A stretch of DNA of 64,000 nt, taken from Schmidtea nova (lineage: Eukaryota). A program made the translations under genes and the position numbers. Of this stretch, positions 1-64,000 are shown piece by piece (within the stretch, counting starts at the first letter, position 1; each line of letters opens with the position of its first letter). The notes beneath the pieces were generated by a model that was given only the letters and a program-made list of their open reading frames with translations, made no database searches and had not been told where the DNA came from. The stretch spans positions 136,896,001 to 136,960,000 of the forward strand of contig CM097883.1 in assembly GCA_044892505.1 (NCBI GenBank), in the 5' to 3' direction.

Positions 1-328
1 AAACATCAAGAGATCCCCAGAAGTACTGTTGTCCTGCGTTTAACGGAAGAGACGTATTTGTAATTTCGGAGACGAATTCAGTTGTGTTTTTAAGATGACA
101 AGGAACCAAAGGCAAAAGTGTTTTTAGGATTTTTGAAAGAACTTTAGAAAGTGTTGTGGAAGGAGTGTCAATTGCGGATAAAAGGACTTTTAAAGGACTT
201 TTGTGGTCTTTAGTCTTTATATATATAATTTTGGAAATAAAATAATAATTATAATATTTATAATTTTTTCTACATAAAATTAAATTAAAATTCTATAAAA
301 CTTATATAATAATAAATTTTCTTTAGAT

Positions 329-1580
329 TTGGTGGGTTGTTGATCGTCAATATGACCTTGACGTTGCTATGGCTCACATCAAAAACTCAACACATAAAAC
401 ATTAGATTAACCATCTTGTTGCCCGTCACAATGTAACGTTGGTAATGCAACAAATGGTCGGGTATTATCAATCGGTGAGCGTCAAAAATTCGAAACTATG
501 ATTGACCGAATATCTCCTGGGTCCAAGGGCTACCGATAGAAGGTTTAATGTCCATTTTGTCTCTTCTTGCATAATTTAATTTCGGATCTCAACTCAAAAT
601 TTGCAAAATTAAAAGCTTTAGCGATTCATATTTACTAATCTGTTTCAGTTGATTTAATTTCACGAAAATGATTATCTTTTTTTATCAATCTTATTCCCAT
701 TACACATTCTACATTCAAACAAAAAAGTATTTCAAACACAAAAGAAAACTTTTAATAATATCACAGCACGACATAAATCACAAAAGAAATATTAACACTT
801 TAGACTACTAGGTCACAATAATGTTATGTCAATGAATTCCGACGATTCCTTACGCAATTGTCCCAACAATCGCGCTTCTTGACGGCGTTTTCGTCGTGCT
901 CTAACCCCTTCACTGGGTTTCCAACATTTAGGTTTTTCAGGAACCGGGGGTTTCAAAATTTCCTCCTCAACCCTCGCTGGAACTATCTCTTGGGTCGGCT
1001 GACTCGATTTAGGGATTACCGCGGATATCATTCCGCTCTCCGTTTGGAGTCTTGAGATCGTTGCTTCCTGCTCTCTGATGGTTACCCGACAAACTCGAAA
1101 CCTCATAGAATCTTCAGCCGCTTGTTGTATTAGCATTTGAACCTAGCTCTTGAGTTTGTCTGTGGTTTCTTTGTTCGACAACGTTGCCTCCATTTCTCAG
1201 AAACGGGCTCGAAACTTCTCGATGCGTGAGATCATTATCTGCAATGCCTCCGCATTTGATGATTTCATCATCTCCAGCTCAGCGAAACACTTGTCGACCT
1301 TGCAATTGTGTTTGATATTCTCGATGGTTATCCGCCAAATCTCCTCTAACTTTTGTTCTGAGTTCATTGCTGAAATTAAGTATAACACCTTCAACACATA
1401 TTTAGGCAACTAATTAACATTAGAAGGTATCGACAAAAAGTTATTTCAACATCCAATTTATTATCAGACTCAAGCAATCGTAGTTTTTCCATTGTCACTC
1501 CTCAATTCGGAAAAACATTACGAGAAAACCTGGGAAACAATCTATCCATTTGCTATCCCTCACTATTTAGCAATTGAAAA
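329..1580. mobile_element. Diverged relative of the giant element's LTR (partial or solo LTR relic)
   Basis: Collinear similarity to LTR 28129-29450: gctaccgatagaagg (~529-543) vs gctgccgatagaagg (~28366-28380), then an AT-rich tract ending aatcacaaaa..aaatatt, then a minus-strand homolog of the LTR ORF. Boundaries approximate. Confidence 0.65.
813..1367 (-). pseudogene. Disabled homolog of the 196-aa LTR-encoded ORF
   Basis: Track ORFs 1197-1409 and 813-1136 are in the same frame, separated by TGA (1197-1199) and TAG (1143-1145). EQKLEEIWRI vs QAELDKAWRI at the N-terminus; GVRARRKRRQEARLLGQLRKESSEFIDIT vs MGARQRRWKKQVLQQLAQQSKEIPEIDLT at the C-terminus. ATG at 1367. Confidence 0.7.
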
Positions 1581-1899
1581 TTTTGATTTAAATAAAATTT
1601 AGTTGCAATACTCGCTTGAATATTAGTCCTAATGTCTATCTTGTCACATATTTTAAGATTTTACAAAAATTTATTATTTTGATTTTTCAAAAATCTGTTG
1701 AGGCATTAGCGACGGTTAACGACTTAAGTTTTCCCAATATGACTAATTTTACCTTTCAAAATTTATCTAAAATTAAAATTTTATACTCTTTTAAATTTCA
1801 AACAAAATTTTATATTAGGAAACACGATCCCCATCGTCCCTCCATTCGAAATATAGGCGTTCCCCGGATAAGAAGGAATACTATATAAAGGGGAAACAA

Positions 1900-4830
1900 A
1901 ATTTCATAAGTTCTGATTGGCTAATCCATAATATGTAAATTTAGTTTCCATAATAAAATTATTGATTTTAAATTATTTTTAGATTTCTGGAATTCTTTTT
2001 CTACTGGTTGTTTCTAAGTAAACTGATTTTATGTTGTTACTGTATATCTAATAATTTTAGCCAAAGGGTCAAATTCAGACTCCTTGATGAAAACTCTCAG
2101 TGGAACTGATGAAAACGACAATCTGATTTTTTTCCTACCTGATATAATAGAGGTAATTTTCTTGTTACCAACAAACGCAGTAAATATGTAAATTTCTCCA
2201 GATTTTAAATTCGTTCTATTATGAATTGTCAGTCAGCTTGACTTCCACTTCGAGGGTTCAACATTCTCTCTGGATAGTTTGAGGAGGGAAGGTTTACTAT
2301 CGCATTTTCCATACAGCTTATATTCAATCTCGTTGGATCATTCATTTCGTCAGTATCTGGATGTCGCTAAAATCTCAACTTATGGAATTTATCCTATTTG
2401 TGATGTGGCATTTTCCTAGCCAGGTTTCGTCGAAACTGTTGTAAGTGAATGTAGTCGAAATGTTTTATTTTTGTAAATAGAATTTTCTGTTAGTTGGATT
2501 TTTCTAAGTCAATAACTTTTTGATATAATATTTTGTCTGGACTTAATTAATATTAATACAAATAGGGAGTGATGTTTTTAGGAGTTGCAGTATGGTGAAT
2601 TAATGCTCGAAGCTCAAAATAGTATAAAAATCACAAAAGTAACAAGAAATATCAAAATAAATTAAAATTTATCAAAAGTTTAAAATTAATATTCACTGGG
2701 GGAAATGGGTATGGTTGAATACCAAATCAAAAGACGAACCTAAAAATAATAATAGAAATTTAATAAGGGGTCCCCAGAGAAAGTTATTTAATAAAAACAA
2801 ACTAATAAAAATTAATAAATCGCTCAATGGGAAACCCGAGACAATGGGAAGCCCGAGGTAATGGGAAACCCGAGCGATGAGAAAAGCCCGAGCGCAAAGA
2901 GACCCGAGAGATCAAAGTCGGGGCAATTAGGAAAAATCCATCCGAGGATAATTAAAATTATTTGTCAGCAAAACAATTAAACCGAGATTGGTTAACTTTT
3001 AGATATCTATTAAACCTAATTGCTATTTGCGAGAACTATAAAAGGCAGCGCAAAACAGAGGACGGGGCCGACGAGTTGATAGTTAAAAAAGAGAGTATTA
3101 AAAAGATTCGAAAACAAATAAAGAAAGATCCCGAAGAAACCAAACAGACAAAGTGAGAAAGTAATACTTTTAACTAAAGAGTCAAATCCGAATCCAAAAG
3201 AAAGCGTAAATTGATCAAAAGTGTATATAACAAAAATTGTAATTTGTGTTGATCGTGAAATAAAAATTTGTTCTGTGCTGGGTTCATTGATTTCGAAAAT
3301 TAAAGAGCACGAGGAGTCAGGTCAGTAAACCGATGTTAACAGAATAATGATCCAGCAATAATATTATAATAGGAAATTTTAAATAATGGGTGTGATTGTA
3401 CGAATACTTGTGGAGGTTGTCTGGTTGTGTGGTTGCCTGTGATGAAGTGTTGAGTTGAAATAAATGATTTGATGAAAGGGATAGATTGAGTGCTTGTGGA
3501 AATTTCTGGATGCATGATGCAGAAAGACATCGTTAAGTAAATTTCTTATGTGAATTTCTGGGTGTGTGATACTAAGGAATCGGTTTTGAGCATTATTTTG
3601 AACGATTTTTATAGTATCGACATTTATTCGACTTGTAGATTTTGACAAAATGACAATTGTTGTGAGAGTGAAGAAGGATAACGAGTTGGAACTTTTTATT
3701 AAAATCGATTCTGATAGATTAAAGACGATTGTTGGATGGAGAAACGACATGTGTTATCGAGCTATCATTTTTGCCTTTCATTTTTATCTTATATAATATA
3801 ATTCAGATATACTACAATATTATAGTTAAAATCATTAGTATAAACACTCTTGCCCATGGCCAAGCCAATGTTCTCCAGTTGGGATGAAGTGAGCATGGAT
3901 GTTTGGGCGTCCCCTTGAGGCGGAAAATGGGCTGGTCGATTACAAATTGAACAGCAATCCGCCCAGGCTACTTCCATCTGTACAGCACAAAGCCGGATGA
4001 ATGTCAGATTGTCTGGGAGTTAAAAGAATTATTATTATTTTATAAATGTGGTATATAGATTGATAAAAATTGTTTTGCTTTAGTTAGGGGAATTTGTGAC
4101 ATTATAAAAAATAATAATAATAAAAATATTAAAAATAAAAAATAAAAAATCATATAAAATGTAAAATCTAATATTTTCATTTAAATTTATGGTTCTACAT
4201 AATAATGAATAATATACTCAAAAATAAATAAGTAAATAAATAAACCGAATAAGAGTGTTATCGGGCATAGGATGTCCAAAGGGCATGACTTTTTGGACCT
4301 CCAATGTTGATAAAGAAACGATAAAACTACTAATAAAAAAATCAAAACCCTCACATAGCAATATGGCTTCCGGACGTTAACTGGTCAAGTGAGTACTTCC
4401 TTGAAAGAGGTTCTGAATAGTCTTCTGAGACCATAACCTTTTCAAAGGAAGACCAATCTTCTTCGGCAGAGTTCAATGGTTTCTCAAATCTATATTTCCA
4501 AATCTTTTCTACGAATTCTGTTTCTTCAAATTCTTCGCCAAAAACCAAAATAAAACGAATTCTGTTTCTGCAATTCTTCGCCAAAAATTAAAATAAAGAA
4601 AAATAAATTTTTATAAAGTCGTACGCAAAAATTCTGATTCTTGCCTTTTTGATGGCGGTATATATACCTCCTTCTGTGTGTTACCTTCATTGATGTATTA
4701 AAACAAATTGCTCTAGAAGGAGTTTCTAATTTTCTCGAAATTAATTCCAACAATTTTCCGCAAAATTAACTTAATAATTTTACATCAAATTTTCATAAAA
4801 CTTTAAATAATTTCTTTTTAATCCAAAATT
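1900..4830 (-). repeat. Copy A (interrupted) of a ~3 kb LTR-like interspersed repeat
   Basis: Reverse complement shares blocks with 7460-10450 and 55909-59100, e.g. cacttcatcccaactgg..ttggcc (3858-3892 vs 8530-8570) and catccagaaatttccacaagcac (~3490-3515 vs ~58210). Boundaries approximate. Confidence 0.5.
2640..2960 (+). repeat. Interspersed repeat fragment with GGGGTCCCC motif and aatgggaaacccgag triplet
   Basis: Related in reverse orientation to ~18480-18840 and more weakly ~23320-23420. ggggtcccc at 2767-2775; three aatgggaa(a/g)cccgag units at ~2826-2875. Confidence 0.5.
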
Positions 4831-4844
4831 TTACTTTTGAATTA

Positions 4845-5870
4845 AAGTTGTTGTGTTCTGGGGTTGTTGGTGAAATGGTAAAAAATTACCAATCAAATAT
4901 CTGACTCCAAAGCGTGCCTTTAATTGACCCCAATAACAATTAACACTGGAAACTTTATTGAATATTACAAATATTGTCTTTAACACTGAATTGACCAAAA
5001 TCAACAGACAACAATTGATGATACGGTGCTTATTATGACATGATGGTGAAGAATAGCACTTTGTATAATCTTGGCTCGAACGATCACTCACCACTGAGAG
5101 GTATAACAATTGGTAATTCAGCTGGTTATCTTCTGGATTTGACTTGGATTTACTGGTTGAGTTTTACTCTATTATTAATCGATTATAACGGATTTCACTC
5201 AATTTTCTGTCACGTCCTTTATTTCTGATTTAATATTTCATCGTATTTTCTTCGTATTACTTTCTTAATTTTCTCTTTCAGTTTCCTCTGGCTTCACACA
5301 ATTTTTCAATCTCTCCAATAATTTCCTCGGTATTTTCTCAAATCTTCTCACAAAACTTCTGATTATTATGTTCTGCTCTCGAAACTTCTCTCTCTAATTC
5401 TGTAAAAACTTCCCTCTAAATTTCTCTGAAACTTCTATCTAAACTTCTGATCGCTTCTGATGTGTTTCTCCTTTTATATCTCTTCATTTTGCGGCACTTA
5501 ATATTATCACTTGTTATTCCAATTTTTTCCAAAACAATTTCCCATTCATTTTCTCTGCAACGGAGTTATCTCTGACAGCCGTCAAGATAATCTCTGTTTG
5601 ATTTTTGCCTACGTTATCTCTGACCGGTTGTCGAGATAAAATTCTTGTTGTTGTTTTTTGTTTTTCCTAACTTTAGAATTTCTTCCTGTTTGCACTAATT
5701 AATTAGTGCTGACCTCTATTTCATTTTCCTTGTCTGATTTCTTTTCTTTTGTTTCCCTTCCTCATTTCTCATTCCTTTTTATTCCCGTTTTCTTTCCCAA
5801 GCTCCTATCAATCGTGTCATTCTCCATGACGATTTTACCCCAAGTAATTTTGTTTATTTATTATATTATT
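4845..5870 (+). mobile_element. LTR-like fragment, homologous to 62480-63215 (-)
   Basis: Shares ctgactccaaagcgtgc and ttatctctgaca..gtcaagata blocks, in the same order, with the reverse complement of 62480-63215, which lies directly 5' of a gag relic. Confidence 0.5.
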
Positions 5871-5929
5871 ATATTTCTAATTTAGGTATCCTCAACAAAG
5901 TTTATTCTAATTTGATTTAATTTGTTGCA

Positions 5930-7400
5930 TTTTCGATCAAAATTATTTTCTTTTATATTTTTACGAATTTTTAAGATAAAATCGCAATCTTCCTTCTAAA
6001 AACATGCTAAATTTCCACAACTGAGGTTTTATAACGTAAATGCGTTCTTCACGTGCATATAGAATGTGTTTTCTGCCAATTCTAGCTTTCTAAACGTTCT
6101 TCTTTTAACCACTTTTAGTTTTACTTGGTGTTTTGGTTTAAGAACTTGTAAATTAAAAGCTTGCGCGTTTTCTACTGGTTAATGCGCTTTTGTCACCTTC
6201 AATTTTTTGGTGTGTTTTCACTTAACCAATTTGGTTTTAAATTATGTTTTGGTTAAAATAGAATCTTGCACGCTCTCTGCTTGTGGTGTTACTGCTTCAT
6301 TTAAACAATTTGCAGTTTTGGCCCAACAGGTTTATAATTTTTATATTCTAATTTATGTTTCTAAATTTTACATAATATAATGATATTAGTTTACGAGAAA
6401 ATGTGGCAAAATTAAAATAAGAATTTAAATAGAAAAATTATAATTTCCACAAAATAATAAATAACATATTAGATCATATAATGACACATTACTAATGCAT
6501 GGATAAAGGTTAAAATCAATCAAAATACTTAATGCCGGGTAACAAGGGCATGATCTCGCTAGCCAATATTGTTAGAAAATAAAGTTAAGAGTCTTACAAA
6601 GTGATTCGATGTGCAGCTTTGTGAAGTCAACAATGGCTGTGGTGATCGTTCTTGCTTTAAATGGATGGTCCTAGTTCACCAATTGATGAACTGTTGGATT
6701 TGTAGTCGAAAAGTAAGCAGTTGGCTGCAAGGAATCCTATTCTTGTAAAATTTTTGGGCAAAGTTCTGCTGAGGTAGAACTTTACACTGGTCGGTGGTAA
6801 GAAATTATCTTTTAACATTTTCTTAGTAAAATTATTTCAAATTTTTAGCAAATTCTGGCGATATCGATTTTGATGGCTGTTGAAATAGGATGTTCTGTGT
6901 GTTGTTTTCATTGATGTATTAAAACAAATTGTTCTAGAAGGAATTTTTGACTTTTCGAAAATTCATTTTTACAATTTTAAGCAAAATTGAATTATTATTT
7001 TTGCATAAAATTTTAATAAAACTTTAAATAATTTATTTTGAATCCAAAATTTTACTTTTGAATTAAAAGTTTTAGTTTAATTTGTTAAAATTTTTAAATA
7101 AAACAATTTTCTTTCATATTTTATGAGTTTTTAAGATAAAAATCGAAATTTTACTGTGTGTTTTGTTCATTGATTGTTCTAGGAGGAATTTTCGACTTTT
7201 CAAAAGTTAATTTTAACAATTTTAAGCAAAATTGAATTATTATTTCTGCATAAAATTTTAATAAAACTTTAAAAATTCTTTTCAATCCAAAATATTATTT
7301 TTGAATTAAAGGTTTTTTCTAATTTAGTTTAATTTGTTAAAATTCTATGAGTTTTTAAGATAAAAATTGAAATTTTCTTTCTAAAAATATATTAATTTTT
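5930..7400 (-). repeat. Partial, internally duplicated copies of the TGTTGGG(C)CAAAAAC repeat family
   Basis: Reverse complement at ~6331 reads tgttgggccaaaactgcaaattgttt..agagagcgtgcaag. The ctagaaggaatttt..caattttaagcaaaattgaattattattt block occurs at ~6930 and ~7180. Confidence 0.5.
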
Positions 7401-7459
7401 CCTAGTTTGTTATTTTATTCCATAATTGATGTTTTTATGTTATATATGTGTTTTTCAAG

Positions 7460-10450
7460 TGTTGGGCAAAAACCACAAATTGTTTTAACGGAGCGATAAC
7501 CCCATAGGTAGAGAGCGCGCAAGATTCAGTTTTAACCCAAAAATCCATTAAAAATCCAAGCAATTAAGTGAAAAACAACAAAAGGTGAAGTGAACTCACA
7601 ACACATCAACCAGTAGAGAACGCGCTAGCTGTGAGTCTGAGAGCTCTTACATTGAAACCTCGAGAAAAATCAAATACCATCAAAAGAAGAACGTTTAAAA
7701 GTTAGAATAAGGCGGAAAACCCATTGAAAATACCCATAAACAACGGAATTGTGTTATAAAACCTTCATGCAGAAAAAATTAACAGAATTTTAGCCGAAAA
7801 TTGTGATTTTAGCAAAATATTTCACATTAACAATAAAAAGAATTAATATTGATTGAAATATCGTAAATTAAATTAAATCGAACAAATTTCGATTCAAAAA
7901 TAAAAATTTTGGATTAAAATAAATTATTTGTGTTTTGTAAAAAATTATTACACAAAAATATGGATTTAATTTTCGGAAAATCATTAGAATTAATTTAGAA
8001 AAAATTAAATGGAAAATTCTAGAACAATTTGTTTTATTACACTGGTGAAGGTGACGAAAATCGACGGTATATATACCGCCATCAAAATGGAATCTATTCA
8101 GAATTTGTGAAAAAAATTTTTTTTAAATTTTATGCAAGAAGACTTCTAAATTTTTTCGTAAGTCTTATTCTTTTGTTGGCGCGGGGTCATCGAACACCAT
8201 GCCTGTTCGATTACCCCGTACCGGTAATGTTTTTATAATTTTTATATTATTATTATTATGCTATCTTTATTGAATATTAAAATGTTTACTTTTAATTTTT
8301 TAATTTTTGTTTGTCGCAAATTGCCGTTTAAAGTCACAATAATATATATTATAAAGAGAATAAATAAATAAAAAATATTAATTTTTTTTTTACTTCCTTA
8401 CCCCCTGAAGCCTGTGTCTGGCCTTGTGCCGATCGGGTGGAAGTAGCCTGAGCGGATCGCTGGTTCGATACGTAAATCGATCAGTCCATTTTTTCCGAAT
8501 TCAGGTGATCAGCCTAACCATCCAAGATCACTTCATCCCAACTGGGGAACAGTGGCTTGGCCCAAGGCAAGGTGTTATACTAATGATATGTATTTATAAT
8601 AAATGTAGCTTATCCGAATTTATAATTTTAATATATTGAAAATTAATACTACATGAAAACGTGAAGACAAATCTATCCAGTAACGTCTTTTCCATTAGGA
8701 AAATTAATTGTACAAGGACGGTTTACTCGTCGTCGCCTTCACTCTCGCAACATCTATCATCTTATCCGAAAGCGCAAGTCAATGGAAGCTAATGTTGGAA
8801 AAAGAATCACATGAAATAATGCTCGAAACTGATATAATGATTTCGAAATGAAATGAATTATTAGGACAAGTGTTGATGATCTGAATTAAACCCCGTTTAT
8901 TATATAAATAATTTTTCTCTAGTAAATCTTGTTTTCGGGAGCCTGAAGTTCCTAAGTGAAGTGTCCCGAAAATTTCGCGCGCACTTTGATTGGGAAATTC
9001 ATGCTCGGACGAAACCGAGATTTACTTTACTCGATGTTGGAAATATTCGTTGAAAAATTTATAACTTATTTTTATTTTATTTTTATTTAGCATATAAAAT
9101 TTTTTAGATTAAATGCTTATTTAGATTTCGAAATTTATGGATGAAAAATTTATTATTATGTGAATTTCGTTTCGATCAAAAAATAAAAATTTACTTTTTA
9201 TTATATTGGAAAATTTTTATAATGAATAATTGTGAACCAAAAATTCTCCGAATATTGTTATGATATAAAAGATTTTGTCATTTTATAAAATTCCTAAGAA
9301 TTTATAAATCAAAACTTATATTGAAACCCATAAAAATTTTAAATCGAAAATATTATTAGTATATTGAAAATTTTATCATTTCAAAAAATCCAAAATTTCA
9401 AAATTCTATAGGAAAAATTTTTTTTACTATATATATATATATACTTAAAATATAAAAATTCGAATATAAAAATTCATATTATAAAAATTAGAAATGGTAT
9501 TATTATATTATTAAAATTATAAAAAGCATTATAAAAATTTATAATATAAAAATTAGGAATTTTATTATTGTATTATTTTCATAAAATTATAAAACTAAAA
9601 TTTATAAAAAGTATTATAAAAATTTATAATATAAAAATTGGAAATTTTATTATTATATTACTTCATAAAAATTATAAATCTAAAATTTATAAAAAGTATT
9701 ATTATTATTATTATTTTAATATAAAAATTATTATTATTATTTTAATTTTAAAAATATTTTATATAATTTATATATATATTATAAATACCCCCACGATATC
9801 TCAAAAATCATAATGCATCCCTATTTGCAAAAAATTACATCCATTTCATTCAATAACATTTCCCATACTAATACACAGGCAACATATATTTAGAATACAA
9901 TATACACACATACACAGTACCATTTATTAGCATTCAATAGTTATATACACACAAGCAAACCATACTGAAAATTCTACACAGTTATGTTAGTCGGCAACAT
10001 ACATCCAGAAAAACCATACAAAAATTTCTATCATTCAAACCTACCATATAAAATTGAATATACCCAGCCAAATAGGCCATTTACATTACAGTTTATTTTT
10101 AATTTACAAAAATTTCATAAAAATAATAAAAACTCAAACGAAAAAGAATAAAGACGAAAAAAAATTTTTATCTAAAGATTTATTGAAAAAAATTCAGTTT
10201 GAGGGATAAGAGTCCCCGGCAAGGATTTTTCCGGTTTGTAGTACTTGAAGGGCCAGTTCCAACATATTCTCTTCAAGAAATTTTCTAAAATTGATCAAAA
10301 TAAATTATAATTCTGAAATAATCAAAATTTTACTTGGTTGGTAGAGCGGGCTATTTTGCTTCGTAGAAGCTCGAGATCTAATTGGATTGACCCGTTTGGG
10401 GTGGGAGAATTTTCCTCTGGCTTCGTAGTTTCTGGAGAGGTCCATTTCTT
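7460..10450 (+). repeat. Copy B of ~3 kb LTR-like repeat beginning TGTTGGGCAAAAAC
   Basis: Starts tgttgggcaaaaac..gtagagagcgcgcaag and is collinear with 55909-59100, e.g. cacgatatc.caaaa.tcataat.catcc at ~9793 and ~58004. Right boundary uncertain. Confidence 0.55.
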
Positions 10451-10884
10451 GTTGATCTGAACTATAGAAATCGTTAATTAATCAATTTAGCGAAAAATTC
10501 AGAAAATTACATTTAAAATTAATATAATTTTTAAATTGAGTAAATTTGTCCTTTTGATTAAATTAGCAATTTTAAACAAACGGAAATTTTATTTTTATTA
10601 TTTCTAAACTCGATAAAATTACGGTAATAATTAAAATTTTTCTTAAATTTCAAATGCAGATTAAAATTTTTCTATAAAAATATAATATTTTATGTATTAA
10701 TTATCATAAAGTGCAATATTGGTAAAATATAGGGTTATATTAGTGTTTTTGATGCTCGGAATAATTTATTTGGATGCAATAAGGAATTTATAGTTATATA
10801 GAGTGTTTATGTTGAATTTCCGATAAAATTTTGTTGAATGCTTATAGATAAATCGTCGAAGAAGGGACAAAAACGGGCAATAAA

Positions 10885-11101
10885 CCTTCTATCGGTAGCC
10901 CTTGGACCCAGGAGATATTCGGTCAATCATAGTTTCGTATTGACGACGCTCACTGATTGCGAATACCCACCCACTTGTTACAGTACCAACGTTACATAGT
11001 GACGGGTAACAAGATGGTAATTTCAATGTTTTATGTGTTGAGTTGTTGATGGGAGCCATAGCAACGTCAAGGTCATATTGACGATCAACGACCCACCACA
11101 A
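10885..11101 (-). repeat. Inverted second copy of the 330-545 LTR-derived segment
   Basis: WWVVDRQYDLDVAMA...ETMIDRISPGSKGYR is encoded both here and at ~329-540 (+). Confidence 0.75.
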
Positions 11102-11786
11102 GTGTGTATTTGATGCGCTTTTGTTTGTTTTAATTTTTAAACGTGTTTTATATAATTATTAGGGGTTTTGTGATTACTGTGTTTTACTTGATGTTTTAGC
11201 TCATAGAATTTTAAATTTAATTTTTGCGCGCTCTCTACGTGCTATGGTACCACTTTATTCAAACAACTCTCAGTTTTTGCCTCACAAAAAAAGAAAATAC
11301 GTTAAAAGGATAAAAAGTCTCATAAAAAGTCTCTTGAAAAAAATCATTAAAAAGTAAAGATTTACCTTTAACGAAAACAATCATTATTTATGTTCTGATA
11401 TTGAATTAAACACAATGTGTTTCTGTTTGACAGAACATTTTTAATGACAACTGAAAACAAGATTTAGTTGACATAATTTCATATGATTAAATGATTATGT
11501 CAAAGCATACAAGTAAATATTAGCAATGAAATTTCAAATATTTATGAATATTTTTCTTTTTGAGTAATTTTCTTTTTTAAATTTTTGCTCTACATTATTA
11601 TGATTATTTAAAATGTTTATAGTATTTTTCAATACAAATTAGTTTTAATAATCATAATTTATTAGTTCATTATTTAAATAATAATTAAAACTTGAATTAA
11701 AACCTCAAATTTGAAAAATAAAATTTTAGGAAGTTATTATTATTGTATTTTTGCTGATAAAGTACCATTTTTTCGGTTTAGTTAAT

Positions 11787-12686
11787 ATGAATCAAGAGAA
11801 CAAAATATCTGCCAGTCAAATAATTATTCAAAACAAATTTGAAGAACTTAATATACATGAAAACATTAAGAAAGCCCTCAAAGACATGAATATGATTAAA
11901 ATGACTCCAATCCAAAGTAACTGTATTCCACACCTTTTAGAGGGTAAGGACGTAATGGCCGCTGCTAAAACAGGTAGTGGGAAAACATTGGCTTTCCTAG
12001 TGCCGTTGGTGAATAAAATACTTAACAGTGACTTTGAACCAAGACACGGAACCGTAGCAATAATAATGTCTCCAACACGAGAATTGAGTCTCCAAATATT
12101 TGAAGTCCTCCGAAAACTCGTTGTGTACACAGATCTAAAGATTGACCTTATCATCGGAGGTAGTAATCGTAAAAATCAAGTTAAATGTCTCCAAAGTCGA
12201 GTTGCAATTCTTGTAGCAACTCCCGGGCGATTACTCGATCATTTAAACAACACAGAATATTTTCTAACACATCGACTACAAACGTTAATTATCGACGAAG
12301 CCGACAGATTGATGGAGCAAGGATTTCTCGATGACATGAAAGCAATCATTGGTAAATTACCGAAAAAACGCCAAACCGTTCTGTTTTCTGCTACTTTGAA
12401 AATGAATTCAGCAAAGATGAAAATGAAAAATTTCGAAATAGAGAAAAACGATACAAAGAAAGTTTCATTGGATGAGAAAGTTTTAACTCTTGCTTGTCTA
12501 AGTATGAAAAAAAGCTGTATGTGTATCGATATGAGCAAGGTCAATCTGGAAACCGATGTAGCGGACCCGAATGGCAACGGGGACATCGCAACTGTGTCAC
12601 AGCTGAGCCAGGGGTATATGGTCTGCAAACCGTCAGATCGGTTCCGCCTTTTGTATTCGTTTCTCAAGAAATGTCAAAAGAAAAAA
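11787..12686 (+). CDS. DDX18: DEAD-box RNA helicase DDX18/HAS1-like, coding exon 1 (300 codons)
   Basis: Q motif (MTPIQ), AKTGSGKT, SPTRELS, TPGRLLDH, DEAD, SAT. GT donor at 12687 after ..KKK, phase 0. Confidence 0.9.
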
Positions 12687-13053
12687 GTAAATATCTTTTG
12701 TATTTATATTTATATTTTCACAAATTTAATGAGATATCCAATCACAAATTGGCATTTCTTTTTATGATTTATTGATTAATATGATAAACAATTTGACTAC
12801 TTAATTGGCTGTTCCTTCTGGCACAGGCCTTCAAACCGAGTTTTGAACCATAAATATATCTCATCATTTTAACATTCCTTTTCATATATAAGCAGAAAAC
12901 TATTTGAGTTATTATTGATGTTATCATTTACATCTTTAATTTTCTTCACAATTTATCTCTTTATTTTTATATAGATTAAATGCAAAATTAAAAATTCATT
13001 TGTAAAACTTTGTATATTTTGTGATAATTGAATTAGTTGACCCTTCTCTCGTT

Positions 13054-13799
13054 ACAAAATGTTCCCTTTAATATACCGTGAGTGTTGGGTAAATAATTCA
13101 TGTTTTACACTGCTTATTGCATGCGTTACAGCGATGAAATGCGATAATTGTGTAATATTGCCTATAATTGTATTATTCATGATTTAGCATAGTTTATCCA
13201 TAGTAGATTTAGAAATGAGAGACAACGCATTATAGGGTAGCGCAAAGGGAAGTTATAGTATAAGAAATTGAACCTCACCTTATTAGCTTATTAACTAGGA
13301 ATATTTGACTTCTCGTAACGGATTGGAAATCGAATAATTGAATCAGCATAAAGTATACAATAATATAAAAGGATTTATAATAATGAAACCCGTGAAAATA
13401 ATATTTCGAAGCATTTACCTGTGAGATTTGAAACGCATGAAAATATAACTAAGAAATCTGCTTGATGTGACCTTTGTTGTTGATTTCCTTTGCCTAATTA
13501 TCCATGCTTTATAATTTGAGCTGCAGATTCCAATTGGAGCAGCTTTATAGAAAATTTACTTTTCCTAAAACCCTTACAGAAAATGTTTCAAGTGACAAAA
13601 TGTTCCCCTTCAATATAACGCGAATGTTGGGTAAATAATTCATGTTTCACACGATACATACAATAATTGCTTGATATTGTCTATAATTGTAATATTCATA
13701 ATTTATCAGATTTTATCCATAGTAGATTTAGATATGAGAGACAACGCATTATAGGGTAACGCAAAGGGAAGTTATAGTATAAGAAATCAAACCTCACCC
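13054..13799. repeat. Diverged direct duplication of ~220 bp in the DDX18 intron (13054-13279 and 13595-13799)
   Basis: Both copies run acaaaatgttccc..gttgggtaaataattcatgttt..gagacaacgcattatagggta.cgcaaagggaagttatagtataagaaat..aacctcacc. Confidence 0.8.
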
Positions 13800-14367
13800 G
13801 AAAATTACCATTGTAATAAACATTTCCCTAATTTATCAGTAATATGTAGTTAACTATTTTTGCCAAATTTTCGTCACTTCTCAGTCGAGATATTATTATG
13901 TCAATACTGCTGTAGTCAGTGGAATATAATGCTCCATATTTTACAGGAATTTTCAATGTTGATAAAAAGCTATTTTACATGATTATTAGTTCATTTGTGC
14001 ATTTGTTACTACGGGCGAGCGCGTTGACTAATTATTTCTACAAACGATTTTAGATCTGTTCTAAAATAGCTGGGGAATGTTTTGTATAAGAATTAATATT
14101 TCATTAGCATTTTCATTTGCAATAATAGTCGAAATAGAACTTGAAAAACAATAAATAATCATTGTATGAAGGAGCGCTCTGATAACCTTAAACCAAACAA
14201 TATTGACACGCCAAAGCCACAGACTAAATAAGAAGTCACTCCAAAATTCTTGACTTTTTAGAGTTTTGGATAAACATTGTTCTTTGACTACATTCTGGCT
14301 TAGGCATCCGCAGGTCATCACGCTCATCACGCTCATCACTGACTGATTCACTGACTGATTCTATAAC

Positions 14368-15188
14368 GCAAGTCAAGTGAAGGTGCTTATTGAATCGAGA
14401 AACATTTAGGATAAAAGGCGAAAGATTATATGGAAACATTTAGGATAAAAGGCGAAAGATTATAGGGTGACATTTAGGATAAATAACGAAAGATTATAGA
14501 GAAACATAGGCAGACATTTAGGAAAAAAAGACGAAAGATTATATAGAAACATTTAGGATAAAAAGCGAAAGATTATATGGAAACATTTAGGATAAAAGGC
14601 GAAAGATTATAGGGTGACATTTAGGATAAATAACGAAAGATTATAGAGAAACATAGGCAGACATTTAGGAAAAAAAGACGAAAGATTATATAGAAACATT
14701 TAGGATAAAAAGCGAAAGATTATATGGAAACATTTAGGATAAAAGGCGAAAGATTATAGGGTGACATTTAGGATAAATAACGAAAGATTATAGAGAAACA
14801 TAGGCAGACATTTAGGAAAAAAAGACGAAAGATTATATAGAAACATTTAGGATAAAAAGCGAAAGATTATATGGAAACATTTAGGATAAAAGGCGAATGA
14901 TTATAGAGAAACATTTAGGATAGTAGTAATTGTAAGGTAATTGTAAGGCACCCGTTGACAAATCATAAAATAAATGAACAATTTGATGTACGAAATTTTT
15001 ATTAAAAATTCAATTTCTTTTATTCTTAAGCAATTGAAAATTATTTCTGTTATATATATGGAATGGCAAAAAAATTGTTTTTATTGAAGAACGTCTTGAA
15101 AAACTACATTCCGTGTGAATTGTCTTTGATCATTCAATAAATTTCCTTGCTGTGGATTCGATTCAATAAGCACCTTCACTTGACTTGC
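14368..15188. mobile_element. MITE-like element A with perfect 31-bp terminal inverted repeats
   Basis: gcaagtcaagtgaaggtgcttattgaatcga (14368-14398) is the exact reverse complement of 15158-15188. aac flanks both ends (possible 3-bp TSD). Confidence 0.65.
14399..14920. repeat. Minisatellite: ~34-bp monomers in a 147-bp higher-order repeat (x3)
   Basis: Monomer aaacatttaggataaaaggcgaaagattatatgg; higher-order units start at 14434, 14581, 14728 and 14875. Confidence 0.9.
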
Positions 15189-15264
15189 AACTCTTGATTA
15201 ATTTTTAATTTTTATTTTGCAAAATAAATTTTTATGATTTGTCAACCGGCGCCTTACAATTACC
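14936..15264. mobile_element. MITE-like element B with ~35-bp terminal inverted repeats
   Basis: ggtaattgtaaggcacccgttgacaaatcataaaa vs ttttatgatttgtcaaccggcgccttacaattacc (2 mismatches). Confidence 0.6.
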
Positions 15265-15364
15265 TAGTACTTTAATAGGAACTGACTAAACCTATCTTAA
15301 TCGTTGAACTTTATATATTTAGCATGACCCTCGTATCCAATAATTAGCATCGGCTTATTTCTAG

Positions 15365-16048
15365 GTAATGGTATTTATGTCGACGTGCTTAGAAGTGGAA
15401 TTTTATTTTGTGATATTGAATAGTCTAAATCTGCCAGTGTTAGCAATTCATGGGAAGCGAACTCAAGCTGAGCGGTTTGAAAGTTTTGAGAAATTTAAAG
15501 AGAATGATGCGGCAATCATTCTTTGTACTGATGTAGCGGCTCGAGGTTTAGATGTACCTCAAGTCGACTGGGTTATCCAGTATGATCCTCCCGATGATCC
15601 CAAGGAATATATTCACAGAGTTGGCCGTACGGCGCGTGCAGGCAAAGCTGGGCAAGCTATGATTTTCCTTAGACCCGAAGAAACAGATTTTCTTTGGTTG
15701 CTTGCTAAGAATAAAGTTCCATTGGCAGAATTTGAATACGAAGAATCTAAATTGCCGCCAATTCAAGAACGATTTGAAAAAATTGTCGAACATCCCGGAG
15801 TTCAGCGTTTAGCAAAGGCGGGCTTCATTACATTTGTACGGGCTTATCGTAACTTTACTTTGAGTTGCTTCGATATTAACAAGTTAGAACTTGTTGCATT
15901 AGCCAAGACATTTGGCATGAAGGAACCGCCACTCTTTTGGATAGATGTTTCCCTCAAATCAAATCGTAAATCTGACAAGCGAAAGAACGAAATCGGAAGG
16001 AACAGTGACGGATGTAATGTTCCATCTAAACAGATGAAATACAAATAA
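15365..16048 (+). CDS. DDX18: DDX18/HAS1-like, coding exon 2 (joined protein ~527 aa; intron 12687-15364)
   Basis: tttctag acceptor at 15363-15364 joins KKK|VMVFMSTC. TDVAARGLDVPQVDWVIQYDPPDDPKEYIHRVGRTARAG is characteristic of DDX18/HAS1. Confidence 0.9.
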   Translation, partial: VMVFMSTCLEVEFYFVILNSLNLPVLAIHGKRTQAERFESFEKFKENDAAIILCTDVAARGLDVPQVDWVIQYDPPDDPKEYIHRVGRTARAGKAGQAMIFLRPEETDFLWLLAKNKVPLAEFEYEESKLPPIQERFEKIVEHPGVQRLAKAGFITFVRAYRNFTLSCFDINKLELVALAKTFGMKEPPLFWIDVSLKSNRKSDKRKNEIGRNSDGCNVPSKQMKYK

Positions 16049-17109
16049 ATTTAATTTTTCTGTTTTATTTGTTTTAATAATTAGCTATTTATGTTTCACA
16101 ATGATTTCTACATTTATAGAGACGCTTGCGCTTGTAATATTATAAATTTTTATGTTTTTTGCTGTCACATTTTAACCAATTTGTCTTGACTAGAATCAAA
16201 TTGGCAATTTTCAAGATTTCTATAAAATGTATAATTAACATTTAATAAATAGTGATAACTATTGAAAAGAGTTGTTTTTTTATTGTGAGTAGAACGATAT
16301 TATCTGTTCGAACTTAAAATTAAAGAAAATTTCAAATTTTATCAGTTTCAAACATGAAAGATCAATGGTAAAGTGCTAAAGATATTATCCTTACAAGTTG
16401 CGTCGAAAAATATTCCAAGATAAACCGAAACGCCAGACTCATTTGAAGCTAGCCGAACGGATAGTAAAACTCCAAGCAGCATACTTTCCTCAACAGTACG
16501 TAAGAAAACTGCATCAGAAAGTATTCCGTTGTCATGCAAAGGTGATGTTGCAGGATGACCTCTTTCCTACCAAATCGGAACTGCGAAATCTTCGGGAAGC
16601 ACTAGATTGTTCTTTTATCTAGAAGGAGTTTTCTTTAACAGAAACGAGAAATTTAATTGTAAAATTTTAATGATCAATATTATTGAAATTTAATTGTAAA
16701 ATTTTAATGATCAATATTATTATTAAAGAGGTGGCAAGAAGGAATGGAAATTTATGCAATTCGTTATATGCTGACACGTTCCAACTTTCTGCGGGAAAAC
16801 CTGTCCTATTTTACTATGGAAAACCAAGTTGGTTTTTATTTAAGAACCGTAAAATGCGAAATTCATGCGGCTCTTGACTGTTCAAACAAACAAGTTCAAT
16901 TTTTAAAGTGAAATGATTTAATATTAGTCTCGACATTGTTAATCGGAAAAAGGAAAATAGATAAAGCTTATTCAAGAATCTCATTCAGTACCAAGAAAGA
17001 AACAATTTTTCTATCATTAACGTCATAATGAAATACAAGTTCAACAAATATAGTTTTATTACAAATTACACAAAAAAATATATACAAAAATAATACTAAT
17101 AATAATTTT

Positions 17110-17700
17110 ATCATTTATTATTTCTACGTTTACAGCACTTGTTAAATAGTGAAACATATTACGCCAATATCCATTACAATCTTCGGATGTAATTTGTGAA
17201 GCACTGGATGAAATAGCATTATTTAACTCAACTTAATTAATACAATTGGCCTGACGTACCATACTATTCCACTTTGAAAAAAAACTTTCAATAGGGAAAA
17301 CTTTCAATGGCGAATAAGACGACTGAAAATTTAATCGATGCCATCTCGTGGCGATCAATTTCCTTACAGCAATCACGTGATTATTGCAGCATTGTCCATT
17401 ATAACAACACAATTCCCCAAACCCCTTCGTTGAAATTCCTCAAATACGTCACCTATATATTCAGCAATATGTTCACGATTGAAAGCATTATCTCGAACAC
17501 GGAAATTAAGAGCACCATTCTTACATATCGTGCTGCATACTGATATGTTCCTTGTTCTAATTTGGCCTACCTGCAAAACTGGATTCCATCCTATCTTTGC
17601 TCGGCCGTATTTGTTTCTCATCGAATTAATGTACAGCCAGTTAGTTATATAAGTAAAGAACACTGTGAAGTTTGGTTCGTGATCATGATCATTTCAGTGA
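17110..17700 (-). pseudogene. Tc1/IS630-type DDE transposase C-terminal relic
   Basis: CVVIMDNAAI motif. Further downstream, after frameshifts, ITSEDCNGYWRNMFHYL, typical of the DDE_3 C-terminus. Confidence 0.7.
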
Positions 17701-18080
17701 CAGATATTTAGGTGCTGCTTGTGGAAAGTTCAACTTTTCAAGAAGAATACTTCGAATGCTTCTAGTGGTATTTAATAACGTGAAAGGTTATTAAATGCAA
17801 TATATTTTAAAATATGGTATAAATAAATTGTTACTCTTTTAGCGCTTTTTAACACTTTAAAATAATTTGACAATTTTATGATTTTGTATCTGTACAATCC
17901 CATTCACCAGTCAATTCAAGCCAACCAATCACCTTATGACTATCTATATATAACTACGTGTGATTCTAATATCCATGATAACTAGTTTATGACAATTTTG
18001 TGATTTAATCTTGTGATTTTAATTTACGCCAGAAATGGGCATTTAATTTTGTACATTTCATGTGATGTTAATTTAAAAAA

Positions 18081-18113
<33 letters not shown>

Positions 18114-18942
18114 CAGTGTGCGTTGGGATCCTGAATATCGAGACCTCGGCATATACAAAGCTGCTTGACTTAAACATTTTTTACCTTAAAATTTTACCTT
18201 TGAATTTTAATATGTATAAAGTATTATAGTATGTGTATAGAATAATGTTAACGTAATGCGCAAGAGCGTTAATGACCATGTGTTTAAGTAGATTATGGTT
18301 TCTGCACACACCGTCTGCACTCTTTTAAACACTGGTAATTTTCTTCAACCAAACTGGCAATTTGCTGTTTTTCTTGCCGCTTTTACAGTTTACCAATTTG
18401 TCAACAAAATGGTTGTTTTCTAAACTTGCGGTCAAATTCGATTATGACTTTCAGTAATTGGAATTTTGATAATTAGAATTTGTTCTAATTTGATTTATTT
18501 GATCCGCGCTTTTGGTAATTCGAGTTCCTCTCGTGTTTCACTTTGCTCGGGCTCTCCACTAGCCCAGATCTTCCATGTACTCGGGTTTTCTACATGACTA
18601 ATAAATTATTCATAAATTTTTAATTAATTTCTTTTTACTAAATTTCTTTTTCTGGGGACCCCCCGTGAATATTATTATCATATTCGTACTAGTCTTTCCA
18701 TTTGCCATCTGTAAATTTCAATTTCCCCCGTTAAATATTTTTTTTAATTTCTCAAATTATTAATTAATTTTTTGTACTTCTTTATTAATTTTGAATTTAA
18801 CGCTTTTCAGCCTTTTTATTGATTTTCTTTCATCCCCCAACACACTCTCATTTTTTGCACTACTTCAGCCTAACTCCAACAATAAAAATAAAATAAATAA
18901 ATAATACTGATGTTTAAATAAATTATATTTATGACCTATAAG

Positions 18943-21900
18943 CAGGACCGGCACTAGAGTTTCCGACGATGTGTGAAAATTTTATATTGCCGCCTTTGTT
19001 TTCCATAATAAAATTTTAAAAAACGAAAAAAATACATAAAAATTTAACTTTATTTCTTTTAATTGATTTCATATTTATTATAAAAACATAAAATCTTAAT
19101 ATTCATATTTAATTATAAAAAATCCTAATATATAGCTACTTTGAAAATAAAGCTTTTCTGGCTTTCATTCGAGAAAAATTTAATCGCAAATCTTCAATAT
19201 TCAAGTCATTCACGATTTCGCTTTCAATGGAAATAGTAGCCAAATTGTTTAGTCTATCTTGACTCATGCTTGATCTTGAATAGTTTTTTATAATTTTTGC
19301 TTCTCTGCACATGCTACCGTAATTGGTAATGTAAGAAGAATTCTTTATACAACAGATACATTTGCATAGATTTCGTTTAAATTATTTTTATACAAACATT
19401 TTAAAAATTTTTCTGGTCCTAAATTTTCGGAAAATTTTGAGGAAAGGGATTTAAGTTCAAAATGTAATTCTGCTACTGAAATATCTTTTTGAGATATTTC
19501 AGTCAGTTTAATTTTCAATCTGTTGCAACAAATTTTGAGTTCTTCATCCGGCATCGAGAAGAGACTTTTGATGTCGAATAAAAAATTGAATGGTTCAATT
19601 CCATCTTGAAAGGCTTCAAATCTATCTTTTATCACCTGTTTAGCACACTCAAACATCTTATCGAAAACATTTTGTATATATGTTTTCTTTGGACATACAT
19701 TTTCTTCTGTAGTTTCACGCTCATCAAAAAATCGTTTTCGTTTTCTTTTCCTTCCAGCGGATTCAATGAAAAAAAAACTATCCACTTTTAAAATATAAGC
19801 AAGTTCCTGTGCTTGTAAAATGATGGTATCAAATTTATTTTGGATATAGCTTTTCTTCAAGAAAGTCATTGTTCTTTCCAGTGATATTGAAGCCTCCATA
19901 ATATTCATTGTAACTGATTGAAGTTGTTTGCTTGTCAAATTAATTTCAAATAAAAGTTCATACCAAATCTTAATCGAACATAGGAAATCGAAACTTGTTA
20001 TTTTTTGAAGCAATTGATTCTGCTGTAATTTTCACAACTGCCTTCCTGTGTTGATTTAGCAACATCTTGGAGGGCTTCATATATTTTTGGCAGTTCAAAG
20101 TGAAGAGTTTTTATAGCATTGATATGACTTTCCCATCTCGTATCGCTTAGTGTTTTAAGAGTTAAATATGGACATTTTGACTGTAAAATTACCCATCTTT
20201 TTGTTGACGCAAAAAAGAACTTATAAACTTCTTCAATCATGTTGAAGAATAAGGCAATCTGGGATGAACACTTTACTGAATCGACCACTACTAAATTTAA
20301 AGTATGACTGCAGCATGGTATATAAAATGCTCGGGAGCTTTTATTTAGTATTTGAGCTTGAACGCCCTTTCTAACGCCATTCATATTCGCTCCATTATTA
20401 TAGCTCTGGCCTCTGATGTTTTCAATCAAAAAGTTATACTTTTCTAGAGAATCAGTTATTGCCTTTGTTAATTCAATTCCTGTTGAACCATCTATCAAGT
20501 GGAATCCAAGAAAACTTTCATTTATATGTATTTCGTTTTTGATATCCACGTCTACATATCGAATCTGCGTTGACATTTGTTCCTGGTGGCTGATGTCTGG
20601 TGTACAATCAACATTAATATAAAAGTACACGGATTTTTTGACCTTCTTTAAAATTTTGTTTGTTATGCAATTGCCAATCAAGCCCATAATTTCATTCTGG
20701 ATGCTTTTTCCTAGGAAGTGCACAGATTTCGGGTTTGCTTTTGCTCTTACTAGATGTTTCTCCATAACCGGGTTGAATTCGGCTAGAAATTCTAAACTTT
20801 TTAGAAAGTTTCCATTATTGTCGTCATAAGCTTTGTCAGAAGACCCTCTAAATGCCAAGTTTTGTTTTGTCATCATAATTGTTAAGAAAATTAATCTTCT
20901 TAGCACATTGTCCCAATGTTCCACCTCCTTTTTTAGGCTTTTGTACATTATGGTATATACTGATGATCCTTTCTGCAATCTATTTTTTAGTTCCATCCAT
21001 TTGCTGAAGCAGTCAAAATGTTTAACACTTCGTTCGTGTCGTTTTAAAAGCTGTGAAATATATCGCCAATCATTAACACCATTGCGAGCCAACATAACAG
21101 CAACAGGATTTAAAACAAATATTTTGCAGCAAAAACAAAAAACTTTATCAGTCTTTTTGGAATAAACTAACCAAGATCTATGAATTTTTTCACCATTATC
21201 CATAACTCTGTGAAAATAATGATTAGAAAAACTTAATTTTTCCGAGTTTTTAGGATAATGGCTCAAATTTTCTTTGTAAATATCGGTTCCTTTAATTACA
21301 GAATGTTTAATAAAATCTTTGTTCAAAGCTTCTGGCAAGTCACTGATATCATCAAAGCATAATACAGTAACAACTGATGCAGTCGCCGGTTCAAATGTTG
21401 GGCTTATTTCAATTGGATCAGCAGGGTCATTAGAGTTGGCTACACTTATTTCCATTAATGTTTCTGTTTCAGATCCCACTTCAACATCTTGAATAATGTC
21501 TATTAGATTTATATTGGCCAATTCCTGACGACGAGGTTGCAACAAAAATTTCCCAACAACGTTTGATTTTTCTTCATTTCCACCTCTTTTTCTGTCGTTT
21601 TTGTTTTTATTCCCAACCAGAAGGTTTTCTCTTTTCCATAGTTTTCTTAGACAATAGTAAAAATGGGTCTTTATAAAAAATATTAAAATTTTAAGTTTAA
21701 ATTAATTTGATTTACTAACAAATTTGAAATTTCTATTCTTTAAATTAACGACAATAAAATCTTGTTTTTTTATATTATGGTCAAATATTTTAATTGTTTA
21801 CATATTAAGATTCTGTTTTTATAAATTATGGACAATCACTTTTCTTTATTTTTTAGTGAACAAACACTTTTCTAATATTATGTAACTTGTATATTAATTA

Positions 21901-22340
21901 AGAAACAGTTTCAGCAAGCACTTACCAGTATGTGAAATTAAATGAAACTAAACCAGAATGAAAATTGCTCTGATATAAGAAATTTCTTTTTCCGCTTACT
22001 TAATTTTCCTTTTTTTCTTTTTCCGCCTACTTAACTATTTTTAAAAAATGATTTATGCTTGATAATGGGAATAAAAATTTTCAAATTAGACACATTGTTA
22101 AACTAGAATAGAAGTTGCACAGAAAATAAATAATATTTTTTTTTGAAAAATAACTCTTTTTCAAAAAAACTTATTCTTCACAGACGAAACAATATTGTCC
22201 AAATTTGAAACGTTATTAAACTTGAATGGATATTGCTCTGAAAATAAGAAATTTCTGTACAATTTTGCCACCTTTTTGTATTTTTCTACCTTGGCGCCTG
22301 CGTGAAAATCACGCATCGTACCCGCCTCACGCCGGGCCAG
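18943..22340 (-). mobile_element. hAT DNA transposon (~3.4 kb), defective
   Basis: Termini caggaccggc (18943) and gccgggccag (22340) are imperfect inverted repeats. Flanks cctataag / cctacaag form an 8-bp TSD with 1 mismatch. Confidence 0.8.
19136..21639 (-). pseudogene. hAT (ZMYM1-like) transposase with stop and frameshifts
   Basis: MEKRKPSGWE start; TTF-type zinc finger (WLVYSKKTDKVFCFCC); DUF4371-like AFRG, VDCTPDISHQEQ, QSYNNGANMNG, CCSHTLNL, DTRW; C-terminal dimerisation motif SMSQDRLNNLATISIE. Confidence 0.88.
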
Positions 22341-23126
22341 CCTACAAGGGTTAGCAAAATGAAATAATTCCAAGGTTAAAAAATAATTCTGTTTTGAAAA
22401 CAATTTCAATCAATTCAAGTAGAAAAATAACAATCATTATTGGCAAATTAAGTACCTTAAAAATTAATATATAAAATGATTGATTTTTCAGTCAAAGCAC
22501 CCATAAAATCTTCGCTTAAGAAACATTTCTTAGTTAAAATCGACTTTGAAAATTTAAATTCGAGCATACAATATATCGAGCTCAGAGACACATTTGAGCA
22601 CAAACACACATAAATGATAAAGAAATATATATTGAAATTGTAACATTTTATCAGGTAATTGTAATTGTTATATATTGGATAAAATCTTTGAACCAGTGTT
22701 ATTTTATTTTTTTTATATAAGATACTAAGTTGAAATTCTGGGAACCTCAACAGAAGTGAAAATATGGGAATCAGGATTCATCAGTGTACAATTGTAGCGC
22801 CAATGTGGTGACACAGATTTAAAAAATTAAATAAATCATTTCATGGCGTTTTTGTAAGATATTATATTTTAATCGCGGCTGAGTGTCCCCCTAAACGGAT
22901 GATTAGTTAATGAGACTAATCTTATAATTTGTTTTTCTTACCACACTGACTGATGAGATTACTTAAATGATTAATGAAATTATTTAAATTAATTAATCAA
23001 TTCGTAATTTTGCTCTAGCTCCAATTAATTTATAATTATTTTTTACCGTTTTCAACTTTCAATTTATCAATGATTACTACTTTTTACACTGACTAATATT
23101 GATTTTTACTGTTTTTGAAATTTTAA

Positions 23127-23174
<48 letters not shown>

Positions 23175-23899
23175 AAAAAAATGAAATTTTTTTTCTGTCA
23201 TTTTGTTGTATCATAGTAATGTCAGAATTTTGAAAATTTGCAAAGTCATGATTTCACCGATTAGATGTCAAAGTTTGATGAATTTTTGTTTTGAAAAAGA
23301 AAGCCATCGGTGAAATCCATGAGTCTCCCCATTTGCCATCCATACATACCGATTTCCCTCGTTAAATCTTTATTTTTATTTCTTTCAAATTTTTAATTAA
23401 TTTTTCAAAATTAATTATCTTTTTTTGATTTTGTGTTTTTTAATTGATTTGCACATAATTTTAGTACATTTTATTTTATTTTATAATTATCTAAGCATGA
23501 CCTCAACAAAAATATCGGACTCTTACTTCTTTTCTATTATCTTCACCAATATCCTCGTCATCACCATCTCGTTTACCATCTTCAATGTCACTCCCGGTTC
23601 CTTTTACAATGTCGTCCTTAACATTTTTCATTTTAAATATTTCGTCATAAATTATCTATCTTTTTCCGTTTAATAGTTTTTCAAATATCATTTTCAATCT
23701 TTAGCAATAGTACTTGTTCGATTTGATTTTCGCAAGCATATCAATTTTCTTTTTCACTTTTTCCGTTTCTTTATCTTCGACTTCATTTAATTTGTGATAT
23801 TATTTATTTGACTTTTGATAACTGTCTCTTAGTTTTGATTTTTTATAATCGTCTCTTTCAGTTCTTTGATTCAGTTCTTTTGTTTTAATGCTTTCCGTT

Positions 23900-24639
23900 T
23901 CTGCTAATCTTTGGCTCATGCTACATGCATCGTCGAAATATTTTCTTTCTCTTCTTCCTTGAACATATTTCTGGGAAAATTTCTTCTATCATAATTTTCA
24001 TCATAATTTTATTTCTCTATTTCTGGTGAAATGGCCTGTTTCACCACATGCCAAACACTTTAATTTAAATTTCTTTTTCTTTTTTGACACGACAGTGCTC
24101 ATAGCTTATATTTTCCAGCTTTGCGTTTCTCTGGGCATTTCACCCTCTAACAGTATTAGAGCTTTTTTGATTAAGAAATCCTTGTCCTCCATCCCCCTTA
24201 TTTGCAATGCCTTCGATACTGCGGCTGGGAGACCAACAACGAAAGCCACTATAATTCCTTCATCGCTTATTCTTGCCAGCTCCCTGAGACGTTTTAAAGA
24301 TTGAAAATACAACTCCACAGTTTCGCCTGATTGCCATATCCTCGATTTAAATGCTTCAAATACAGCGAACGGGTTTAGACCGAAAGTCTTCACCAGAATG
24401 GTCTTCGAGTCTGAGTAACTGCTTTTTGCGAGATCTGCTGACGGCACCATGTCTAAAGCTGCTCCTTGTAAAGTAAGGTGAATTAGCTGACTTATATGTG
24501 GGAAGGCTTCTAGCAATTGACTCTGTAATTCAAATTCCTCCACATACTTGACAACATCTCCTTCTCTCGAATATTTATGGAAGATCTTAATATTTTTTAA
24601 TATAGCCACGATAGCTTTTGTAGTCATTGCTAAAAACAA
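23900..24639 (-). pseudogene. Ty3/gypsy-like gag relic
   Basis: Retrotransposon gag-like core (LTLQGAALD..GETVELYFQSLKRL..AFVVGLP), followed after a stop by a degenerate CCHC knuckle CLACGETGHFTRN. Confidence 0.65.
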
Positions 24640-25124
24640 ATAGAAAGAATGATAAGATTTATTTAACGCTCAATTATTTAGAGATTAAAGAAGAACTGCA
24701 ACATAATATTTAATGAATTATTAAGTAGTCATTAACTTATGATGTAACAAGAATCTGCATCATTACAAAACCAACAAAAATTTGGATCGACAAGGGCATT
24801 GGATAAAGTCCGCATGATCAAAATGAGGATTCACTACTCATTTGGTATTAATTATACAAAAGATTTCAGTAAGACCATCCAAACCTCTCACCACAAGAAC
24901 ATTTTTCAAATATAAAGCTAGATTTAAGAACAATATTAAAAAATATTTTTTGGTATTTATTTCTTGTTATTTATAAAATTTCAATTTGATTTCAATTATT
25001 TTATTATATCGTTTGTTTTATGAAAAAAAATACTTTTTAATGTTATAATTATTTTAACGAAATCAGACAATTAAAGTCGTTTAAAGATGATAACTTATTT
25101 TATTGCACAATAATAATGAAATTA

Positions 25125-25247
25125 AAAATCAATTTTCCACAACTTTGAGTTTTAATCCAAAATTTAAAAAAATAATCGATTTCACTGTGAAATCGATTAT
25201 TTTTTTTAATTTTGGATTAAAACTCAAAGTTGTGGAAAATTGATTTT
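25125..25247. repeat. 123-bp near-perfect palindrome (61-bp arms, 1-nt centre, one mismatch)
   Basis: aaaatcaattttccacaactttgagttttaatccaaaa..taatcgatttcac-t-gtgaaatcgatta..ttttggattaaaactcaaagttgtggaaaattgatttt, centred on 25186. Confidence 0.95.
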
Positions 25248-25658
25248 GAAATTTTCACAAATAATTTTTTCAAAATTTTAATTATAAAACCCGTTTTCTT
25301 AAAAGAAATAAAAAACATAAATTTTTAAAATATATTCCGATAGCTCAGCAGTAATCATCAATGTAATCTTATAAATATTTTTAACTCTTCATTTATTTAG
25401 GGGTTAGACGATTTCATCATCAAAACCTCGCAAGATATAAATTCTCAATAGTTTTGAAACCTTGATGTTTATTATTTTTAGACAATTTAAAATTTAAATT
25501 TAAAACTCTTACCAAGAATTAATTTTACAATTACATTCAAATATTTTCATTCTATTAAAAGAATATTTAAATATTTTTATCCAACAGATTTTATAAAAAT
25601 ATTTATTAAAATCTTTAATAATTTGATTTCCGAGTTTGAATTGAAAGAAATTCGATAA

Positions 25659-27170
25659 ATGAATGAGTTAAAATTTGACTGCAGTATTTGTCTTGGAAGT
25701 AATTCCCAGAATGAGCAAGCAATCGTTTTACCGTGTCAACATAAATTCTGCTTGAGATGCATCAAAACTTGGATTTATGAAAATCCAACCTGCCCAATGG
25801 ATCGCTTAGATATCCAGAATTTATTATTTAATTCTAATAATACTTCTATACAAGACATTCTTATTGAATATATATTTGAAAACGAACAATTTTTAATAGT
25901 GAATATCATGCCGGAAATCAGTGACATTTTGCGACTCTTAGAAAACAAATTTAAAGAGTTTATGTCAATAGTGTTTTCTTTGAAAGCTCTCCAAGCAAAA
26001 TTCACAAAGAATGACTTTCAAAATTTGTTACTGTCTGTTTCTGACGAATCAAAACAACTGTTCAAAACATTCTCCATTGAATATCAAAGTATTACAAAGG
26101 AATACAAATACGATTTTTACGAGATCAATATAACAATAAAAAATCAAATAGATCATTTCAAGAACATCGTAAATTCCAAGTTCGAAAAACAAAAAAGGTA
26201 TCTCCTTAACAAGCCAGAACTCCGAGAACATTATCAATTTATGAACATGTTAATATATTGCTATGAATCTCTTGCCATTTTAAACAGATTTTTTTATAAT
26301 AAAGCAGATTTATTTAATTCGACTAATATTAAATTAAAAAATAATTCTTTCATTAGAATTAATGATAAATATATAATAAGAAATATTTGTGAGGATGTCG
26401 AAGACTTTGACAAACAAATTACGGCAATGAGATTCAATATTAAAATAATAAATTTTATAATAGTGAAAATTTCTAAGAAAAAACTTGTTAATAAAAAATC
26501 CAAAATGTTCAAACCTACCGAAAGTAAATGCAAACTATGTGAAAAAGATACCAAACTGAAAAAGAATGAAATTGCGTGTGACGATTGCAAAGTATTACAT
26601 CAATTTAATAGTGTAGTGTATGATAATTTATCCGAATATATCAAGGCAGAATACATTTGTTGGTTTAAGACTGTAATAAATTCATTTTTAAACAGTTTGA
26701 AATTATTTGAAATCAACATTCCCGATTTGCTACAACCAATCGATAATAGATTTGTAAATTTATCCAATCAGACATTTAATAAAGAATTAAGAACAAGTAT
26801 TATTCAATCAATTTCAATTTCAAATAAATTAAAATTTCTTTTTTATTTGTTTTTTGAAAATTATTTCACAATAGACAGTTCAAATAAAGAAAAAATTTCA
26901 TTATATCAAAATCTTGCAAGGGATTTTAGTAGGATATTTAACAGAATTCATTCTGTCGTGGTTATATTGAGTAACTCAGAAGAAAAAGTAATTTATTGTG
27001 AATCTGTTGACAATTGCGATTATGAAAATATAGAAAGAATTAAGAATTTTATTAACGAATTCATTTCAGATCTGAAAACATATCTTCAAAGTATAGAATT
27101 TAATTTAGAAGTAGAAGAAATTGACTTGTTTCGAGATTTATTGGAATATTTAAATAACTTTTCGTTATAA
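25659..27170 (+). CDS. Intronless RING-finger (C3HC4) protein, 503 aa, probable E3 ligase
   Basis: N-terminal CSIC..LPCQHKFCLRCIKTW..CPMDR; a second CxxC..CxxC pair mid-protein; long stop-free ORF in AT-rich DNA. Confidence 0.75.
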   Translation: MNELKFDCSICLGSNSQNEQAIVLPCQHKFCLRCIKTWIYENPTCPMDRLDIQNLLFNSNNTSIQDILIEYIFENEQFLIVNIMPEISDILRLLENKFKEFMSIVFSLKALQAKFTKNDFQNLLLSVSDESKQLFKTFSIEYQSITKEYKYDFYEINITIKNQIDHFKNIVNSKFEKQKRYLLNKPELREHYQFMNMLIYCYESLAILNRFFYNKADLFNSTNIKLKNNSFIRINDKYIIRNICEDVEDFDKQITAMRFNIKIINFIIVKISKKKLVNKKSKMFKPTESKCKLCEKDTKLKKNEIACDDCKVLHQFNSVVYDNLSEYIKAEYICWFKTVINSFLNSLKLFEINIPDLLQPIDNRFVNLSNQTFNKELRTSIIQSISISNKLKFLFYLFFENYFTIDSSNKEKISLYQNLARDFSRIFNRIHSVVVILSNSEEKVIYCESVDNCDYENIERIKNFINEFISDLKTYLQSIEFNLEVEEIDLFRDLLEYLNNFSL

Positions 27171-28087
27171 AATAAATTTTTTGTTTTATGGTTTAAAATT
27201 TTAACTCTTTTTTTTAATTGATTTTTTAATTTCGTTTTTAAAATTCATGTGAATACCTGTTAGAAAAATGTGCGAGTCAAAATGTTATTAATGTGACAAT
27301 AATTATTAATAAACCTAGTTGAACAGCCTCTAAAATAATTAAGTTATGATTAAAACAAATAGACAAGTGCACAATAATTTGATATTTGGCTCACATTTTC
27401 ATTTAATCTTTAAGTACAGTAATATAATATAAACTGTATTTCAAAATTTAAGATACAACTCGCAGCAGAATTTCATTAACGTATTTTCATTATATAATTT
27501 AAAGTTTTTTTCAATTTTAGGTGACTTGAAATATTTTTAAGATCAATTCTTAAAAAATAATTCTAAATATTAATTCTAAATAACAAAAACTTACGATTTT
27601 CAATTATAAAGTTCAATAAAATGTATGCCAAAGCCGTTTGTTAATTAAAAGTGTTTACTTTTCCTTTATTTTTCCTCTTATTATTTTAAGACGGACCTTA
27701 ATTTTTAAAATACTTTGACTGATTGTCCTAGTTATGGGAATATTTTATTATATGAAATGTATGTTGAGCATTATTGCCATGCTTTAGTATTTTTGCTGTC
27801 CTGCTTTATCTCTGTATCTTTTGTAAATAATTCTTTTTTTATAAATTTCCTATCGTGACTAGAAAATAGAGTGTAACAAAACACAAAATTTTATTAAACA
27901 TGAAATAGTTTTCTGGTGCTGGGTGCTGCGTTGAAATAGTTTGTTTGCTGAGCTCCATCTTTTCTTTATTCAATTTAACGTGCATTTTTTCTTTTTGCGA
28001 TTATTCTAACAACTCTTTATAAATATCTCAATATTTTTAATTTAATAATATATGGTATATAATATTTTTAGAATAATTTAAAATGTA

Positions 28088-28091
<4 letters not shown>

Positions 28092-28128
<37 letters not shown>
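28092..28128. repeat. (TA)n microsatellite abutting the giant element's left LTR
   Basis: Pure TA run immediately before the LTR's TG. Similar runs at ~18086 and ~23131. Confidence 0.95.
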
Positions 28129-28134
<6 letters not shown>

Positions 28135-28705
28135 CGGTTTCGGATGGGTTAAAACAAAAATAGAAAATGAATTAACAATTATTTTTAAACGCTCTAGGGA
28201 TTCCTCCATCCAAGACCTAACATAAAATGCTTACATATCACACGAGCACCCTCGATCATTTCCCTGTAATAATCGAGTTGGAAATGTGCAAGGTGTTTGA
28301 ACAATGATGGGCAGGTGAGCTCTATTGCTAAAACTACTCCCCATTTATGTTCACGGGTTCGTCTCGCTGCCGATAGAAGGACTTACGCTTTACTTTTATC
28401 TAATCGCATTCCTCATCTTTCATTTTAATTATTTCTTTTCTGCCCCCTGTCTTTATAATAATTCAATTTTTCTTTCAGCCCCCTTCTTTGCAATATCAAC
28501 AAATAATCTTTAATCAATTATAATATGTTATTTCTTTAATACTCTTATTGTTTATTATATTTATGTCAATCCTATTGTTAATTCTAATTTATATTTAATT
28601 CATTTGAAATTTTTAATAAATTACTTTATCTCATATACTTTACAATAAACTAAATACAAAGCAAAAATTAATTAATAAGCACAAATTTACAAATCACAAA
28701 AATTC

Positions 28706-29296
28706 CTATTCGAAATATTTAGTAATGTCTTCATCGGAGACTACCAAATTCATGGTTAAATCAATTTCCGGAATTTCTTTTGACTGTTGTGCCAATTGCT
28801 GAAGCACTTGCTTCTTCCAGCGACGCTGACGCGCGCCCATCTTGCTCTTCTTCTTCTTTTTACATTCTGGAATGGCTATACTATTTGGTGTAATTGCTGC
28901 TGTTGTTACTTGAACCTGAGATGGTTCATCTGTGTTTGTTCCTTTCGAACATCCGGATTTCTCTTCAGCCCAATGCTGACTGGTAATGGGTCTGATGAGT
29001 TGTCTTAACTCTTGATTTAAATAAGTAGCTGTCACCGATTTTAGGCACTTTTTCAGCTCCATCTTTGTAGCATCCAGTTCCATTTGCACTTCGCTGTTTG
29101 CTCGCTGTGAACGCTGGGTTTTGAGGATTTGTGCTTTCATTTGTTCTGGACTAAACCAGCTTTTCTTCAGGTTTGAAATTATACCATCGGCTTCTTTTAG
29201 TTTTTCGGATTTTCGCAATATTTCCTTTTCGAGGCTGCGAATTATCCGCCATGCCTTATCCAATTCTGCTTGATGATTTGTTGGGTTGAATGACAT
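28706..29296 (-). CDS. LTR-encoded 196-aa coiled-coil/basic protein (intact copy)
   Basis: ATG-to-stop ORF with heptad-like N-terminal half and basic KKKKKSKMGARQRRWKK segment. A homolog is present at 813-1367. Confidence 0.65.
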   Translation of the reverse strand: MSFNPTNHQAELDKAWRIIRSLEKEILRKSEKLKEADGIISNLKKSWFSPEQMKAQILKTQRSQRANSEVQMELDATKMELKKCLKSVTATYLNQELRQLIRPITSQHWAEEKSGCSKGTNTDEPSQVQVTTAAITPNSIAIPECKKKKKSKMGARQRRWKKQVLQQLAQQSKEIPEIDLTMNLVVSDEDITKYFE

Positions 29297-30152
29297 TTTT
29301 CTAGAATTCGAGATGATTTATCAACATGAAATTTGTTATTTGGTTTAAATGTATCTCCTGCTTTCCACGACTATTACTTGCTAATTTAGGAAGAGAAAAT
29401 GATATACCTATTATACTTTCAACACTGTCGCTATGTACAGCGATCAGATACCTTCATTTACTAATATGTTTTATTTATTTACGCCTGTGCTATATACAGC
29501 AATCAGGATAAGAAATTATTTAAATACAACTCAGATCTACTGCCCTATGTACAGGGTTCAGGATAATTAATCATATTTCATTAATGATTTAGCTGTGTTG
29601 AATCTTTGATCCTATAGCCTATTGATGCTATGCTACCTGCGTGGTAGATCACTACGCTATTAAAGTTATCGATTTTGATATTGTTATATTTAAAAGTATA
29701 TTTTGTACAAATTCTTAACCGTTGTATCTGCCGCTTTATGCCCACAAACCCCAGATGTGACAATCGAAAAATATAGGTTAACATTCTATTACTCCAAAGG
29801 TGGAATCAGATTAATAATAATCACATCTATTATTATCTTATGATAAAGTTTAACTCAATCCAAATACAACTTCGTGATACTCAAAAATCTATCATTGTCT
29901 AAAAAATGAAATCAGACTTCAACTGGTTATACTATCCAGCGATAATAATAATGTTAGAAATCATGGTTAATAAAAATTCCTACCCTCTTCACGGCGCTTT
30001 ACACCGGTCGGACGGCCTAACTGTACGGAGCAGTCATTCTACTCGGCACAGTATGCCTCCATTTCACCGATTTCACGGTGATCGGAGCCCCTTGAATCAT
30101 ACGTATATCTCTACTGTAACTACTGTACATAAATAATATATATATTCGCCTC

Positions 30153-30343
30153 CTTCCACTGATTGCACAGTGGAAGAAGCTCGACCCAAAAATTATTCAT
30201 AAAAGAATATATACTTGTTCGTAATTGTTAGCATAAACTGATACTGTTGCCTCCTTCCACTGATTACACAGTGGAAGAAGCTCAATAAAGTATAAATAAC
30301 AGATAAATAGAGTCGTCTCCTTCCCCTGATTTCACATTGGAAG
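30153..30343. promoter_or_regulatory. Three dyad/hairpin repeats CTTCCACTG-N6-CAGTGGAAG in the LTR
   Basis: Copies at 30153-30176, 30254-30277 and 30320-30343 (degenerate); repeated in the 5' LTR at ~51748-51941. Confidence 0.6.
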
Positions 30344-31169
30344 AAGCTTAAATAATTCTAAATTCAAAAAAATTATAAAGCCTATATAAAACTTCATAAG
30401 ATTTATTTAGGTTTAGATAATGTTGACAGAAATCATAAAAACAATAGCAACATAAAAATCAGAAATCCATACCTGTTAGCTTCAATAAAATTGTCTCGAC
30501 AAAGTTAGCACAAAATTTGCATATAACAATAATGCTTAAAAATATCATTAACTTTAACTGAATCTGGATCAGTATTTATACTGACCAGATCAAATGCTGA
30601 ACCAATCAGCTTGAAGCCGATCATCCGACCAGCACAAATAATAAATTTTTCTAAAAAATAAAATCGATTTAATTTGTTTTAAATCGTTAACTTTTCTTGT
30701 TTTAATTTCTAAAATTTTGTAATTCTTTTTCTTTATTATTTATTTACTTCACTTTCTTTTTATTTAAATACAATTATGTATCCTTTTCTTAATACTTTTA
30801 ATAATTTCAATTCTATTTCTTCTAATTCTTGCTGTTAAATTTATATAAATTTATTACTTTTAATTCATCTTTTTCTGAAATTTCTGGTAATTATATTAAT
30901 TTTAATTTATTCTTATTTATTTCTTATTATTCTTATTATTTATGCTAAATGTGGACCAAATGGTGGATCCAACATCACTCGGGGACCCCTAAAATTGCGT
31001 CCCGCAATTAATTATACAATATTACTTATATTCAACATTCAAAAAAAAATTTTTTACGCTTGGTACATAGGTATACAGATTCACATAAGGTGAGTTTATT
31101 CTACACGTAATCACGAAGAAAATATAAAGAAAATTCAGATAATTGTTAATCAAATGTTTTGTTAAGTAA

Positions 31170-31733
31170 TTATAGTTTATACCGATAGTTCATAACTCGC
31201 ACTGGATTGGACTGGTTCTGTGGAATTGCTGGTAACTCGTATTGGGTTCGTATTCTGTTGAGGTGATTTCTCGTTTGTCTTCGGGCATTGTCATCATGTG
31301 CTGTTGTTTGATTGATAATCGATTGTTTTTGTTTAAGAACTTTTATTCTGTATACTGCAATGAGAATGGTAATTGCGCTGGTTGTTGTACTAATTGTTAA
31401 CACGATTATAATCGCAACGATCCATCTCTCTTGGTATTGAATTTCTGCTCGATGTAAATTCTTTATAGTTTCTTTACTTTCTTTTAGGGTTTTTCGAATC
31501 TTCTCTAATTTGTTATTGATTTTGCACAGGGTTTGTTGCGTTGATACTGGGTTAGGTGCTGTTGACAATTGAATTTGAGAAATTTCTTTAGCTGTTTCTT
31601 TTAATAGATTATCTATTTCTTTATAGATTTTATAGGGTAAGACTTGTAGATTTTCTTTTGATATCGGACGGTCTTCTCTTTGTTGGGTGATTTCGATCGC
31701 GTTTAGGATCATTAGGATTGCGAGCCTCTTCAT
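31170..31733 (-). CDS. Accessory ORF6, 187 aa, predicted type I membrane protein
   Basis: N-terminal MKRLAILMILNAI signal-like peptide, helical ectodomain, hydrophobic WIVAIIIVLTISTTTSAITILIAVY followed by basic residues. Confidence 0.65.
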   Translation of the reverse strand: MKRLAILMILNAIEITQQREDRPISKENLQVLPYKIYKEIDNLLKETAKEISQIQLSTAPNPVSTQQTLCKINNKLEKIRKTLKESKETIKNLHRAEIQYQERWIVAIIIVLTISTTTSAITILIAVYRIKVLKQKQSIINQTTAHDDNARRQTRNHLNRIRTQYELPAIPQNQSNPVRVMNYRYKL

Positions 31734-32034
31734 TTTACTTTACAAATTTGTCAATACAGTTTGACATGGTTATTTTACAGATATTTACAACGAATTTTTC
31801 GCTTCTTTAAACTAACGACTCATTGGGTTCGTGAAAACCTTCATCTTGAGATTCCACTTGATTCGTAGGGAGTGGTAACCACACTATCGTGTTTCTCCAC
31901 ATTGTTACTTCATCCCGATAGAAGTGTGATAATTGAATTTCTTCATCCAATAGGTATTCCAAATAATTAGATTGCTCTGTCAACGCTTCGATCTGTTTTT
32001 CTAATTCTGTTATTTTGTTGTTTCTCTCTTCCTC

Positions 32035-32868
32035 TTACATCATTTTTATTACTGCTTTGGTGATATCTGTCTCTTTTGGTGGTGTTAATTTTTGTATCAA
32101 CTTTTGTTTCAATTCTTCGTTTTCTTTAGTTAAATTTAATAAATTTTCCTCATAGCTTTGTTTTGCTTCTTCCAATCTTTCTTTAGTTTTCTTTAATTCT
32201 ATCTTCTTTTGAGTGATTACTCCTTGATATCCATTTATATCGCGCTTCATGTCTTCCTCTTTCTGCATCCCTGCTCTGATTTGTGCGTCTACTTGTTGTT
32301 GACTAAGATATAGTTCTCTCCCTGTTATTTCAATCTGGTGTCTAAATTGTTTGATTTTCTTTGCTTGATCTCTGATGAATTGTTGTCTCTTTTTGTTCCA
32401 TTTTTTACTCGATATTTCCTGATAGGTTTTCTGTTCTAATTCCTCTTTTAATTTATCGATTTCTTCAAAAAATTTCCAATCATCACTGTACGCCGTTCTC
32501 TCAATTATTTCTCTTGCTTTCGTATAAGCTTCTTTCGCTTCTTTTTTCCAATATCTTGCTTGCTCGGTAATGGAGTACATTTTTCGTTCCATTTCTGTTC
32601 GTTCTCGCTCTCTTTCTTCTCGTCGTTCTTTCATCATCTTTTTATAATATTCTTTTTGTTTCTCCAATAATTCATATAGTTCGTCTATTTTATCTTGACT
32701 TAATCGCTTTAATCTTTTGGCTTCTTTTATTTGTTCGGCTTGTCTTTCTACTTCTTTTTGTTTGTGGTAATATGCGTGGATCCAACTTTCAATTTGTTCT
32801 AAATGCTCACAAATAACTTCATCTTGATGTGCGGTAACTTCTTGTAAACTGATTTCGACGTTTCCCAT
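32035..32868 (-). CDS. Accessory ORF5, 277-aa coiled-coil protein (MG- start)
   Basis: E/K/Q-rich heptads. The frame stays open for 42 more codons after the TAA. Confidence 0.7.
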   Translation of the reverse strand: MGNVEISLQEVTAHQDEVICEHLEQIESWIHAYYHKQKEVERQAEQIKEAKRLKRLSQDKIDELYELLEKQKEYYKKMMKERREERERERTEMERKMYSITEQARYWKKEAKEAYTKAREIIERTAYSDDWKFFEEIDKLKEELEQKTYQEISSKKWNKKRQQFIRDQAKKIKQFRHQIEITGRELYLSQQQVDAQIRAGMQKEEDMKRDINGYQGVITQKKIELKKTKERLEEAKQSYEENLLNLTKENEELKQKLIQKLTPPKETDITKAVIKMM

Positions 32869-32973
32869 TTTCTATAATTATAAATATTTTCAATCAGACT
32901 ACTTTTATTATTTTTGTTTATTTATCATTTTATGTTGTTTTGTACATTTTATTCACACGATCATTTTCTCTTG

Positions 32974-34407
32974 CTACGCCAACCATCCTTTTCTATCTGC
33001 CTTCTCGTTCCTTTCCATTTCTATGTATAAGGTATCCTCATACAATAATCCCCATATCTTGCTTTGTAATACAAAGTATGGTTCTCCACTTGCTAATCCA
33101 CATTCTTCTGTTGGTCTATTGCTCGTATCTACTCCTTTTTCTGTCGTGAATCTCTTTTCTATGGTTTCGTTTAAACCCCTGATTTTTATTATTACTCCTA
33201 CTCCTATTGGCCATTCGATTAAATCGTCATATTCTCCTTTGCAAAACGCAAAGAATATCGATACGTGTTTTCCAATACCTTTTCCATCTCCGTTTGGATA
33301 TACTTTCAATCTCACTTTAGCCCCGTTTTTCCATAAGTAAAATGGTGGGCTTATTACCGCAACTTTCTTGAAGCTTCTTGCATCTTCTAATTTATTTCGA
33401 AAATCCGTTATTTTCCACACATAAGGTGCTATTGGTAAATCTTTTTTCTCATCAATTTCTTGTATTAATTTGTTATATTGCACTTTCATTCCTTTTGCTA
33501 ATTCCTTGATGGCTATTATTTTCTTTTCCATCTTTTCTCGGGTTAATTCAAATTGTTCTCTCGTTTCTAATAATAGGTTCATCATTATTTTATGAGATTC
33601 TACTTCCTTTTCTAATTTCTGAATTGTTCTGTCTGTCATTTCAATATGATTGATTGCTTCTGTTTCTAAATGTTGTTTCATAGTTTGTTGAGATTTCTTT
33701 TCTTTGCATCCATATCTGTTGTAAGGACATTCTCTTGATATTTCTGTACACTTTTCCCAATGTTCTCGTAATTTCACTTCTTCGGTAGTTTCACATTTGT
33801 TTGGGCACACTCCTACATACTGTTCGCATATTTTCTCTTCTTTTATATTGATGTGCTCCTCTTCAATTTTTCTCCTTGTTTCTCGAATTTCGCAATATTC
33901 ACATGCGATTTCTTCCTCTTTGCATCCATCTCTGTGTTTCTCTTTGTCTTTTAAAATTATCGTTTCTTTACACTTTTCACATTCGCTTCTCTTTTCTTCA
34001 CAATTTTCTATATGATTTTCAATTTCGCTGATTTGTCCTTGCCATATGCACGGTGGATTTATACATTCAATTAATATGCTCATGATTTCTCTCTGAGTTG
34101 CTCTATCTGGTCTTGTTTCGTCTACCACTATTTGTCCTTCTTTACATTCTGGGCATTCTGTAATTCTCTTTAACTCTAACATTTGTACACATCTAGTGCA
34201 TAATCTACATCCACAGGCGGTTTGCTTTGGTTTTCGTAATAAATTATTACAATATCCACATAAAAATCTCTTGTTCCAATTTCTGTTTGCTGCTCTCAAA
34301 ATCTCGACTGCTCGTTCCTCTTTATCCATTTCTACAATAATATATACATACATTGATTTGTTCTTTGTTTTTGATTTTTCTAGAGTTTTATTTTTACATA
34401 TATACAA
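32974..34407 (-). CDS. TRAF-family protein (RING, TRAF zinc fingers, coiled coil, MATH); likely start ATG 34329
   Basis: CGYC..PKQTACGCRLCTRC..CPEC RING; CEYC..H..C and CPN.C..H..C zinc fingers; MATH motif YVWKITDF..SPPFY..KVRLKVYPNGDG.G.GKHVSIFF..GEYDDLIEWP. Confidence 0.9.
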   Translation of the reverse strand: MYICKNKTLEKSKTKNKSMYVYIIVEMDKEERAVEILRAANRNWNKRFLCGYCNNLLRKPKQTACGCRLCTRCVQMLELKRITECPECKEGQIVVDETRPDRATQREIMSILIECINPPCIWQGQISEIENHIENCEEKRSECEKCKETIILKDKEKHRDGCKEEEIACEYCEIRETRRKIEEEHINIKEEKICEQYVGVCPNKCETTEEVKLREHWEKCTEISRECPYNRYGCKEKKSQQTMKQHLETEAINHIEMTDRTIQKLEKEVESHKIMMNLLLETREQFELTREKMEKKIIAIKELAKGMKVQYNKLIQEIDEKKDLPIAPYVWKITDFRNKLEDARSFKKVAVISPPFYLWKNGAKVRLKVYPNGDGKGIGKHVSIFFAFCKGEYDDLIEWPIGVGVIIKIRGLNETIEKRFTTEKGVDTSNRPTEECGLASGEPYFVLQSKIWGLLYEDTLYIEMERNEKADRKGWLA

Positions 34408-34425
34408 TTTTCCGCTGCAATTTGA

Positions 34426-34761
34426 CTATGGTTCGCTCGTTGAATCTGGTTCCATACCATTCTCTAATCCATTTATTACCCAATCTAGCCATTGACCTTC
34501 TGATTCATCTCTTCTTGATAGTTGATTCATTTCCACTGTTTGTCTTAATCTCTGATTCTCTCTTGTTAGTTCTGTTATTATTCTCTGTTGCTCTTCTATT
34601 TTATGTAATTGTTCAAAAATATTGTTGTAACAATCTGCTAATATATTTTGCTTCTCTACCAGTTGATTCTGTAGTGTATTCATTGATCGAACTAACGTTT
34701 CACATTGTGCTTTCCATCGCATAATCATAGTCATTTCGGTTGTTTCTTCTCGTACATTCAT
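34426..34761 (-). CDS. Accessory ORF3, 111-aa coiled-coil protein
   Basis: ATG-initiated, Q/E/L heptads (LQNQLVEKQNIL..ITELTRENQRLRQ), packed between ORF2 and the TRAF gene. Confidence 0.55.
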   Translation of the reverse strand: MNVREETTEMTMIMRWKAQCETLVRSMNTLQNQLVEKQNILADCYNNIFEQLHKIEEQQRIITELTRENQRLRQTVEMNQLSRRDESEGQWLDWVINGLENGMEPDSTSEP

Positions 34762-34883
34762 TTTCTAAAATACATTATTATTTTTCTCTTTTCTCTTTTT
34801 ATATACTCTATAATACTAATACCCATACTATATACGGTAATGCTTTGTAATTTACAATATTATTTACAGTCATATCCCACCCT

Positions 34884-37800
34884 CTATACTATCATCACTG
34901 CCTTTTCATCGTGTCGCTCCTCGTCTTCTATTTGCTTCCAAAATTCTTTGCCTTTGGTTCTTCTTTGGAATTCTTTCTTTACTTCTTCTGGTATTTTGAT
35001 TTTACAATTCATAATCTTTATATCTGGCCATTGTCTGGTTGGTTTCCTTTTTATTATGTCCCATAGCCATATTATTGATAATATTATTATTACTGGTACG
35101 CCTACTGCTAGTATTCCTACTCCAATTAATTCTCTTCTTTGCTTGTTAACATTGATTTGGGTGAATTTGCTCTGATTGATCATTGGTCCATATTGTCCTT
35201 TTAATTTGAGTTCCAATTGTTGTTGCTCTTGTTGTTTCCTTTTGACTTCCTGGATTACTTTTTCTGGTTTCCATTGTGCATAAGAATCTATTATTGTTTC
35301 CTCGTTTTCCATTTGTTTCGTTGTTTGATTCAGTTCTCCGAAGGTTAGCTTCTTGATTCTTCCTTTGATTGTTGTATTTGTCGATGTATAGTAGTTTCCA
35401 CATTTTTCTTGCTGGTTTCCAAATTTATCTGCCTTCTCTATTGCGCATATTTCGTATTGTTTGTCCAATTGTAGGTTCTGAATTCTGATCTCCTCTTCTT
35501 TATTCATCTTTTCGCATTGTTGTGGTTGTCTTTCTTCGTATTTCTTGATCATTGTCCAACATATTTCCACTGTTTTGTCATCTAATTTCCAAAGTATAAG
35601 TGTTGCTGAGGTTTTCCTCTCTGGTTCTGTTTGACTTTCGGTAGTGGTATGCTTCGGTTTTTGTTGACTTTTATTCTTTCGTATTGCTTTAATGGTTTTT
35701 ACTCTGTTCGGTGCTTTGTATATTCTGCATTCTAAATCTTCTTTCGTAATTTGATCATTTTCCTTTATTAGGCATATTTCATAAGTTTGATTTCTTTCTA
35801 AGCTTTTTATTTGTACTGCAGTTGTTCCTTTGACTGTTTGACATTGTGATGATTTATGTTTATTCGTTTCTTTCTCGTATTTTCTCCAGCATACTCCGTT
35901 TACGTTTTGTTCTATTCCCGTTATTTCTAACGTTATGGTTAATTTCTGGAAATTCTGGTTGTTTCTTTTCCCCATTTTTCTTGCAAACGTTATTATTTTC
36001 CCTGCTTGGAATGTTTTACAATTGGTTATTCCTTTCTTGTTTCTCTCTTTTTCCAATAAACATAGTTTATGAATTCTGTCTGTTTTTATCTTTATTATCT
36101 TGATTACTTTGTTCGTTTTACCCGCTTCCAGTTTCTGAATTTCTCTTGATTCCTTTAATTCTAATTTTTCATCGTTTCTAAACCAACATTTTTGATTTGT
36201 CATTTGTGTCTCTTCCATGTCTATTAATGTCATTGTATCCGTCTCTATTCCTTCTTCTAATCGCTTCAGTATTGTCATAATAAGTGCTATACATAACAAC
36301 TTGGAATTATAGATTACTCTTGTGGTTTGTTTCGTTCGTCTTTTTAGTTCTGGTTTATCCGTTGTATTTCTTATACTTGGTGTCGTTATCTTGGTTCTTG
36401 GTGGTTGTAAGGCTTTTCTTGATGCTGGTGCTCTTGTTATTTTAAAATAAATTGGTCCTGGAAGGTCTATTCCATTGGTGAACTCGTATCGAACTTTGGG
36501 TGTCTTGTATACTTGGCATGTAACTGTTTTGTGTGATTTTACGTCTTTGGGTTTTCTGATTGTACATATTCTGTACCATGTTTCCATATCCATTTCGTCG
36601 ATTATTATGGTCTTTCGCTCGGGGTTTGGGATTATACATCGTAATAGGTTGTTATCTCCGAGAATTTCATTCTCTTTTACCCAACATACTTGTTCAATGT
36701 ATTTTGAATTCATTATTTGTGTTGATGCTTTTTGTATTGGTACTTCCATTTCCACTGATATCTCTTGTTCCGTTGCTTCACATTGTCCCATAAGTGTTAT
36801 GATTATTGCAAACATTAATACTTCTGGTCTGAATAATGGATTCCTTCTGTAACTTGTTCCTTTCTTTCCATGATTGCTTTTAGGGTTGTCTTCTCTTTGT
36901 TCTTTGGATTCGTGGTTCTTTGTATTTCTCTCTTGATTCTCATCTTCTTTGTTGGTTTGTTCGTGGTTATCTGGGTTTCCGTGATTATTTTCATCATCAT
37001 CGTCTTTATTTCTCTCGTCGTCCTTGCTTTCTTCATCGTCATCCTCATTGTTAGTATTATTATCTCCCCCTGGCTCGTTAAAAATGTCGTCCTCGACATT
37101 ACTTGTTTCTATTAGTTTTGCATAATATAGTGATGTCAAGTTACTTGCTTCGAATTCTTGGAATTCTATATCTTCGGGTATCTTTTTGTTGTCTAACTGA
37201 TACTGTATAATTTCTTTCTTGGCTTTTATCCAACTTTGGAGGTGTGTTCTCATCAGTTCTTTCCATTTGACTACCTTTTCCGTTTCTTTAGGCTTGTTTG
37301 TAAATCTCAGATCTTCTCTTCTCATGAAAATTTCTACAATTTCGGGCCATATATAAGTTATGAGTGCGCTTTTGATACACCAATTTCGATTATTCTCCAT
37401 AAACTTGTTGACTTTAAATGCTGGTTTATTTGTATTTGGTATTTTCCAGTTTAATACTTCTTCTGTCAATTTGATGTTTTGCATCATTGTCAATACGCTT
37501 GGTCCTTTTACGGTTTCTGTTAAATAATCTATTTCTTCCTGGTTTGTTATCGTTTTAATGAAATTCAACATTTCCCAGTTTGGACCTAATAATGTCACGT
37601 CTAATATTGAGTTGTCTTTGCTAGTTTTTCCGATTAATCCTGCGCCTGCTTTATATAACTCTTCTAATACTTTGATTTTTGTTTTTGCTCTTGCTGCGTA
37701 TACCATAAGGGTGTCTCCTTTTTCGTCTATCATATTCATATCACATCCACATTGATGCATTAATTTTGCGATTTCGATTACTTTGCTGTCTTTTCCTGCT

Positions 37801-38147
37801 CTCAATGCTCTATGAATCGGCATTATTCTTTCTTTTGTTAATAAAAACGCAACTGGCATTTCTCTTTTTATAGTTATTATATCATCTCCATTATATATTC
37901 CTTTCGCGTACGCGTGTACCTTTTCTACTATCGCGCCAAGTATTTCTAAGGCGTATTTAGTATTTTTGAATTCTGGTAATAGTTCCTTTGCTTTTTTGTG
38001 TATTGCATCTAATCTTTCTTGGTAATCTATCTTCGCGTTGAACAATGGTGTGAGTATCCTTTTACTTTCTTCTTCTTTCTGATTTATTGCTTGATTAAAT
38101 TTTTGTAGCTTGTGTCTTTGCGTATTTGTTTTTGACACCATACCCAA
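34884..38147 (-). CDS. ORF2 (~1085 aa): ankyrin repeats, acidic linker, signal-like segment, four Cys-containing FN3-like repeats, C-terminal TM
   Basis: DMNMIDEKGDTLMVYAA ankyrin; VLMFAIIITLMGQCEA signal-like segment; repeated CW..C..I.I..L...Y.IC..C..Y modules; LIGVGILAVGVPVIIILSIIWLW TM. In the -1 frame, overlapping the ORF1 end. Confidence 0.8.
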   Translation of the reverse strand: MGMVSKTNTQRHKLQKFNQAINQKEEESKRILTPLFNAKIDYQERLDAIHKKAKELLPEFKNTKYALEILGAIVEKVHAYAKGIYNGDDIITIKREMPVAFLLTKERIMPIHRALRAGKDSKVIEIAKLMHQCGCDMNMIDEKGDTLMVYAARAKTKIKVLEELYKAGAGLIGKTSKDNSILDVTLLGPNWEMLNFIKTITNQEEIDYLTETVKGPSVLTMMQNIKLTEEVLNWKIPNTNKPAFKVNKFMENNRNWCIKSALITYIWPEIVEIFMRREDLRFTNKPKETEKVVKWKELMRTHLQSWIKAKKEIIQYQLDNKKIPEDIEFQEFEASNLTSLYYAKLIETSNVEDDIFNEPGGDNNTNNEDDDEESKDDERNKDDDDENNHGNPDNHEQTNKEDENQERNTKNHESKEQREDNPKSNHGKKGTSYRRNPLFRPEVLMFAIIITLMGQCEATEQEISVEMEVPIQKASTQIMNSKYIEQVCWVKENEILGDNNLLRCIIPNPERKTIIIDEMDMETWYRICTIRKPKDVKSHKTVTCQVYKTPKVRYEFTNGIDLPGPIYFKITRAPASRKALQPPRTKITTPSIRNTTDKPELKRRTKQTTRVIYNSKLLCIALIMTILKRLEEGIETDTMTLIDMEETQMTNQKCWFRNDEKLELKESREIQKLEAGKTNKVIKIIKIKTDRIHKLCLLEKERNKKGITNCKTFQAGKIITFARKMGKRNNQNFQKLTITLEITGIEQNVNGVCWRKYEKETNKHKSSQCQTVKGTTAVQIKSLERNQTYEICLIKENDQITKEDLECRIYKAPNRVKTIKAIRKNKSQQKPKHTTTESQTEPERKTSATLILWKLDDKTVEICWTMIKKYEERQPQQCEKMNKEEEIRIQNLQLDKQYEICAIEKADKFGNQQEKCGNYYTSTNTTIKGRIKKLTFGELNQTTKQMENEETIIDSYAQWKPEKVIQEVKRKQQEQQQLELKLKGQYGPMINQSKFTQINVNKQRRELIGVGILAVGVPVIIILSIIWLWDIIKRKPTRQWPDIKIMNCKIKIPEEVKKEFQRRTKGKEFWKQIEDEERHDEKAVMIV

Positions 38148-41100
38148 ATTTTTCTGAATAACGCTTCCTTTTCGACTTCTAGTTTGTATTCTTTTTCGTT
38201 CTTACTAATATTTATTTTTCCTCTATTCATTAGTGCTAACATCGTTCTCTGATCGCACGGAATCTCTAATAAGTATCTCAATAGTGCATTCTGTCCTTCG
38301 CTAAATTCTTTGTTTATATCTAATACCCATGTTTTATTATTCGGCCATTTCCATTGTATTAGTTTCCATATTGTTTTAGTGTTTCCTTTCCGAATCGCTT
38401 CCTTCATAATTTCTCCTTTGATTAGTTCATCGATTTCCCATGTGAGGTTGGTTGTTATATGTTTTAGTATCATTTGATTTTCACTCATTATTGCATGGTT
38501 TAAAACTGTGTTTCCTCTTCTATCCCGAGCTGTCCAGTTGAATTCTGCGTTTATCAATATATCTACTATTTCTTTATCTGCTAATTTTAGTGTTGCTGTC
38601 ATCATTGGCGTTTCTAATTCTCGATTTACAATGTCTAGATTTTGATTCGTTTCTTTTGCTATTTTCAAAAATTCTTTTACTTTTTCCGTTTTACCCCAAC
38701 TTATGGCATTGTGTAGTGCAGTTGCACCTCCTGTATCTTGTAATACGAGTATCTCTGGTATTTTCTTTAGTAATTCTATTATAACTGGTTTGGTTGGGCA
38801 TCCTCGTGCGTAATCACTGATTATTTGTCGTATATCCCATAAAACGTCTTTTTCTCGTCTGATTTCCCATCTTTCGTTTATTTCTTTGGCTTTTCGTACG
38901 ATTTCTTTGTCAACATCGATTTTCTCACTGTCTACTTGACTAGTTGTGTTAATTTCTTCCGCTCTGAGCATATTTATTCTGATGGTTTGTGATCTCGTCA
39001 TGGATTTCTCTTCCGGTATCATTATTTGTTTCGAGTTTATTACTTTTGCTTCCATGGCACATATTTTCCCTGTTCTGTCCTTTAATCTCATTGTTCCAAG
39101 ATCGATGATTATTTCTTTAAATAGTGTTGGCATTAAATCTGTTCCGATTATACATGGTACGCTTAAAGCTGGTATTACTGCTACATACGTTTCGATTTCT
39201 ATATTTTGGTGTCGTATTTTTACCCACCATCTTCCTGCAACTTCAACTATCTCTTTGCTACATGCTTTTACATGAACATTTGTTCTTTCAATCTCTTGTC
39301 TCTGTTCTTGCGGTATCCATTTGATATCTATCGCTGAAATGTTTGCTCCTGTATCTATCATCGCTTCTATTTCTTTTCCATTTATTTCTATGGTTGTAGT
39401 TAATACTGGTCCTGTATTCGATGACATGACTGCAATTGTGAGTGAATCTTCTTGCGGATCCATACTTCTACATCGTCTTAGTTTATAATCTTCTGGTATA
39501 ATTGGATATAAAGTTGTCATTGGCATCATTTGCATTGCTCTGTGTCCTGATACCTGTAATGGTTCTTGGTACATTGTTGGTGGAGGTGCGTGACATTTCC
39601 ATGCTTCTGCTGGATTCTTGTCGTTATATTGTGGTGCTTGGTTTCTGTACCTTTGTCCTCCTTCACAGTCGTCATTATTATCATCGTCATCGCTGGAATC
39701 ATCTTGGGTTTTATCTCCTCTTATTCTTTCCAATAATCCTTTTCTTTCTCTTTTTAATTGTAATCTCGCTTGTTCATCTGTCATTATCTTTTTGAATTTT
39801 CTTCCCACGTCTTCGTCTGTTCCTTTCATTTTTGCCAGTATTTTTAATAATCTTTTTATTCTATGAATATCTTTGGAGTGACCATGTAACACCATCGTTT
39901 TTGCTAAAAATGGTAAAAATCCTGCTATTAATTTCCAATTAACTTTCTTTTCTCTTTTGTAAATATCAAAACATGCTAGCATTTGTGTGATTATCACTCG
40001 TATTATTTGTATGATCAAAATTACACCTAATATTCCGGCCATCATTTGTCCGAAAATTAAAAATCGTCCCCACATTGCTCTCATCATATTTTCTGTCGCT
40101 TTCCTAAAGTGTGCTGGTGACAATAATAATTCATAATTTGGTCCTCCTTGATAACTTGTTCCTCCTGTTATCGTTACAATGCTAGATAATACCGCTTCTC
40201 TTCTAGCTGGAAATAATATATTTTGTCGTGCTGCTTCGAGATCTTTTGCACTGTAAATTCCTCCGTTATTTACATCTATATTGGAAAATTTTCGTCCTTT
40301 TGAAAGTTGCATCAATTCAAATTCTCTAGGTGGTTGTACTTCTGATCTTGACGGAAACATGACCCAATTTCCGTCTGGTTTCTGATATAATGGTCCATAT
40401 GCATTACTGCAATTGAAAGGGTTTGGTTCAAAACTGACTGGATTAATGATCCTTGTCACTGGTTGCACATATCTTATTTTCCCTTTATATTCAATTTCTA
40501 ATTCGTTGGTACATTGTCCTTGTCGTAGTCTGGTCGTTGATGCTATGCTTGCTTGTGTCTTTCGGCATATATATACATACATAACTTCTCCAACTACTCT
40601 TCCAAAATGACCTTCGTTAAGTGGTAGTAATGGCATCGCACTATCCGGGTTTGTAATTGCTACTGCTAATTTCGTCTTTAATATTTCTCTGTTCAATATA
40701 CAATCGTTGTTAATGAGATCGTAGTATATTTTCTCCATTGATGCTTGACCTTTATGAAATAAAAAATCCAATTTGTTATTTAAATATACTTGTAATTTGA
40801 TGTCTGTAGTATCTATCTTGGGTTTTGCATTTGGTGCTGCTTGTCTTGATACATAAATACCTGGATAATTTGTTTCTAACATAGAAACACCACATTTTAA
40901 TGTGGGTTTTCCTTTTACAAACCTCATTCCTATATTTGCGTTTGATGTAACCAATACTGTTGGCGTATCTCTCATCCTCACCTCTTTTTCTTGTACTTTA
41001 GCGGTGAACGGTTTCTCTCCTTTTACTGTCTCCTGTAGACGTTTTCCTCTTGCTACTTCATCATCTTCTTCTTCCTGAAAGATTTTTCCTTGTACTTCGT

Positions 41101-44100
41101 CGAACTCTGCTTCATTTAATAATTGTAATTGGCATTCATTCGCTTTTGCTCTGTATGTTAAGGTCGACATACCGGTTTGACAGGTACTGGCTTCAATTTT
41201 ACACATTGATAACGTCTTCATTTCTCCTGTTGCTGGGTCAAAATATGCTTCATATGCTTTTAATTCTACCGTATACGTGTCTATTACTACCATGTTAGTT
41301 GCTGGTACTCCAAATATCGGATATGTTGCTCCTTGACAGTAACCTTCTCCTCCTGTGATAGCTCCTGCTACATAATAAGTTTGTTGTAGTATTACTCCAA
41401 CTTTTCCTTTTATCTTTATTCGATCTCTTGTTTCGACTTCTCCATGTCTAAACAATTTATTGCAATCTTCTCCTTGTAACATTATCGCTTCTCTTTCCGT
41501 TCCTGGCATTACGATTGCAGAGTAGTGGCGATGTCCACAATAAAAAGCGAATCTTGTTTTATATATTTTACACTCGTTAACTGTTGTCTTTATTAATTCG
41601 GCTTCCTGATATACGTGATATATTTGTTTACTATGTAATACTTTTAATTCTGTTGGAGTTGCATCTTTGCATTGTTCGGTTCCTCTTAATGAATATTTTT
41701 CTCCTAATGCCATCTGGTCGCAATCAAATACTTCGAACGTTGTTGCTCCTTCAACGCTAATTAGCCATATTAATATCATCATTATGATTGAATTCAGGTT
41801 TAGTGAAGATTTTCCACTTCCTGTTCCTGACTTTTCTTTTTCTAATTCCCCTAAAATTTCTTCAAATTTCTTTTTCATATTCTTTGCTTGACCGTTTCTT
41901 TGATTCGTTTTAGCAAATGTTTCCCATCCTCCTTTACTGATGACGTATGGCTCTATTTCTCTTGTTATGATACTTGCTGTATTTTTGATATGCTTCTCTA
42001 TTGCCGTAGATTTTGGATTACCTCTACTCAATGTTAATAAGTTATAAATTGTATACGCAATTGCTATCACATATTTATTATCATTTTCTGCATCTTCAGT
42101 TAACCTCTTTATCAACGTTGTGGTCCCTTGCCAATCTAAATGGCTTGATTTTGTCTTTTCTTTTATTAGTTCGGGTAAGATTGGTGCGATTGCGCTATGT
42201 AATGCTTTAGCCTTGTCGCTTATTTCGTTTATTCTCCACCATTTTTTCAATTCTGGATCAATTATCGCCAGTATTTCCATTAATGCTTTTGATATCCATC
42301 CTTCGCCTTGACATTTTTGCGTTGTTTCTTTGTCTTTGGCTTCTGCTATTTTGTTAAGTTTCTTTAAACATATTTCCCATTTCTCTTGTCTCCTTTCCTC
42401 TTTGGTTTTGTTGATTGTGTTTGCTGGACCTGTCTTTGGTCTACCTCTAGATCGTTTATCCATTGTTGTACCTGTTTCAATCAATCTGGTTTCTCGTCCG
42501 GTTTCTTCTGTAATATCTCTTGGTTCGTTATTTCTCTGTTCCCACCATTTTTCCATTTCTTGTGTTAATCGTTCGTTTTCTGTATTTGCTCCTCTTGCTT
42601 CTTCTTCAGAGATTTCGTTCACTTCTTCTATCTCTATTTCTTGCTCAACTTCATTTTGGGTATTGATTGCTTGTGATGTTGTGGGTAACTCTTGTACTCT
42701 TTCGAAAATATTATTGCCTTTTTCTTTTGTCAAATTAGTTAATTCTTCTAGCATATCATCGCTGTCTGTTAAGATCTCTTCTACTCCGTATGGTTGTGGT
42801 AGTGTTCTTTCTTGAACTTTAATTGATGTTGTTTCGTATTGTCCTGCGCTTGTTCCTGGCTTTATCTGCATCGTCTTTCTTGGTTTCTGAGTGTCTTCAC
42901 TTTCTTTTACTCTTTTCTCTTTAAGTGTTAATGGTTGACCTGCTATTGCGTCTACTGTTAACGTATTTGCCAGTTCTAACTGTGCTGGCGTTATCCAAAT
43001 TTCCATATCGTTTTCTAATGATCGTCCTTGATGTTGTAGATGAAATGGTGGTTCATATTTTAATCTCTTTTTAACATCCCGAATCTTTTCAGTTAATCTT
43101 ACCCAAAGCTCTTCTTTTTCTCGATCTGGATATATTATCCTTAAATGTATTTTCTGCGGTGGTTCTTGGGAGTTTTCCTGGTTTCTCCATTTCTTGATTA
43201 CATTGCCTAATTGTTCTGGGCACCACTCGTTAACTCGTTTATATTCTGCTACTGCCTTGGCTACTTTTCTTAAACTGATTATATCTTCGCCGCCTGCTAC
43301 GAAAAATTCGGCTAATCCTTTGATCGTTCGCCTTTTTCCTTGTACATTCCCTTTTAGTAATTCTATAAGTTCGTCAGCTTTTCGTCTTTGTGTTTCTAAC
43401 CATATTGCTGCGGTTTCTGGTCCATCTAAATCTGTTGGCATGACTTTTCTTGTCACCATACAAACTCTTCTGATTTCTGGTTCATATTTATCTTCCATTT
43501 CTGGTCTAAATTCCTCTTCATATATACCTCCTTTTGCTTTCCAGCATTTCTCTTTAACATCCCAGTGTTTCTCTACTGGTGTTAATCGGCGTTCGTTGAA
43601 GTTTAATTCTCCTAATACATTTTCCCATTCTGGCTGTATCTGCCATCTTCGATAAATTTCAATTATTTGTCTTAGTTTGTGCATCTCTTCTCTTCGACGT
43701 TCTTGTCTCCTTTTTTCGTCTTTTGGTGTTTCTCTTGGTGTATCATCCATTCTGATGACATGAATTGTTTGGTAATTATCCCATATACCGATTTTATATA
43801 ATCGTCTCTCATCATGATCTCCTAGTACGTGTTCATTATATTTTATGATGATATCATCTTCTAATTCGTCTTCTTTTTCCCGTTGTAGTAAAGTTTCATT
43901 GATAACATCAACTAATTCTTCTACTGTGCAATCCGCGATTACTTCAATTTCTTTTGTGTCCTCGTTTGGTAATTTCACTTTGATTTTTAAATCTCCTATT
44001 TCTCCTCGTTTAAACATTGCTTTTCCCATTTTCGCGATCACTTTCCAAGTCTTGTACGGCGAATATCTCGTATGGCTGGTATCTCGTATATTTTCGATGC

Positions 44101-47100
44101 ATTGTTTTAATTTCTCATATTCAGCTTTCGTTAATTCTTCTCTATTCTTGTCGATTTGTTGAATAATTTGTTCTATTAGGGAATTTAAATTTTCTCTAAG
44201 AATTCTTTCTTTCCTTTCTGTTAACTGTGGTTTAATTCTCATCTCAAAACACATATTTGCTTCCTTTGCTATTTCTTGTAGATTCTCCTCTTTCTTATTG
44301 TCACATATTGATAATGTTGTTATCTCTCCTGGCCATATGCCTGTTTCTACCAAATGCGTTGCTCGTCTTACAAGTTCGTTTCCTGAATATATAAATTTGT
44401 TTTTATACGAACTTCCCAATCTGTCTTCTACCCATCGATAAATTTCGTTCATGCATGGAGATTTGATCCAAATTCTTGGTAAACATTCGTTTATTTCTAT
44501 TAAAATTATGTATTCGTGGAGTGGTTCTTCTAATAGTTTGACGACGTATCCTGATAATATCTCTACTTCACGACTTTGTAATCGTTCTTTATAGTTCATT
44601 CGGAATACTGCTCTTATAAATTTTCGATATCGCTTCTTATCAATAAATTCCTCGTTATAAATCACTTCTAACGCATTATCTAATAGTTTCCGAATTTCAT
44701 CTTCTTTTATTTGTATATTTTCTGGCGTCTTCGCTACTTCTATCTTGTTGTCTTCATTTTCTGGTTCTTTTAGCATATCTCCTGCTAAACTTCTGACATC
44801 ACTGTCACTTTCTACATCTGAAAATTCTCTAGTTAAGTTTCTTAACATATTTATGTGTGCTGTCTGTTCTACTTTATCTGGTACATTCTTTGGTGATATT
44901 TCTTCCTTTTTGTCATTGGTTCCTGATTCTTCTATTTGGCCTCTTCGTTTCTCTATTTCCATTGCTTTTCTCTGTTTGATTCTCTCTTCAAATATCTTCA
45001 ATGCTCTACTTTTGACTTTTGTTACTGGATTTGATTTCTCTTCATCGTTATTTTCTTCTATTTCCTGGATAACTGTGACTTTCATTTTATTCATTGGTAC
45101 TCCTAAATCTTTCCATATGTCGGTTGGTTTCAATTTTATTGCTGCTTCGTCTTCTGTCTGTAAAATTGCTTCTCGGGGTAGTTTCGTCATTCCCGGAATC
45201 GTCTTGTTTACTTTATTAATTAATACTCCTACTTCCTCTTTTTCATCATATTCAAATCGAAATACATGATCGTTTGGCATGACTACCAACATCCTTTTTT
45301 GTTCAATAACTTCTTCGTTTTCTTGTACTATTTCTTTTTGGTTTTCTTCATCCTCCGGATTTGGGTTTATCCGGTTTGTTTCTGGTTCAATATCTTCTTT
45401 GTTATCTCTTGTTTGATTCGTTGCTCTCATCATATTAATTCTCAATGGTTGTCGTTCTCTTTCTTGTCGTTTCTGTTCGTCTTCTCTTTGTATTCTTGCC
45501 CATTCTTGAGCATGTCGTGCTTGACTTTCTCGATTTAGTCGTTCATTTTCACTTTCTACTTTTCTCATCATATTCATTTGTTGTTGATTCGTTTGTTGAT
45601 TTCCTCTCGGTGTATTGTTTATTAACTCTGTTAATCTTTGAACTTCTTGTAATAAATGTATCTCCTTGGTGGTACTTTTGTTTTGATTATAACTACTCTG
45701 TTGATTTCCATAATTCTGACGGTTTCCGTTATTCTGTTGATTCACATAATTTTGTCGATTTCCGTTGTTCGACCAATTCCTTTGTTGGTTGTTTTGTTGT
45801 TGGCAGTTCCTTGCCGTATGACCTGGTTGTCCACAGTTAAAACATGATCTTTGATAACATCTATTTTCCGAATGTCCTTTCCTTCCACACGTTTTACAAT
45901 TTAAGTTCACGAAACATTCTTGTTGCCAATGTCCTAACTTTCCACAGGTTTGACATTGCTTTGTCTGTCCTTGCGTATTGTAATGATTTTGGTTTCCGAA
46001 ATTTTGTACTTTGTTTCCTTCATTTCTCCTTTGAGGTGGTGGTCGATTTAATTGCTGTGAATTCGGAATATGGTTATTTATCTTTATTGCTTGTTCGTTT
46101 TGTGTCGTATCCATTGCTAGGTAAATTCTTCCTTCGCTTCCGATCATATGTAATTCGAATCTGTTGGCGACTTCCAACGCTTCATCTATTGTCTTACAAC
46201 CTTGGCATCCAACTTGTGCTCTTATATCGGGTCTTCTCAATCCCCCCACAAAAATTGCTGCCATTAATTCTGGACTCATTGGACTATTTTGATTGAATGC
46301 TAGTTTAGCCAATTTCTTTAATTCACTTGCATATACTGCATTTGATTCATTAACTTTTTGTTTCCTCATTGAAAATTCGGTAAACGCTTCATTTAATACT
46401 TTATTTATTCCAAACGTTTGCTGGAAAAAATTCTTTATCTTTTCCCAACTATCGAGTTGATCATCTGAATTTTTAGCTTCTAAATATAAATCTAACGCAC
46501 TGTCTTTTAAATATAGCTGAATTCTGCTCCTTATCGTTTCTGGATTCCATTTACATACTTCTACAAATATACCAAATTCTTTTAAAAACGTTTCTAACTT
46601 GCTGGCATCTCCATTGAATGGTTCTCCAGTAAATTTATCTTTGATTTCTTCTTTATGTTCGTTCATTTCTATTCCACTGTCTTGTGTCGTTTTACTCTCG
46701 TTTCCTCTTGTTTCACTAGTATGCTCGTTATTCGTTTCGTTTGAATTGTTATCAATTTCTGCTTCTTCTACTTCTGTATTTATTGACTCGTTATCTGATG
46801 CTTCTGTATTATTATAATTATCGTAGGTTTCACTTGAACTTTCTTCTGTTTCACTTTCGTTAGTTTTTGTTAATTTACTGTTTTCGATTTTTGACTTTTC
46901 TACTATTACTCTTCTTGATTTACTTCCTTTAGGATTTGTTTTCTTTGTAACACTGGTTGCTCTTTGTTTCGATTTACTTCTCTGTGAATTATCAACTTTT
47001 TGAGTTGTAGCACTAACTGCTCTTGATCTCAATTTATTTCTCTGTGAATTATTAACTTCTTGGTTTTTAACTGTTCTTGATCTCGGTTTACTTTTCTTTG

Positions 47101-47152
47101 ATTTATCAATTTTTTCTGTTTCTCTGCTATCGTATTCTGATTGATTGGTTGG
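38084..47152 (-). CDS. ORF1 polyprotein (~3000 aa): Gag - UBL x3 - Bcl-2-like - glycoprotein - aspartic protease - ankyrin
   Basis: Stop-free from 47152 (first ATG 46666). Gag EPFNGDASKLETF..LYLKDSALDLY; CCHC x3 at 45803-45955; BH2-like PYVISKGGWETF; glycoprotein FEVFDC..FYCGHRHY..NDCILNREILKTKLAVA; IDTGANISAI (39347-39355); ATALHNAI ankyrins. Confidence 0.9.
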   Translation of the reverse strand, partial: PTNQSEYDSRETEKIDKSKKSKPRSRTVKNQEVNNSQRNKLRSRAVSATTQKVDNSQRSKSKQRATSVTKKTNPKGSKSRRVIVEKSKIENSKLTKTNESETEESSSETYDNYNNTEASDNESINTEVEEAEIDNNSNETNNEHTSETRGNESKTTQDSGIEMNEHKEEIKDKFTGEPFNGDASKLETFLKEFGIFVEVCKWNPETIRSRIQLYLKDSALDLYLEAKNSDDQLDSWEKIKNFFQQTFGINKVLNEAFTEFSMRKQKVNESNAVYASELKKLAKLAFNQNSPMSPELMAAIFVGGLRRPDIRAQVGCQGCKTIDEALEVANRFELHMIGSEGRIYLAMDTTQNEQAIKINNHIPNSQQLNRPPPQRRNEGNKVQNFGNQNHYNTQGQTKQCQTCGKLGHWQQECFVNLNCKTCGRKGHSENRCYQRSCFNCGQPGHTARNCQQQNNQQRNWSNNGNRQNYVNQQNNGNRQNYGNQQSSYNQNKSTTKEIHLLQEVQRLTELINNTPRGNQQTNQQQMNMMRKVESENERLNRESQARHAQEWARIQREDEQKRQERERQPLRINMMRATNQTRDNKEDIEPETNRINPNPEDEENQKEIVQENEEVIEQKRMLVVMPNDHVFRFEYDEKEEVGVLINKVNKTIPGMTKLPREAILQTEDEAAIKLKPTDIWKDLGVPMNKMKVTVIQEIEENNDEEKSNPVTKVKSRALKIFEERIKQRKAMEIEKRRGQIEESGTNDKKEEISPKNVPDKVEQTAHINMLRNLTREFSDVESDSDVRSLAGDMLKEPENEDNKIEVAKTPENIQIKEDEIRKLLDNALEVIYNEEFIDKKRYRKFIRAVFRMNYKERLQSREVEILSGYVVKLLEEPLHEYIILIEINECLPRIWIKSPCMNEIYRWVEDRLGSSYKNKFIYSGNELVRRATHLVETGIWPGEITTLSICDNKKEENLQEIAKEANMCFEMRIKPQLTERKERILRENLNSLIEQIIQQIDKNREELTKAEYEKLKQCIENIRDTSHTRYSPYKTWKVIAKMGKAMFKRGEIGDLKIKVKLPNEDTKEIEVIADCTVEELVDVINETLLQREKEDELEDDIIIKYNEHVLGDHDERRLYKIGIWDNYQTIHVIRMDDTPRETPKDEKRRQERRREEMHKLRQIIEIYRRWQIQPEWENVLGELNFNERRLTPVEKHWDVKEKCWKAKGGIYEEEFRPEMEDKYEPEIRRVCMVTRKVMPTDLDGPETAAIWLETQRRKADELIELLKGNVQGKRRTIKGLAEFFVAGGEDIISLRKVAKAVAEYKRVNEWCPEQLGNVIKKWRNQENSQEPPQKIHLRIIYPDREKEELWVRLTEKIRDVKKRLKYEPPFHLQHQGRSLENDMEIWITPAQLELANTLTVDAIAGQPLTLKEKRVKESEDTQKPRKTMQIKPGTSAGQYETTSIKVQERTLPQPYGVEEILTDSDDMLEELTNLTKEKGNNIFERVQELPTTSQAINTQNEVEQEIEIEEVNEISEEEARGANTENERLTQEMEKWWEQRNNEPRDITEETGRETRLIETGTTMDKRSRGRPKTGPANTINKTKEERRQEKWEICLKKLNKIAEAKDKETTQKCQGEGWISKALMEILAIIDPELKKWWRINEISDKAKALHSAIAPILPELIKEKTKSSHLDWQGTTTLIKRLTEDAENDNKYVIAIAYTIYNLLTLSRGNPKSTAIEKHIKNTASIITREIEPYVISKGGWETFAKTNQRNGQAKNMKKKFEEILGELEKEKSGTGSGKSSLNLNSIIMMILIWLISVEGATTFEVFDCDQMALGEKYSLRGTEQCKDATPTELKVLHSKQIYHVYQEAELIKTTVNECKIYKTRFAFYCGHRHYSAIVMPGTEREAIMLQGEDCNKLFRHGEVETRDRIKIKGKVGVILQQTYYVAGAITGGEGYCQGATYPIFGVPATNMVVIDTYTVELKAYEAYFDPATGEMKTLSMCKIEASTCQTGMSTLTYRAKANECQLQLLNEAEFDEVQGKIFQEEEDDEVARGKRLQETVKGEKPFTAKVQEKEVRMRDTPTVLVTSNANIGMRFVKGKPTLKCGVSMLETNYPGIYVSRQAAPNAKPKIDTTDIKLQVYLNNKLDFLFHKGQASMEKIYYDLINNDCILNREILKTKLAVAITNPDSAMPLLPLNEGHFGRVVGEVMYVYICRKTQASIASTTRLRQGQCTNELEIEYKGKIRYVQPVTRIINPVSFEPNPFNCSNAYGPLYQKPDGNWVMFPSRSEVQPPREFELMQLSKGRKFSNIDVNNGGIYSAKDLEAARQNILFPARREAVLSSIVTITGGTSYQGGPNYELLLSPAHFRKATENMMRAMWGRFLIFGQMMAGILGVILIIQIIRVIITQMLACFDIYKREKKVNWKLIAGFLPFLAKTMVLHGHSKDIHRIKRLLKILAKMKGTDEDVGRKFKKIMTDEQARLQLKRERKGLLERIRGDKTQDDSSDDDDNNDDCEGGQRYRNQAPQYNDKNPAEAWKCHAPPPTMYQEPLQVSGHRAMQMMPMTTLYPIIPEDYKLRRCRSMDPQEDSLTIAVMSSNTGPVLTTTIEINGKEIEAMIDTGANISAIDIKWIPQEQRQEIERTNVHVKACSKEIVEVAGRWWVKIRHQNIEIETYVAVIPALSVPCIIGTDLMPTLFKEIIIDLGTMRLKDRTGKICAMEAKVINSKQIMIPEEKSMTRSQTIRINMLRAEEINTTSQVDSEKIDVDKEIVRKAKEINERWEIRREKDVLWDIRQIISDYARGCPTKPVIIELLKKIPEILVLQDTGGATALHNAISWGKTEKVKEFLKIAKETNQNLDIVNRELETPMMTATLKLADKEIVDILINAEFNWTARDRRGNTVLNHAIMSENQMILKHITTNLTWEIDELIKGEIMKEAIRKGNTKTIWKLIQWKWPNNKTWVLDINKEFSEGQNALLRYLLEIPCDQRTMLALMNRGKINISKNEKEYKLEVEKEALFRKIWVWCQKQIRKDTSYKNLIKQ
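38096..38102 (-). other. Candidate -1 ribosomal frameshift heptamer A-AAU-UUA
   Basis: In ORF1 phase (..AAA AAT TTA ATC AAG CAA TAA), three sense codons before the stop. A -1 slip enters ORF2. Confidence 0.55.
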
Positions 47153-47624
47153 TTAGTTTGACTTGTTCTGTTCCGTGTATCTAAATTAAAAAGTCACTTC
47201 AACGATACATCATTGTTATCGTTGCGCTTTTATTCCTCATTATTGGGTTTCCATTGTTTCCCCATTCCCGGTTTCCCCTTTATTTAAGTCTATTTAATTT
47301 ATCTATTCACTGGTAACAATTATCTATATGGTCGTAATAATTATCTATCGTTATCAAATAAATTCATTACTTCTCCCTCGGTCTCCCAAATAAATTTGTC
47401 GCTCAGACGCTTTAATTCCCCTGAGTTCTCCTGACTCAGTTTTATCCTTTTATTACTATTCATTATATCGTCATTACTCATTATTCTCACTAATCAACTC
47501 TAATTTCTCCTATTCTTATTTCTACTTGTATGCATACTGTATCTCTAGTTTACTTAATCATCTTTACTCGTATTACTCAAACTCTAATGCTCACTATTCT
47601 TACGTCGTCGACGACTACAACTCT

Positions 47625-47812
47625 AGGTTCATATTCCTTATGTTGTTATTCATAATGCAACCCTAGGTTCATATTCCTTACGTTGCTATCAACAATCGCA
47701 ATCATAGGTTCACATTCCTTATGTTGCTATCCATAATCGCAATCACAGGTTCACATTCCTTGTGTTGCTATCCACAATCGCAATCATAGGTTCAAATTCT
47801 TATGTTGCCATT
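47625..47812. repeat. Leader tandem array 1: ~41-bp unit x~5
   Basis: aggttcacattccttatgttgctatccataatcgcaatca(c/t) starting at 47625, 47665, 47706, 47747 and 47788. Confidence 0.9.
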
Positions 47813-48230
47813 GACCCTTCTTTCAGAGTAACTAACTAATATGGCTTATTTGCCCTTGACCCTTCTTTCAGAGTAACTAATATGGCTTATTTGCCCTTGA
47901 CCCTTCTTTCAGAGTAACTAATATGGCTTATTTGCCCTTGACCCTTCTTTCAGAGTAACTAATATGGCTTATTTGCCCTTGACCCTTCTTTCAGAGTAAC
48001 TAATATATGGCTTATTTGCCCTTGACCCTTCTTTCAGAGTAACTAATATGGCTTATTTGCCCTTGACCCTTCTTTCAGAGTAACTAATATGGCTTATTTG
48101 CCCTTGACCCTTCTTTCAGAGTAACTAATATGGCTTATTTGCCCTTGACCCTTCTTTCAGAGTAACTAATATATGGCTTATTTGCCCTTGACCCTTCTTT
48201 CAGAGTAACTAATATGGCTTATTTGCCCTT
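47813..48230. repeat. Leader tandem array 2: 41-bp unit x10
   Basis: gacccttctttcagagtaactaatatggcttatttgccctt at 47813, 47858, 47899, 47940, 47981, 48024, 48065, 48106, 48147 and 48190. Confidence 0.97.
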
Positions 48231-48699
48231 GACCTTTTTATACAAGGTATTTAACTAATCTCTTTAACCGGTTAACCGTAATTATCCACTTCTCTAGTTA
48301 TCATTCAGCTGAATTATCTCTATTTTTATGAGAGTTATCACATTAACTTTCATTCTACTTATTTACTTAATGTTCTTTCGACTTCCACTGATCAGTGTTC
48401 TATTCTCTCTTTTTTATTTGTATTTTCTGCATGCACTTAAACCTCATTAGATTGTCCCTACCTTTCACCCCAACCAAAACATACAAAAAGATCGCATTGG
48501 TCTACTAATGCAAGATGTGGTGATCAGTCACATCACAAAAGCTTTCCAATTTCCGCGATGGGCCCCTTTCTATACATCTCGGGTAAGTTGATCAGTTGGT
48601 TCCTCCCAATGGGTGCTTAACGGACTACTCGTGAGCAGCTCAAAAATTATTTATAAATATCAATTGCTATCATGATTCCTGTCATTGCCATTATCAATT

Positions 48700-48832
48700 C
48701 TCATATTAAATTCTCATTATGAATTCTCATATTAATTCTCACTATGAGTTCTCATATTAATTCTCATTATGAATTCTCATATTAATTCTCATTATGAATT
48801 CTCATATTAATTCTCATTATGAATTTTCATAT
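48700..48832. repeat. Leader tandem array 3: 25-bp unit x~5
   Basis: ttctcatattaattctcattatgaa repeated. Confidence 0.9.
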
Positions 48833-48876
48833 TTTATTTATCACAAATAATATTACTAAATTTCAGAATTTATTTA

Positions 48877-49338
48877 TTATAAATACACAATAATTCTTTC
48901 GTCTATTTCGAGATTGCACATCGGGCATTTGTCGCAGTTGGCTGCACAGATTCTACAAAACCGAAAATGTCCACATGGTGAAAACATGATTTTATTCTCC
49001 CTTTCTCGACATGTGTAGCAGAGTTTAAATTTCTTAGCTGTCTCAGTTCCTTGTATTGTCCACTTGTGGTATGTTGGAGTTAATTGTTGTTCTAACTGTC
49101 TGCATTTTATATTTAGATCAGCATTTTCTAATCTCGTTCGGTACCACTTGTATCTAGTTGTTATATCTATTTTGTCTACTCTTTCCATTATTTTTATCAG
49201 CTCTGTTGTCTCTTCGGTTTCTGTCGTGGGTTCTGTGAATCCGGATTCTCTTATTCGACTTATTTTCTCGCATAATTCATCATATGTTTTGTTTTCCGTG
49301 TTTAAGAATTCTTCTATTTCTTTTAATTTGTCGTTCAT
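48877..49338 (-). CDS. 153-aa protein with C-terminal IAP/MDM2-type RING finger
   Basis: CYTC..IMFSPCGHFRFCRICAANCDKCPMC..IDERIIVYL at the extreme C-terminus; no BIR domain. Confidence 0.8.
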   Translation of the reverse strand: MNDKLKEIEEFLNTENKTYDELCEKISRIRESGFTEPTTETEETTELIKIMERVDKIDITTRYKWYRTRLENADLNIKCRQLEQQLTPTYHKWTIQGTETAKKFKLCYTCRERENKIMFSPCGHFRFCRICAANCDKCPMCNLEIDERIIVYL

Positions 49339-49703
49339 TGCTAAATAATTGATATTGTTAATATGTTTGCTGTTTTATTTGTTATAAAAATTAAAAATTT
49401 CAATATCTTGTTTTTCTATTTGCTCGGTTTGTGTCGGTTAAAAGTAGTGGTACATTTCGTTTTCCGATATTTAAACTTCCACCTGTTTCATCAAATTGTC
49501 GTCCCGACATATTTATTTATGTTTATTTATTTTATTTTGATATCAATCATTAATCGTCTTGTTATTAAATCATTGTTTTTTCCAAACTTCTCTGTTGATA
49601 TTGCTTTCACTTTTATACAAAAATCAATTGCATTTTCGGCTGAGGGGCACTTTAAAACTCCTGGTTGTTATTGGATTCAATTTTTCGCACAAAAACCATT
49701 TTC

Positions 49704-49721
49704 ATCCCGGCTGAGCCCCCA
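49704..49721 (-). other. Primer-binding site complementary to the tRNA-Pro 3' end
   Basis: Minus strand TGGGGGCTCAGCCGGGAT, 16/18 identical to the canonical tRNA-Pro PBS TGGGGGCTCGTCCGGGAT, 6 nt inside the 5' LTR. Confidence 0.85.
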
Positions 49722-50304
49722 AATTTATGTTGTCGGTTTCGGATTGGTTAAAACAAAAATAGAAAATGAATTAACAATTATTTTTAAACGTTCTAGGGAT
49801 TCCTCCATCCAAGACCTAACATAAAATGCTTACATATCACACGAGCACCCTCGATCATTTCCCTGTAATAATCGAGTTGGAAATGTGCAAGGTGTTTGAA
49901 CAATGATGGGCAGGTGAGCTCTATTGCTAAAACTACTCCCCATTTATGTTCACGGGTTCGTCTCGCTGCCGATAGAAGGACTTACGCTTTACTTTTATCT
50001 AATCGCATTCCTCATCTTTCATTTTAATTATTTCTTTTCTGCCCCCTGTCTTTATAATAATTCAATTTTTCTTTCAGCCCCTTTCTTTGCAATATCAACA
50101 AATAATCTTTAATCAATTATAATATGTTATTTCTTTAATACTCTTATTGTTTATTATATTTATGTCAATCCTATTGTTAATTCTAATTTATATTTAATTC
50201 ATTTGAAATTTTTAATAAATTACTTTATCTCATATACTTTACAATAAACTAAATACAAAGCAAAAATTAATTAATAAGCACAAATTTACAAATCACAAAA
50301 ATTC

Positions 50305-50894
50305 CTATTCGAAATATTTAGTAATGTCTTCATCGGAGACTACCAAATTCATGGTTAAATCAATTTCCGGAATTTCTTTTGACTGTTGTGCCAATTGCTG
50401 AAGCACTTGCTTCTTCCAGCGACGCTGACGCGCGCCCATCTTGCTCTTCTTCTTCTTTTTACATTCTGGAATGGCTATACTATTTGGTGTAATTGCTGCT
50501 GTTGTTACTTGAACCTGAGATGGTTCATCTGTGTTTGTTCCTTTCGAACATCCGGATTTCTCTTCAGCCCAATGCTGACAGGTAATGGGTCTGATGAGTT
50601 GTCTTAACTCTTGATTTAAATAAGTAGCTGTCACCGATTTTAGGAACTTTTTCAGCTCCATCTTTGTAGCATCCAGTTCCATTTGCACTTCGCTGTTTCT
50701 CGCTGTGAGCGCTGGGTTTTGAGGATTTGTGCTTTCATTTGTTCTGGACTAAACCAGCTTTTCTTCAGGTTTGAAATTATACCATCGGCTTCTTTTAGTT
50801 TTTCGGATTTTCGCAATATTTCCTTTTCGAGGCTGCGAATTATCCGCCATGCCTTATCCAATTCTGCTTGATGATTTGTTGGGTTGAATGACAT
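50305..50894 (-). pseudogene. Frameshifted copy of the LTR ORF
   Basis: cgctgtttctcgc here vs cgctgtttgctcgc in the 3' LTR. The 1-bp deletion splits the ORF into 80-aa and 127-aa pieces. Confidence 0.85.
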
Positions 50895-52170
50895 TTTTCT
50901 AGAATTCGAGATGATTTATCAACATGAAATTTGTTATTTGGTTTAAATGTATCTCCTGCTTTCCACGACTATTACTTGCTAATTTAGGAAGAGAAAATGA
51001 TATACCTATTATACTTTCAACACTGTCGCTATGTACAGCGATCAGATACCTTCATTTACTAATATGTTTTATTTATTTACGCCTGTGCTATATACAGCAA
51101 TCAGGATAAGAAATTATTTAAATACAACTCAGATCTACTGCCCTATGTACAGGGTTCAGGATAATTAATCATATTTCATTAATGATTTAGCTGTGTTGAA
51201 TCTTTGATCCTATAGCCTATTGATGCTATGCTACCTGCGTGGTAGATCACTACGCTATTAAAGTTATCGATTTTGATATTGTTATATTTAAAAGTATATT
51301 TTGTACAAATTCTTAACCGTTGTATCTGCCGCTTTATGCCCACAAACCCCAGATGTGACAATCGAAAAATATAGGTTAACATTCTATTACTCCAAAGGTG
51401 GAATCAGATTAATAATAATCACATCTATTATTATCTTATGATAAAGTTTAACTCAATCCAAATACAACTTCGTGATACTCAAAAATCTATCATTGTCTAA
51501 AAAATGAAATCAGACTTCAACTGGTTATACTATCCAGCGATAATAATAATGTTAGAAATCATGGTTAATAAAAATTCCTACCCTCTTCACGGCGCTTTAC
51601 ACCGGTCGGACGGCCTAACTGTACGGAGCAGTCATTCTACTCGGCACAGTATGCCTCCATTTCACCGATTTCACGGTGATCGGAGCCCCTTGAATCATAC
51701 GTATATCTCTACTGTAACTACTGTACATAAATAATATATATATTCGCCTTCTTCCACTGATTGCACAGTGGAAGAAGCTCGACCCAAAAATTATTCATAA
51801 AAGAATATATACTTGTTCGTAATTGTTAGCATAAACTGATACTGTTGCCTCCTTCCACTGATTACACAGTGGAAGAAGCTCAATAAAGTATAAATAACAG
51901 ATAAATAGAGTCGTCTCCTTCCCCTGATTTCACATTGGAAGAAGCTTAAATAATTCTAAATTCAAAAAAATTATAAAGCCTATATAAAACTTCATAAGAT
52001 TTATTTAGGTTTAGATAATGTTGACAGAAATCATAAAAACAATAGCAACATAAAAATCAGAAATCCATACCTGTTAGCTTCAATAAAATTGTCTCGACAA
52101 AGTTAGCACAAAATTTGCATATAACAATAATGCTTAAAAATATCATTAACTTTAACTGAATCTGGATCAG

Positions 52171-52204
52171 TATTTATACTGACCAGATCAAATGCTGAAC
52201 CAAT
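52171..52204 (-). promoter_or_regulatory. Candidate LTR promoter: TATAAATA inside a palindrome plus CCAAT box
   Basis: Minus-strand TATAAATA at 52178-52171 within ctgg-a-tcagtat-tt-atactga-ccag; aaccaatcag ~22 nt upstream. Same arrangement at 30573-30606. Confidence 0.4.
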
Positions 52205-53031
52205 CAGCTTGAAGCTGATCATCCGACCAGCACAAATAATAAATTTTTCTAAAAAATAAAATCGATTTAATTTGTTTTAAATCGTTAACTTTTCTTGTTT
52301 TAATTTCTAAAATTTTGTAATTCTTTTTCTTTATTATTTATTTACTTCACTTTCTTTTTATTTAAATACAATTATGTATCCTTTTCTTAATACTTTTAAT
52401 AATTTCAATTCTATTTCTTCTAATTCTTGCTGTTAAATTTATATAAATTTATTACTTTTAATTCATCTTTTTCTGAAATTTCTGGTAATTATATTAATTT
52501 TAATTTATTCTTATTTATTTCTTATTATTCTTATTATTTATGCTAAATATTGACCAAATGGTGGATCCAAGTAATTTTCATGGAAGAAGTTCGATGAGCA
52601 CACAAAAGCCACAGTAGGTATTTTGGAAAGATATTCAACCATCACTAGTATCCTTAGTCAACTTATACTTAGTATCTAATATCAAAGGAAAGAGTGAAAT
52701 GGGGCTTCAAGACAATAATATTTTGCAAAAAATTTGAAAAGTTTTTTTTTCATTTATGCTTGGTCCTATGTGTTATATTACTTCTATAAAGCATGTAGAA
52801 TTTTTAGACAAAATAAGTAACAATTTTTATGAAATTGAAAAACAAGCAAAGATGACAAAGTTAAGAGAAAGAAAATGACGGGGATGAAAATACTCTCTAC
52901 AAAAGATAAATTATCTTTTTTTGTTGAAAAATAAAATGTTAAACAAAAATATAATTCACTGAATATTTTCTATATTAATTAAAATTTAAAAAGTCTTAAA
53001 AATATATTAAATAAATTATTAAAATAAATAT

Positions 53032-54984
53032 TTAATTAATTAGATCAATTAGAGAAACTTCAACCCAATCGGACCCGGTTAGAGCCAAGATCAGTTTTTC
53101 TTTAAAAATAATTCTCTTGTTGTCAAATTGATAAATTTGAAAATTTTCATAAAATTTTCCCACCAAAGGGAAAAAGCATTTTCCTATTTTCGACAAAACT
53201 TCTTTGTTGTCTGATTTTTCCATGTTGGGAATTTTAAATTTGGTCAACTCCCGTCCTTTTGAAGCTTTGGCAAACATTGACAATATTTCTTGAATTTTTT
53301 CTTTAAAATTCACTTGTCGAAAGTTCTCCGGTATCCTTTCTAACCATTTCTTATACCAGAAAAAGTTCAATTGAATCTCATTCAGATCGTTATTATTAAT
53401 AGCTCGCTGGAGATTTTCTGTCAAGATCGAAATCATTTTAGGGAAAAAAGAGGACAAAAGGATATTTTCAATATGTTTAAAAGGTATCAAATTTGACCAA
53501 TCAAAAATCTCCTTCATGAAAAAAAGCGCTTCTGACTCGGAATCCCTAGTAAAAATGCCATTAATAATCATTTTAATCTTTTTCTCAACAAATCTGACGA
53601 AAAAATCCTCCATTTCTGAAAGAGAAAACGTTGATTTATATGAAATCAAAATTTGACAAATTGAATTTTCCAAAATATTGCATTGTTCAAGGCTCGAACC
53701 GAGCTTCATTCGAATGATTTTCGAGTGTCTTTTCGATTTTTCTCCTAATAATTCATTCCATTTCAATAACCAAAGAGGTGGGCTTTGATCCGAAATTGGA
53801 TTCCAATTTTCAATAGCTTTTATCAATAAATTGTTAACGTTTATCAAGGCTTTTTCAAAGGTTTTTTCTGGAATCTCTGGCCTCCAACCCTCGAGTAAAG
53901 TAATTAATTTTTCCGGAGATTTATGATCCCAAGTTGTAATAAGGTAATCTTTAAGCTTTACAAACCAAGTATCATTGAATACTTTCTCATAAATATTCTG
54001 ATCGAGAATTTTCTGGCAGTCTGTGAACAAGTCAATTCCGTAGAAAATGTTTAAAGCAGGATTCCAGTGAGACGTAGTAATTTGGAATAATTTCTCAGCA
54101 ACAACTTGAACAGCTCTTGATGATTGTTGGAATTTTTCTGTTGCATCTTCAAGAAAACTAACAAAACTTTCGACGTTTGTATGATCACAAAACTCTACTC
54201 GGTCGAGAAATCGACGCAAAAAGTAATCAACTTCGTCATCATTCTCGATAAGAGCATCTGGTTCTTTTTCGTTGTCACTTTCACCCGGCAATTCAAGGTC
54301 AAGATCCTGGCTTAATATTTCTCTAGGAATTGAGTTTTTTTCCAAGCCATGGTCAAAGAACGATAAATTATTAATAGGATCTACCTTTGTTAATTTTAAG
54401 GGTTTATTTGTAGGTGACTCAATAAATTCTGGAGATTTCCTTTTTAAAGTTGTTTTAATATTATCCTCAGATCCACTGCTGGACTTGGATCTTTTACGAA
54501 ATAATCTCTTTTTATTTCCAAGTGTATTTACTTTCTTATTTGTATTAATTGAAGCGAATCCAATGCAAGCTTTATTGGATAATACTGTAGATACAGAAAT
54601 GGGGTTGACGATTCCTTTACCATCTGGCCCTAACCCTGTGCCACTTTTGTAATCATATTTTGCAAGCATTTTTGATCCGAATCCTTTAGTATATTTTTCC
54701 CATGATCCCAATTCAGTATTTTCTTTTAGTTGATTATAACTTTTTGAAACATTCTTTACATTCTTATTATTATAATTGATGTTTTTTCTATGTATTTTAT
54801 TTCTTGCAATGACGTTAGAATTTGAAGATTCAATTTTATTTATAACTTCAATATCAATTGAATCTTCCGAATCTTCTGAATCAAGTAAAATGGCATGGTC
54901 AGTAGATGCGGGATGAAAGTCACTAGTGGCTTTTATATCCCCAGGATTTCTATCTATGAAAAACAGCAGTTCATCATTGGACAT
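53032..54984 (-). CDS. TFIP11: G-patch protein, TFIP11/Ntr1-like spliceosome disassembly factor, 650 aa, intronless
   Basis: GSWEKYTKGFGSKMLAKYDYKSGTGLGPDGKGIVNPI G-patch with the TFIP11-type WEK.TKG.G prefix, and a Trp-rich helical C-terminal region (W.P motifs) as in the GCFC domain. Confidence 0.72.
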   Translation of the reverse strand: MSNDELLFFIDRNPGDIKATSDFHPASTDHAILLDSEDSEDSIDIEVINKIESSNSNVIARNKIHRKNINYNNKNVKNVSKSYNQLKENTELGSWEKYTKGFGSKMLAKYDYKSGTGLGPDGKGIVNPISVSTVLSNKACIGFASINTNKKVNTLGNKKRLFRKRSKSSSGSEDNIKTTLKRKSPEFIESPTNKPLKLTKVDPINNLSFFDHGLEKNSIPREILSQDLDLELPGESDNEKEPDALIENDDEVDYFLRRFLDRVEFCDHTNVESFVSFLEDATEKFQQSSRAVQVVAEKLFQITTSHWNPALNIFYGIDLFTDCQKILDQNIYEKVFNDTWFVKLKDYLITTWDHKSPEKLITLLEGWRPEIPEKTFEKALINVNNLLIKAIENWNPISDQSPPLWLLKWNELLGEKSKRHSKIIRMKLGSSLEQCNILENSICQILISYKSTFSLSEMEDFFVRFVEKKIKMIINGIFTRDSESEALFFMKEIFDWSNLIPFKHIENILLSSFFPKMISILTENLQRAINNNDLNEIQLNFFWYKKWLERIPENFRQVNFKEKIQEILSMFAKASKGRELTKFKIPNMEKSDNKEVLSKIGKCFFPLVGKFYENFQIYQFDNKRIIFKEKLILALTGSDWVEVSLIDLIN

Positions 54985-55041
54985 GATTAAAATTATTACA
55001 GGGTTAATTGAAAATTAAATGAGATATATAAACAAACTTTA

Positions 55042-55701
55042 TTTAGTAGAATTTATTATAAAATAATTTTTTTAAAAATTAAAAAAAATCTTTTAATAAA
55101 AATCTTTTAAACTTAAATAAAATTATAAATAATAAATTTCAGTGGTCACATTTTAACTTTAAATTGGTTCAAAAATGCACCAATAGCTCCAAAGCTAGCG
55201 TTTGTGTCTAAGATAAATGTCCTATCTTCTCTTGAATATTCAATAATAGGTGCCTCGCACAACCGTTCTTTCAGGGTTGGGAAACTATCATTGCATTCTT
55301 TAGTCCAAATTATATCTTTATTGCATTCAGATGTTGCGGCATATAATGATTCTGCAATTCTGGCACAGTCTTTAGTAGAATTTATTATAAAATAATTTTT
55401 TTAAAAATTAAAAAAAATCTTTTAATAAAAATCTTTTAAACTTAAATAAAATTATAAATAATAAATTTCAGTGGTCACATTTTAACTTTAAATTGGTTCA
55501 AAAATGCACCAATAGCTCCAAAGCTAGCGTTTGTGTCTAAGATAAATGTCCTATCTTCTCTTGAATATTCAATAATAGGTGCCTCGCACAACCGTTCTTT
55601 CAGGGTTGGGAAACTATCATTGCATTCTTTAGTCCAAATTATATCTTTATTGCATCCAGATGTTGCGGCATATAATGATTCTGCAATTCTGGCACAGTCT
55701 T
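55042..55701. repeat. Recent ~329-bp tandem duplication
   Basis: tttagtagaatttattataaaataattttt..ctggcacagtc at 55042 and 55371, nearly identical. Confidence 0.92.
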
Positions 55702-55870
55702 TAACGAATCTTCTATAATAGTTCGTTAATCAAGGAAACGGCCTTAATTGCTTCGAACATTTTGGTATTTCTGCTTTCTCGATCTCTTCAACTTTCTTTG
55801 TGCTTGCCTGAATACCCTTCTCGTTAACTGTGTGCCCAAGGAAACAAAATTCTGTTTTATTGAATTTTCT
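55470..55870 (-). pseudogene. Ty3/gypsy pol fragment (RT thumb/connection to start of RNase H); 3' part duplicated at ~55140-55370
   Basis: Minus translation: FCFLGHTVNEKGI..KQLRPFP*LTNYYRRFVKDCARIAESL..WTKECNDSF..LKERLCEAPII..FILDTNASFGAIGAFLNQ. Confidence 0.8.
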
Positions 55871-55908
55871 GGATTTATATTCAGTCCTTCCATTTGAATT
55901 ATTCTAAA

Positions 55909-58900
55909 TGTTGGGCAAAAACTGAGATTTGTTTAAATAGCGCGGTATTATAAAATGTAGAGAGCGCGCGAGGAAGTAGATTTAAATTTATAATATTTAG
56001 AGAGCGCGCAAGAAGTAGATGTGAAATTTTACAAACCTAAAACATCAAGTACAACTCAGTAGCAACAGAACACGTGAAATAATCAATCAAAACACGTCGA
56101 AAAATTGAAACGAAAAAAAGCGCATTGAGTTTATTCGGGAAAAAACATGTATAGCGGGAGAACATCAATTGTGTAATAGAATAGCACACTAGAAAAAAAT
56201 AAACATCTTTTCGGGAGGAAATTTTCAAATTATAGTGTGAAAATTCGAATAACATGAAAGAAAATTGTTTTAGTCAGAAATTATGTTAAATTAATTAAAT
56301 TGGGAAAAACTTTGATTAAAAAATGAAATTTTAGATCAAAAATAAATTATTTAGAATTTATTTAAAATTTTATGCAAAAATAATAATTCAATTTTGCGTA
56401 AAATAATTGAAATTAATTTTCAAGAATCAGAAAATTCCTTCTAGAACAATTTGTTATAATATCTCAACGAAAATAACAATTTTGAGCAAATATAAATACC
56501 ACCATCAAAATTCTGGTTTCAGTCCTGAAGTTCCGAATTTGCAGAATTTCTGGAATTTTGGTGCTAAAAATTTTGAAACGTCTTTAGCAGTGAAATTTTA
56601 AAGAGATAACTTTGTTTAAAATCGTTTGAGAAAATTCTCGGAAGGCAAACCCCTCAAAAAGTTTTAGAAGTCATATCCGAACCTAGCGGAGAAACTATTT
56701 GAATATGTAAGAACCATGAATTTTATGTTATGCAGGCTAGCAAATCATGCCATGTTACCCTGCCGTAGGTATTCTGATTTGAGTTTTCCGTTTTATTCAA
56801 TGTTTGATAAAGTGTTATCTTATAGTAAAATATGTAATGATTATTATAATTTTTCTATTCAAGTTTTAAATTTTTACTTTGATCATATTTTCTCACAACC
56901 TAATATACTTATATTGATATTCTTTTATTTATCATATACATATTTATATTTTTTTTATTAAAACTATTTCCATACGTCTGATGTTGGTTCTCCTAGTCGT
57001 TGTACCATCATTAGTCGCTTTGGTGAATCATTAGTTCGCTGGAGTCCTTTCAGTGTTCTGATCCATATTTTCATCGAAGTGGGCGCACACATCCAATCTC
57101 GCTTCATCTCATACTTGGCTATATGAGGAGTAGTGGTTTGGCCAAGCGCAAGGTCTGTTCAAAGTAATTAACGTCTAGAAACCTATTACATTTTTTTGAA
57201 ATGCGATATGGTATTCATAGACGCAAATGAATATTTTATTTATAATATTGTAGTTATTTTTATTAATATTAAATCACATAGCTCTCACCACTACGTAAAT
57301 ATGTGAACATAATAAAAATGAATCAGAAATAGACATTCGTTTCGTCAATCGCCTTCGCTCAATAAACGTCATCTTTATCTTACTATGAAAGAATTCGCAA
57401 AGTCGATCGAGAAAATGAAACGTTTAAAAAACTTGTAAATGACCACTCAAAGAGCAATCGTTGAATTTTTACTCGAAATCGTGAACCTTAGTGATAAAAA
57501 CTTCTAAGAACTGCATCTAGAATTTTGAATATTAGAGATCACGAAAAGAACCGACTTGAAATTTTATATATGTCTTATTTTTATAAACCCATATGTGGAA
57601 ATTAATTTTTGTAAAAGTTTATAATTTTTTTTTGACGATAACTTAATATATAAAATTTTTTTAGATTGAATTTTTTAGATTGAAATTTTTTAGATTGCGA
57701 AATTTGTGAATAAAAATTTTATTATTATTTTATTATTATATAAAAATTTTATTATTATATTAAAAATTTTTTACTATTTTATAAAATTCTAAATTTGAAA
57801 ATTTTGTAGAAAAATTTACAATTAATATATATGTATCCCTTAAAATATAAAAATTCAAAAATTTATTGTCATATTGTAAAAATTAGAAATTTTATTATTA
57901 TATAACATTTGTAAAATTTTAAATTTTGTAAAAGGAATTGTAAAATTATTATTATTTTAATTTTGAAAATATTTTATATATATTATTTTATAAACATCTC
58001 TCACGATATCACAAAATCATAATACATCCATATTTGCAAAACAATACACCCATGCCATTTAATAACATCATCCATATCCAATAACACATACAAAAATTTA
58101 TATTTCCTTAATACATACATCACATCATTTCATTCAACAACATCCACCAGCAACGTACACCCAGAAAATTCACACAAGAAATTTACTTAACGACAGTTGG
58201 TTGCATCATACATCCAGAATTTGCACAAGCATTCACAACCATCATTACCTATTTCACCCAACAATCTATTTAACATACAATTACAAAATCATAACAATAG
58301 CGTATTCATCTCAACACACAAAAGTATACAAACACACAAACTCGCAATCATTGTTCCCACATCATACATAAAAAAGGTATACCTCCAACAAAACAATGCA
58401 AAAGTTTCATTTATTCTTATACTATTATACTATTATACTATCCATTTCATTCAACCAAAATACAATATCATATTTATTTTATTATTTATTTTTATATTAT
58501 AAAATAAGTCAAATAAGTAAAAATCAGAACCAACAATCACGAAAAGGAAAACAATATTTATTTTTATTCAAAAAATTTCAGTTAAAATAAAATCAATAAC
58601 TAACTATTAGTCTTTATTATAAAGTAAATTAAGTTTCGTATAAAATCAATAATCACGAACAATGATCATTTTTATTATGAGGAGAATGGAAATTGTTTAT
58701 CGATCAACGTTGCGCAAATACCGAGGAAAAATGATTGTCTGAGGAGTGAATGAGAAATCTCGAGGTGGGTTCCACTCAAAAACAGAAATTTGTGACGAAC
58801 TATTAGAGGATTTCTTCGGAAAGTGCCGGATCCTATTATTGATAATCCTGTTCACTTGTATTCTCAGAGAAGTGAAAAGATGCTTTCTGAATTCCCGTAT

Positions 58901-59100
58901 TTGGGTCAAGAGGATGTTGACATAGATTTTGAATATTTCATTCAATTTCAGCAAGGGATGACTGATGCTCGAGTTGAGCCGCTCAATTGGCAGTTTGGAT
59001 TGACATGGCATTGTAAGAGTGATTGGAGCCATACAATCACAAAATCACAAGGACATTCCAAGGACTCTTGCAACACCGAATAACATTTGCCTTTATTAAC
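55909..59100 (+). repeat. Copy C of ~3 kb LTR-like repeat beginning TGTTGGGCAAAAAC
   Basis: Collinear with 7460-10450. Includes a coding-like remnant (VEP..W) also seen at ~2240-2270 (-). Right boundary uncertain. Confidence 0.55.
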
Positions 59101-59559
59101 TTATTTTCTCAGCTTTTCAATCGTTTTCTTCATGTACATTGGTTGACATCACGGATGTTGCATTATAGGGCCTTCTGTTATCCACATTTAATGTCGAACT
59201 AAATTTGTAAATCCCACATCAAATTCCGATGCCGTAAAAATTCAGCCGTATTTCCTGATTATTCCTTATATGTCTTCACTATCCTCACTTGGCATCGCCA
59301 TCAGTGCTTTATTTATTCTTTCTTCCTCAGTGTGGATTTTGTTTAAAAATGAAGTTTCTATATCATTGTTGGATGATGAAGGTAAGCCCATCAATACATT
59401 CCTCCTATCAGAAAATTATAGTGTGGGGGGCAACAAATACAGAGTGAACATTTATCCAGAGCCTGTCGATAAGACCAATATTCAAAAAGAAACAGAACCC
59501 AATATCAATCAGTACCCAGTGCACAATCAATCCAAGCACCAACCAGGATATCAACATCC

Positions 59560-60016
59560 ATTTGATATTTGATCGACATTTGATATTTAATATTTGATCG
59601 ACATTTGATATTTAATATTTGATCAACATTTGATATTATTATTGGGAATGTTATTTCTTGTATATATTTTAATTCTAGTGTAAATATTTGACATTGGATA
59701 TTATTATTTTAGTTGAGAATGCGTTATATTATGTATATAATTTAGAAAATTATTATTAATATGTATGTACTTTTTTTAAATGTATATAATTTAAAAAAAT
59801 CATTATTAATGTTTATGCACTTTTTAATGAAATATTTTATTTTAATGGATGTTGAAATTATTTTATTTCAACCGATATAATTGTTGGAAAAATAGATAAA
59901 TTATTTTAATTATTTTGTAGCGAGTCAACATTCTGGAAATTGTTTTAATTGTTGGAAAAATAGATAAATTATTTTAATTATTTTGTAGCGAGTCAACATT
60001 CTGAAAATTGTTTTAA
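59560..60016. repeat. Short tandem duplications (24-bp x~3 at ~59560-59640; 68-bp x2 at 59881-60016)
   Basis: atttgatcgacatttgatatttaat units; ttgttggaaaaatagataaattattttaattattttgtagcgagtcaacattctg duplicated. Confidence 0.85.
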
Positions 60017-60479
60017 TCGTTTGAAATTATTTTAATTATTTTAATAACTAGTACGAAAAACTTTAGTATATAAAGAAGGGAAAATTTTTAAAATTTGCCC
60101 CACAATTTTTGAAATTCAATTTCAATAAAATTTAGCGAAACAAACTTTCTCAAAGGGTAATCCTGAGAGAACTTAAAATTTACGAACAGCACAAAAACGT
60201 TCAACACGAAATTGTTATCGTTAAAATAAACATAATACATTCACTAAATAACAAGCACACAATAGGACACGCAAAAAATATCCTTTAAATAAAACAGTGT
60301 GAAGATTTGAAAGCGTAATTGATAGTTTTTGATTTGAAAGTGTAATTGGTAACTTTTAGAGTAATTGAGAACTTTTGATTTTTAAATTTGGTAAATTTTA
60401 TTATTGAATAAATTTTTCAAAAGACTTGATCTTATTTTTATTAACGATAGTCTACACCAGTGCACGTTGAGATCTAAAA

Positions 60480-62457
60480 ATCTTGGACCTCAACATCATT
60501 GATCTTCACTAACTTTACTCCAAACTCTTATATTGTATCAATACCCTCTATGAATTCAGGATTGGTCTTTTCTACAACTTCTACTGTGATAAATTTGGTC
60601 ATCTGATTTCATGTTTCCGGTATAGTCATATATTTCATTGCTTCTTCACCTCCAGTTGAAAACAACTCGAATAATAATATAGTACTACGTTAAAAGTTTG
60701 GTTTGCCTATTTTCTCTCACAAATCCTTGCTCATGACTTTTACTGACGCCCCAAAGTCCTATAACATATCTACTTCTGTATTATTCAACATTAATTTACT
60801 CTAACCTCTTCCTTCTTCCGTCTGATACATCTCTTCTTCTGCCTCGTCTCTTCGTCGTTCATTTCTTCTTTCACAATTTATTATCTTAACTCCACTGATG
60901 AAATGAAATCCATGGAGTCGCTGTTGTTTTTTCCGTCTTCTCTCAATGTAGTATATTTCTCAGGGACATTGTTTCTATCTTCCATATCGCTGTAAGCCAT
61001 TATGAAATCCTGACTTTTCTCGGTGTAATCTCTTCTTTAAGATTTGGAATCATCTTCTTTTATGCACGCTATTCTTTGATATCGACAGGAAACCTCTTTC
61101 CGTAACGAAAAACAATCTCGGAACCCGTGTCACTCTTTGCCACATATCAAGCATTTATTTCCCAGTGGGCACTCATATCTTCTGTGTCCCCTTTCGCCAC
61201 AGCAAAAACAATCACTTACTGTTAATTTTGAAGCCGGTGCTCGTTGTAGTCCTCTATTTTCGTTATAGAGCCTTCTCATTATATTATTCATGGAAATTGT
61301 TGGCAGTTTCCTTTCTGAGCGATATGGGATTCTCGCTTTACTCAAAAATTGTTCTCTTCGACCGGGGTTACTTTTTTCGTATTGTATTGATTCGCGTATA
61401 GTATGCTTGTCTCTTCTTGATTTGTGATGACAAAATGGCTCTTCTGATAGTCTTAATTGTGATGGTGTACGTCTTGTATCTTGAGTATTCTGTTGATGTT
61501 GTATAACTAATGAATTGATTATATTCATTAGTTATATTTCGTAAACTTTAGAAACATAAATTAATTAATAAAGTAAAGTTTGTATTTTTAATTCATGTTA
61601 TTAAGTTTGTTTAAATATTACGAGTTGTTATAAAGTAATAAAGTTTTAAAAGTATTATTATAATCTTGTTTTATTTTTATTTTATCATATCACTGATATA
61701 ACATAAATGCATTTTTATAATATTATTTAATCAGTTACAGATCTCACAGATATAACCATAAAAATTCTCATCTATCCTCCCTCAGTCAGGCTAGCATATG
61801 TTCTTTGGCCGATTGCTTTAATAAATTCCGCTTTATTGCTTCCATTTTTGTTGCTCTAAAAAACTTCGCCAATGATCTGGTTTCTTCAATTTTTGTTTCT
61901 AGTTTCGTCAATAATATCTCCCTCAGTCTCGCATCACGTGCTTCATTTGCGATGAGATATTTAACAATATCTTCTTCTGATCGCCCTGAATTTATAACTC
62001 CAGCTAAAGCTTTCCATAGTCATATCTCAAAAGCTGCAAAATGTTCATCATATTCCTGTGTCAAAACTGTCAATTCTCTGATTTTGTCAGTCATTAATTT
62101 TGTAGCTGTGAACGTATTTATGAACCAGGTTTTGGCTTTCATATCTGTTGTTTCTGTTTCTCTGACGTTTCCCTACAATGTCTTAGCTTATGCCTCTAAT
62201 AATACATCGAAGGTGCTTGTAAGTCACTGTTTATTTGTCAAGAGACATTGTTCTATGTTCCTGATCCATTCTTCTGCTTCCTTTGATCCTCGCCCATCAT
62301 ATCGTCTGATGTTCAGTGTAAGCATATCTTGGCACCAGTTTGGTAGGCATTCCATTAACGGCTTTGTTGATTTTGAAACTGCATTGTGATTCTGATTTTC
62401 GACGCGGTCGCCAGTTAAATCCAACTCGGTTTTAAAAGTCATCAATTGCGTCATCAA
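60480..62457 (-). pseudogene. Decayed Ty3/gypsy gag-protease
   Basis: IRRYDGRGSKEAEEWIRNIE gag start; CFCCGERGHRRYEC and CLICGK knuckles; protease relic LNNTEVDML*DFGASVKVMSKDL*EKIG at ~60700-60800. Confidence 0.75.
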
Positions 62458-62479
62458 TTTAATTAAAATTTTATAAATA

Positions 62480-63215
62480 GTGCCAAATAATCAATTATTT
62501 AAACACAAATAAATTTTAATATCTAACTAGATATCAAGAATACAGAAAAAAAGAGTGGGATAACAAAAAAGAAAAGAAACGGAATATCTTGACAGATGTC
62601 AGAGATAATGCGGGAACTAGGAGAAAATGCGAAGTATGCTGGATGAAAAAAAACGGGAAAAACAAAATTTATCTCGAAATCCAAAAAAATGAAGACCTAT
62701 AAAATGGAAAGCCACAGTAGTTGAATCAGAAGTTTAGAGTGGGAGAAGTTTTATAGGCAATTTATGCTGGAGAGAAAATCATATTAGAGAAAAGAAATTA
62801 GCTTAGATAAATTAGAGTCACATTATTGGAAAACTTGTATTGAGAAGAAAAAGTGAACGAAACAAACGAGAATTAGAAAAGAGTCAAAGTAAATTGAATT
62901 AAGTATCAAGTCAAAGCACGAAAACAACTGAAATCATGCCAATTATTGAGTCTAAATCATTAGTCATTGATTGTTGTATTCTACGTATTATACATTTGGG
63001 CTATACCTCGCGAAGTGTTGTAATAAGCTTTGTATATTTGCCTATTTTGGTGTTGAATCGAACATGCCATTTTAAATTGTGTACTCAACTATGATAATCA
63101 ATAAAGGTTGATATTGTCTGAAAATTGTTGTTTTGTGGATCAGATAAAGCACGCTTTGGAGTCAGCGAATTAATTAGTAAATTTCAAATTTTACCAACAA
63201 CTCAATAACCCAACA
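62480..63215 (-). mobile_element. Probable 5' LTR of the 60480-62457 gypsy relic
   Basis: Minus strand begins TGTTGGG (~63215), is homologous to 4845-5870 and precedes gag in the same orientation. Confidence 0.5.
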
Positions 63216-64000
63216 GTTGTAAGGCGCTCGTTGAAAAATAAGAAATACTTTAATTTAATATACACGAAATATTTAGTAAAAATTCAATTTCTGCTAATAT
63301 TATGCAAATGAATAACAATTTCTTTAATTATTGGGAAAATGAACAATGAAAAATATTTGTCAAAAAAAATTAATTTAAATGAAGAGCCTCTTGCAAACCT
63401 ATTCCTATATAAATCAGTCAGTTAGTTTATTAGGCCCTTTCTAAAAGTGATTTTCACAACAAAGTTCATAGGTTTTTAAATAATGAGGTTTGATGAATAA
63501 AGAAAGCTCAAAAAAATTCTTGATGTTTGGTTTGTGATAAGTGATCCATCGTTTGGTCTTAATAATAAACAATATTATATGATTTCTTATTTTGTATACC
63601 ATGATTGTTATTCATAATAAATCCAAATAAATGTTTTCTTACTAACATCCCCATCAATATACTTAAGGTTCTTCGTATTCTAATTAGACTAGCTTTTAAC
63701 TGTAGTCTAAAACAGCGTTCCACATCCTTTTGTGTCTTGAGACCCAAAGAATAAAGAGAATAATATAAACGACCCATATTGGTTGAAAAATTATATTGCA
63801 AAAAAACAGAACAATTTTATTTTATAAACATAAATAAAAACATATAAACATTAATGACTCTTCTGTTCCTGATGCTCTTTCACAAAATTTTCTATTCTTG
63901 CTTCAATTGATTTAGATAATACAATCCTCAACGCTGCGTCAATGTTTTGAAGTCGATTTCTATATTTATTTTTAATTGAAGTCAGAGCAGAAAAAGCAGT

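What the first reader, a model, noticed from the sequence alone, without database searches (positions are those of the whole stretch)
28129..52570. Young 24.4-kb giant LTR element with capsid, protease, envelope and host-modulator genes but no RT, RNase H or integrase
Seen: the 2.85-kb LTRs differ at only a handful of sites, the PBS is intact, and the 18.75-kb interior is filled by mostly open ORFs plus a non-coding leader. No YxDD, RNase H or integrase motif is present and there is no space for them. Established: LTR pairs are homogenised by reverse transcription and inserted by integrase, so the enzymes came in trans or were lost after insertion. Inference: this is the structural/accessory half of a two-component virus-like system, supplying Gag, protease, fusion protein and host-control factors and borrowing RT/IN from a partner. 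Typical non-autonomous LTR elements (LARD/TRIM) lose coding capacity rather than keep ~15 kb of ORFs. From memory, giant Burro gypsy elements of planarians are the closest described class; I recall those encoding RT/IN (not verified).
Basis: partly seen in the sequence, partly recalled or inferred. Interest (0 to 1): 0.93.

Follow-up and report, generated by a model that had tools for sequence, protein, structure and literature searches.

The report
Pol-less copy of Burro-type giant retroelement
This is a real, young 24.4-kb retrovirus-like element on the minus strand that keeps capsid, envelope, protease and host-like regulator genes but has lost reverse transcriptase, RNase H and integrase; it looks like a deleted copy of the known giant "Burro" elements of planarians, not a new kind of two-part virus.

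Summary
Two 2.85-kb LTRs (28124-30972, 49723-52570) are 99.58% identical. An 18-nt primer-binding site is a perfect complement of a tRNA-Pro 3' end. The 18.75-kb interior, on the minus strand, is almost filled by open frames.

These encode Gag (Retrotrans_gag plus three CCHC knuckles), an in-frame mononegavirus-type fusion glycoprotein, one retroviral protease, ankyrin repeats, a full TRAF-like protein and an IAP-type RING protein.

No RT, RNase H or integrase is detectable in any of the six frames by Pfam, PDB sequence search, tblastn or a family-specific pol profile. That profile did find an unrelated RT/RNase H scrap outside the element, so the test works.

The gag–env–protease order with ankyrin, TRAF and RING modules is the published architecture of Burro/GYPSM1 in Schmidtea mediterranea, which does carry PR-RT-RH-IN. 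Every long relative I retrieved (25-39% identity over the long env matches) carries RT-RH-IN after the protease.

The most economical reading is a pol-deleted, now non-autonomous Burro-type copy. The "two-component system" idea is untested, because no sister copies were reachable. No target-site duplication was found, and the source organism was not identified.

The parts
49723..52570 (-). 5' LTR (element orientation)
   Evidence: 2849-nt direct repeat, 99.58% identical to 28124-30972
49704..49721 (-). Primer-binding site, complementary to the tRNA-Pro 3' end
   Evidence: Unique in the window, 0 expected by chance. Exact complement of the 3' end plus CCA of tRNA-Pro(CGG) genes on L019 and L046
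48877..49338 (-). Upstream accessory ORF, 153 aa, IAP/XIAP-type C-terminal RING
   Evidence: Pfam zf-C3HC4_3, E 2e-10. PDB XIAP/cIAP RING, E 3e-9. Homologous RING ORF at the 3' end of relative L001
47624..48833 (-). Leader tandem-repeat arrays (41-nt and 25-nt units)
   Evidence: Tandem Repeats Finder, scores 265-838. Burro elements are drawn with tandem repeats (PMC6431247, Fig. 2 legend)
34884..47032 (-). Polyprotein coding region. Two long open frames (2982 and 1087 codons) in -1 relation with a short open overlap. One frame change; the pol block (RT-RH-IN) is absent
   Evidence: the ORF listing. No stops inside either frame. Overlap and slippery-like heptamer. No pol signal
45797..46666 (-). 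Gag: capsid-like domain (Retrotrans_gag, 46235-46516) and three CCHC zinc knuckles, counted from the first Met
   Evidence: Pfam on the piece: Retrotrans_gag E 3.4e-5, 24.4 bits; zf-CCHC E 8e-12. Three C-x2-C-x4-H-x4-C motifs. Collinear with the gag ORFs of L001 and L002. Faint PNMA2/Arc capsid hits with the family profile
39860..41809 (-). Envelope: mononegavirus-type fusion glycoprotein, in frame within the polyprotein
   Evidence: Pfam PF24664, E 6.6e-71, profile positions 4-593 of 653. 25-39% identity over the long (about 600-930 aa) env matches to relatives. Hydrophobic segments at both ends and 15 Cys
39125..39397 (-). Retroviral aspartic protease (single copy)
   Evidence: Pfam RVP, E 2e-7. 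D-S/T-G-A/S motif present. Best match is the protease of P0157, E 3e-17
38378..38782 (-). Ankyrin repeats after the protease
   Evidence: Pfam Ank_2, E 1e-11 on the piece. PDB DARPin and Kidins220 hits. A PR-Ank module is collinear with P0151 residues 1638-1963
37563..37835 (-). Second ankyrin block, near the start of the 1087-codon frame. The rest of that frame (about 890 aa) has no recognisable domain
   Evidence: PDB DARPin hits, E 5e-9. Pfam Ank_2 weak. No homologues found. AF2 model unusable, pLDDT 35
32974..34407 (-). TRAF-like accessory ORF (RING and zinc fingers, zf-TRAF, MATH/TRAF-C). First ATG at 34353
   Evidence: Pfam MATH_2 E 3e-20, zf-TRAF E 2e-7. PDB TRAF3/2/5 TRAF-C E 1e-20; TRAF5/6 RING-ZF E 7e-14
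34426..34761 (-). Small ORF, 111 aa, possibly coiled-coil, function unknown
   Evidence: the ORF listing. Only sub-threshold Pfam hits, mostly to helical or coiled-coil families
32035..32868 (-). Accessory ORF, 277 aa, no recognisable domain
31170..31733 (-). Accessory ORF, 187 aa, with one hydrophobic segment (aa 103-128), no recognisable domain
28124..30972 (-). 3' LTR. The likely TG...CA unit starts at 28129 on the + strand

Best explanation
The element is a pol-less copy of a Burro-type giant, envelope-bearing Ty3/gypsy-like endogenous retrovirus of an AT-rich animal genome. The host is probably a dugesiid planarian, but that was not verified.

It was made by reverse transcription primed from tRNA-Pro, and its LTRs have hardly diverged since. 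It keeps Gag, an in-frame mononegavirus-type fusion glycoprotein, one protease, ankyrin modules, a TRAF-like ORF, an IAP-type RING ORF and several ORFs of unknown function. The RT-RNase H-integrase block that follows the protease in its relatives is missing.

It therefore cannot copy or insert itself. The enzymes that made this copy came from a pol-bearing relative. Either the deletion arose during reverse transcription inside a parental particle, or an already deleted RNA was copied in trans.

Shown: the anatomy, the absence of pol, the PBS, and the presence of pol in relatives. Inferred: the loss (rather than primary absence), its timing, the host, and any later mobility.
For: - LTR pair 99.58% identical over 2849 nt.
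- Perfect 18-nt tRNA-Pro PBS.
- Domain content and order.
- The order gag(3 CCHC) ... env in frame ... PR, with Ank, MATH/TRAF, RING motifs and leader tandem repeats, is what PMC6431247 describes for Burro1/GYPSM1 of S. mediterranea, which carries PR-dUTPase-RT-RH-IN.
- Seven long relatives from ENA/JGI/NCBI contigs all show Env-PR-RVT_1-RT_RNaseH-integrase.
- These relatives are collinear with the window in gag, env and PR. L002 has LTRs 20.15 kb apart.
- No pol signal in any frame of the element, with a working positive control.
- Size arithmetic, suggestive only: the two long frames sum to 4069 codons against 4873 aa for Burro1 ORF1. The roughly 800-aa difference equals the 810-900-aa PR-end-to-IN-end span in relatives.
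Against: - No reference Burro sequence and no sister copy could be compared, so family membership rests on architecture and on relatives only 25-39% identical over the long env matches.
- The source organism was not identified.
- No target-site duplication, so a clean integration event is not documented. The copy could be a recombinant of two insertions, in which case LTR identity does not date it.
- Burro1 has MATH/TRAF inside ORF1, whereas here it is a separate downstream ORF. BIR, BCL2-like, SUMO-like and dUTPase motifs reported for Burro were not detected; only a faint ubiquitin-like hit was seen.
- Giant repeats are hard to assemble (PMC11410931), so an assembly artefact is not excluded.
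Confidence: 0.75

Rival explanations
1. Helper-dependent lineage. A pol-less Burro derivative has itself multiplied, is kept open by selection for Gag, Env, protease and host-modulating genes, and relies on RT/IN from an autonomous Burro family. That would make it a satellite-like two-component system.
For: - All remaining frames are open over more than 12 kb in a 34% GC sequence.
- The PBS is perfect and the LTRs are nearly identical.
- The frame stays open from the protease into the ankyrin module.
- The two long frames overlap in -1 relation with an in-register slippery-like heptamer, as in retroviral gag-pol junctions.
- An RT/RNase H scrap of a gypsy-like element 2.6 kb away shows that pol-bearing elements exist in this genome.
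Against: - No second copy was seen, so there is no shared junction, no copy number and no dN/dS.
- Openness is explained by youth alone.
- The slippery heptamer is expected by chance about 0.2 times in that overlap.
- The nearby RT scrap is degenerate and cannot be tied to this family.
Confidence: 0.15
2. Post-insertion genomic deletion. A complete, autonomous Burro-type copy inserted here and lost its pol block afterwards by illegitimate recombination in the chromosome. This would be a private lesion with no bearing on mobility.
For: - Relatives all carry pol.
- Deletions in inserted LTR elements are commonplace (general knowledge).
- One further frame change is present in the polyprotein region.
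- The ends lack a TSD, so the locus has seen other changes, and an (AT)19 microsatellite abuts the 3' LTR.
Against: Only about 0.4% LTR divergence leaves little time for such a deletion. Everything other than pol is intact. Neither point is decisive.
Confidence: 0.25
3. Assembly artefact. The pol block is present in the organism but was dropped when reads from many near-identical giant copies were collapsed or joined.
For: Burro elements longer than 30 kb are named as a reason planarian genomes are hard to assemble (PMC11410931). No TSD was found.
Against: The frame stays open from the protease into the ankyrin module, and the LTR pair and interior are coherent. There are no N runs in the window.
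Confidence: 0.05

Closest known systems
Burro / GYPSM1 giant gypsy-like LTR retroelements of Schmidtea mediterranea and Burro-like elements of other Dugesiidae (Jurka 2007; Grohme et al. 2018; reviewed in PMC6431247)
   Same: - Giant size with kilobase LTRs.
- Gag with Retrotrans_gag and three CCHC knuckles at the start of a huge polyprotein.
- Mononegavirus-like env in frame between gag and protease.
- Ankyrin, MATH/TRAF and RING modules, accessory ORFs and tandem repeats in the leader.
- AT-rich host sequence.
   Different: - No dUTPase-RT-RNase H-integrase.
- TRAF is a separate downstream ORF, not part of ORF1.
- BIR and BCL2-like motifs were not detected.
- Total length is 24.4 kb rather than more than 30 kb.
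- Sequence identity to Burro1-4 could not be measured.
Uncharacterised giant env-bearing gypsy-like elements on metagenome contigs (L001 and L002 from ENA ERZ25039515; L003 from JGI 3300033082; HBK71150.1, filed under a Flavobacteriaceae MAG)
   Same: Collinear gag, Monjiviricetes-type env and protease, 25-39% identity over the long env matches. L001 has a PR-Ank module and an IAP-type RING accessory ORF. L002 has LTRs 20 kb apart.
   Different: All carry RVT_1, RT_RNaseH, Integrase_H2C2 and rve, often several protease copies and an RNase_T accessory ORF. Their post-integrase tails are unrelated to the window's 1087-codon frame.
Non-autonomous LTR retrotransposons: TR-GAG, LARD and TRIM (plants); helper-dependent deleted retroviruses and the ETn/MusD pair (from general knowledge)
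   Same: LTRs and PBS retained and polymerase functions missing, so any copying must use enzymes from an autonomous relative. TR-GAG elements also keep gag.
   Different: Those elements are short or non-coding, or keep gag alone. This one keeps more than 12 kb of open frames, including env, protease and host-like genes. No evidence yet that it forms a family.
LTR elements that captured glycoproteins of negative-strand RNA viruses (for example chuvirus-like G in insect Bel/Pao elements; recalled from memory, not checked here)
   Same: An envelope gene of mononegavirus type inside an LTR retroelement.
   Different: In those elements env is a separate ORF after pol. Here, as in Burro, it sits in frame between gag and protease.

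Membership tests
Burro-type giant gypsy-like retroelement | Giant LTR element (interior up to 25 kb) with long LTRs | tested here: met
   24.4 kb in total, 2.85-kb LTRs, 18.75-kb interior
Burro-type giant gypsy-like retroelement | N-terminal Gag with retrotrans_gag motif followed by two or three CCHC knuckles | tested here: met
   Retrotrans_gag at 24.4 bits, just over the 24.1 cut-off; three knuckles
Burro-type giant gypsy-like retroelement | Mononegavirus-like env in frame between gag and protease | tested here: met
   PF24664, E 6.6e-71, in the same frame as gag and RVP
Burro-type giant gypsy-like retroelement | PR-(dUTPase)-RT-RNase H-integrase block | tested here: not met
   Protease present. 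No dUTPase, RT, RNase H or integrase in any frame
Burro-type giant gypsy-like retroelement | Host-like regulatory modules (ankyrin, MATH/TRAF, RING; also BIR, BCL2-like, SUMO-like) | tested here: inconclusive
   Ank, full TRAF and IAP-type RING found. BIR, BCL2-like and SUMO-like not found; only a faint UBX-like hit, E 0.02
Burro-type giant gypsy-like retroelement | Sequence identity to reference Burro1-4 / GYPSM1; host in Dugesiidae | not testable with these tools
   No reference sequence or planarian genome is in the searchable collections. The host-gene search gave no flatworm hit
Ty3/gypsy (Metaviridae) LTR retroelements | RT phylogeny and PR-RT-RH-IN order | tested here: not met
   This copy has no RT to place. 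Relatives carry RVT_1, RT_RNaseH, Integrase_H2C2 and rve in gypsy order
Ty3/gypsy (Metaviridae) LTR retroelements | LTRs with TG...CA ends, a tRNA-complementary PBS and a 4-6-bp target-site duplication | tested here: inconclusive
   TG...CA ends and a perfect tRNA-Pro PBS are met. The TSD is absent
Non-autonomous LTR elements: LARD / TRIM | No protein-coding capacity (LARD) or miniature size (TRIM) | tested here: not met
   More than 12 kb of open frames with recognisable domains
Non-autonomous LTR elements: TR-GAG | LTRs plus gag as the only coding domain, present as a multi-copy family | tested here: not met
   Gag is present, but so are env, protease and accessory genes. Copy number could not be tested

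The most novel reading that the evidence does not exclude
A pol-less Burro lineage that has multiplied as such: a giant 'satellite provirus' that supplies its own capsid, envelope, protease and host-signalling mimics (TRAF, IAP-RING, ankyrin) and borrows only RT and integrase from autonomous Burro elements. It might express its downstream frame through a -1 shift.
Probability: 0.15. Interest if true: 0.75.

Novelty: new variant of a known kind. Interest (0 to 1): 0.35.

Why it matters
Burro elements are among the largest retrovirus-like elements known and make up a large share of planarian genomes. Their unusual polyprotein, which mixes viral structural genes with mimics of host apoptosis and ubiquitin signalling, is not understood.

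A young copy that has lost only the polymerase-integrase block shows which parts stay intact without it. If such copies prove to form a family, this would be an unusually gene-rich example of a helper-dependent retroelement in an animal.

As a single copy it is an ordinary defective provirus. Its main practical value is for annotation: pipelines that look for RT will miss it.

Tried and rejected
- Hidden pol in another frame or strand: rejected. A six-frame pol profile, tblastn and motif scans found nothing.
- Hidden, very divergent pol inside the unannotated roughly 1330-aa and 890-aa stretches: piecewise Pfam and PDB searches were negative. AF2 single-sequence models were unusable (pLDDT 35 and 37), so no fold search was run.
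- Sister copies or the source genome: nothing was found in any of these attempts.
  - Word-index protein searches.
  - Exact look-ups of nine window proteins.
  - Protein-guided scans of metagenome, viral and prokaryotic genome contigs.
- Host identification with the neighbouring G-patch/GCFC ORF: only a plant hit and a beetle hit.
- Anchoring the missing block with relatives' post-integrase tails: they are lineage-specific beyond about 200 aa and unrelated to the window's second frame.
- Rfam and tRNA scans of the window: empty.
- Grohme et al. 2018 could not be read; it is not held.
- Programmed -1 frameshift between the two long frames: an in-register slippery-like heptamer exists, but it is expected by chance about 0.2 times. 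Left open.

Full report
**1. Observation**

A self-comparison of the window gives one long direct repeat pair, 28124-30972 and 49723-52570. It has 2849 aligned positions, 11 mismatches and one gap, which is 99.58% identity and a Jukes-Cantor distance of 0.0039. The interior is 18,750 bp.

Composition (AT skew about -0.4 from 32 to 48 kb) and the ORF list show that the element reads on the minus strand. The 5' LTR is therefore the right-hand one.

Just past the 5' LTR lies an 18-mer at 49704-49721 (minus strand), 1 nt beyond the aligned repeat and 6 nt beyond its likely CA end. It is unique in the window, with none expected by chance. A scan of metagenome contigs with its 16 inner bases hit the exact 3' ends of two eukaryote-type tRNA-Pro(CGG) genes (L019, L046). 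Reading L019 shows that the 18-mer is the perfect complement of the last 15 encoded bases plus CCA. The PBS is intact and names the primer.

No 4-6-bp target-site duplication exists at any plausible boundary. An (AT)19 microsatellite abuts the 3' LTR.

**2. Coding content (element orientation)**

- **Leader.** It holds a 153-aa ORF with an IAP/XIAP-type RING and three tandem-repeat arrays, so it is not simply non-coding.
- **Polyprotein region (34884-47032).** Two long open frames of 2982 and 1087 codons stand in -1 relation with a short open overlap.
  - *Gag.* From the first methionine: a capsid-like Retrotrans_gag domain, 24.4 bits against a cut-off of 24.1 when scanned as a piece, plus three CCHC knuckles.
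  - *Unannotated stretch.* About 1330 largely helical residues with no recognisable domain apart from a faint ubiquitin-like hit.
  - *Envelope.* A complete Monjiviricetes-type fusion glycoprotein, E 6.6e-71, bracketed by a signal-like and an anchor-like hydrophobic segment.
  - *Protease.* One retroviral aspartic protease with its D-S/T-G motif.
  - *Ankyrin repeats.*
  - *Second frame.* It starts with more ankyrin repeats. About 890 further residues match nothing.
- **Downstream ORFs.**
  - A small ORF of 111 aa, possibly coiled-coil.
  - A full-length TRAF-like protein with RING and zinc fingers, zf-TRAF and MATH/TRAF-C; PDB TRAF3/2/5 at E 1e-20.
  - Two ORFs of 277 and 187 aa without recognisable domains.

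**3. Is pol really absent?**

Yes, as far as sequence methods can see.

- Pfam at E<=10 on whole ORFs shows no RVT, RNase H, rve or dUTPase.
- Pfam on overlapping 300-400-aa pieces shows none either. Piecewise scanning is demonstrably more sensitive here, because it recovered Retrotrans_gag.
- PDB sequence searches show none.
- tblastn with ten, and then seven more, related proteins found only gag, env and protease inside the element.
- A profile built from the pol segments of six relatives was run against every stop-to-stop piece of at least 25 codons in all six frames of the window. Its best E-value inside the element was 0.74.
- The same profile detected an unrelated RT/RNase H scrap outside the element (55149-55903, minus strand) at E 5.5e-20 (Pfam RT_RNaseH_2). 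That scrap is a positive control for the method.

**4. What it is related to**

The exhaustive representative search with the env-PR-Ank part returned 1246 hits. The best long ones were 25-42% identical and came from ENA, JGI and NCBI metagenome contigs.

Every long relative whose predicted protein extends past the protease has the order Env, then PR (one to four copies), RVT_1, RT_RNaseH, Integrase_H2C2/rve, then a long tail. The contigs show giant elements:

- L001 has a 923-aa gag ORF, a 4844-aa polyprotein, and RNase_T and RING accessory ORFs.
- L002 has LTRs 20.15 kb apart.

The window is collinear with them in gag, env, protease and the RING ORF. One relative, P0151, has a PR-Ank module followed by another protease and then RT-RH-IN. 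Beyond about 200 residues, the tails after integrase are unrelated between lineages and unrelated to the window's second frame.

**5. Comparison with the literature**

PMC6431247 describes Burro1/GYPSM1 of Schmidtea mediterranea as follows:

- A 4873-aa ORF1 begins with Gag (retrotrans_gag plus three CCHC knuckles).
- It has a mononegavirus-like env in frame between gag and pol.
- It carries PR-dUTPase-RT-RH-IN.
- It also has ankyrin, MATH_TRAF_C, RING (AIR1), BIR, BCL2-like and Smc motifs.
- Accessory ORFs may alternatively sit inside the polyprotein, and tandem repeats are present.

The window element has this unusual architecture, including the three knuckles, but not the pol block.

The two long frames sum to 4069 codons. 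The shortfall of about 800 against Burro1 equals the 810-900-residue span from protease end to integrase end in the relatives. This is suggestive only, because TRAF is placed differently here.

Burro1 is reported as abundant and active, and is controlled by SMEDWI-2 (PMC8532177). I could not read Grohme et al. 2018 and found no description of pol-less Burro copies.

**6. Mechanism**

*Shown.* The element has all cis features for reverse transcription (LTRs, tRNA-Pro PBS) and open gag, env and protease. It has no polymerase, RNase H or integrase.

*Inferred.* It descends from a pol-bearing Burro-type element and is non-autonomous. The enzymes that produced it came from such an element. Either the loss arose during reverse transcription in a parental particle, or an already deleted RNA was copied in trans.

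A loss after insertion is the main alternative. I cannot distinguish between them without sister copies.

The other ORFs are open. Whether the frame change is a lesion or a programmed -1 shift is open; an in-register slippery-like heptamer lies in the overlap, but about 0.2 are expected by chance.

Open frames do not need selection to explain them. At roughly 0.2% change per LTR since insertion, I estimate about 19 substitutions and 1-2 indels in the long frame. Intactness is then only mildly unlikely, on the order of 0.1. This is my estimate and not a formal test.

**7. The two-component reading**

Nothing here contradicts it and nothing supports it beyond the anatomy. I put it at about 0.15.

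It needs a census of copies, junctions and substitution patterns in the source genome, which these tools cannot reach.

**8. Limits and a declared slip**

- The organism was not identified. 'Planarian' rests on AT-richness and the Burro-like architecture.
- Membership in Burro proper is architectural, not sequence-based.
- Slip: my early notes and script outputs list the bounds of the two long ORFs as the ORF tool printed them. That implicitly places the single frame change. I noticed this later, left the notes as they are, and give the polyprotein region as one part in this report.
- I built a search profile (HMM) from relatives' pol segments for detection only. The consensus line printed by the alignment tool was not used.

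**9. Verdict**

The element is a pol-less variant of a known kind of giant retroelement. Interest is moderate to low unless a family of such copies is shown.

Noticed in passing
window 55149-55903 (-), with direct repeat 55042-55341 / 55371-55670: A fragment of a gypsy-like RT/RNase H (RT_RNaseH_2, E 3e-11; 36-46% identical to the pol of the Burro-like relatives) lies 2.6 kb outside the 5' LTR, on the same strand. It is tandemly duplicated with a 329-bp period and sits just upstream of the G-patch ORF. It shows that pol-bearing gypsy-like elements exist in this genome. It is not part of the element.
   Followed up: partly
window 53032-54984 (-): A 650-aa single-exon ORF with G-patch and GCFC domains (TFIP11/septin-and-tuftelin-interacting-like), presumably a host gene. 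Its best database matches were only a plant protein and a beetle protein, so it did not identify the organism.
   Followed up: partly
window 25659-27170 (+): A 503-aa ORF with an N-terminal RING-H2 finger lies 1 kb from the 3' LTR on the opposite strand. Whether it is a host gene or a stray accessory gene of another element is unknown.
   Followed up: no
window 11751-12767 and 15368-16048 (+), array at 14364-14956: Two exons of a DEAD-box RNA helicase (DEAD, Helicase_C and an SPB4-like C-terminal extension). A tandem array with 34/79-nt spacing lies in the intervening sequence.
   Followed up: no
window 19345-21545 (-): ORFs of 515 and 222 aa. The larger has DUF4371, a domain typical of hAT-transposase-derived proteins, so this is probably a DNA-transposon remnant or a domesticated copy.
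   Followed up: no
window 28092-28129: An (AT)19 microsatellite directly abuts the 3' LTR end. No target-site duplication can be recognised at the element's ends.
   Followed up: yes
protein P0005 (HBK71150.1), 9-kb contig: A 2627-aa Env-PR-RT-RH-IN polyprotein of this giant retroelement group is deposited as a hypothetical protein of a Flavobacteriaceae MAG. It is almost certainly a misbinned animal contig.
   Followed up: no
L001 21702-22841 and L002 16542-17882: The pol-bearing relatives carry an RNase_T (DEDD exonuclease) accessory ORF after the polyprotein. The window element has no counterpart.
   Followed up: no
window 28706-29296 (-) against the same stretch of the 5' LTR: A 196-aa ORF lies inside the 3' LTR and is not kept open at the same length in the 5' LTR, so it is probably not a gene.
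   Followed up: no
window 4629-4846 and 6850-7067: A 218-nt direct repeat pair at 80% identity, 2.2 kb apart. Not examined.
   Followed up: no

Follow-up and report, generated by a model that had tools for sequence, protein, structure and literature searches.

A giant LTR element and its accessory genes

The window, by which we mean the whole 64,000-nucleotide stretch of DNA analysed here, contains a Burro-like Ty3/gypsy LTR element on the minus strand (28129-52570), within which the motifs described below are situated; all features of the element given here lie on that strand. Its total length of 24.4 kb and its LTRs of 2.85 kb place it in the giant size class of Burro (>20 kb, multi-kb LTRs). 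The 5' LTR (49728..52570, about 2.84 kb) is 99.6% identical to the 3' LTR (28129..30974), with 12 differences, and lacks the terminal TG present on the 3' LTR, which has TG...CA ends and adjoins an (AT)n run. Six nucleotides past the LTR end is a primer-binding-site-like 18-mer (49704..49721), presumably tRNA-Pro-like, which sets the direction of the element; a search for tRNA genes found none. Inspection of the sequence also suggests a second promoter-like stretch in the LTR (52065..52200), with an ATTGG box, TATAAATA and TCAGT. Four related LTR hairpins (30056..30349; -13 to -20 kcal/mol) share the loop UG(U/C/A)AAU, and an Rfam search of 28000-53000 returned no match for these or anything else. 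Read depth was dropped as a gauge of LTR conservation, being unsuited to that use.

The polyprotein frame (ORF1, 38084..47152) is open from 47152, with its first ATG at 46666. Pfam places a gag zf-CCHC (274-290), a Monjiviricetes_fusion domain (1898-2252) and an aspartic protease (RVP, 2424-2514) in this one frame, which also carries ankyrin. ORF2 (34884..38141, 1085 aa) overlaps the end of ORF1, and its ankyrin-like start is homologous to the C-terminus of P0124 from a relative. Because the window copy has no RT, RNase H or integrase (no Pfam match, and no YxDD or HHCC motif), we class the element as Burro-like and non-autonomous rather than as a member of Burro; all three are present in the relatives L001, L002 and L006. 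BIR and BCL2 domains gave no match in the element.

Six further ORFs are accessory. The first encodes a RING-finger protein of 153 aa (48877..49338; Pfam zf-C3HC4_3, E 2e-10). Beyond ORF2 follow a coiled-coil-like ORF of 111 aa with a weak Pfam match only (34426..34761), a TRAF-like ORF with RING, zf-TRAF and MATH domains (32974..34329; 451 aa from the second ATG; MATH_2, E 3.5e-20), an ORF of 277 aa without a Pfam match (31807..32868; stop at 32035, the frame being open for 75 codons beyond), and an ORF of 187 aa with a hydrophobic N-terminus and one hydrophobic segment (31170..31733), after which comes TGTAGAATAAA at 31105. The last lies in the LTR (28706..29296; 196 aa, basic tract at the C-terminus), and its copy in the 5' LTR is broken by a 1-nt indel. 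No homolog of the LTR ORF was found among 1.84 billion representatives, a homolog search with the TRAF-like ORF returned none, and searches with the locus found nothing in viral contigs or genome contigs, nor did the TRAF query in metagenomes. The homolog of the LTR ORF that the earlier note had placed at 1367 has little support, its match reaching 35% over 40 aa with a pairwise E of 7e-4 and containing two internal stops. The window also contains a DDX18 gene, whose best named matches are flatworms at 45-48%; the acceptor string quoted for it is present on the plus strand at 11787.

Acceptor-like sites precede the accessory ORFs

It had been claimed in the earlier note that nearly every ORF of this array has a 3' splice acceptor 2-4 nt before its ATG. 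All of the acceptor strings quoted there are found at the minus-strand coordinates given for them, and the claim stands for every accessory ORF, while the two polyprotein ORFs have no such site. An AG ends 2-4 nt before an ATG in 6/6 accessory ORFs, with a YAG in five and an AAG in one. The proposed spacing is correct for the ATGs at 49338, 34761, 32868 and 29296; the TRAF site fits only the second in-frame ATG (34329) and not the first (34353), and the site at 31733 is the AAG.

The best of these sites rank high among the 1937 AGs scored. The RING ORF has a TAG with a spacer of 2 nt and an AG-free zone of 27 nt (49341..49368, rank 23). Those of the coiled-coil-like ORF (AG 34766-34765, spacer 3, rank 10), the TRAF-like ORF (AG 34333-34332, spacer 2, rank 8) and the 277-aa ORF (AG 32873-32872, spacer 3, rank 20) lie in gaps of 122, 96 and 105 nt, respectively (34762..34883, 34330..34425 and 32869..32973). 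The weak AAG of the 187-aa ORF (31739-31738, spacer 4, AG-free zone 62, rank 129) lies in a 76-nt gap (31734..31809). The LTR ORF site (29301..29354; TAG, spacer 4, AG-free zone 52) is the weakest of the five YAG sites, at rank 180 overall and 33 of 111 AGs in its LTR stretch. Ahead of the gag frame, a further acceptor-like site (47181..47196) ranks 22, with the next ATG 514 nt on. The gag ATG at 46666 itself (GAATAG|AA) was rejected as an acceptor site, having an AG-free zone of 6 nt and rank 1434, and no acceptor was found near the ORF2 ATG at 38141 (rank 296).

This pattern is real, above chance, and confined to the accessory ORFs. In a comparison that the earlier note had proposed, YAGs 2-4 nt upstream exceed both background and shuffled sequence: they precede the first ATG in 5/8 element ORFs of at least 100 aa, the 46666 site among them, whereas among the remaining 484 ATGs the share with such a YAG is 0.07-0.13 (P(>=5)=6e-5 by local shuffle, 9e-5 to 7e-4 by the binomial). 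The spacer window was picked post hoc, and widening it to 0-6 nt raises P to 0.004-0.017. Exclusion of the gag site leaves 4/8 ORFs (shuffle P(>=4)=1.1e-3), and requiring a pyrimidine-rich tract as well retains 3/8 first ATGs (P from 1e-3 to 3e-3). AG-free zones at the window acceptors span 19-52 nt, compared with a median of 8 for 114 non-coding YAGs (p=0.005). The candidate site is the best-scoring AG in 5/6 upstream stretches. The strand is A-rich, yet T-rich tracts precede the acceptor-like sites, and all five YAG sites are TAG on a strand where TAA occurs 666 times and TAG 326 times.

Distant relatives share the design with different genes

Three distant relatives, L001, L002 and L006, were counted, and L003-L005, with no complete accessory region, were left out. 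Their polyproteins are 27-41% identical to that of the window in the best segment, and none of their accessory proteins matches any of the window's. A YAG nevertheless lies 0-3 nt before the first ATG in 5/6 of their accessory ORFs (P=1.6e-4, or P=8e-6 if an AG-free zone of at least 12 is also required), and in the remaining ORF a later in-frame ATG follows a textbook acceptor by 13 nt. One site reads CAG|ATG, so it is not explicable as an in-frame stop codon. A matrix trained solely on the relatives placed four window sites within the top 23 of 1937 AGs. The recurrence of one design among diverged polyproteins and different accessory genes points to what may be a family-wide rule for gene capture.

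Judged from these sequence features, the acceptor-like sites are very probably spliced. The suggestion in the earlier note that they would yield monocistronic accessory mRNAs is well supported by the AG-free zones, the design of the relatives and the relative-trained matrix.

Short gaps and a motif behind the stop codons

The gaps of the window cluster separate same-strand genes by 76-122 nt, with 4/4 under 300 nt; the RING and LTR ORFs, 1.7-1.9 kb away from their neighbours, are outside the cluster. In the relatives, 5/6 gaps measure 66-166 nt and are likewise under 300 nt. In M. lignano, gaps within operons are commonest near 100 bp (PMC8629364), and in S. mansoni their median is 99 bp (PMC12582326). 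By analogy with such operons, the gap lengths of window and relatives, mostly 66-166 nt, are the geometry of trans-spliced operons.

In the window and the relatives alike, many stop codons have a TGTA..AATAA motif behind them. Within the window gaps it takes the form of TGTAAATAA at 34868, TGTAAAAATAAA at 34398, TGTGAATAAA at 32957 and TGTAAATA at 31789, and a further motif of this kind is at 48845. Partly defined after data inspection, the pattern TGTA.{0,3}AATA follows 4/7 window stops (P=0.003) and 4/9 relative stops (P=0.004), and all six non-coding occurrences of TGTAAATA are within 90 nt downstream of a stop (6/6, P=2e-5). Window-wide enrichment of TGTAAATA was rejected (9 found vs 7.5 expected); its position alone is unusual. 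Plain AATAAA follows 4/7 window stops, which is not enriched (P=0.31), and 10/16 stops overall (P=0.03). The motif is also present without a close downstream ORF, at 31105 in the window and 12701 in L002. We infer that the motif may mark internal polyadenylation. Several points count against the operon reading given below: the motif also matches the Pumilio element UGUANAUA, the window gaps are A-rich with 25-30% T, unlike the T-rich ends of three host genes, and in S. mediterranea the mRNAs reportedly have no UGUA ahead of their poly(A) signal (PMC5068929). This operon-like geometry of post-stop motif and gaps of about 100 nt goes beyond what the earlier note had observed.

Each of the four window gaps carries 1-3 ATGs, which disfavours plain scanning. 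The genes downstream of these gaps are preceded by an acceptor-like site without a nearby donor; exceptions are the first gap of L002, which contains three GTAAGT, and L006, whose acceptor has a donor-like site 29 nt upstream.

How the accessory mRNAs might be made

The reading that we put first, if tentatively and at a little less than an even chance, is that of an operon whose main 5' partner would be the spliced leader (SL) of the host. One LTR-driven transcript would span the polyprotein and the row of accessory ORFs. Their gaps, about 100 nt long, would each offer a 3'-end element (TGTA..AATAA) shortly past the stop of the preceding ORF and, right before the next ATG, a 3' splice acceptor. 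Cleavage and polyadenylation in a gap would leave a downstream RNA to be recapped by the host SL at the acceptor, giving monocistronic accessory mRNAs, and some transcripts would have to evade both processing steps to serve as genomic RNA. The host is inferred to be an SL-using flatworm. Trans-splicing occurs in planarians (PMC10899757), and in Cer1, a gypsy element of nematodes, the spliced mRNA receives SL1 (PMC3315495). Flatworm SLs end in AUG, and in E. granulosus this AUG is in frame in 143/187 SL clusters (PMC3510090). An SL-type AUG would be in frame at 2/5 window YAG sites and 4/6 relative sites, which counts against the SL. A cis donor is said to outcompete the SL for an acceptor (PMC4558846); the GTAAGT in the LTR, the three in the first gap of L002 and the donor-like site in L006 likewise count against an SL partner. 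A search for RNA data sets containing 28130-38120 listed none, which has no bearing on expression. Reads of four runs, from one study and of a kind not given, cover all 30 bins of 28130-47500 with 2163 differences; none of the 15 listed joints (of 116) was CT..AC.

We rank host SL trans-splicing narrowly ahead of cis alternative splicing, which is possible though rather doubtful. Here a short non-coding 5' LTR leader exon would be joined to any one acceptor, as in complex retroviruses, from a donor at GTAAGT (49985) or CAG|GTATGG (52070, a donor-like candidate scoring 7/9), and the 3' end of each mRNA would be in the 3' LTR or, in the adenovirus manner, at a poly(A) site behind the ORF concerned. 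The candidate GTAAGT (49980..49985; other copy 28381-28386) occurs on the sense strand in the LTR only, about 70 nt past TATAAA (50051-50056), a placement that resembles that of the foamy-virus major donor, which is also within the LTR and precedes the poly(A) signal (PMC3694450). One copy per LTR is nonetheless chance level, with 1.26 expected by composition, which makes it weak evidence for a donor. No GT[AG]AGT occurs in 15.6 kb of L001 or in the 385 nt ahead of the L006 primer site, although the LTR may be incomplete in both; in the L001 contig it is, the last 1056 bases being outside the analysed sequence. Donor-like words are depleted on the window coding strand relative to synonymous shuffles (4/11 motifs, p 0.010-0.014), but this repeated in 0/3 relatives and was rejected as a family trait. 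A leader without a terminal AUG would make out-of-frame spacers of 2 and 4 nt costless, and there is a tapeworm precedent in which an LTR donor is spliced in cis to an SL acceptor. Introns of 15-21 kb, on the other hand, would need to bypass many acceptor-like sites, and 3'-coterminal mRNAs need no stop-linked 3' motif.

Internal promoters appear unlikely. Each accessory ORF, or the cluster as a whole, would have a start site of its own in or before the gap, a short 5' intron or outron would be removed at the acceptor, and TGTAAATA would be a Forkhead-like DNA site. Some gaps do contain TATA-like words (TATATAAA near 34805), and in L002 an AG|GTAAGT lies 230 nt ahead of the first acceptor. Against this, the motif follows the upstream stop rather than preceding the downstream start, no gap donor in the window scores at least 7/9 except one 18 nt before the TRAF AG, and gaps of 76-122 nt offer little space.

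Least likely of all is that the sites are not splicing signals. In AT-rich DNA they could reflect chance, a translation-start context or a stop lying upstream in frame. The post hoc spacer window and the modest ranks of the LTR-ORF and AAG sites fit this view, as does the fact that at a spacer of 0 or 3 a TAG is a stop in frame, which ORF calling favours. Against it, the design is replicated in relatives with unrelated genes, CAG|ATG included, AG-free zones and T-rich tracts occur despite the A-rich strand, and every window YAG site is TAG though TAA is twice as common.

Comparison with known systems

Among the closest parallels are the planarian giants Burro and GYPSM1. As described (PMC6431247), they share with the window element its size, long LTRs and CCHC gag, an in-frame fusion protein of mononegavirus type between gag and protease, and ankyrin, MATH/TRAF and RING domains, with accessory ORFs possibly outside the polyprotein. 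Unlike them, the window copy is without RT, RNase H and integrase and gave no BIR or BCL2 match, and its likeness to Burro is judged from published descriptions. The review's passages on these elements are silent on accessory ORF expression, and the literature searched, with the original Burro paper outside it, contains no description of accessory-gene expression in giant planarian retroelements; piwi knockdowns raise Burro RNA in planarians (PMC8532177).

Flatworm and nematode SL operons likewise have same-strand genes about 100 nt apart, an acceptor right before the downstream ATG and a 3'-end-like motif behind the upstream stop (PMC8629364, PMC12582326). The window array, known here from sequence alone, differs in lying inside a retroelement that also needs unprocessed full-length RNA. 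Cer1 of C. elegans is a gypsy element whose spliced mRNA takes a host SL, with an acceptor ahead of the initiator ATG conserved across species and a genomic RNA that skips the splice sites; it has a single SL site and yields one product by cis-splicing, CERV (PMC3315495, PMC10309623). The window element instead lines up several separate ORFs, with an acceptor-like site and a 3' motif for each.

Complex retroviruses such as foamy virus have several suboptimal acceptors before accessory ORFs, an LTR ORF and, as a possible likeness, an LTR donor, and HIV and the adenovirus major late unit are parallels to the multi-acceptor design. Retroviral mRNAs share a 3' end, whereas the window element has a motif after many stops and is of Ty3/gypsy type in an invertebrate.

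Either outcome would be notable, whether a retroelement contains an operon resolved by SL or an invertebrate gypsy element runs a splicing programme of retroviral or adenoviral type across 15-21 kb; the analysis supplies exact candidate positions for the splicing. It is conceivable, if on balance doubtful, that a giant env-bearing retroelement lineage builds true eukaryotic operons from gene cassettes, each with an acceptor and a 3'-end signal, that are cut by the SL machinery of the host. If true, such a cassette model would explain the continual gain and swapping of genes (TRAF, RING, exonuclease) and would make these elements virus-like agents whose gene expression relies on SL trans-splicing by the host.

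Anatomy of the element

Self-comparison of the window revealed two direct repeats of ~2.85 kb each, with 99.6% identity, which bound a 24.4-kb LTR element on the minus strand (28129-52570). Because a primer-binding-site-like 18-mer (49704-49721, minus strand), which we take to be of the tRNA-Pro kind, comes after the right repeat on that strand, the right repeat is the 5' LTR. This LTR lacks a terminal TG (52570-52580), and no target-site duplication was found between that flank and the left one (28090-28128), an (AT)n run; together these point to a subsequent deletion or recombination event. A makes up 44% of the minus strand.

A single 2860-aa frame, the gag ORF, encodes zf-CCHC, a Monjiviricetes-type fusion protein, an aspartic protease and ankyrin repeats, while a RING finger and a TRAF-like RING/zf-TRAF/MATH protein are encoded in ORFs of their own. 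This domain set agrees with the description of planarian Burro elements in PMC6431247; unlike the elements described there, ours has no RT, RNase H or integrase. All three are missing from 38084-46666 (minus strand), yet the LTRs are 99.6% identical and the frames long and open. The same RT-less protease-to-ankyrin layout occurs in one of five related polyproteins (P0124), and this common layout suggests a long-lasting non-autonomous lineage that retains env and accessory genes.

ORF1 and ORF2 overlap inside the ankyrin region (38084-38201, minus strand), which forms a single frame in P0124; the overlap reflects either a programmed frameshift or a disruption of this copy. Pfam gave no annotation to the second half of ORF2 (34884-36850, minus strand), which resembles a membrane protein: a signal-like segment lies within it, Cys/Trp-bearing domains recur, and at the C-terminal end is a hydrophobic helix. 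Between the RING ORF and gag (47560-48260 and 48690-48840) are tandem repeats with units of 41 nt and 25 nt. Four related hairpins in the LTR (30056-30349 and 51654-51947, minus strand) have a common loop, and in the fourth both stem arms are altered together. Speculatively, these hairpins and the Arg/Lys-rich tail of the LTR ORF resemble a Rev/Rec-type export system.

Host genes surround the element: an intronless G-patch/GCFC (TFIP11-like) ORF (53032-54984, minus strand), an intronless RING ORF (25659-27170, plus strand) and DDX18 (11787-16048, plus strand), whose best named relatives are flatworm proteins (45-48%), so that the host is probably a free-living flatworm. The acceptor of the one 2.7-kb intron in DDX18 (TTATTTCTAG) is similar to the element's sites. 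In an unrelated gag-like ORF (24106-24627, minus strand; Retrotrans_gag, E 0.003), a strong acceptor with an AG-free zone of 37 likewise precedes the ATG by 2 nt.

Acceptor sites in the window

All acceptor strings cited in the earlier note are present. Its statement that nearly every ORF carries one holds for the accessory ORFs, where an AG lies 2-4 nt before an ATG in 6/6, and fails for the polyprotein ORFs (0/2). A YAG stands 2-4 nt upstream of the first ATG in five of the eight element ORFs of at least 100 aa, versus 7-13% among the remaining 484 ATGs (P 9e-5 to 7e-4). With the gag ATG left out, 4/8 have a YAG (P 1.1e-3 against shuffled sequence). The TRAF ORF has its YAG at the second ATG, the 187-aa ORF has AAG and no YAG, and ORF2 has no AG 2-4 nt before its ATG. 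At the five YAG sites of the accessory ORFs the AG-free zones upstream span 19-52 nt, whereas the median for 114 non-coding YAGs is 8 (p=0.005); the sites are also more T-rich (p=0.005), total pyrimidine content being borderline (p=0.06).

The gag ATG, one of the five with a YAG, failed all further tests; its frame is open for 162 codons upstream, and it is probably not a splicing-set start. That upstream frame is acidic and Met-free both here (46667-47182, minus strand) and in the related element L001 (97-240), and in both it begins near an acceptor-like AG. Splicing or a non-AUG codon may provide the gag start. Copies in aligned sequencing runs differ by indels within 46667-47182.

Distant relatives as an independent test

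A metagenome search returned six related loci, three of which (L001, L002 and L006) combine a full polyprotein that includes RT with accessory ORFs downstream and were used here. Their accessory proteins gave no match to those of the window. A YAG lies 0-3 nt before the first ATG in five of their six accessory ORFs (P=1.6e-4, 0-4 nt window), a count that drops to 2/6 with the original 2-4 nt window (P=0.06); the six are not six independent genes, as three encode homologous exonuclease-like proteins. In the sixth ORF a strong acceptor precedes a later in-frame ATG by 13 nt. The exonuclease-like gene (L001 12169-13473, L002 10617-12107, L006 10024-11781) matches RNase_T in 2/3 (E 1e-5 to 1e-3) and was not found in the window element.

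We trained an acceptor matrix solely on the six relative sites and scored the 1937 sense-strand AGs of the window. The TRAF, 111-aa, 277-aa and RING sites ranked 8, 10, 20 and 23, followed by the AAG site (129), the LTR-ORF site (180), the site nearest ORF2 (296) and the gag site (1434). An extra site at 47181, with no ATG close downstream, ranked 22. We consider it very likely that the AG sites of the accessory ORFs are working acceptors.

Gaps and a post-stop motif

Gaps measure 122, 96, 105 and 76 nt in the window cluster (n=4) and 166, 125, 115, 334, 133 and 66 nt in the relatives. A TGTA..AATAA motif recurs within 90 nt downstream of stop codons. All six non-coding occurrences of TGTAAATA, a form first spotted in L001 and L002, fall (across four elements) in 90-nt post-stop windows that make up 16% of non-coding sequence (P=2e-5). 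A looser form tuned on the window, TGT[AG]N0-3AATAA, follows 6/7 window stops and 3/9 relative stops; plain AATAAA follows 4/7 (P=0.31) and 6/9 (P=0.048). L006 has no post-stop motif of this kind. Since the motif also follows stops that have no close downstream ORF, it can be assigned to the gene upstream. It may act as a poly(A) signal, as a Pumilio element, whose consensus it matches, or as both. S. mediterranea mRNAs reportedly lack UGUA upstream of the poly(A) signal (PMC5068929), which weakens a plain CFIm reading.

Directly after the motif, L002 has three GTAAGTA inside 110 nt (10283-10616), one a perfect AG|GTAAGT. They could act as U1 sites and so damp an internal poly(A) signal; otherwise they may belong to a small non-coding exon.

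Origin of the 5' ends

Some RNA processing is needed because 12-20 kb of transcript, with many ATGs, precede the downstream ORFs. Our tentative choice for the 5' partner of the acceptors is host spliced-leader (SL) trans-splicing. SL-resolved operons, as described in PMC8629364 and PMC12582326, have the same layout as the element: a post-stop 3' motif, a ~100-nt gap and an acceptor where the next ORF starts. Planarians have SL genes (PMC10899757) and the gypsy element Cer1 can take SL (PMC3315495, PMC10309623). Counting against SL, the flatworm leader ends in an AUG that is mostly in frame (143/187 clusters; PMC3510090), whereas 6/11 sites here would fit in frame; cis donors are also said to win over SL (PMC4558846).

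A cis leader, spliced from the element's own LTR, is only somewhat less likely. It has a candidate donor, the sole GTAAGT, in the LTR downstream of a TATAAA, as in foamy viruses (PMC3694450), but the occurrence of this GTAAGT is at chance level, and the donor depletion of the window is absent in 3/3 relatives. Because flatworm acceptors are often common to both (PMC12582326), cis and trans splicing may both occur. Internal promoters for the accessory ORFs are improbable, and AG sites with no role in splicing slightly more so.

Our literature search, which covered mostly non-subscription sources and not the original Burro paper, found neither an account of splicing or trans-splicing for Burro accessory genes nor an LTR element with a multi-gene operon resolved by SL. 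Retroviruses are known to use multiple acceptors. Cer1 has one SL site (PMC3315495, PMC10309623). The surprise lies in the cassette design, retained across distant relatives with different genes.

Follow-up and report, generated by a model that had tools for sequence, protein, structure and literature searches.

A complete TRAF gene carried as selected cargo by Burro-like giant LTR retroelements of Schmidtea nova

The window analysed here, a stretch of 64,000 nucleotides from the planarian Schmidtea nova, contains a full-length TRAF gene. The gene is genuine, long-standing cargo of a known class of element and is under selection. Its carrier is a 24-kb retrovirus-like element with the Burro layout, a giant LTR retroelement of a kind known from planarians, and comparisons among copies indicate that the TRAF is held under purifying selection in three element families. 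Such selection demonstrates a use for the gene without telling which use this is. We predict, with a probability of about one half, that the TRAF keeps the element-expressing cell alive by way of the host TRAF survival pathway. Beyond the literature that we found, the analysis adds the full TRAF architecture, the selection acting on it, its origin among planarian TRAFs, a conserved acceptor-like motif and a form of the element that lacks pol.

Among 3,897 candidates in the same genome, 82 of the 94 best-scored loci carry the TRAF at 92-100% identity and constitute family A; 71 of these are free of stops within the match and 11 contain stops. The remaining scored loci comprise one at 81% and 11 at 71-72%, the latter representing family B, whose TRAF is ~70% identical to that of the window. 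A MATH profile search revealed a third dispersed family, D, which has pol, the same gene order and a TRAF that is ~48% identical. Dispersed 476-codon frames number in the dozens among the 150 best MATH matches in this genome, and each of the 12 that were fetched proved to be family-D cargo. Gene order is the same in A, B and D, with the TRAF on the 3′ side of the polyprotein, and the part examined of the Burro1-like family E holds a MATH domain alone, inside the polyprotein, as published for Burro1. All copy counts are lower bounds. A gene present only in this copy, which the first-pass annotation had named as the outcome that would undo its reading, is thus not what we observe: there are at least 82 sister loci, and two further element families (B and D) carry the gene as well. 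At one locus (L024; 2-3028, plus strand), a frame encoding DNA polymerase B2 and endonuclease VII, which we take to be Polinton-like, adjoins a family-B copy.

Architecture of the TRAF gene and of its carrier

The TRAF is encoded by a minus-strand frame that is open without interruption from stop to stop (32974-34425). A RING, TRAF zinc fingers, a coiled coil and a MATH domain had been proposed to lie in order in one reading frame between LTRs, and this architecture is confirmed by Pfam, PDB searches and AlphaFold (Table 1). The domain features of the TRAF family (TRAF2/3/5-like) are present, with an N-terminal RING followed by TRAF zinc fingers, a coiled coil and a C-terminal MATH/TRAF-C domain. 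Pfam reports MATH (E 3.6e-20), TRAF-mep_MATH and zf-TRAF, and makes no call for the RING in this copy; the N-terminus matches RING-zinc-finger structures of TRAF5/6/2 in the PDB (best E 1.3e-14), and the C-terminus matches the TRAF domains of TRAF3/5/2 (E 1e-20). The AlphaFold model, which was built from 38 sequences, has a mean pLDDT of 90.8 and places a 71-residue helix (225-295) ahead of the MATH sandwich.

Table 1. Features of the TRAF gene and its carrier element, in window coordinates.
Feature	Position	Strand	Remarks
5′ LTR	49728..52570	-	outer TG missing in window copy
Primer-binding-site-like 18-mer	49704..49721	-	identical or near-identical in families A, B, D
153-aa accessory ORF, IAP-type C-terminal RING, no BIR	48877..49338	-	Pfam; XIAP RING E 2.9e-9
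Polyprotein, first part	38084..46666	-	gag CCHC knuckles, weak Bcl-2-like stretch, Monjiviricetes-type fusion glycoprotein, aspartic protease, ankyrins
Polyprotein, second part	34884..38141	-	FN3-like repeats, hydrophobic segment, conserved tail at end
111-aa accessory ORF	34426..34761	-	conserved in families A, B, D
Splice-acceptor-like motif, T-rich, ends TGTAG	34332..34345	-	two bases before ATG; kept in families A, B, D
TRAF accessory ORF, full-length	32974..34329	-	451 aa from likely start ATG; Pfam, PDB search, AlphaFold
RING finger, residues 24-62	34144..34260	-	eight cysteines; usual His ligand replaced by Cys, as in planarian host TRAFs
Zinc fingers, residues 89-220	33670..34065	-	four with four ligands and a fifth with three
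Coiled coil (TRAF-N)	33445..33657	-	predicted helix 225-295
MATH / TRAF-C domain, residues 303-440	33010..33423	-	Pfam, PDB search, AlphaFold
277-aa coiled-coil-like accessory ORF	32035..32868	-	conserved in families A, B, D
187-aa accessory ORF, hydrophobic segment	31170..31733	-	conserved in families A, B, D
3′ LTR, TGTTG...CAACA	28129..30974	-	contains 196-aa ORF; abuts (AT)n run

The span initially assigned to the gene, 32974..34407, was sound as to the reading frame and not as to its upper end, since position 34407 marks an in-frame TTG. Translation likely starts at the ATG at 34329, because the family-B frame has a stop just upstream of the equivalent ATG and because a conserved acceptor-like motif precedes this ATG. 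In every locus where our pattern found the start (44 of 50 in family A and 9 of 11 in family B), the TRAF ATG is preceded at a distance of 1-3 bases by the T-rich stretch ending in TGTAG; the pattern matched 0 of 13 family-D loci, and the motif is visible in the family-D locus L081. A TAG occurs 2-3 bases ahead of the ATG in four of the five accessory ORFs of the window, and 21 of 445 ATGs in the element interior have a YAG at two-base spacing. Such an arrangement suggests that splicing or trans-splicing at the acceptor before the ATG would yield a subgenomic RNA for the TRAF.

The carrier is assigned to the Burro class by its layout, compared with the published description of these elements. 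Long LTRs enclose a giant gag-env-protease polyprotein in which a Mononegavirus-type env is in frame, and the cargo related to apoptosis and ubiquitin consists of MATH, ankyrins, an IAP-type RING without BIR and a Bcl-2-like stretch in the polyprotein that matches Bcl-xL weakly (E 0.4). On the coding strand, the 153-aa RING ORF is followed by the polyprotein and then by four short ORFs, of which the TRAF is the second; Pfam gives no hit for the 277-aa and 187-aa ORFs. The LTR copies flanking the TRAF measure 2,849 bp and are 99.58% identical, and no target-site duplication was seen at the window copy. The primer-binding-site-like 18-mer is presumably of the tRNA-Pro type. A short deletion and a frameshift split the polyprotein in the window copy only, among the copies compared. 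The FN3-like repeats are named from a weak Pfam hit in a relative. The polyprotein tail conserves WPD(I/V)K and W.QIEDEE across families and has 16 invariant residues over nine copies from three families; its WP motif is reminiscent of cytokine-receptor box 1.

Several further features of this region can be noted. The polyprotein end (34884-36000), with its FN3-like repeats, hydrophobic segment and tail, resembles a type I membrane receptor. The 196-aa LTR ORF (28706-29296, also 50305-50894) is open in the 3′ LTR and split in the 5′ copy by a one-base difference, and it has homologues in families B and D as well as near several unrelated loci. The LTRs vary far more than the interior: in three sisters the interior is 95-97% identical to that of the window copy and the LTRs are ~80% identical, and elsewhere in the genome the closest LTR reaches 90%. 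Tandem arrays with 41-bp and 25-bp units occupy 47617-48252 and 48696-48833, between the RING ORF and the polyprotein. Outside the element, the 3′ LTR has as its close neighbour a single frame of 503 codons that encodes an N-terminal RING (25659-27170, plus strand), and a G-patch/GCFC single frame, which we assume to be TFIP11-like, adjoins the 5′ LTR (53032-55014, minus strand). The window also holds DEAD-box and helicase-C exons of an SPB4-like RNA helicase (11730-12767 and 15365-16048, plus strand) and a DUF4371 transposase-like frame pair (19345-21701, minus strand).

Burro/GYPSM1 elements are described as planarian giant Gypsy-like LTR elements (PMC6431247), and the likeness extends to the giant polyprotein, gag CCHC knuckles, ankyrins, Bcl-2-like motif, long LTRs and MATH_TRAF cargo, and to an env related to mononegavirus fusion proteins that is in frame between gag and pol, before the protease. 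The window copy differs in that the RT, RNase H and integrase that follow the protease are absent. That source places MATH_TRAF_C in Burro1 and, for an element of D. tigrina, on an accessory ORF; its section on Burro names the domain alone, with the accessory ORF upstream, whereas here a complete RING-zinc finger-coiled coil-MATH gene lies downstream. An analysis of selection, a splice acceptor and a form lacking pol go unmentioned in that section. Our literature search turned up no LTR element described as carrying a full-length TRAF, although these ORFs may already figure in the supplement of Grohme 2018.

The earlier view that viruses usually bind host TRAFs rather than encode full-length ones overstated the rarity of such cargo, given MATH_TRAF_C in Burro (PMC6431247) and the TRAF of a megalocytivirus, a fish DNA virus. 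The latter, ORF111L of ISKNV, is a pro-apoptotic protein of 296 aa with a RING, a coiled coil and a MATH domain, and is reported to be similar to host TRAF2 (PMC3352826); the element TRAF differs from it by having five zinc fingers and by grouping with planarian TRAFs. Our fold search also lists TRAF-like proteins from iridoviruses and giant viruses. Complex retroviruses and foamy-like ERVs likewise carry accessory genes, and the window element, like them, has a series of short ORFs on the 3′ side of its polyprotein, most of them after an acceptor-like motif. The element is nevertheless Gypsy-like by the description of Burro, and no retrovirus (PMC6431247).

Selection on the TRAF and a pol-less form of the element

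Estimates of dN/dS by the NG86 method, for 54 of 56 loci (two were dropped for a stop or frameshift), are 0.19 within family A, 0.11 within family B and 0.10 within family D, and 0.15 (A-B), 0.15 (A-D) and 0.10 (B-D) between families, with dS to family D near saturation. A GY codon model yields 0.155. The neutral evolution that the first-pass annotation offered as its second refuting outcome is therefore contradicted by the values obtained from its proposed dN/dS check, which indicate constraint (0.10-0.19 by NG86). Each of the 27 Cys and His residues in the RING and zinc fingers is conserved in 53 or more of 54 copies; within family A, constraint is weakest on the MATH domain (omega 0.35, versus 0.10-0.20 elsewhere). 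The TRAF is not special in this respect, since all five accessory ORFs are similarly constrained (0.08-0.24, where dS can be estimated), and constraint elsewhere in the element is stronger than on the TRAF (RT 0.007, env 0.06-0.07).

Stops in 11 of the 82 family-A loci and a raised omega among singleton variants are the observations that would suit a neutral passenger, or a one-off insertion in the window copy. Among 47 stop-free family-A copies, shared variants (65 nonsynonymous to 74 synonymous) give an omega of 0.20 and singletons one of 0.44, a difference that fits selection during replication followed by decay after insertion; stops and singletons are what such decay predicts. With three families at saturated synonymous distance and dN/dS of 0.10-0.15, we give neutrality almost no credence, and we regard it as refuted by copy number, NG86 estimates and codon model together.

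Pfam detects no RT, RNase H or integrase in the window copy, from which ~1,000 codons are missing in frame near position 39015, between the protease and the ankyrins, where relatives hold these enzymes. All three are present in the family-A sister L103 and in families B, D and E; the window copy is thus a non-autonomous derivative of a Burro-like family, and the notion that the whole family lacks pol was rejected. Protease-to-TRAF spacing could be classed in 58 of the 82 family-A loci (5 others are interrupted and 19 have no scored protease match): 48 are short, and so pol-less by this measure (46 at 4.7-4.9 kb and 2 shorter), versus 10 that are long and pol-bearing (7.8-7.9 kb). Direct inspection confirmed the short form in the window copy and in two sisters, and the long form in L103, the others being classed by spacing. 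The same junction is crossed by all 37 scored places, the best 37 of 1,345 candidates in a ranking that favours pol-less copies.

Pol-less copies retain gag, env, protease and all accessory genes. Two pol-less sisters, one of them sitting inside a microsatellite, have LTRs that are 100% identical and 4-bp target duplications, from which it seems likely that the form moves in trans, with enzymes supplied by pol-bearing sisters. Copies with and without pol are interspersed on the TRAF tree (9 changes, versus a shuffled mean of 8.2) and include two identical TRAF pairs, making recombination between the forms likely; pol-less elements would thereby swap TRAF alleles with their helpers. Selection on the TRAF within the pol-less form is consequently inseparable from this exchange, and the proposal that pol-less copies keep the gene under selection of their own, for which variants shared among them alone give an omega of 0.27, cannot be set apart from it.

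Origin among planarian TRAFs

Phylogenies, although weakened by long branches, place the element TRAFs within the planarian TRAF repertoire. In a full-length FastTree analysis of 72 rows, ten element TRAFs form one clade (support 99) that sits within a planarian clade (99) containing 9 of 12 non-element TRAFs of the same genome and named Dendrocoelum and Dugesia TRAFs. In a MATH-only tree (IQ-TREE LG+G4) of 50 rows, from which two host rows with long branches and part of the redundant rows were left out, the accessory TRAFs again form one clade (100/99), which groups with an unnamed protein and with the MATH domain of the family-E polyprotein (94/90). Both trees were built without viral TRAFs. 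Because long branches meet at the node uniting element TRAFs with the family-E MATH, a single capture is likely rather than firm. A HMMER search likewise returned named Dendrocoelum and Dugesia TRAFs as the best single-domain-set database relatives; a word-indexed homolog search gave no match at E ≤ 0.001 among 3,565 candidates.

Codon use bears on the age of the capture. The frequency of A at third positions is 0.53 in the window TRAF and 0.55 in the polyprotein, compared with 0.30-0.35 in six host TRAFs, and this match to an A-rich element points to long residence. Taken with the single element clade, it makes it likely that the TRAF was captured once, long ago, from the planarian repertoire. 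The first-pass annotation had called the gene a captured, processed host gene. Host derivation is upheld by the trees. Processing is not, because host TRAFs too are often encoded in a single frame, so that intronlessness is no proof of an mRNA intermediate: of the 19 non-element TRAF loci fetched, 6 have a single frame that extends from the RING through the MATH domain, and three have split matches that fit introns.

The cellular TRAF2-like proteins of planarians (Dendrocoelum TRAF-2/4/5, Dugesia TRAF2-like A and the S. mediterranea TRAFs treated in PMC7586133 and PMC6109357) share with the element TRAF the domain order, the Cys-for-His RING, a clade of the full-length tree and, in several loci, single-frame coding; they differ in identity (~25-34%) and in having host codon use. 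The Cys-for-His RING occurs in all 8 matched host TRAFs of the same genome and in 9 of 10 element rows, with His in 27 of 44 matched database rows, and its status as an element innovation was accordingly rejected. The idea that the element seeded the host TRAF expansion is likewise unsupported: none of the 17 non-element rows of the MATH tree from this genome nests in the element clade, and no host locus among those sampled falls inside it. MATH exons are clustered by the dozen on distal C2, at about 405-455 Mb, and several host TRAFs (loci L061-L072) are encoded in single frames and arranged as tandem or inverted pairs.

Possible functions of the element TRAF

The first-pass annotation supposed that the captured gene had been repurposed to tune immune or death signalling, which is plausible. 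Among the possible roles, one in survival is favoured because host TRAF RNAi raises cell death, as described for S. mediterranea (PMC7586133), because IAP-type and Bcl-2-like modules are present in the same element, and because the RING and fingers of its TRAF are intact. The protein would trimerise through its coiled coil and MATH domain, like cellular TRAFs, and together with the IAP-type RING and the Bcl-2-like module it might hold off cell death during element transcription and packaging. In TRAF3, a serine stretch has a role in peptide binding. The MATH groove of the element TRAF departs from human TRAF3 at this stretch and varies between element families, and host receptors may therefore not be its ligand. 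A complex prediction for the TRAF-domain trimer with the tail of the element membrane protein scored 0.03, which is evidence neither way. Also speaking against a survival role, the closest studied viral TRAF promotes apoptosis (PMC3352826).

The divergent groove, and the weaker constraint on MATH within family A, would suit a protein that joins or competes with host TRAFs and thereby blunts an antiviral or inflammatory response, with no direct part in survival. The element has an env and may face antiviral sensing, and decoys of innate signalling are frequent among viruses. We consider such inhibition unlikely, since simple dominant-negative TRAFs have no RING, whereas here the RING and all zinc fingers are retained. 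Less probable still is a role internal to the element, as an adaptor or ubiquitin ligase for its own proteins in particle assembly, budding or signalling by its FN3-membrane protein. The TRAF does travel with a second RING and with the membrane protein bearing the conserved tail, and pol-less copies keep gag, env, protease and TRAF together; the family-E element, however, has MATH only, and a full TRAF may thus be dispensable for some Burro-like elements. An opposite effect, in which late apoptosis releases or spreads particles, has its model in ORF111L, which induces caspase-8 apoptosis (PMC3352826), and iridovirus TRAFs are among the top fold matches. We judge this quite improbable, given that a genomic element must pass through surviving stem or germ cells, that the present one also has IAP-type and Bcl-2-like modules, and that planarian host TRAFs are pro-survival (PMC7586133).

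Protection of the expressing cell, which we prefer to these alternatives, can be extended to a wider picture that is doubtful as a whole. Burro-like elements would be complex retrovirus-like agents with a spliced survival cassette, consisting of a whole TRAF that was captured before the families split and is expressed from its own subgenomic RNA, along with the IAP-type RING and the Bcl-2-like module. The polyprotein MATH of Burro1-type elements would be a remnant of the same capture, pol-less copies would outnumber their helpers yet keep the cassette, and hundreds of copies might contribute appreciably to the TRAF signalling of planarian stem cells and to the TRAF expansion that has been reported. 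An anti-apoptotic Burro1 gene has reportedly been presented at a conference, a report that our literature search did not recover.

Burro elements have been proposed to meddle with host apoptosis and ubiquitination, in a 2019 review that offered no test of the idea (PMC6431247), and a complete, selected and separately encoded TRAF makes that proposal testable. Because the element TRAF is ~30% identical to host TRAFs, RNAi can target the element gene alone. BURRO1 is expressed upon PIWI loss, and in the smedwi-2 experiments of the same report BURRO1 RNAi did not rescue the animals (PMC8532177), and so these experiments give no hint of a large effect at the level of the host under their conditions.

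An expansion of TRAFs in planarians has been reported (PMC6109357), and piRNAs are described as degrading many traf, E3-ligase and ankyrin mRNAs (PMC6824462), the same classes as the element cargo. Direct cross-targeting of host TRAF mRNAs by element piRNAs is a weak candidate, with 3 matches of at least 20 nt between three element genes and 19 host loci. Planarian TRAF counts and piRNA-target lists may nonetheless include element cargo.

Follow-up and report, generated by a model that had tools for sequence, protein, structure and literature searches.

The window, by which we mean the whole 64,000-nucleotide stretch of Schmidtea nova DNA analyzed here, contains an LTR element on its minus strand (28124-52570; 24.4 kb), which is bounded by 2849-bp LTRs at 28124..30972 (3′ LTR) and 49723..52570 (5′ LTR) that are 99.6% identical over the 2849 columns compared. 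Despite this 99.6% identity, two terminal bases are missing from the 5′ LTR, a TA run abuts the element at its opposite end, and no target-site duplication was evident at 28124 or 52570. The leader between the 5′ LTR and the first large ORF contains tandem repeats of 41 and 25 bp (47617-48252 and 48696-48833). That ORF (ORF1; 38084..47152, minus strand; 3022 aa from stop to stop) encodes a polyprotein with a gag region bearing CCHC knuckles, a weak ubiquitin-like match, a Bcl-2-like domain, an envelope glycoprotein, a protease, and an ankyrin match. The envelope glycoprotein was identified as a Monjiviricetes-type fusion protein (39911..41737, minus strand; PF24664, E 6.6e-71) with a membrane segment near aa 2370 by hydropathy, and the protease as a retroviral-type aspartic protease (39125..39397, minus strand; PF00077, E 2e-07). 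A second part of the polyprotein, with a weak ankyrin match and a C-terminal membrane segment, lies at 34884..38201 on the same strand; in a sister copy it is continuous with ORF1, and in the window copy the frame is broken by a small deletion near 38,100. An accessory ORF further downstream (32974..34425, minus strand) is TRAF-like, having a RING, TRAF zinc fingers (PF02176, E 1.4e-07), and a MATH domain (PF22486, E 3.3e-20). Further cargo is represented by three or four cysteine-containing repeats ahead of the C-terminal membrane segment within 34884-38201, by a coiled-coil-like ORF at 32035-32871, and by a small membrane protein at 31170-31739, none of which gave a convincing Pfam match. 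The ORFs flanking the element, at 11730-12767, 19345-21701, 25659-27170, and 53032-55014, correspond to a DEAD-box helicase, a DUF4371 protein, a RING finger protein, and a G-patch plus GCFC protein; the DUF4371 ORF is presumably hAT-transposase-like.

The window copy and its subfamily lack reverse transcriptase (RT), RNase H, and integrase after the protease and were, therefore, filed as a non-autonomous derivative. A sister ORF of 5140 aa contains approximately 1000 extra residues, including an RT motif, at this place, whereas a sister ORF of 4118 aa does not, like the window copy. The junction left without pol was matched at full length in all 40 copies scored from 519 candidates. The subfamily with the 4118-aa ORF has been amplified with gag, Bcl-2, envelope, protease, and TRAF retained under purifying selection, and is, hence, non-autonomous yet envelope-bearing.

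With long LTRs on either side of one giant gag-env-pro polyprotein, the element agrees with the published description of Burro-type Ty3/gypsy elements, to which it was assigned on the basis of its architecture. As described in the available text of PMC6431247 (Arkhipova and Yushenova 2019), which draws on Jurka 2007 and Grohme et al. 2018, the planarian Burro or GYPSM1 giant Ty3/gypsy elements share with the present one a huge ORF with gag, ubiquitin-like, and BCL2-like parts, an envelope before the protease, and ankyrin and TRAF. The autonomous sister ORF, at 5140 aa, matches in length one Burro-like ORF1 of that text. Two differences from Burro as portrayed in that text are that the window subfamily is without RT, RNase H, and integrase, and that it has the TRAF ORF downstream of ORF1, where Burro has it upstream.

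The domain of interest occupies aa 1616-1749 of ORF1 (41906..42307, minus strand), in which the AlphaFold model places eight helices; its extent rests on this model, on Foldseek and VIA-align matches, and on profile tests. The first-pass annotation had proposed a helical Bcl-2-like segment here on the strength of its C-terminal stretch, ITREIEPYVISKGGWETF, which corresponds to aa 1729-1746 of the minus-strand ORF at 38084-47152 (nt 41968-41915). The BH2 motif, PYVISKGGWETF (41915..41950, minus strand), aligns with the BH2 of Bcl-xL and has the same G and W throughout 23 rows drawn from six families, and the BH2 residues are the most conserved positions of the domain in the 23-row alignment, although the window copy has Y in place of the usual first W. 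The GGW was kept in all 30 near copies fetched. A search of the same genome yielded 1244 candidates, the best 150 of which, when scored, were 79-100% identical; an internal stop was present in 11 of these, a share biased by the choice of the best copies.

To evaluate homology, a profile built from host Bcl-2 paralogues (11 of 14 host-type loci, three having been dropped for a stop or an intron within the match) was run on the window domain and gave 28.3 bits, a score that none of 500 shuffled sequences attained (best, 8.7), so that the proposed Bcl-2-like segment proved real. A profile of the other five element families gave 29.4 bits, compared with 15.2 for the best shuffle. When the BH2 end was fixed and the remainder shuffled, 0 of 500 sequences reached the domain score (best, 20.0), and the domain without BH2 still outscored all 500 shuffles, if narrowly (8.3 vs 6.1). 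Thus, the homology signal is not confined to BH2. An hhalign comparison gave 76.8% with an E of 2.1e-05, and the family profile matched Bcl-xL at E 4.8e-08. Judged by these comparisons, the domain is homologous to the host Bcl-2 paralogues. In single-sequence searches, all 37 PDB matches at E up to 10 were to Bcl-xL (best E 0.23), and the window domain alone had no match in Pfam or the ESM Atlas. Homologue searches started from the domain region and from the alignment, in which near-length proteins only were considered, gave no usable match either; a single match among protein representatives, to a repetitive 2363-aa protein, was judged spurious. No relative from outside this genome was, therefore, obtained. 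The Pfam Bcl-2 profile matched 14 of the 23 rows of the first element alignment at E up to 1, the window row not being among them, and matched four other families scanned at E 1.8e-06 to 0.018.

The predicted structure points in the same direction. The best AlphaFold model, the one confident model among five, for which the input was the 23 element rows only and included no host sequences, had a mean pLDDT of 64.5 and a pTM of 0.62, with a core mostly at 70-89, and the other four models had a mean pLDDT of 50-51. When this model was compared with 48,161 chains by VIA-align, ranks 1-35 were all Bcl-2 folds, the top match being Hydra HyBcl-2-4 (Z 12.2; rmsd 2.6 over 137 residues) and the first other fold scoring Z 4.8; the structural comparison suggested by the first-pass annotation thus bore out its reading of the segment. 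As helical bundles can often reach Z values of up to about 13, the weight rests on the gap from 12.2 to 4.8 and on the matches being uniformly Bcl-2. The closest structural neighbors were BH3-binding cellular Bcl-2 proteins (Z 10-12), whereas the groove-less poxviral proteins A46, A52, and A49 scored Z 5.3-5.8. Foldseek against the PDB gave, among the matches listed, the Bcl-2 family only, with a best E of 7.7e-3; in a second Foldseek search, nine of the ten highest ranks went to viral Bcl-2 proteins, and neither search gave a match at E 0.001 or better. Large DNA viruses are the best-known source of viral Bcl-2 proteins. Taken together, it is very probable that the window segment has, as predicted, a Bcl-2 fold, a helical bundle with a hydrophobic helix at its center.

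The BH1 motif had been called unrecognizable. The canonical NWGR is indeed absent, but its position can be aligned, by comparison with the host paralogues and among variant copies, as NDNK at aa 1690-1693 (42074..42085, minus strand). The BH1 glycine was found at none of 76 matched loci, a count in which some places were fetched twice and from which the search pattern missed the sixth family, and tryptophan occurred at one place only, through a CpG change; the NWDR of that copy was considered as an ancestral W and rejected, since it reflects a CGG-to-TGG change at a single place. The sixth family reads NREV. Of the 11 host Bcl-2 paralogues, nine retain the W of this motif and two retain the G. 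According to the portion of PMC2148190 available, the G138A mutation of Bcl-xL abolishes both Bax binding and rescue, and with NWGR lost, canonical BH3 binding by the element domain is, therefore, doubtful. A search of four 10-kb stretches for the BH3 segment of a host gene of Bak/Bax type found none.

A search of the genome with the Pfam Bcl-2 profile gave 30 loci above the cut-off, consisting of 16 element copies and 14 host-type genes. There are, hence, at least 14 host-type Bcl-2 loci, and BH1 is altered in most of them. The Pfam Bcl-2 loci, combined with an envelope search, led to five more element families, which fall into three deep lineages with identities of 45-49% in RT and 36-42% in the envelope. 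These families are about 13-15 kb long, and each encodes the same gag, Bcl-2, envelope, and pol, RT included, in a single ORF of 2992-3401 aa that closes with one more membrane segment. In the copies examined, the parts scanned gave neither a TRAF nor an ankyrin match. The order of Bcl-2-like domain, linker, hydrophobic segment, peptidase-type site, and envelope is common to all six families, and as the 13-15 kb families share it, this layout is not restricted to giant elements.

The domain of the window family is under purifying selection, with dN/dS about 0.1 (0.09 against the autonomous sister and 0.13 against the pol-less sister, the latter on few changes). The corresponding values for the envelope in the same pairs were 0.08 and 0.11, and those for the linkers were 0.23-0.28. 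In the two closest pairs of other families, the Bcl-2 domain was only 44-49% identical compared with 84-92% for the envelope; its dN between other families was 0.43 compared with 0.04-0.07 for the envelope, at a dN/dS of about 0.29, making it the fastest-changing folded part. Recombination was considered for the low Bcl-2 identity between two families and rejected, because the synonymous distance is similar along the ORF. Linker identity between families was 30-48%, and the stretch between Gag and the domain, of 450-1150 residues, is poorly conserved. In the phylogeny with host paralogues that had been suggested, the element domains fell on one side of a branch with support of 96/94 against 11 host paralogues, in an unrooted tree with long branches and no outgroup. 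The Bcl-2 domain was, on this tree, likely captured once from the host.

The domain had been placed directly before the signal peptide of the glycoprotein, but about 35 aa lie between the two and include a predicted helix (aa 1755-1774; 41831..41890, minus strand) of low confidence in the AlphaFold model (pLDDT about 40-55), in which the linker and the signal segment are mostly below 50. The internal signal sequence of the envelope corresponds to aa 1781-1805 (41738..41812, minus strand), with a cut predicted after aa 1805 from hydropathy and the residues at -3 and -1. In all eight ORFs from the six families, a basic stretch is followed by an uncharged run of 14-23 residues with small residues at -3 and -1; the predicted cut is then followed by three residues and a conserved [FY]DC, and the distance from GGW to the cut is 55-70 aa. 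In three sister families, the match to the Pfam glycoprotein profile starts within this segment, which suggests that the segment is likely the envelope's own native signal, and anchoring by it may be a by-product of that function. Its hydrophobic core is short, the 19-residue hydropathy being 1.47-1.97 in the window family compared with 2.57 for the envelope anchor, and hydropathy revealed no other membrane segment available to the Bcl-2 domain. Given that Gag is upstream and cytosolic, the segment would, by the established topology of the secretory pathway, stay on the Bcl-2 side after the cut. The dual use proposed in the first-pass annotation, in which one segment would serve as envelope signal and Bcl-2 anchor, gains support from the conservation of the peptidase-type site. 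We consider it probable that the domain is anchored by the envelope signal at least just after the predicted cleavage, and the dual use as such is a reasonable and plausible reading with viral precedent. Separately, an old derivative of another family has kept gag, Bcl-2, and the signal segment and lost envelope and pol; its break lies a few residues past the cut site, where the final membrane segment of the ORF has been joined on, as seen in 7 of 12 loci, all of which are decayed. This supports a lasting anchor at most weakly. Two host loci, L066 and L069, have BH2, a basic linker, and a hydrophobic tail in one frame.

The account that we favor, at a probability of roughly one in two for the whole, is that a divergent, host-captured domain with a predicted Bcl-2 fold stands in frame ahead of the envelope of a Burro-type LTR element and acts from the ER membrane to keep host cells from dying. 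A signal-peptidase cut after aa 1805 would leave the envelope signal on the domain as an ER anchor, with the domain on the cytosolic face, a topology modeled on that of HCV core-E1, in which, according to the available text of PMC5402940, a cut internal envelope signal peptide anchors the upstream protein in the ER membrane. The upstream protein of HCV is the capsid, which is later freed by signal peptide peptidase, whereas here it would be a captured host fold in a retroelement. The element's own protease could free the domain from Gag, and the domain would then restrain host cell death, probably via contacts other than NWGR-BH3 pairing. The loss of NWGR weakens the case for such an anti-death role, for and against which we see the odds as even. 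The domain resembles pro-survival Bcl-2 proteins (Hydra HyBcl-2-4, Bfl-1/A1, Bcl-xL, and herpesviral vBcl-2) in its predicted bundle, its BH2, and the hydrophobic segment after the domain. It differs from them in that it is without NWGR, lies within a polyprotein, would acquire its anchor by cleavage rather than by a stop codon, and would likely enter the ER rather than be targeted to mitochondria.

Other explanations were weighed against this account. That the GGW match arose by chance in an unrelated helical spacer might be suspected from the E of 0.23 to Bcl-xL in the single-sequence search and from the lack of a Pfam match, but it is contradicted by the host-profile, shuffle, and hhalign results, by the family-profile match to Bcl-xL, and by the fold searches, and we regard it as exceedingly improbable. 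The fold could instead have been kept while its use left apoptosis, so that the domain blocks innate-immune or stress signaling together with the TRAF and ankyrin cargo. The available text of PMC2494871 describes such a change for vaccinia A52 and B14, whose Bcl-2 fold was turned from apoptosis to blocking innate-immune signaling, and the poxviral proteins A52, B14, A46, and A49 resemble the element domain as Bcl-2 folds without canonical BH motifs in a viral setting. The loss of NWGR in all six families, the fact that the element also encodes ankyrin repeats and a TRAF ORF, and the rapid amino-acid change of the domain in other families are consistent with this. However, unlike A46, A52, and A49, the element domain keeps BH2 and its model is nearer to the BH3-binding cellular proteins; the examined 13-15 kb copies have the domain although neither TRAF nor ankyrin was matched in the parts scanned, and the host paralogues themselves vary at BH1, so that a role in immune signaling appears unlikely.

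Two further possibilities accept the domain and its signal but assign them differently. The signal might be only a signal, removed after the first cut by signal peptide peptidase or the element protease, with Bcl-2 working untethered like mature HCV core; the second cut known from HCV (PMC5402940, in the text available), the short hydrophobic core, the homology of the segment to the start of the viral glycoprotein profile, and the poor linker identity between families all fit this. Nevertheless, the spacing from Bcl-2 to the signal stays at 55-70 aa in lineages whose RTs are 45-49% identical, the domain has no other membrane segment, and a host paralogue has a similar basic linker plus tail past BH2, which together make removal of the anchor rather unlikely. 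Alternatively, the domain might stay on Gag and, with the signal, tether Gag to the membrane beside the envelope as a matrix-like assembly spacer. The order of gag, Bcl-2, signal, and envelope in all six families, the retention of the domain by the pol-less subfamily, and a conservation equal to that of the envelope in the window family would be expected of such a part, but the poorly conserved residues between Gag and the domain, the persistence of BH2 residues as the most conserved positions, and the retention of the domain and signal by the old env-less derivative argue against it, and we consider this structural role quite improbable.

With regard to precedence, the arrangement, which had been thought possibly new, is not so in its domain order: Bcl-2 then envelope is already in print, since the available text of PMC6431247 describes the Burro envelope as lying in frame between BCL2 and the protease. 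The same text credits Grohme et al. 2018 with having noted a BCL2-like motif in Burro-2, -3, and -4 and relates that the apoptosis-related cargo of Burro was taken to suggest meddling with the host; the terms "signal peptide" and "anchor" do not occur in it. The anti-apoptotic Burro protein that had been mentioned in connection with this domain is a different one, as the available text of PMC13465017 identifies the Burro1 protein (B-IAP; Dev Cell 2026, cited therein) as a host-derived IAP with RING plus BIR that acts on caspases and protects stem cells; no BIR match was present among the element ORFs scanned with Pfam. B-IAP is likewise a Burro-borne, host-derived regulator of cell death, whereas the element domain here has a predicted Bcl-2 fold. 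No literature on an envelope signal serving as a Bcl-2 anchor was found, and Grohme 2018 and Dev Cell 2026 may already discuss topology or BH1. The present analysis adds a fold prediction, conservation across six families, a cleavage site, the loss of BH1, and the pol-less subfamily; we did not find in print the conserved cleavage site, the loss of NWGR in every family, or an amplified pol-less subfamily with Bcl-2 and envelope.

Burro elements are a published retroelement case of Bcl-2 cargo, and their IAP is tied to stem-cell survival in the portions of the literature cited above. What had been a motif-level annotation is now testable, through a predicted fold, a predicted cleavage site and topology, and six natural families without NWGR. 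More broadly, it is possible, if doubtful, that a Bcl-2 leader of the envelope was ancestral to a whole clade of enveloped retroelements in flatworms, 13 to 30 kb in length, and forms their core, in which the segment is both envelope signal and Bcl-2 anchor, each envelope leaves behind one ER-anchored Bcl-2, and, with NWGR gone, host cell fate is controlled via a non-canonical surface. If the anchor reading is true, one Bcl-2 would be produced for every envelope synthesized, and elements that number more than a thousand candidate copies in an animal capable of regeneration would carry, beside the IAP, a second and older cargo for the control of cell death.
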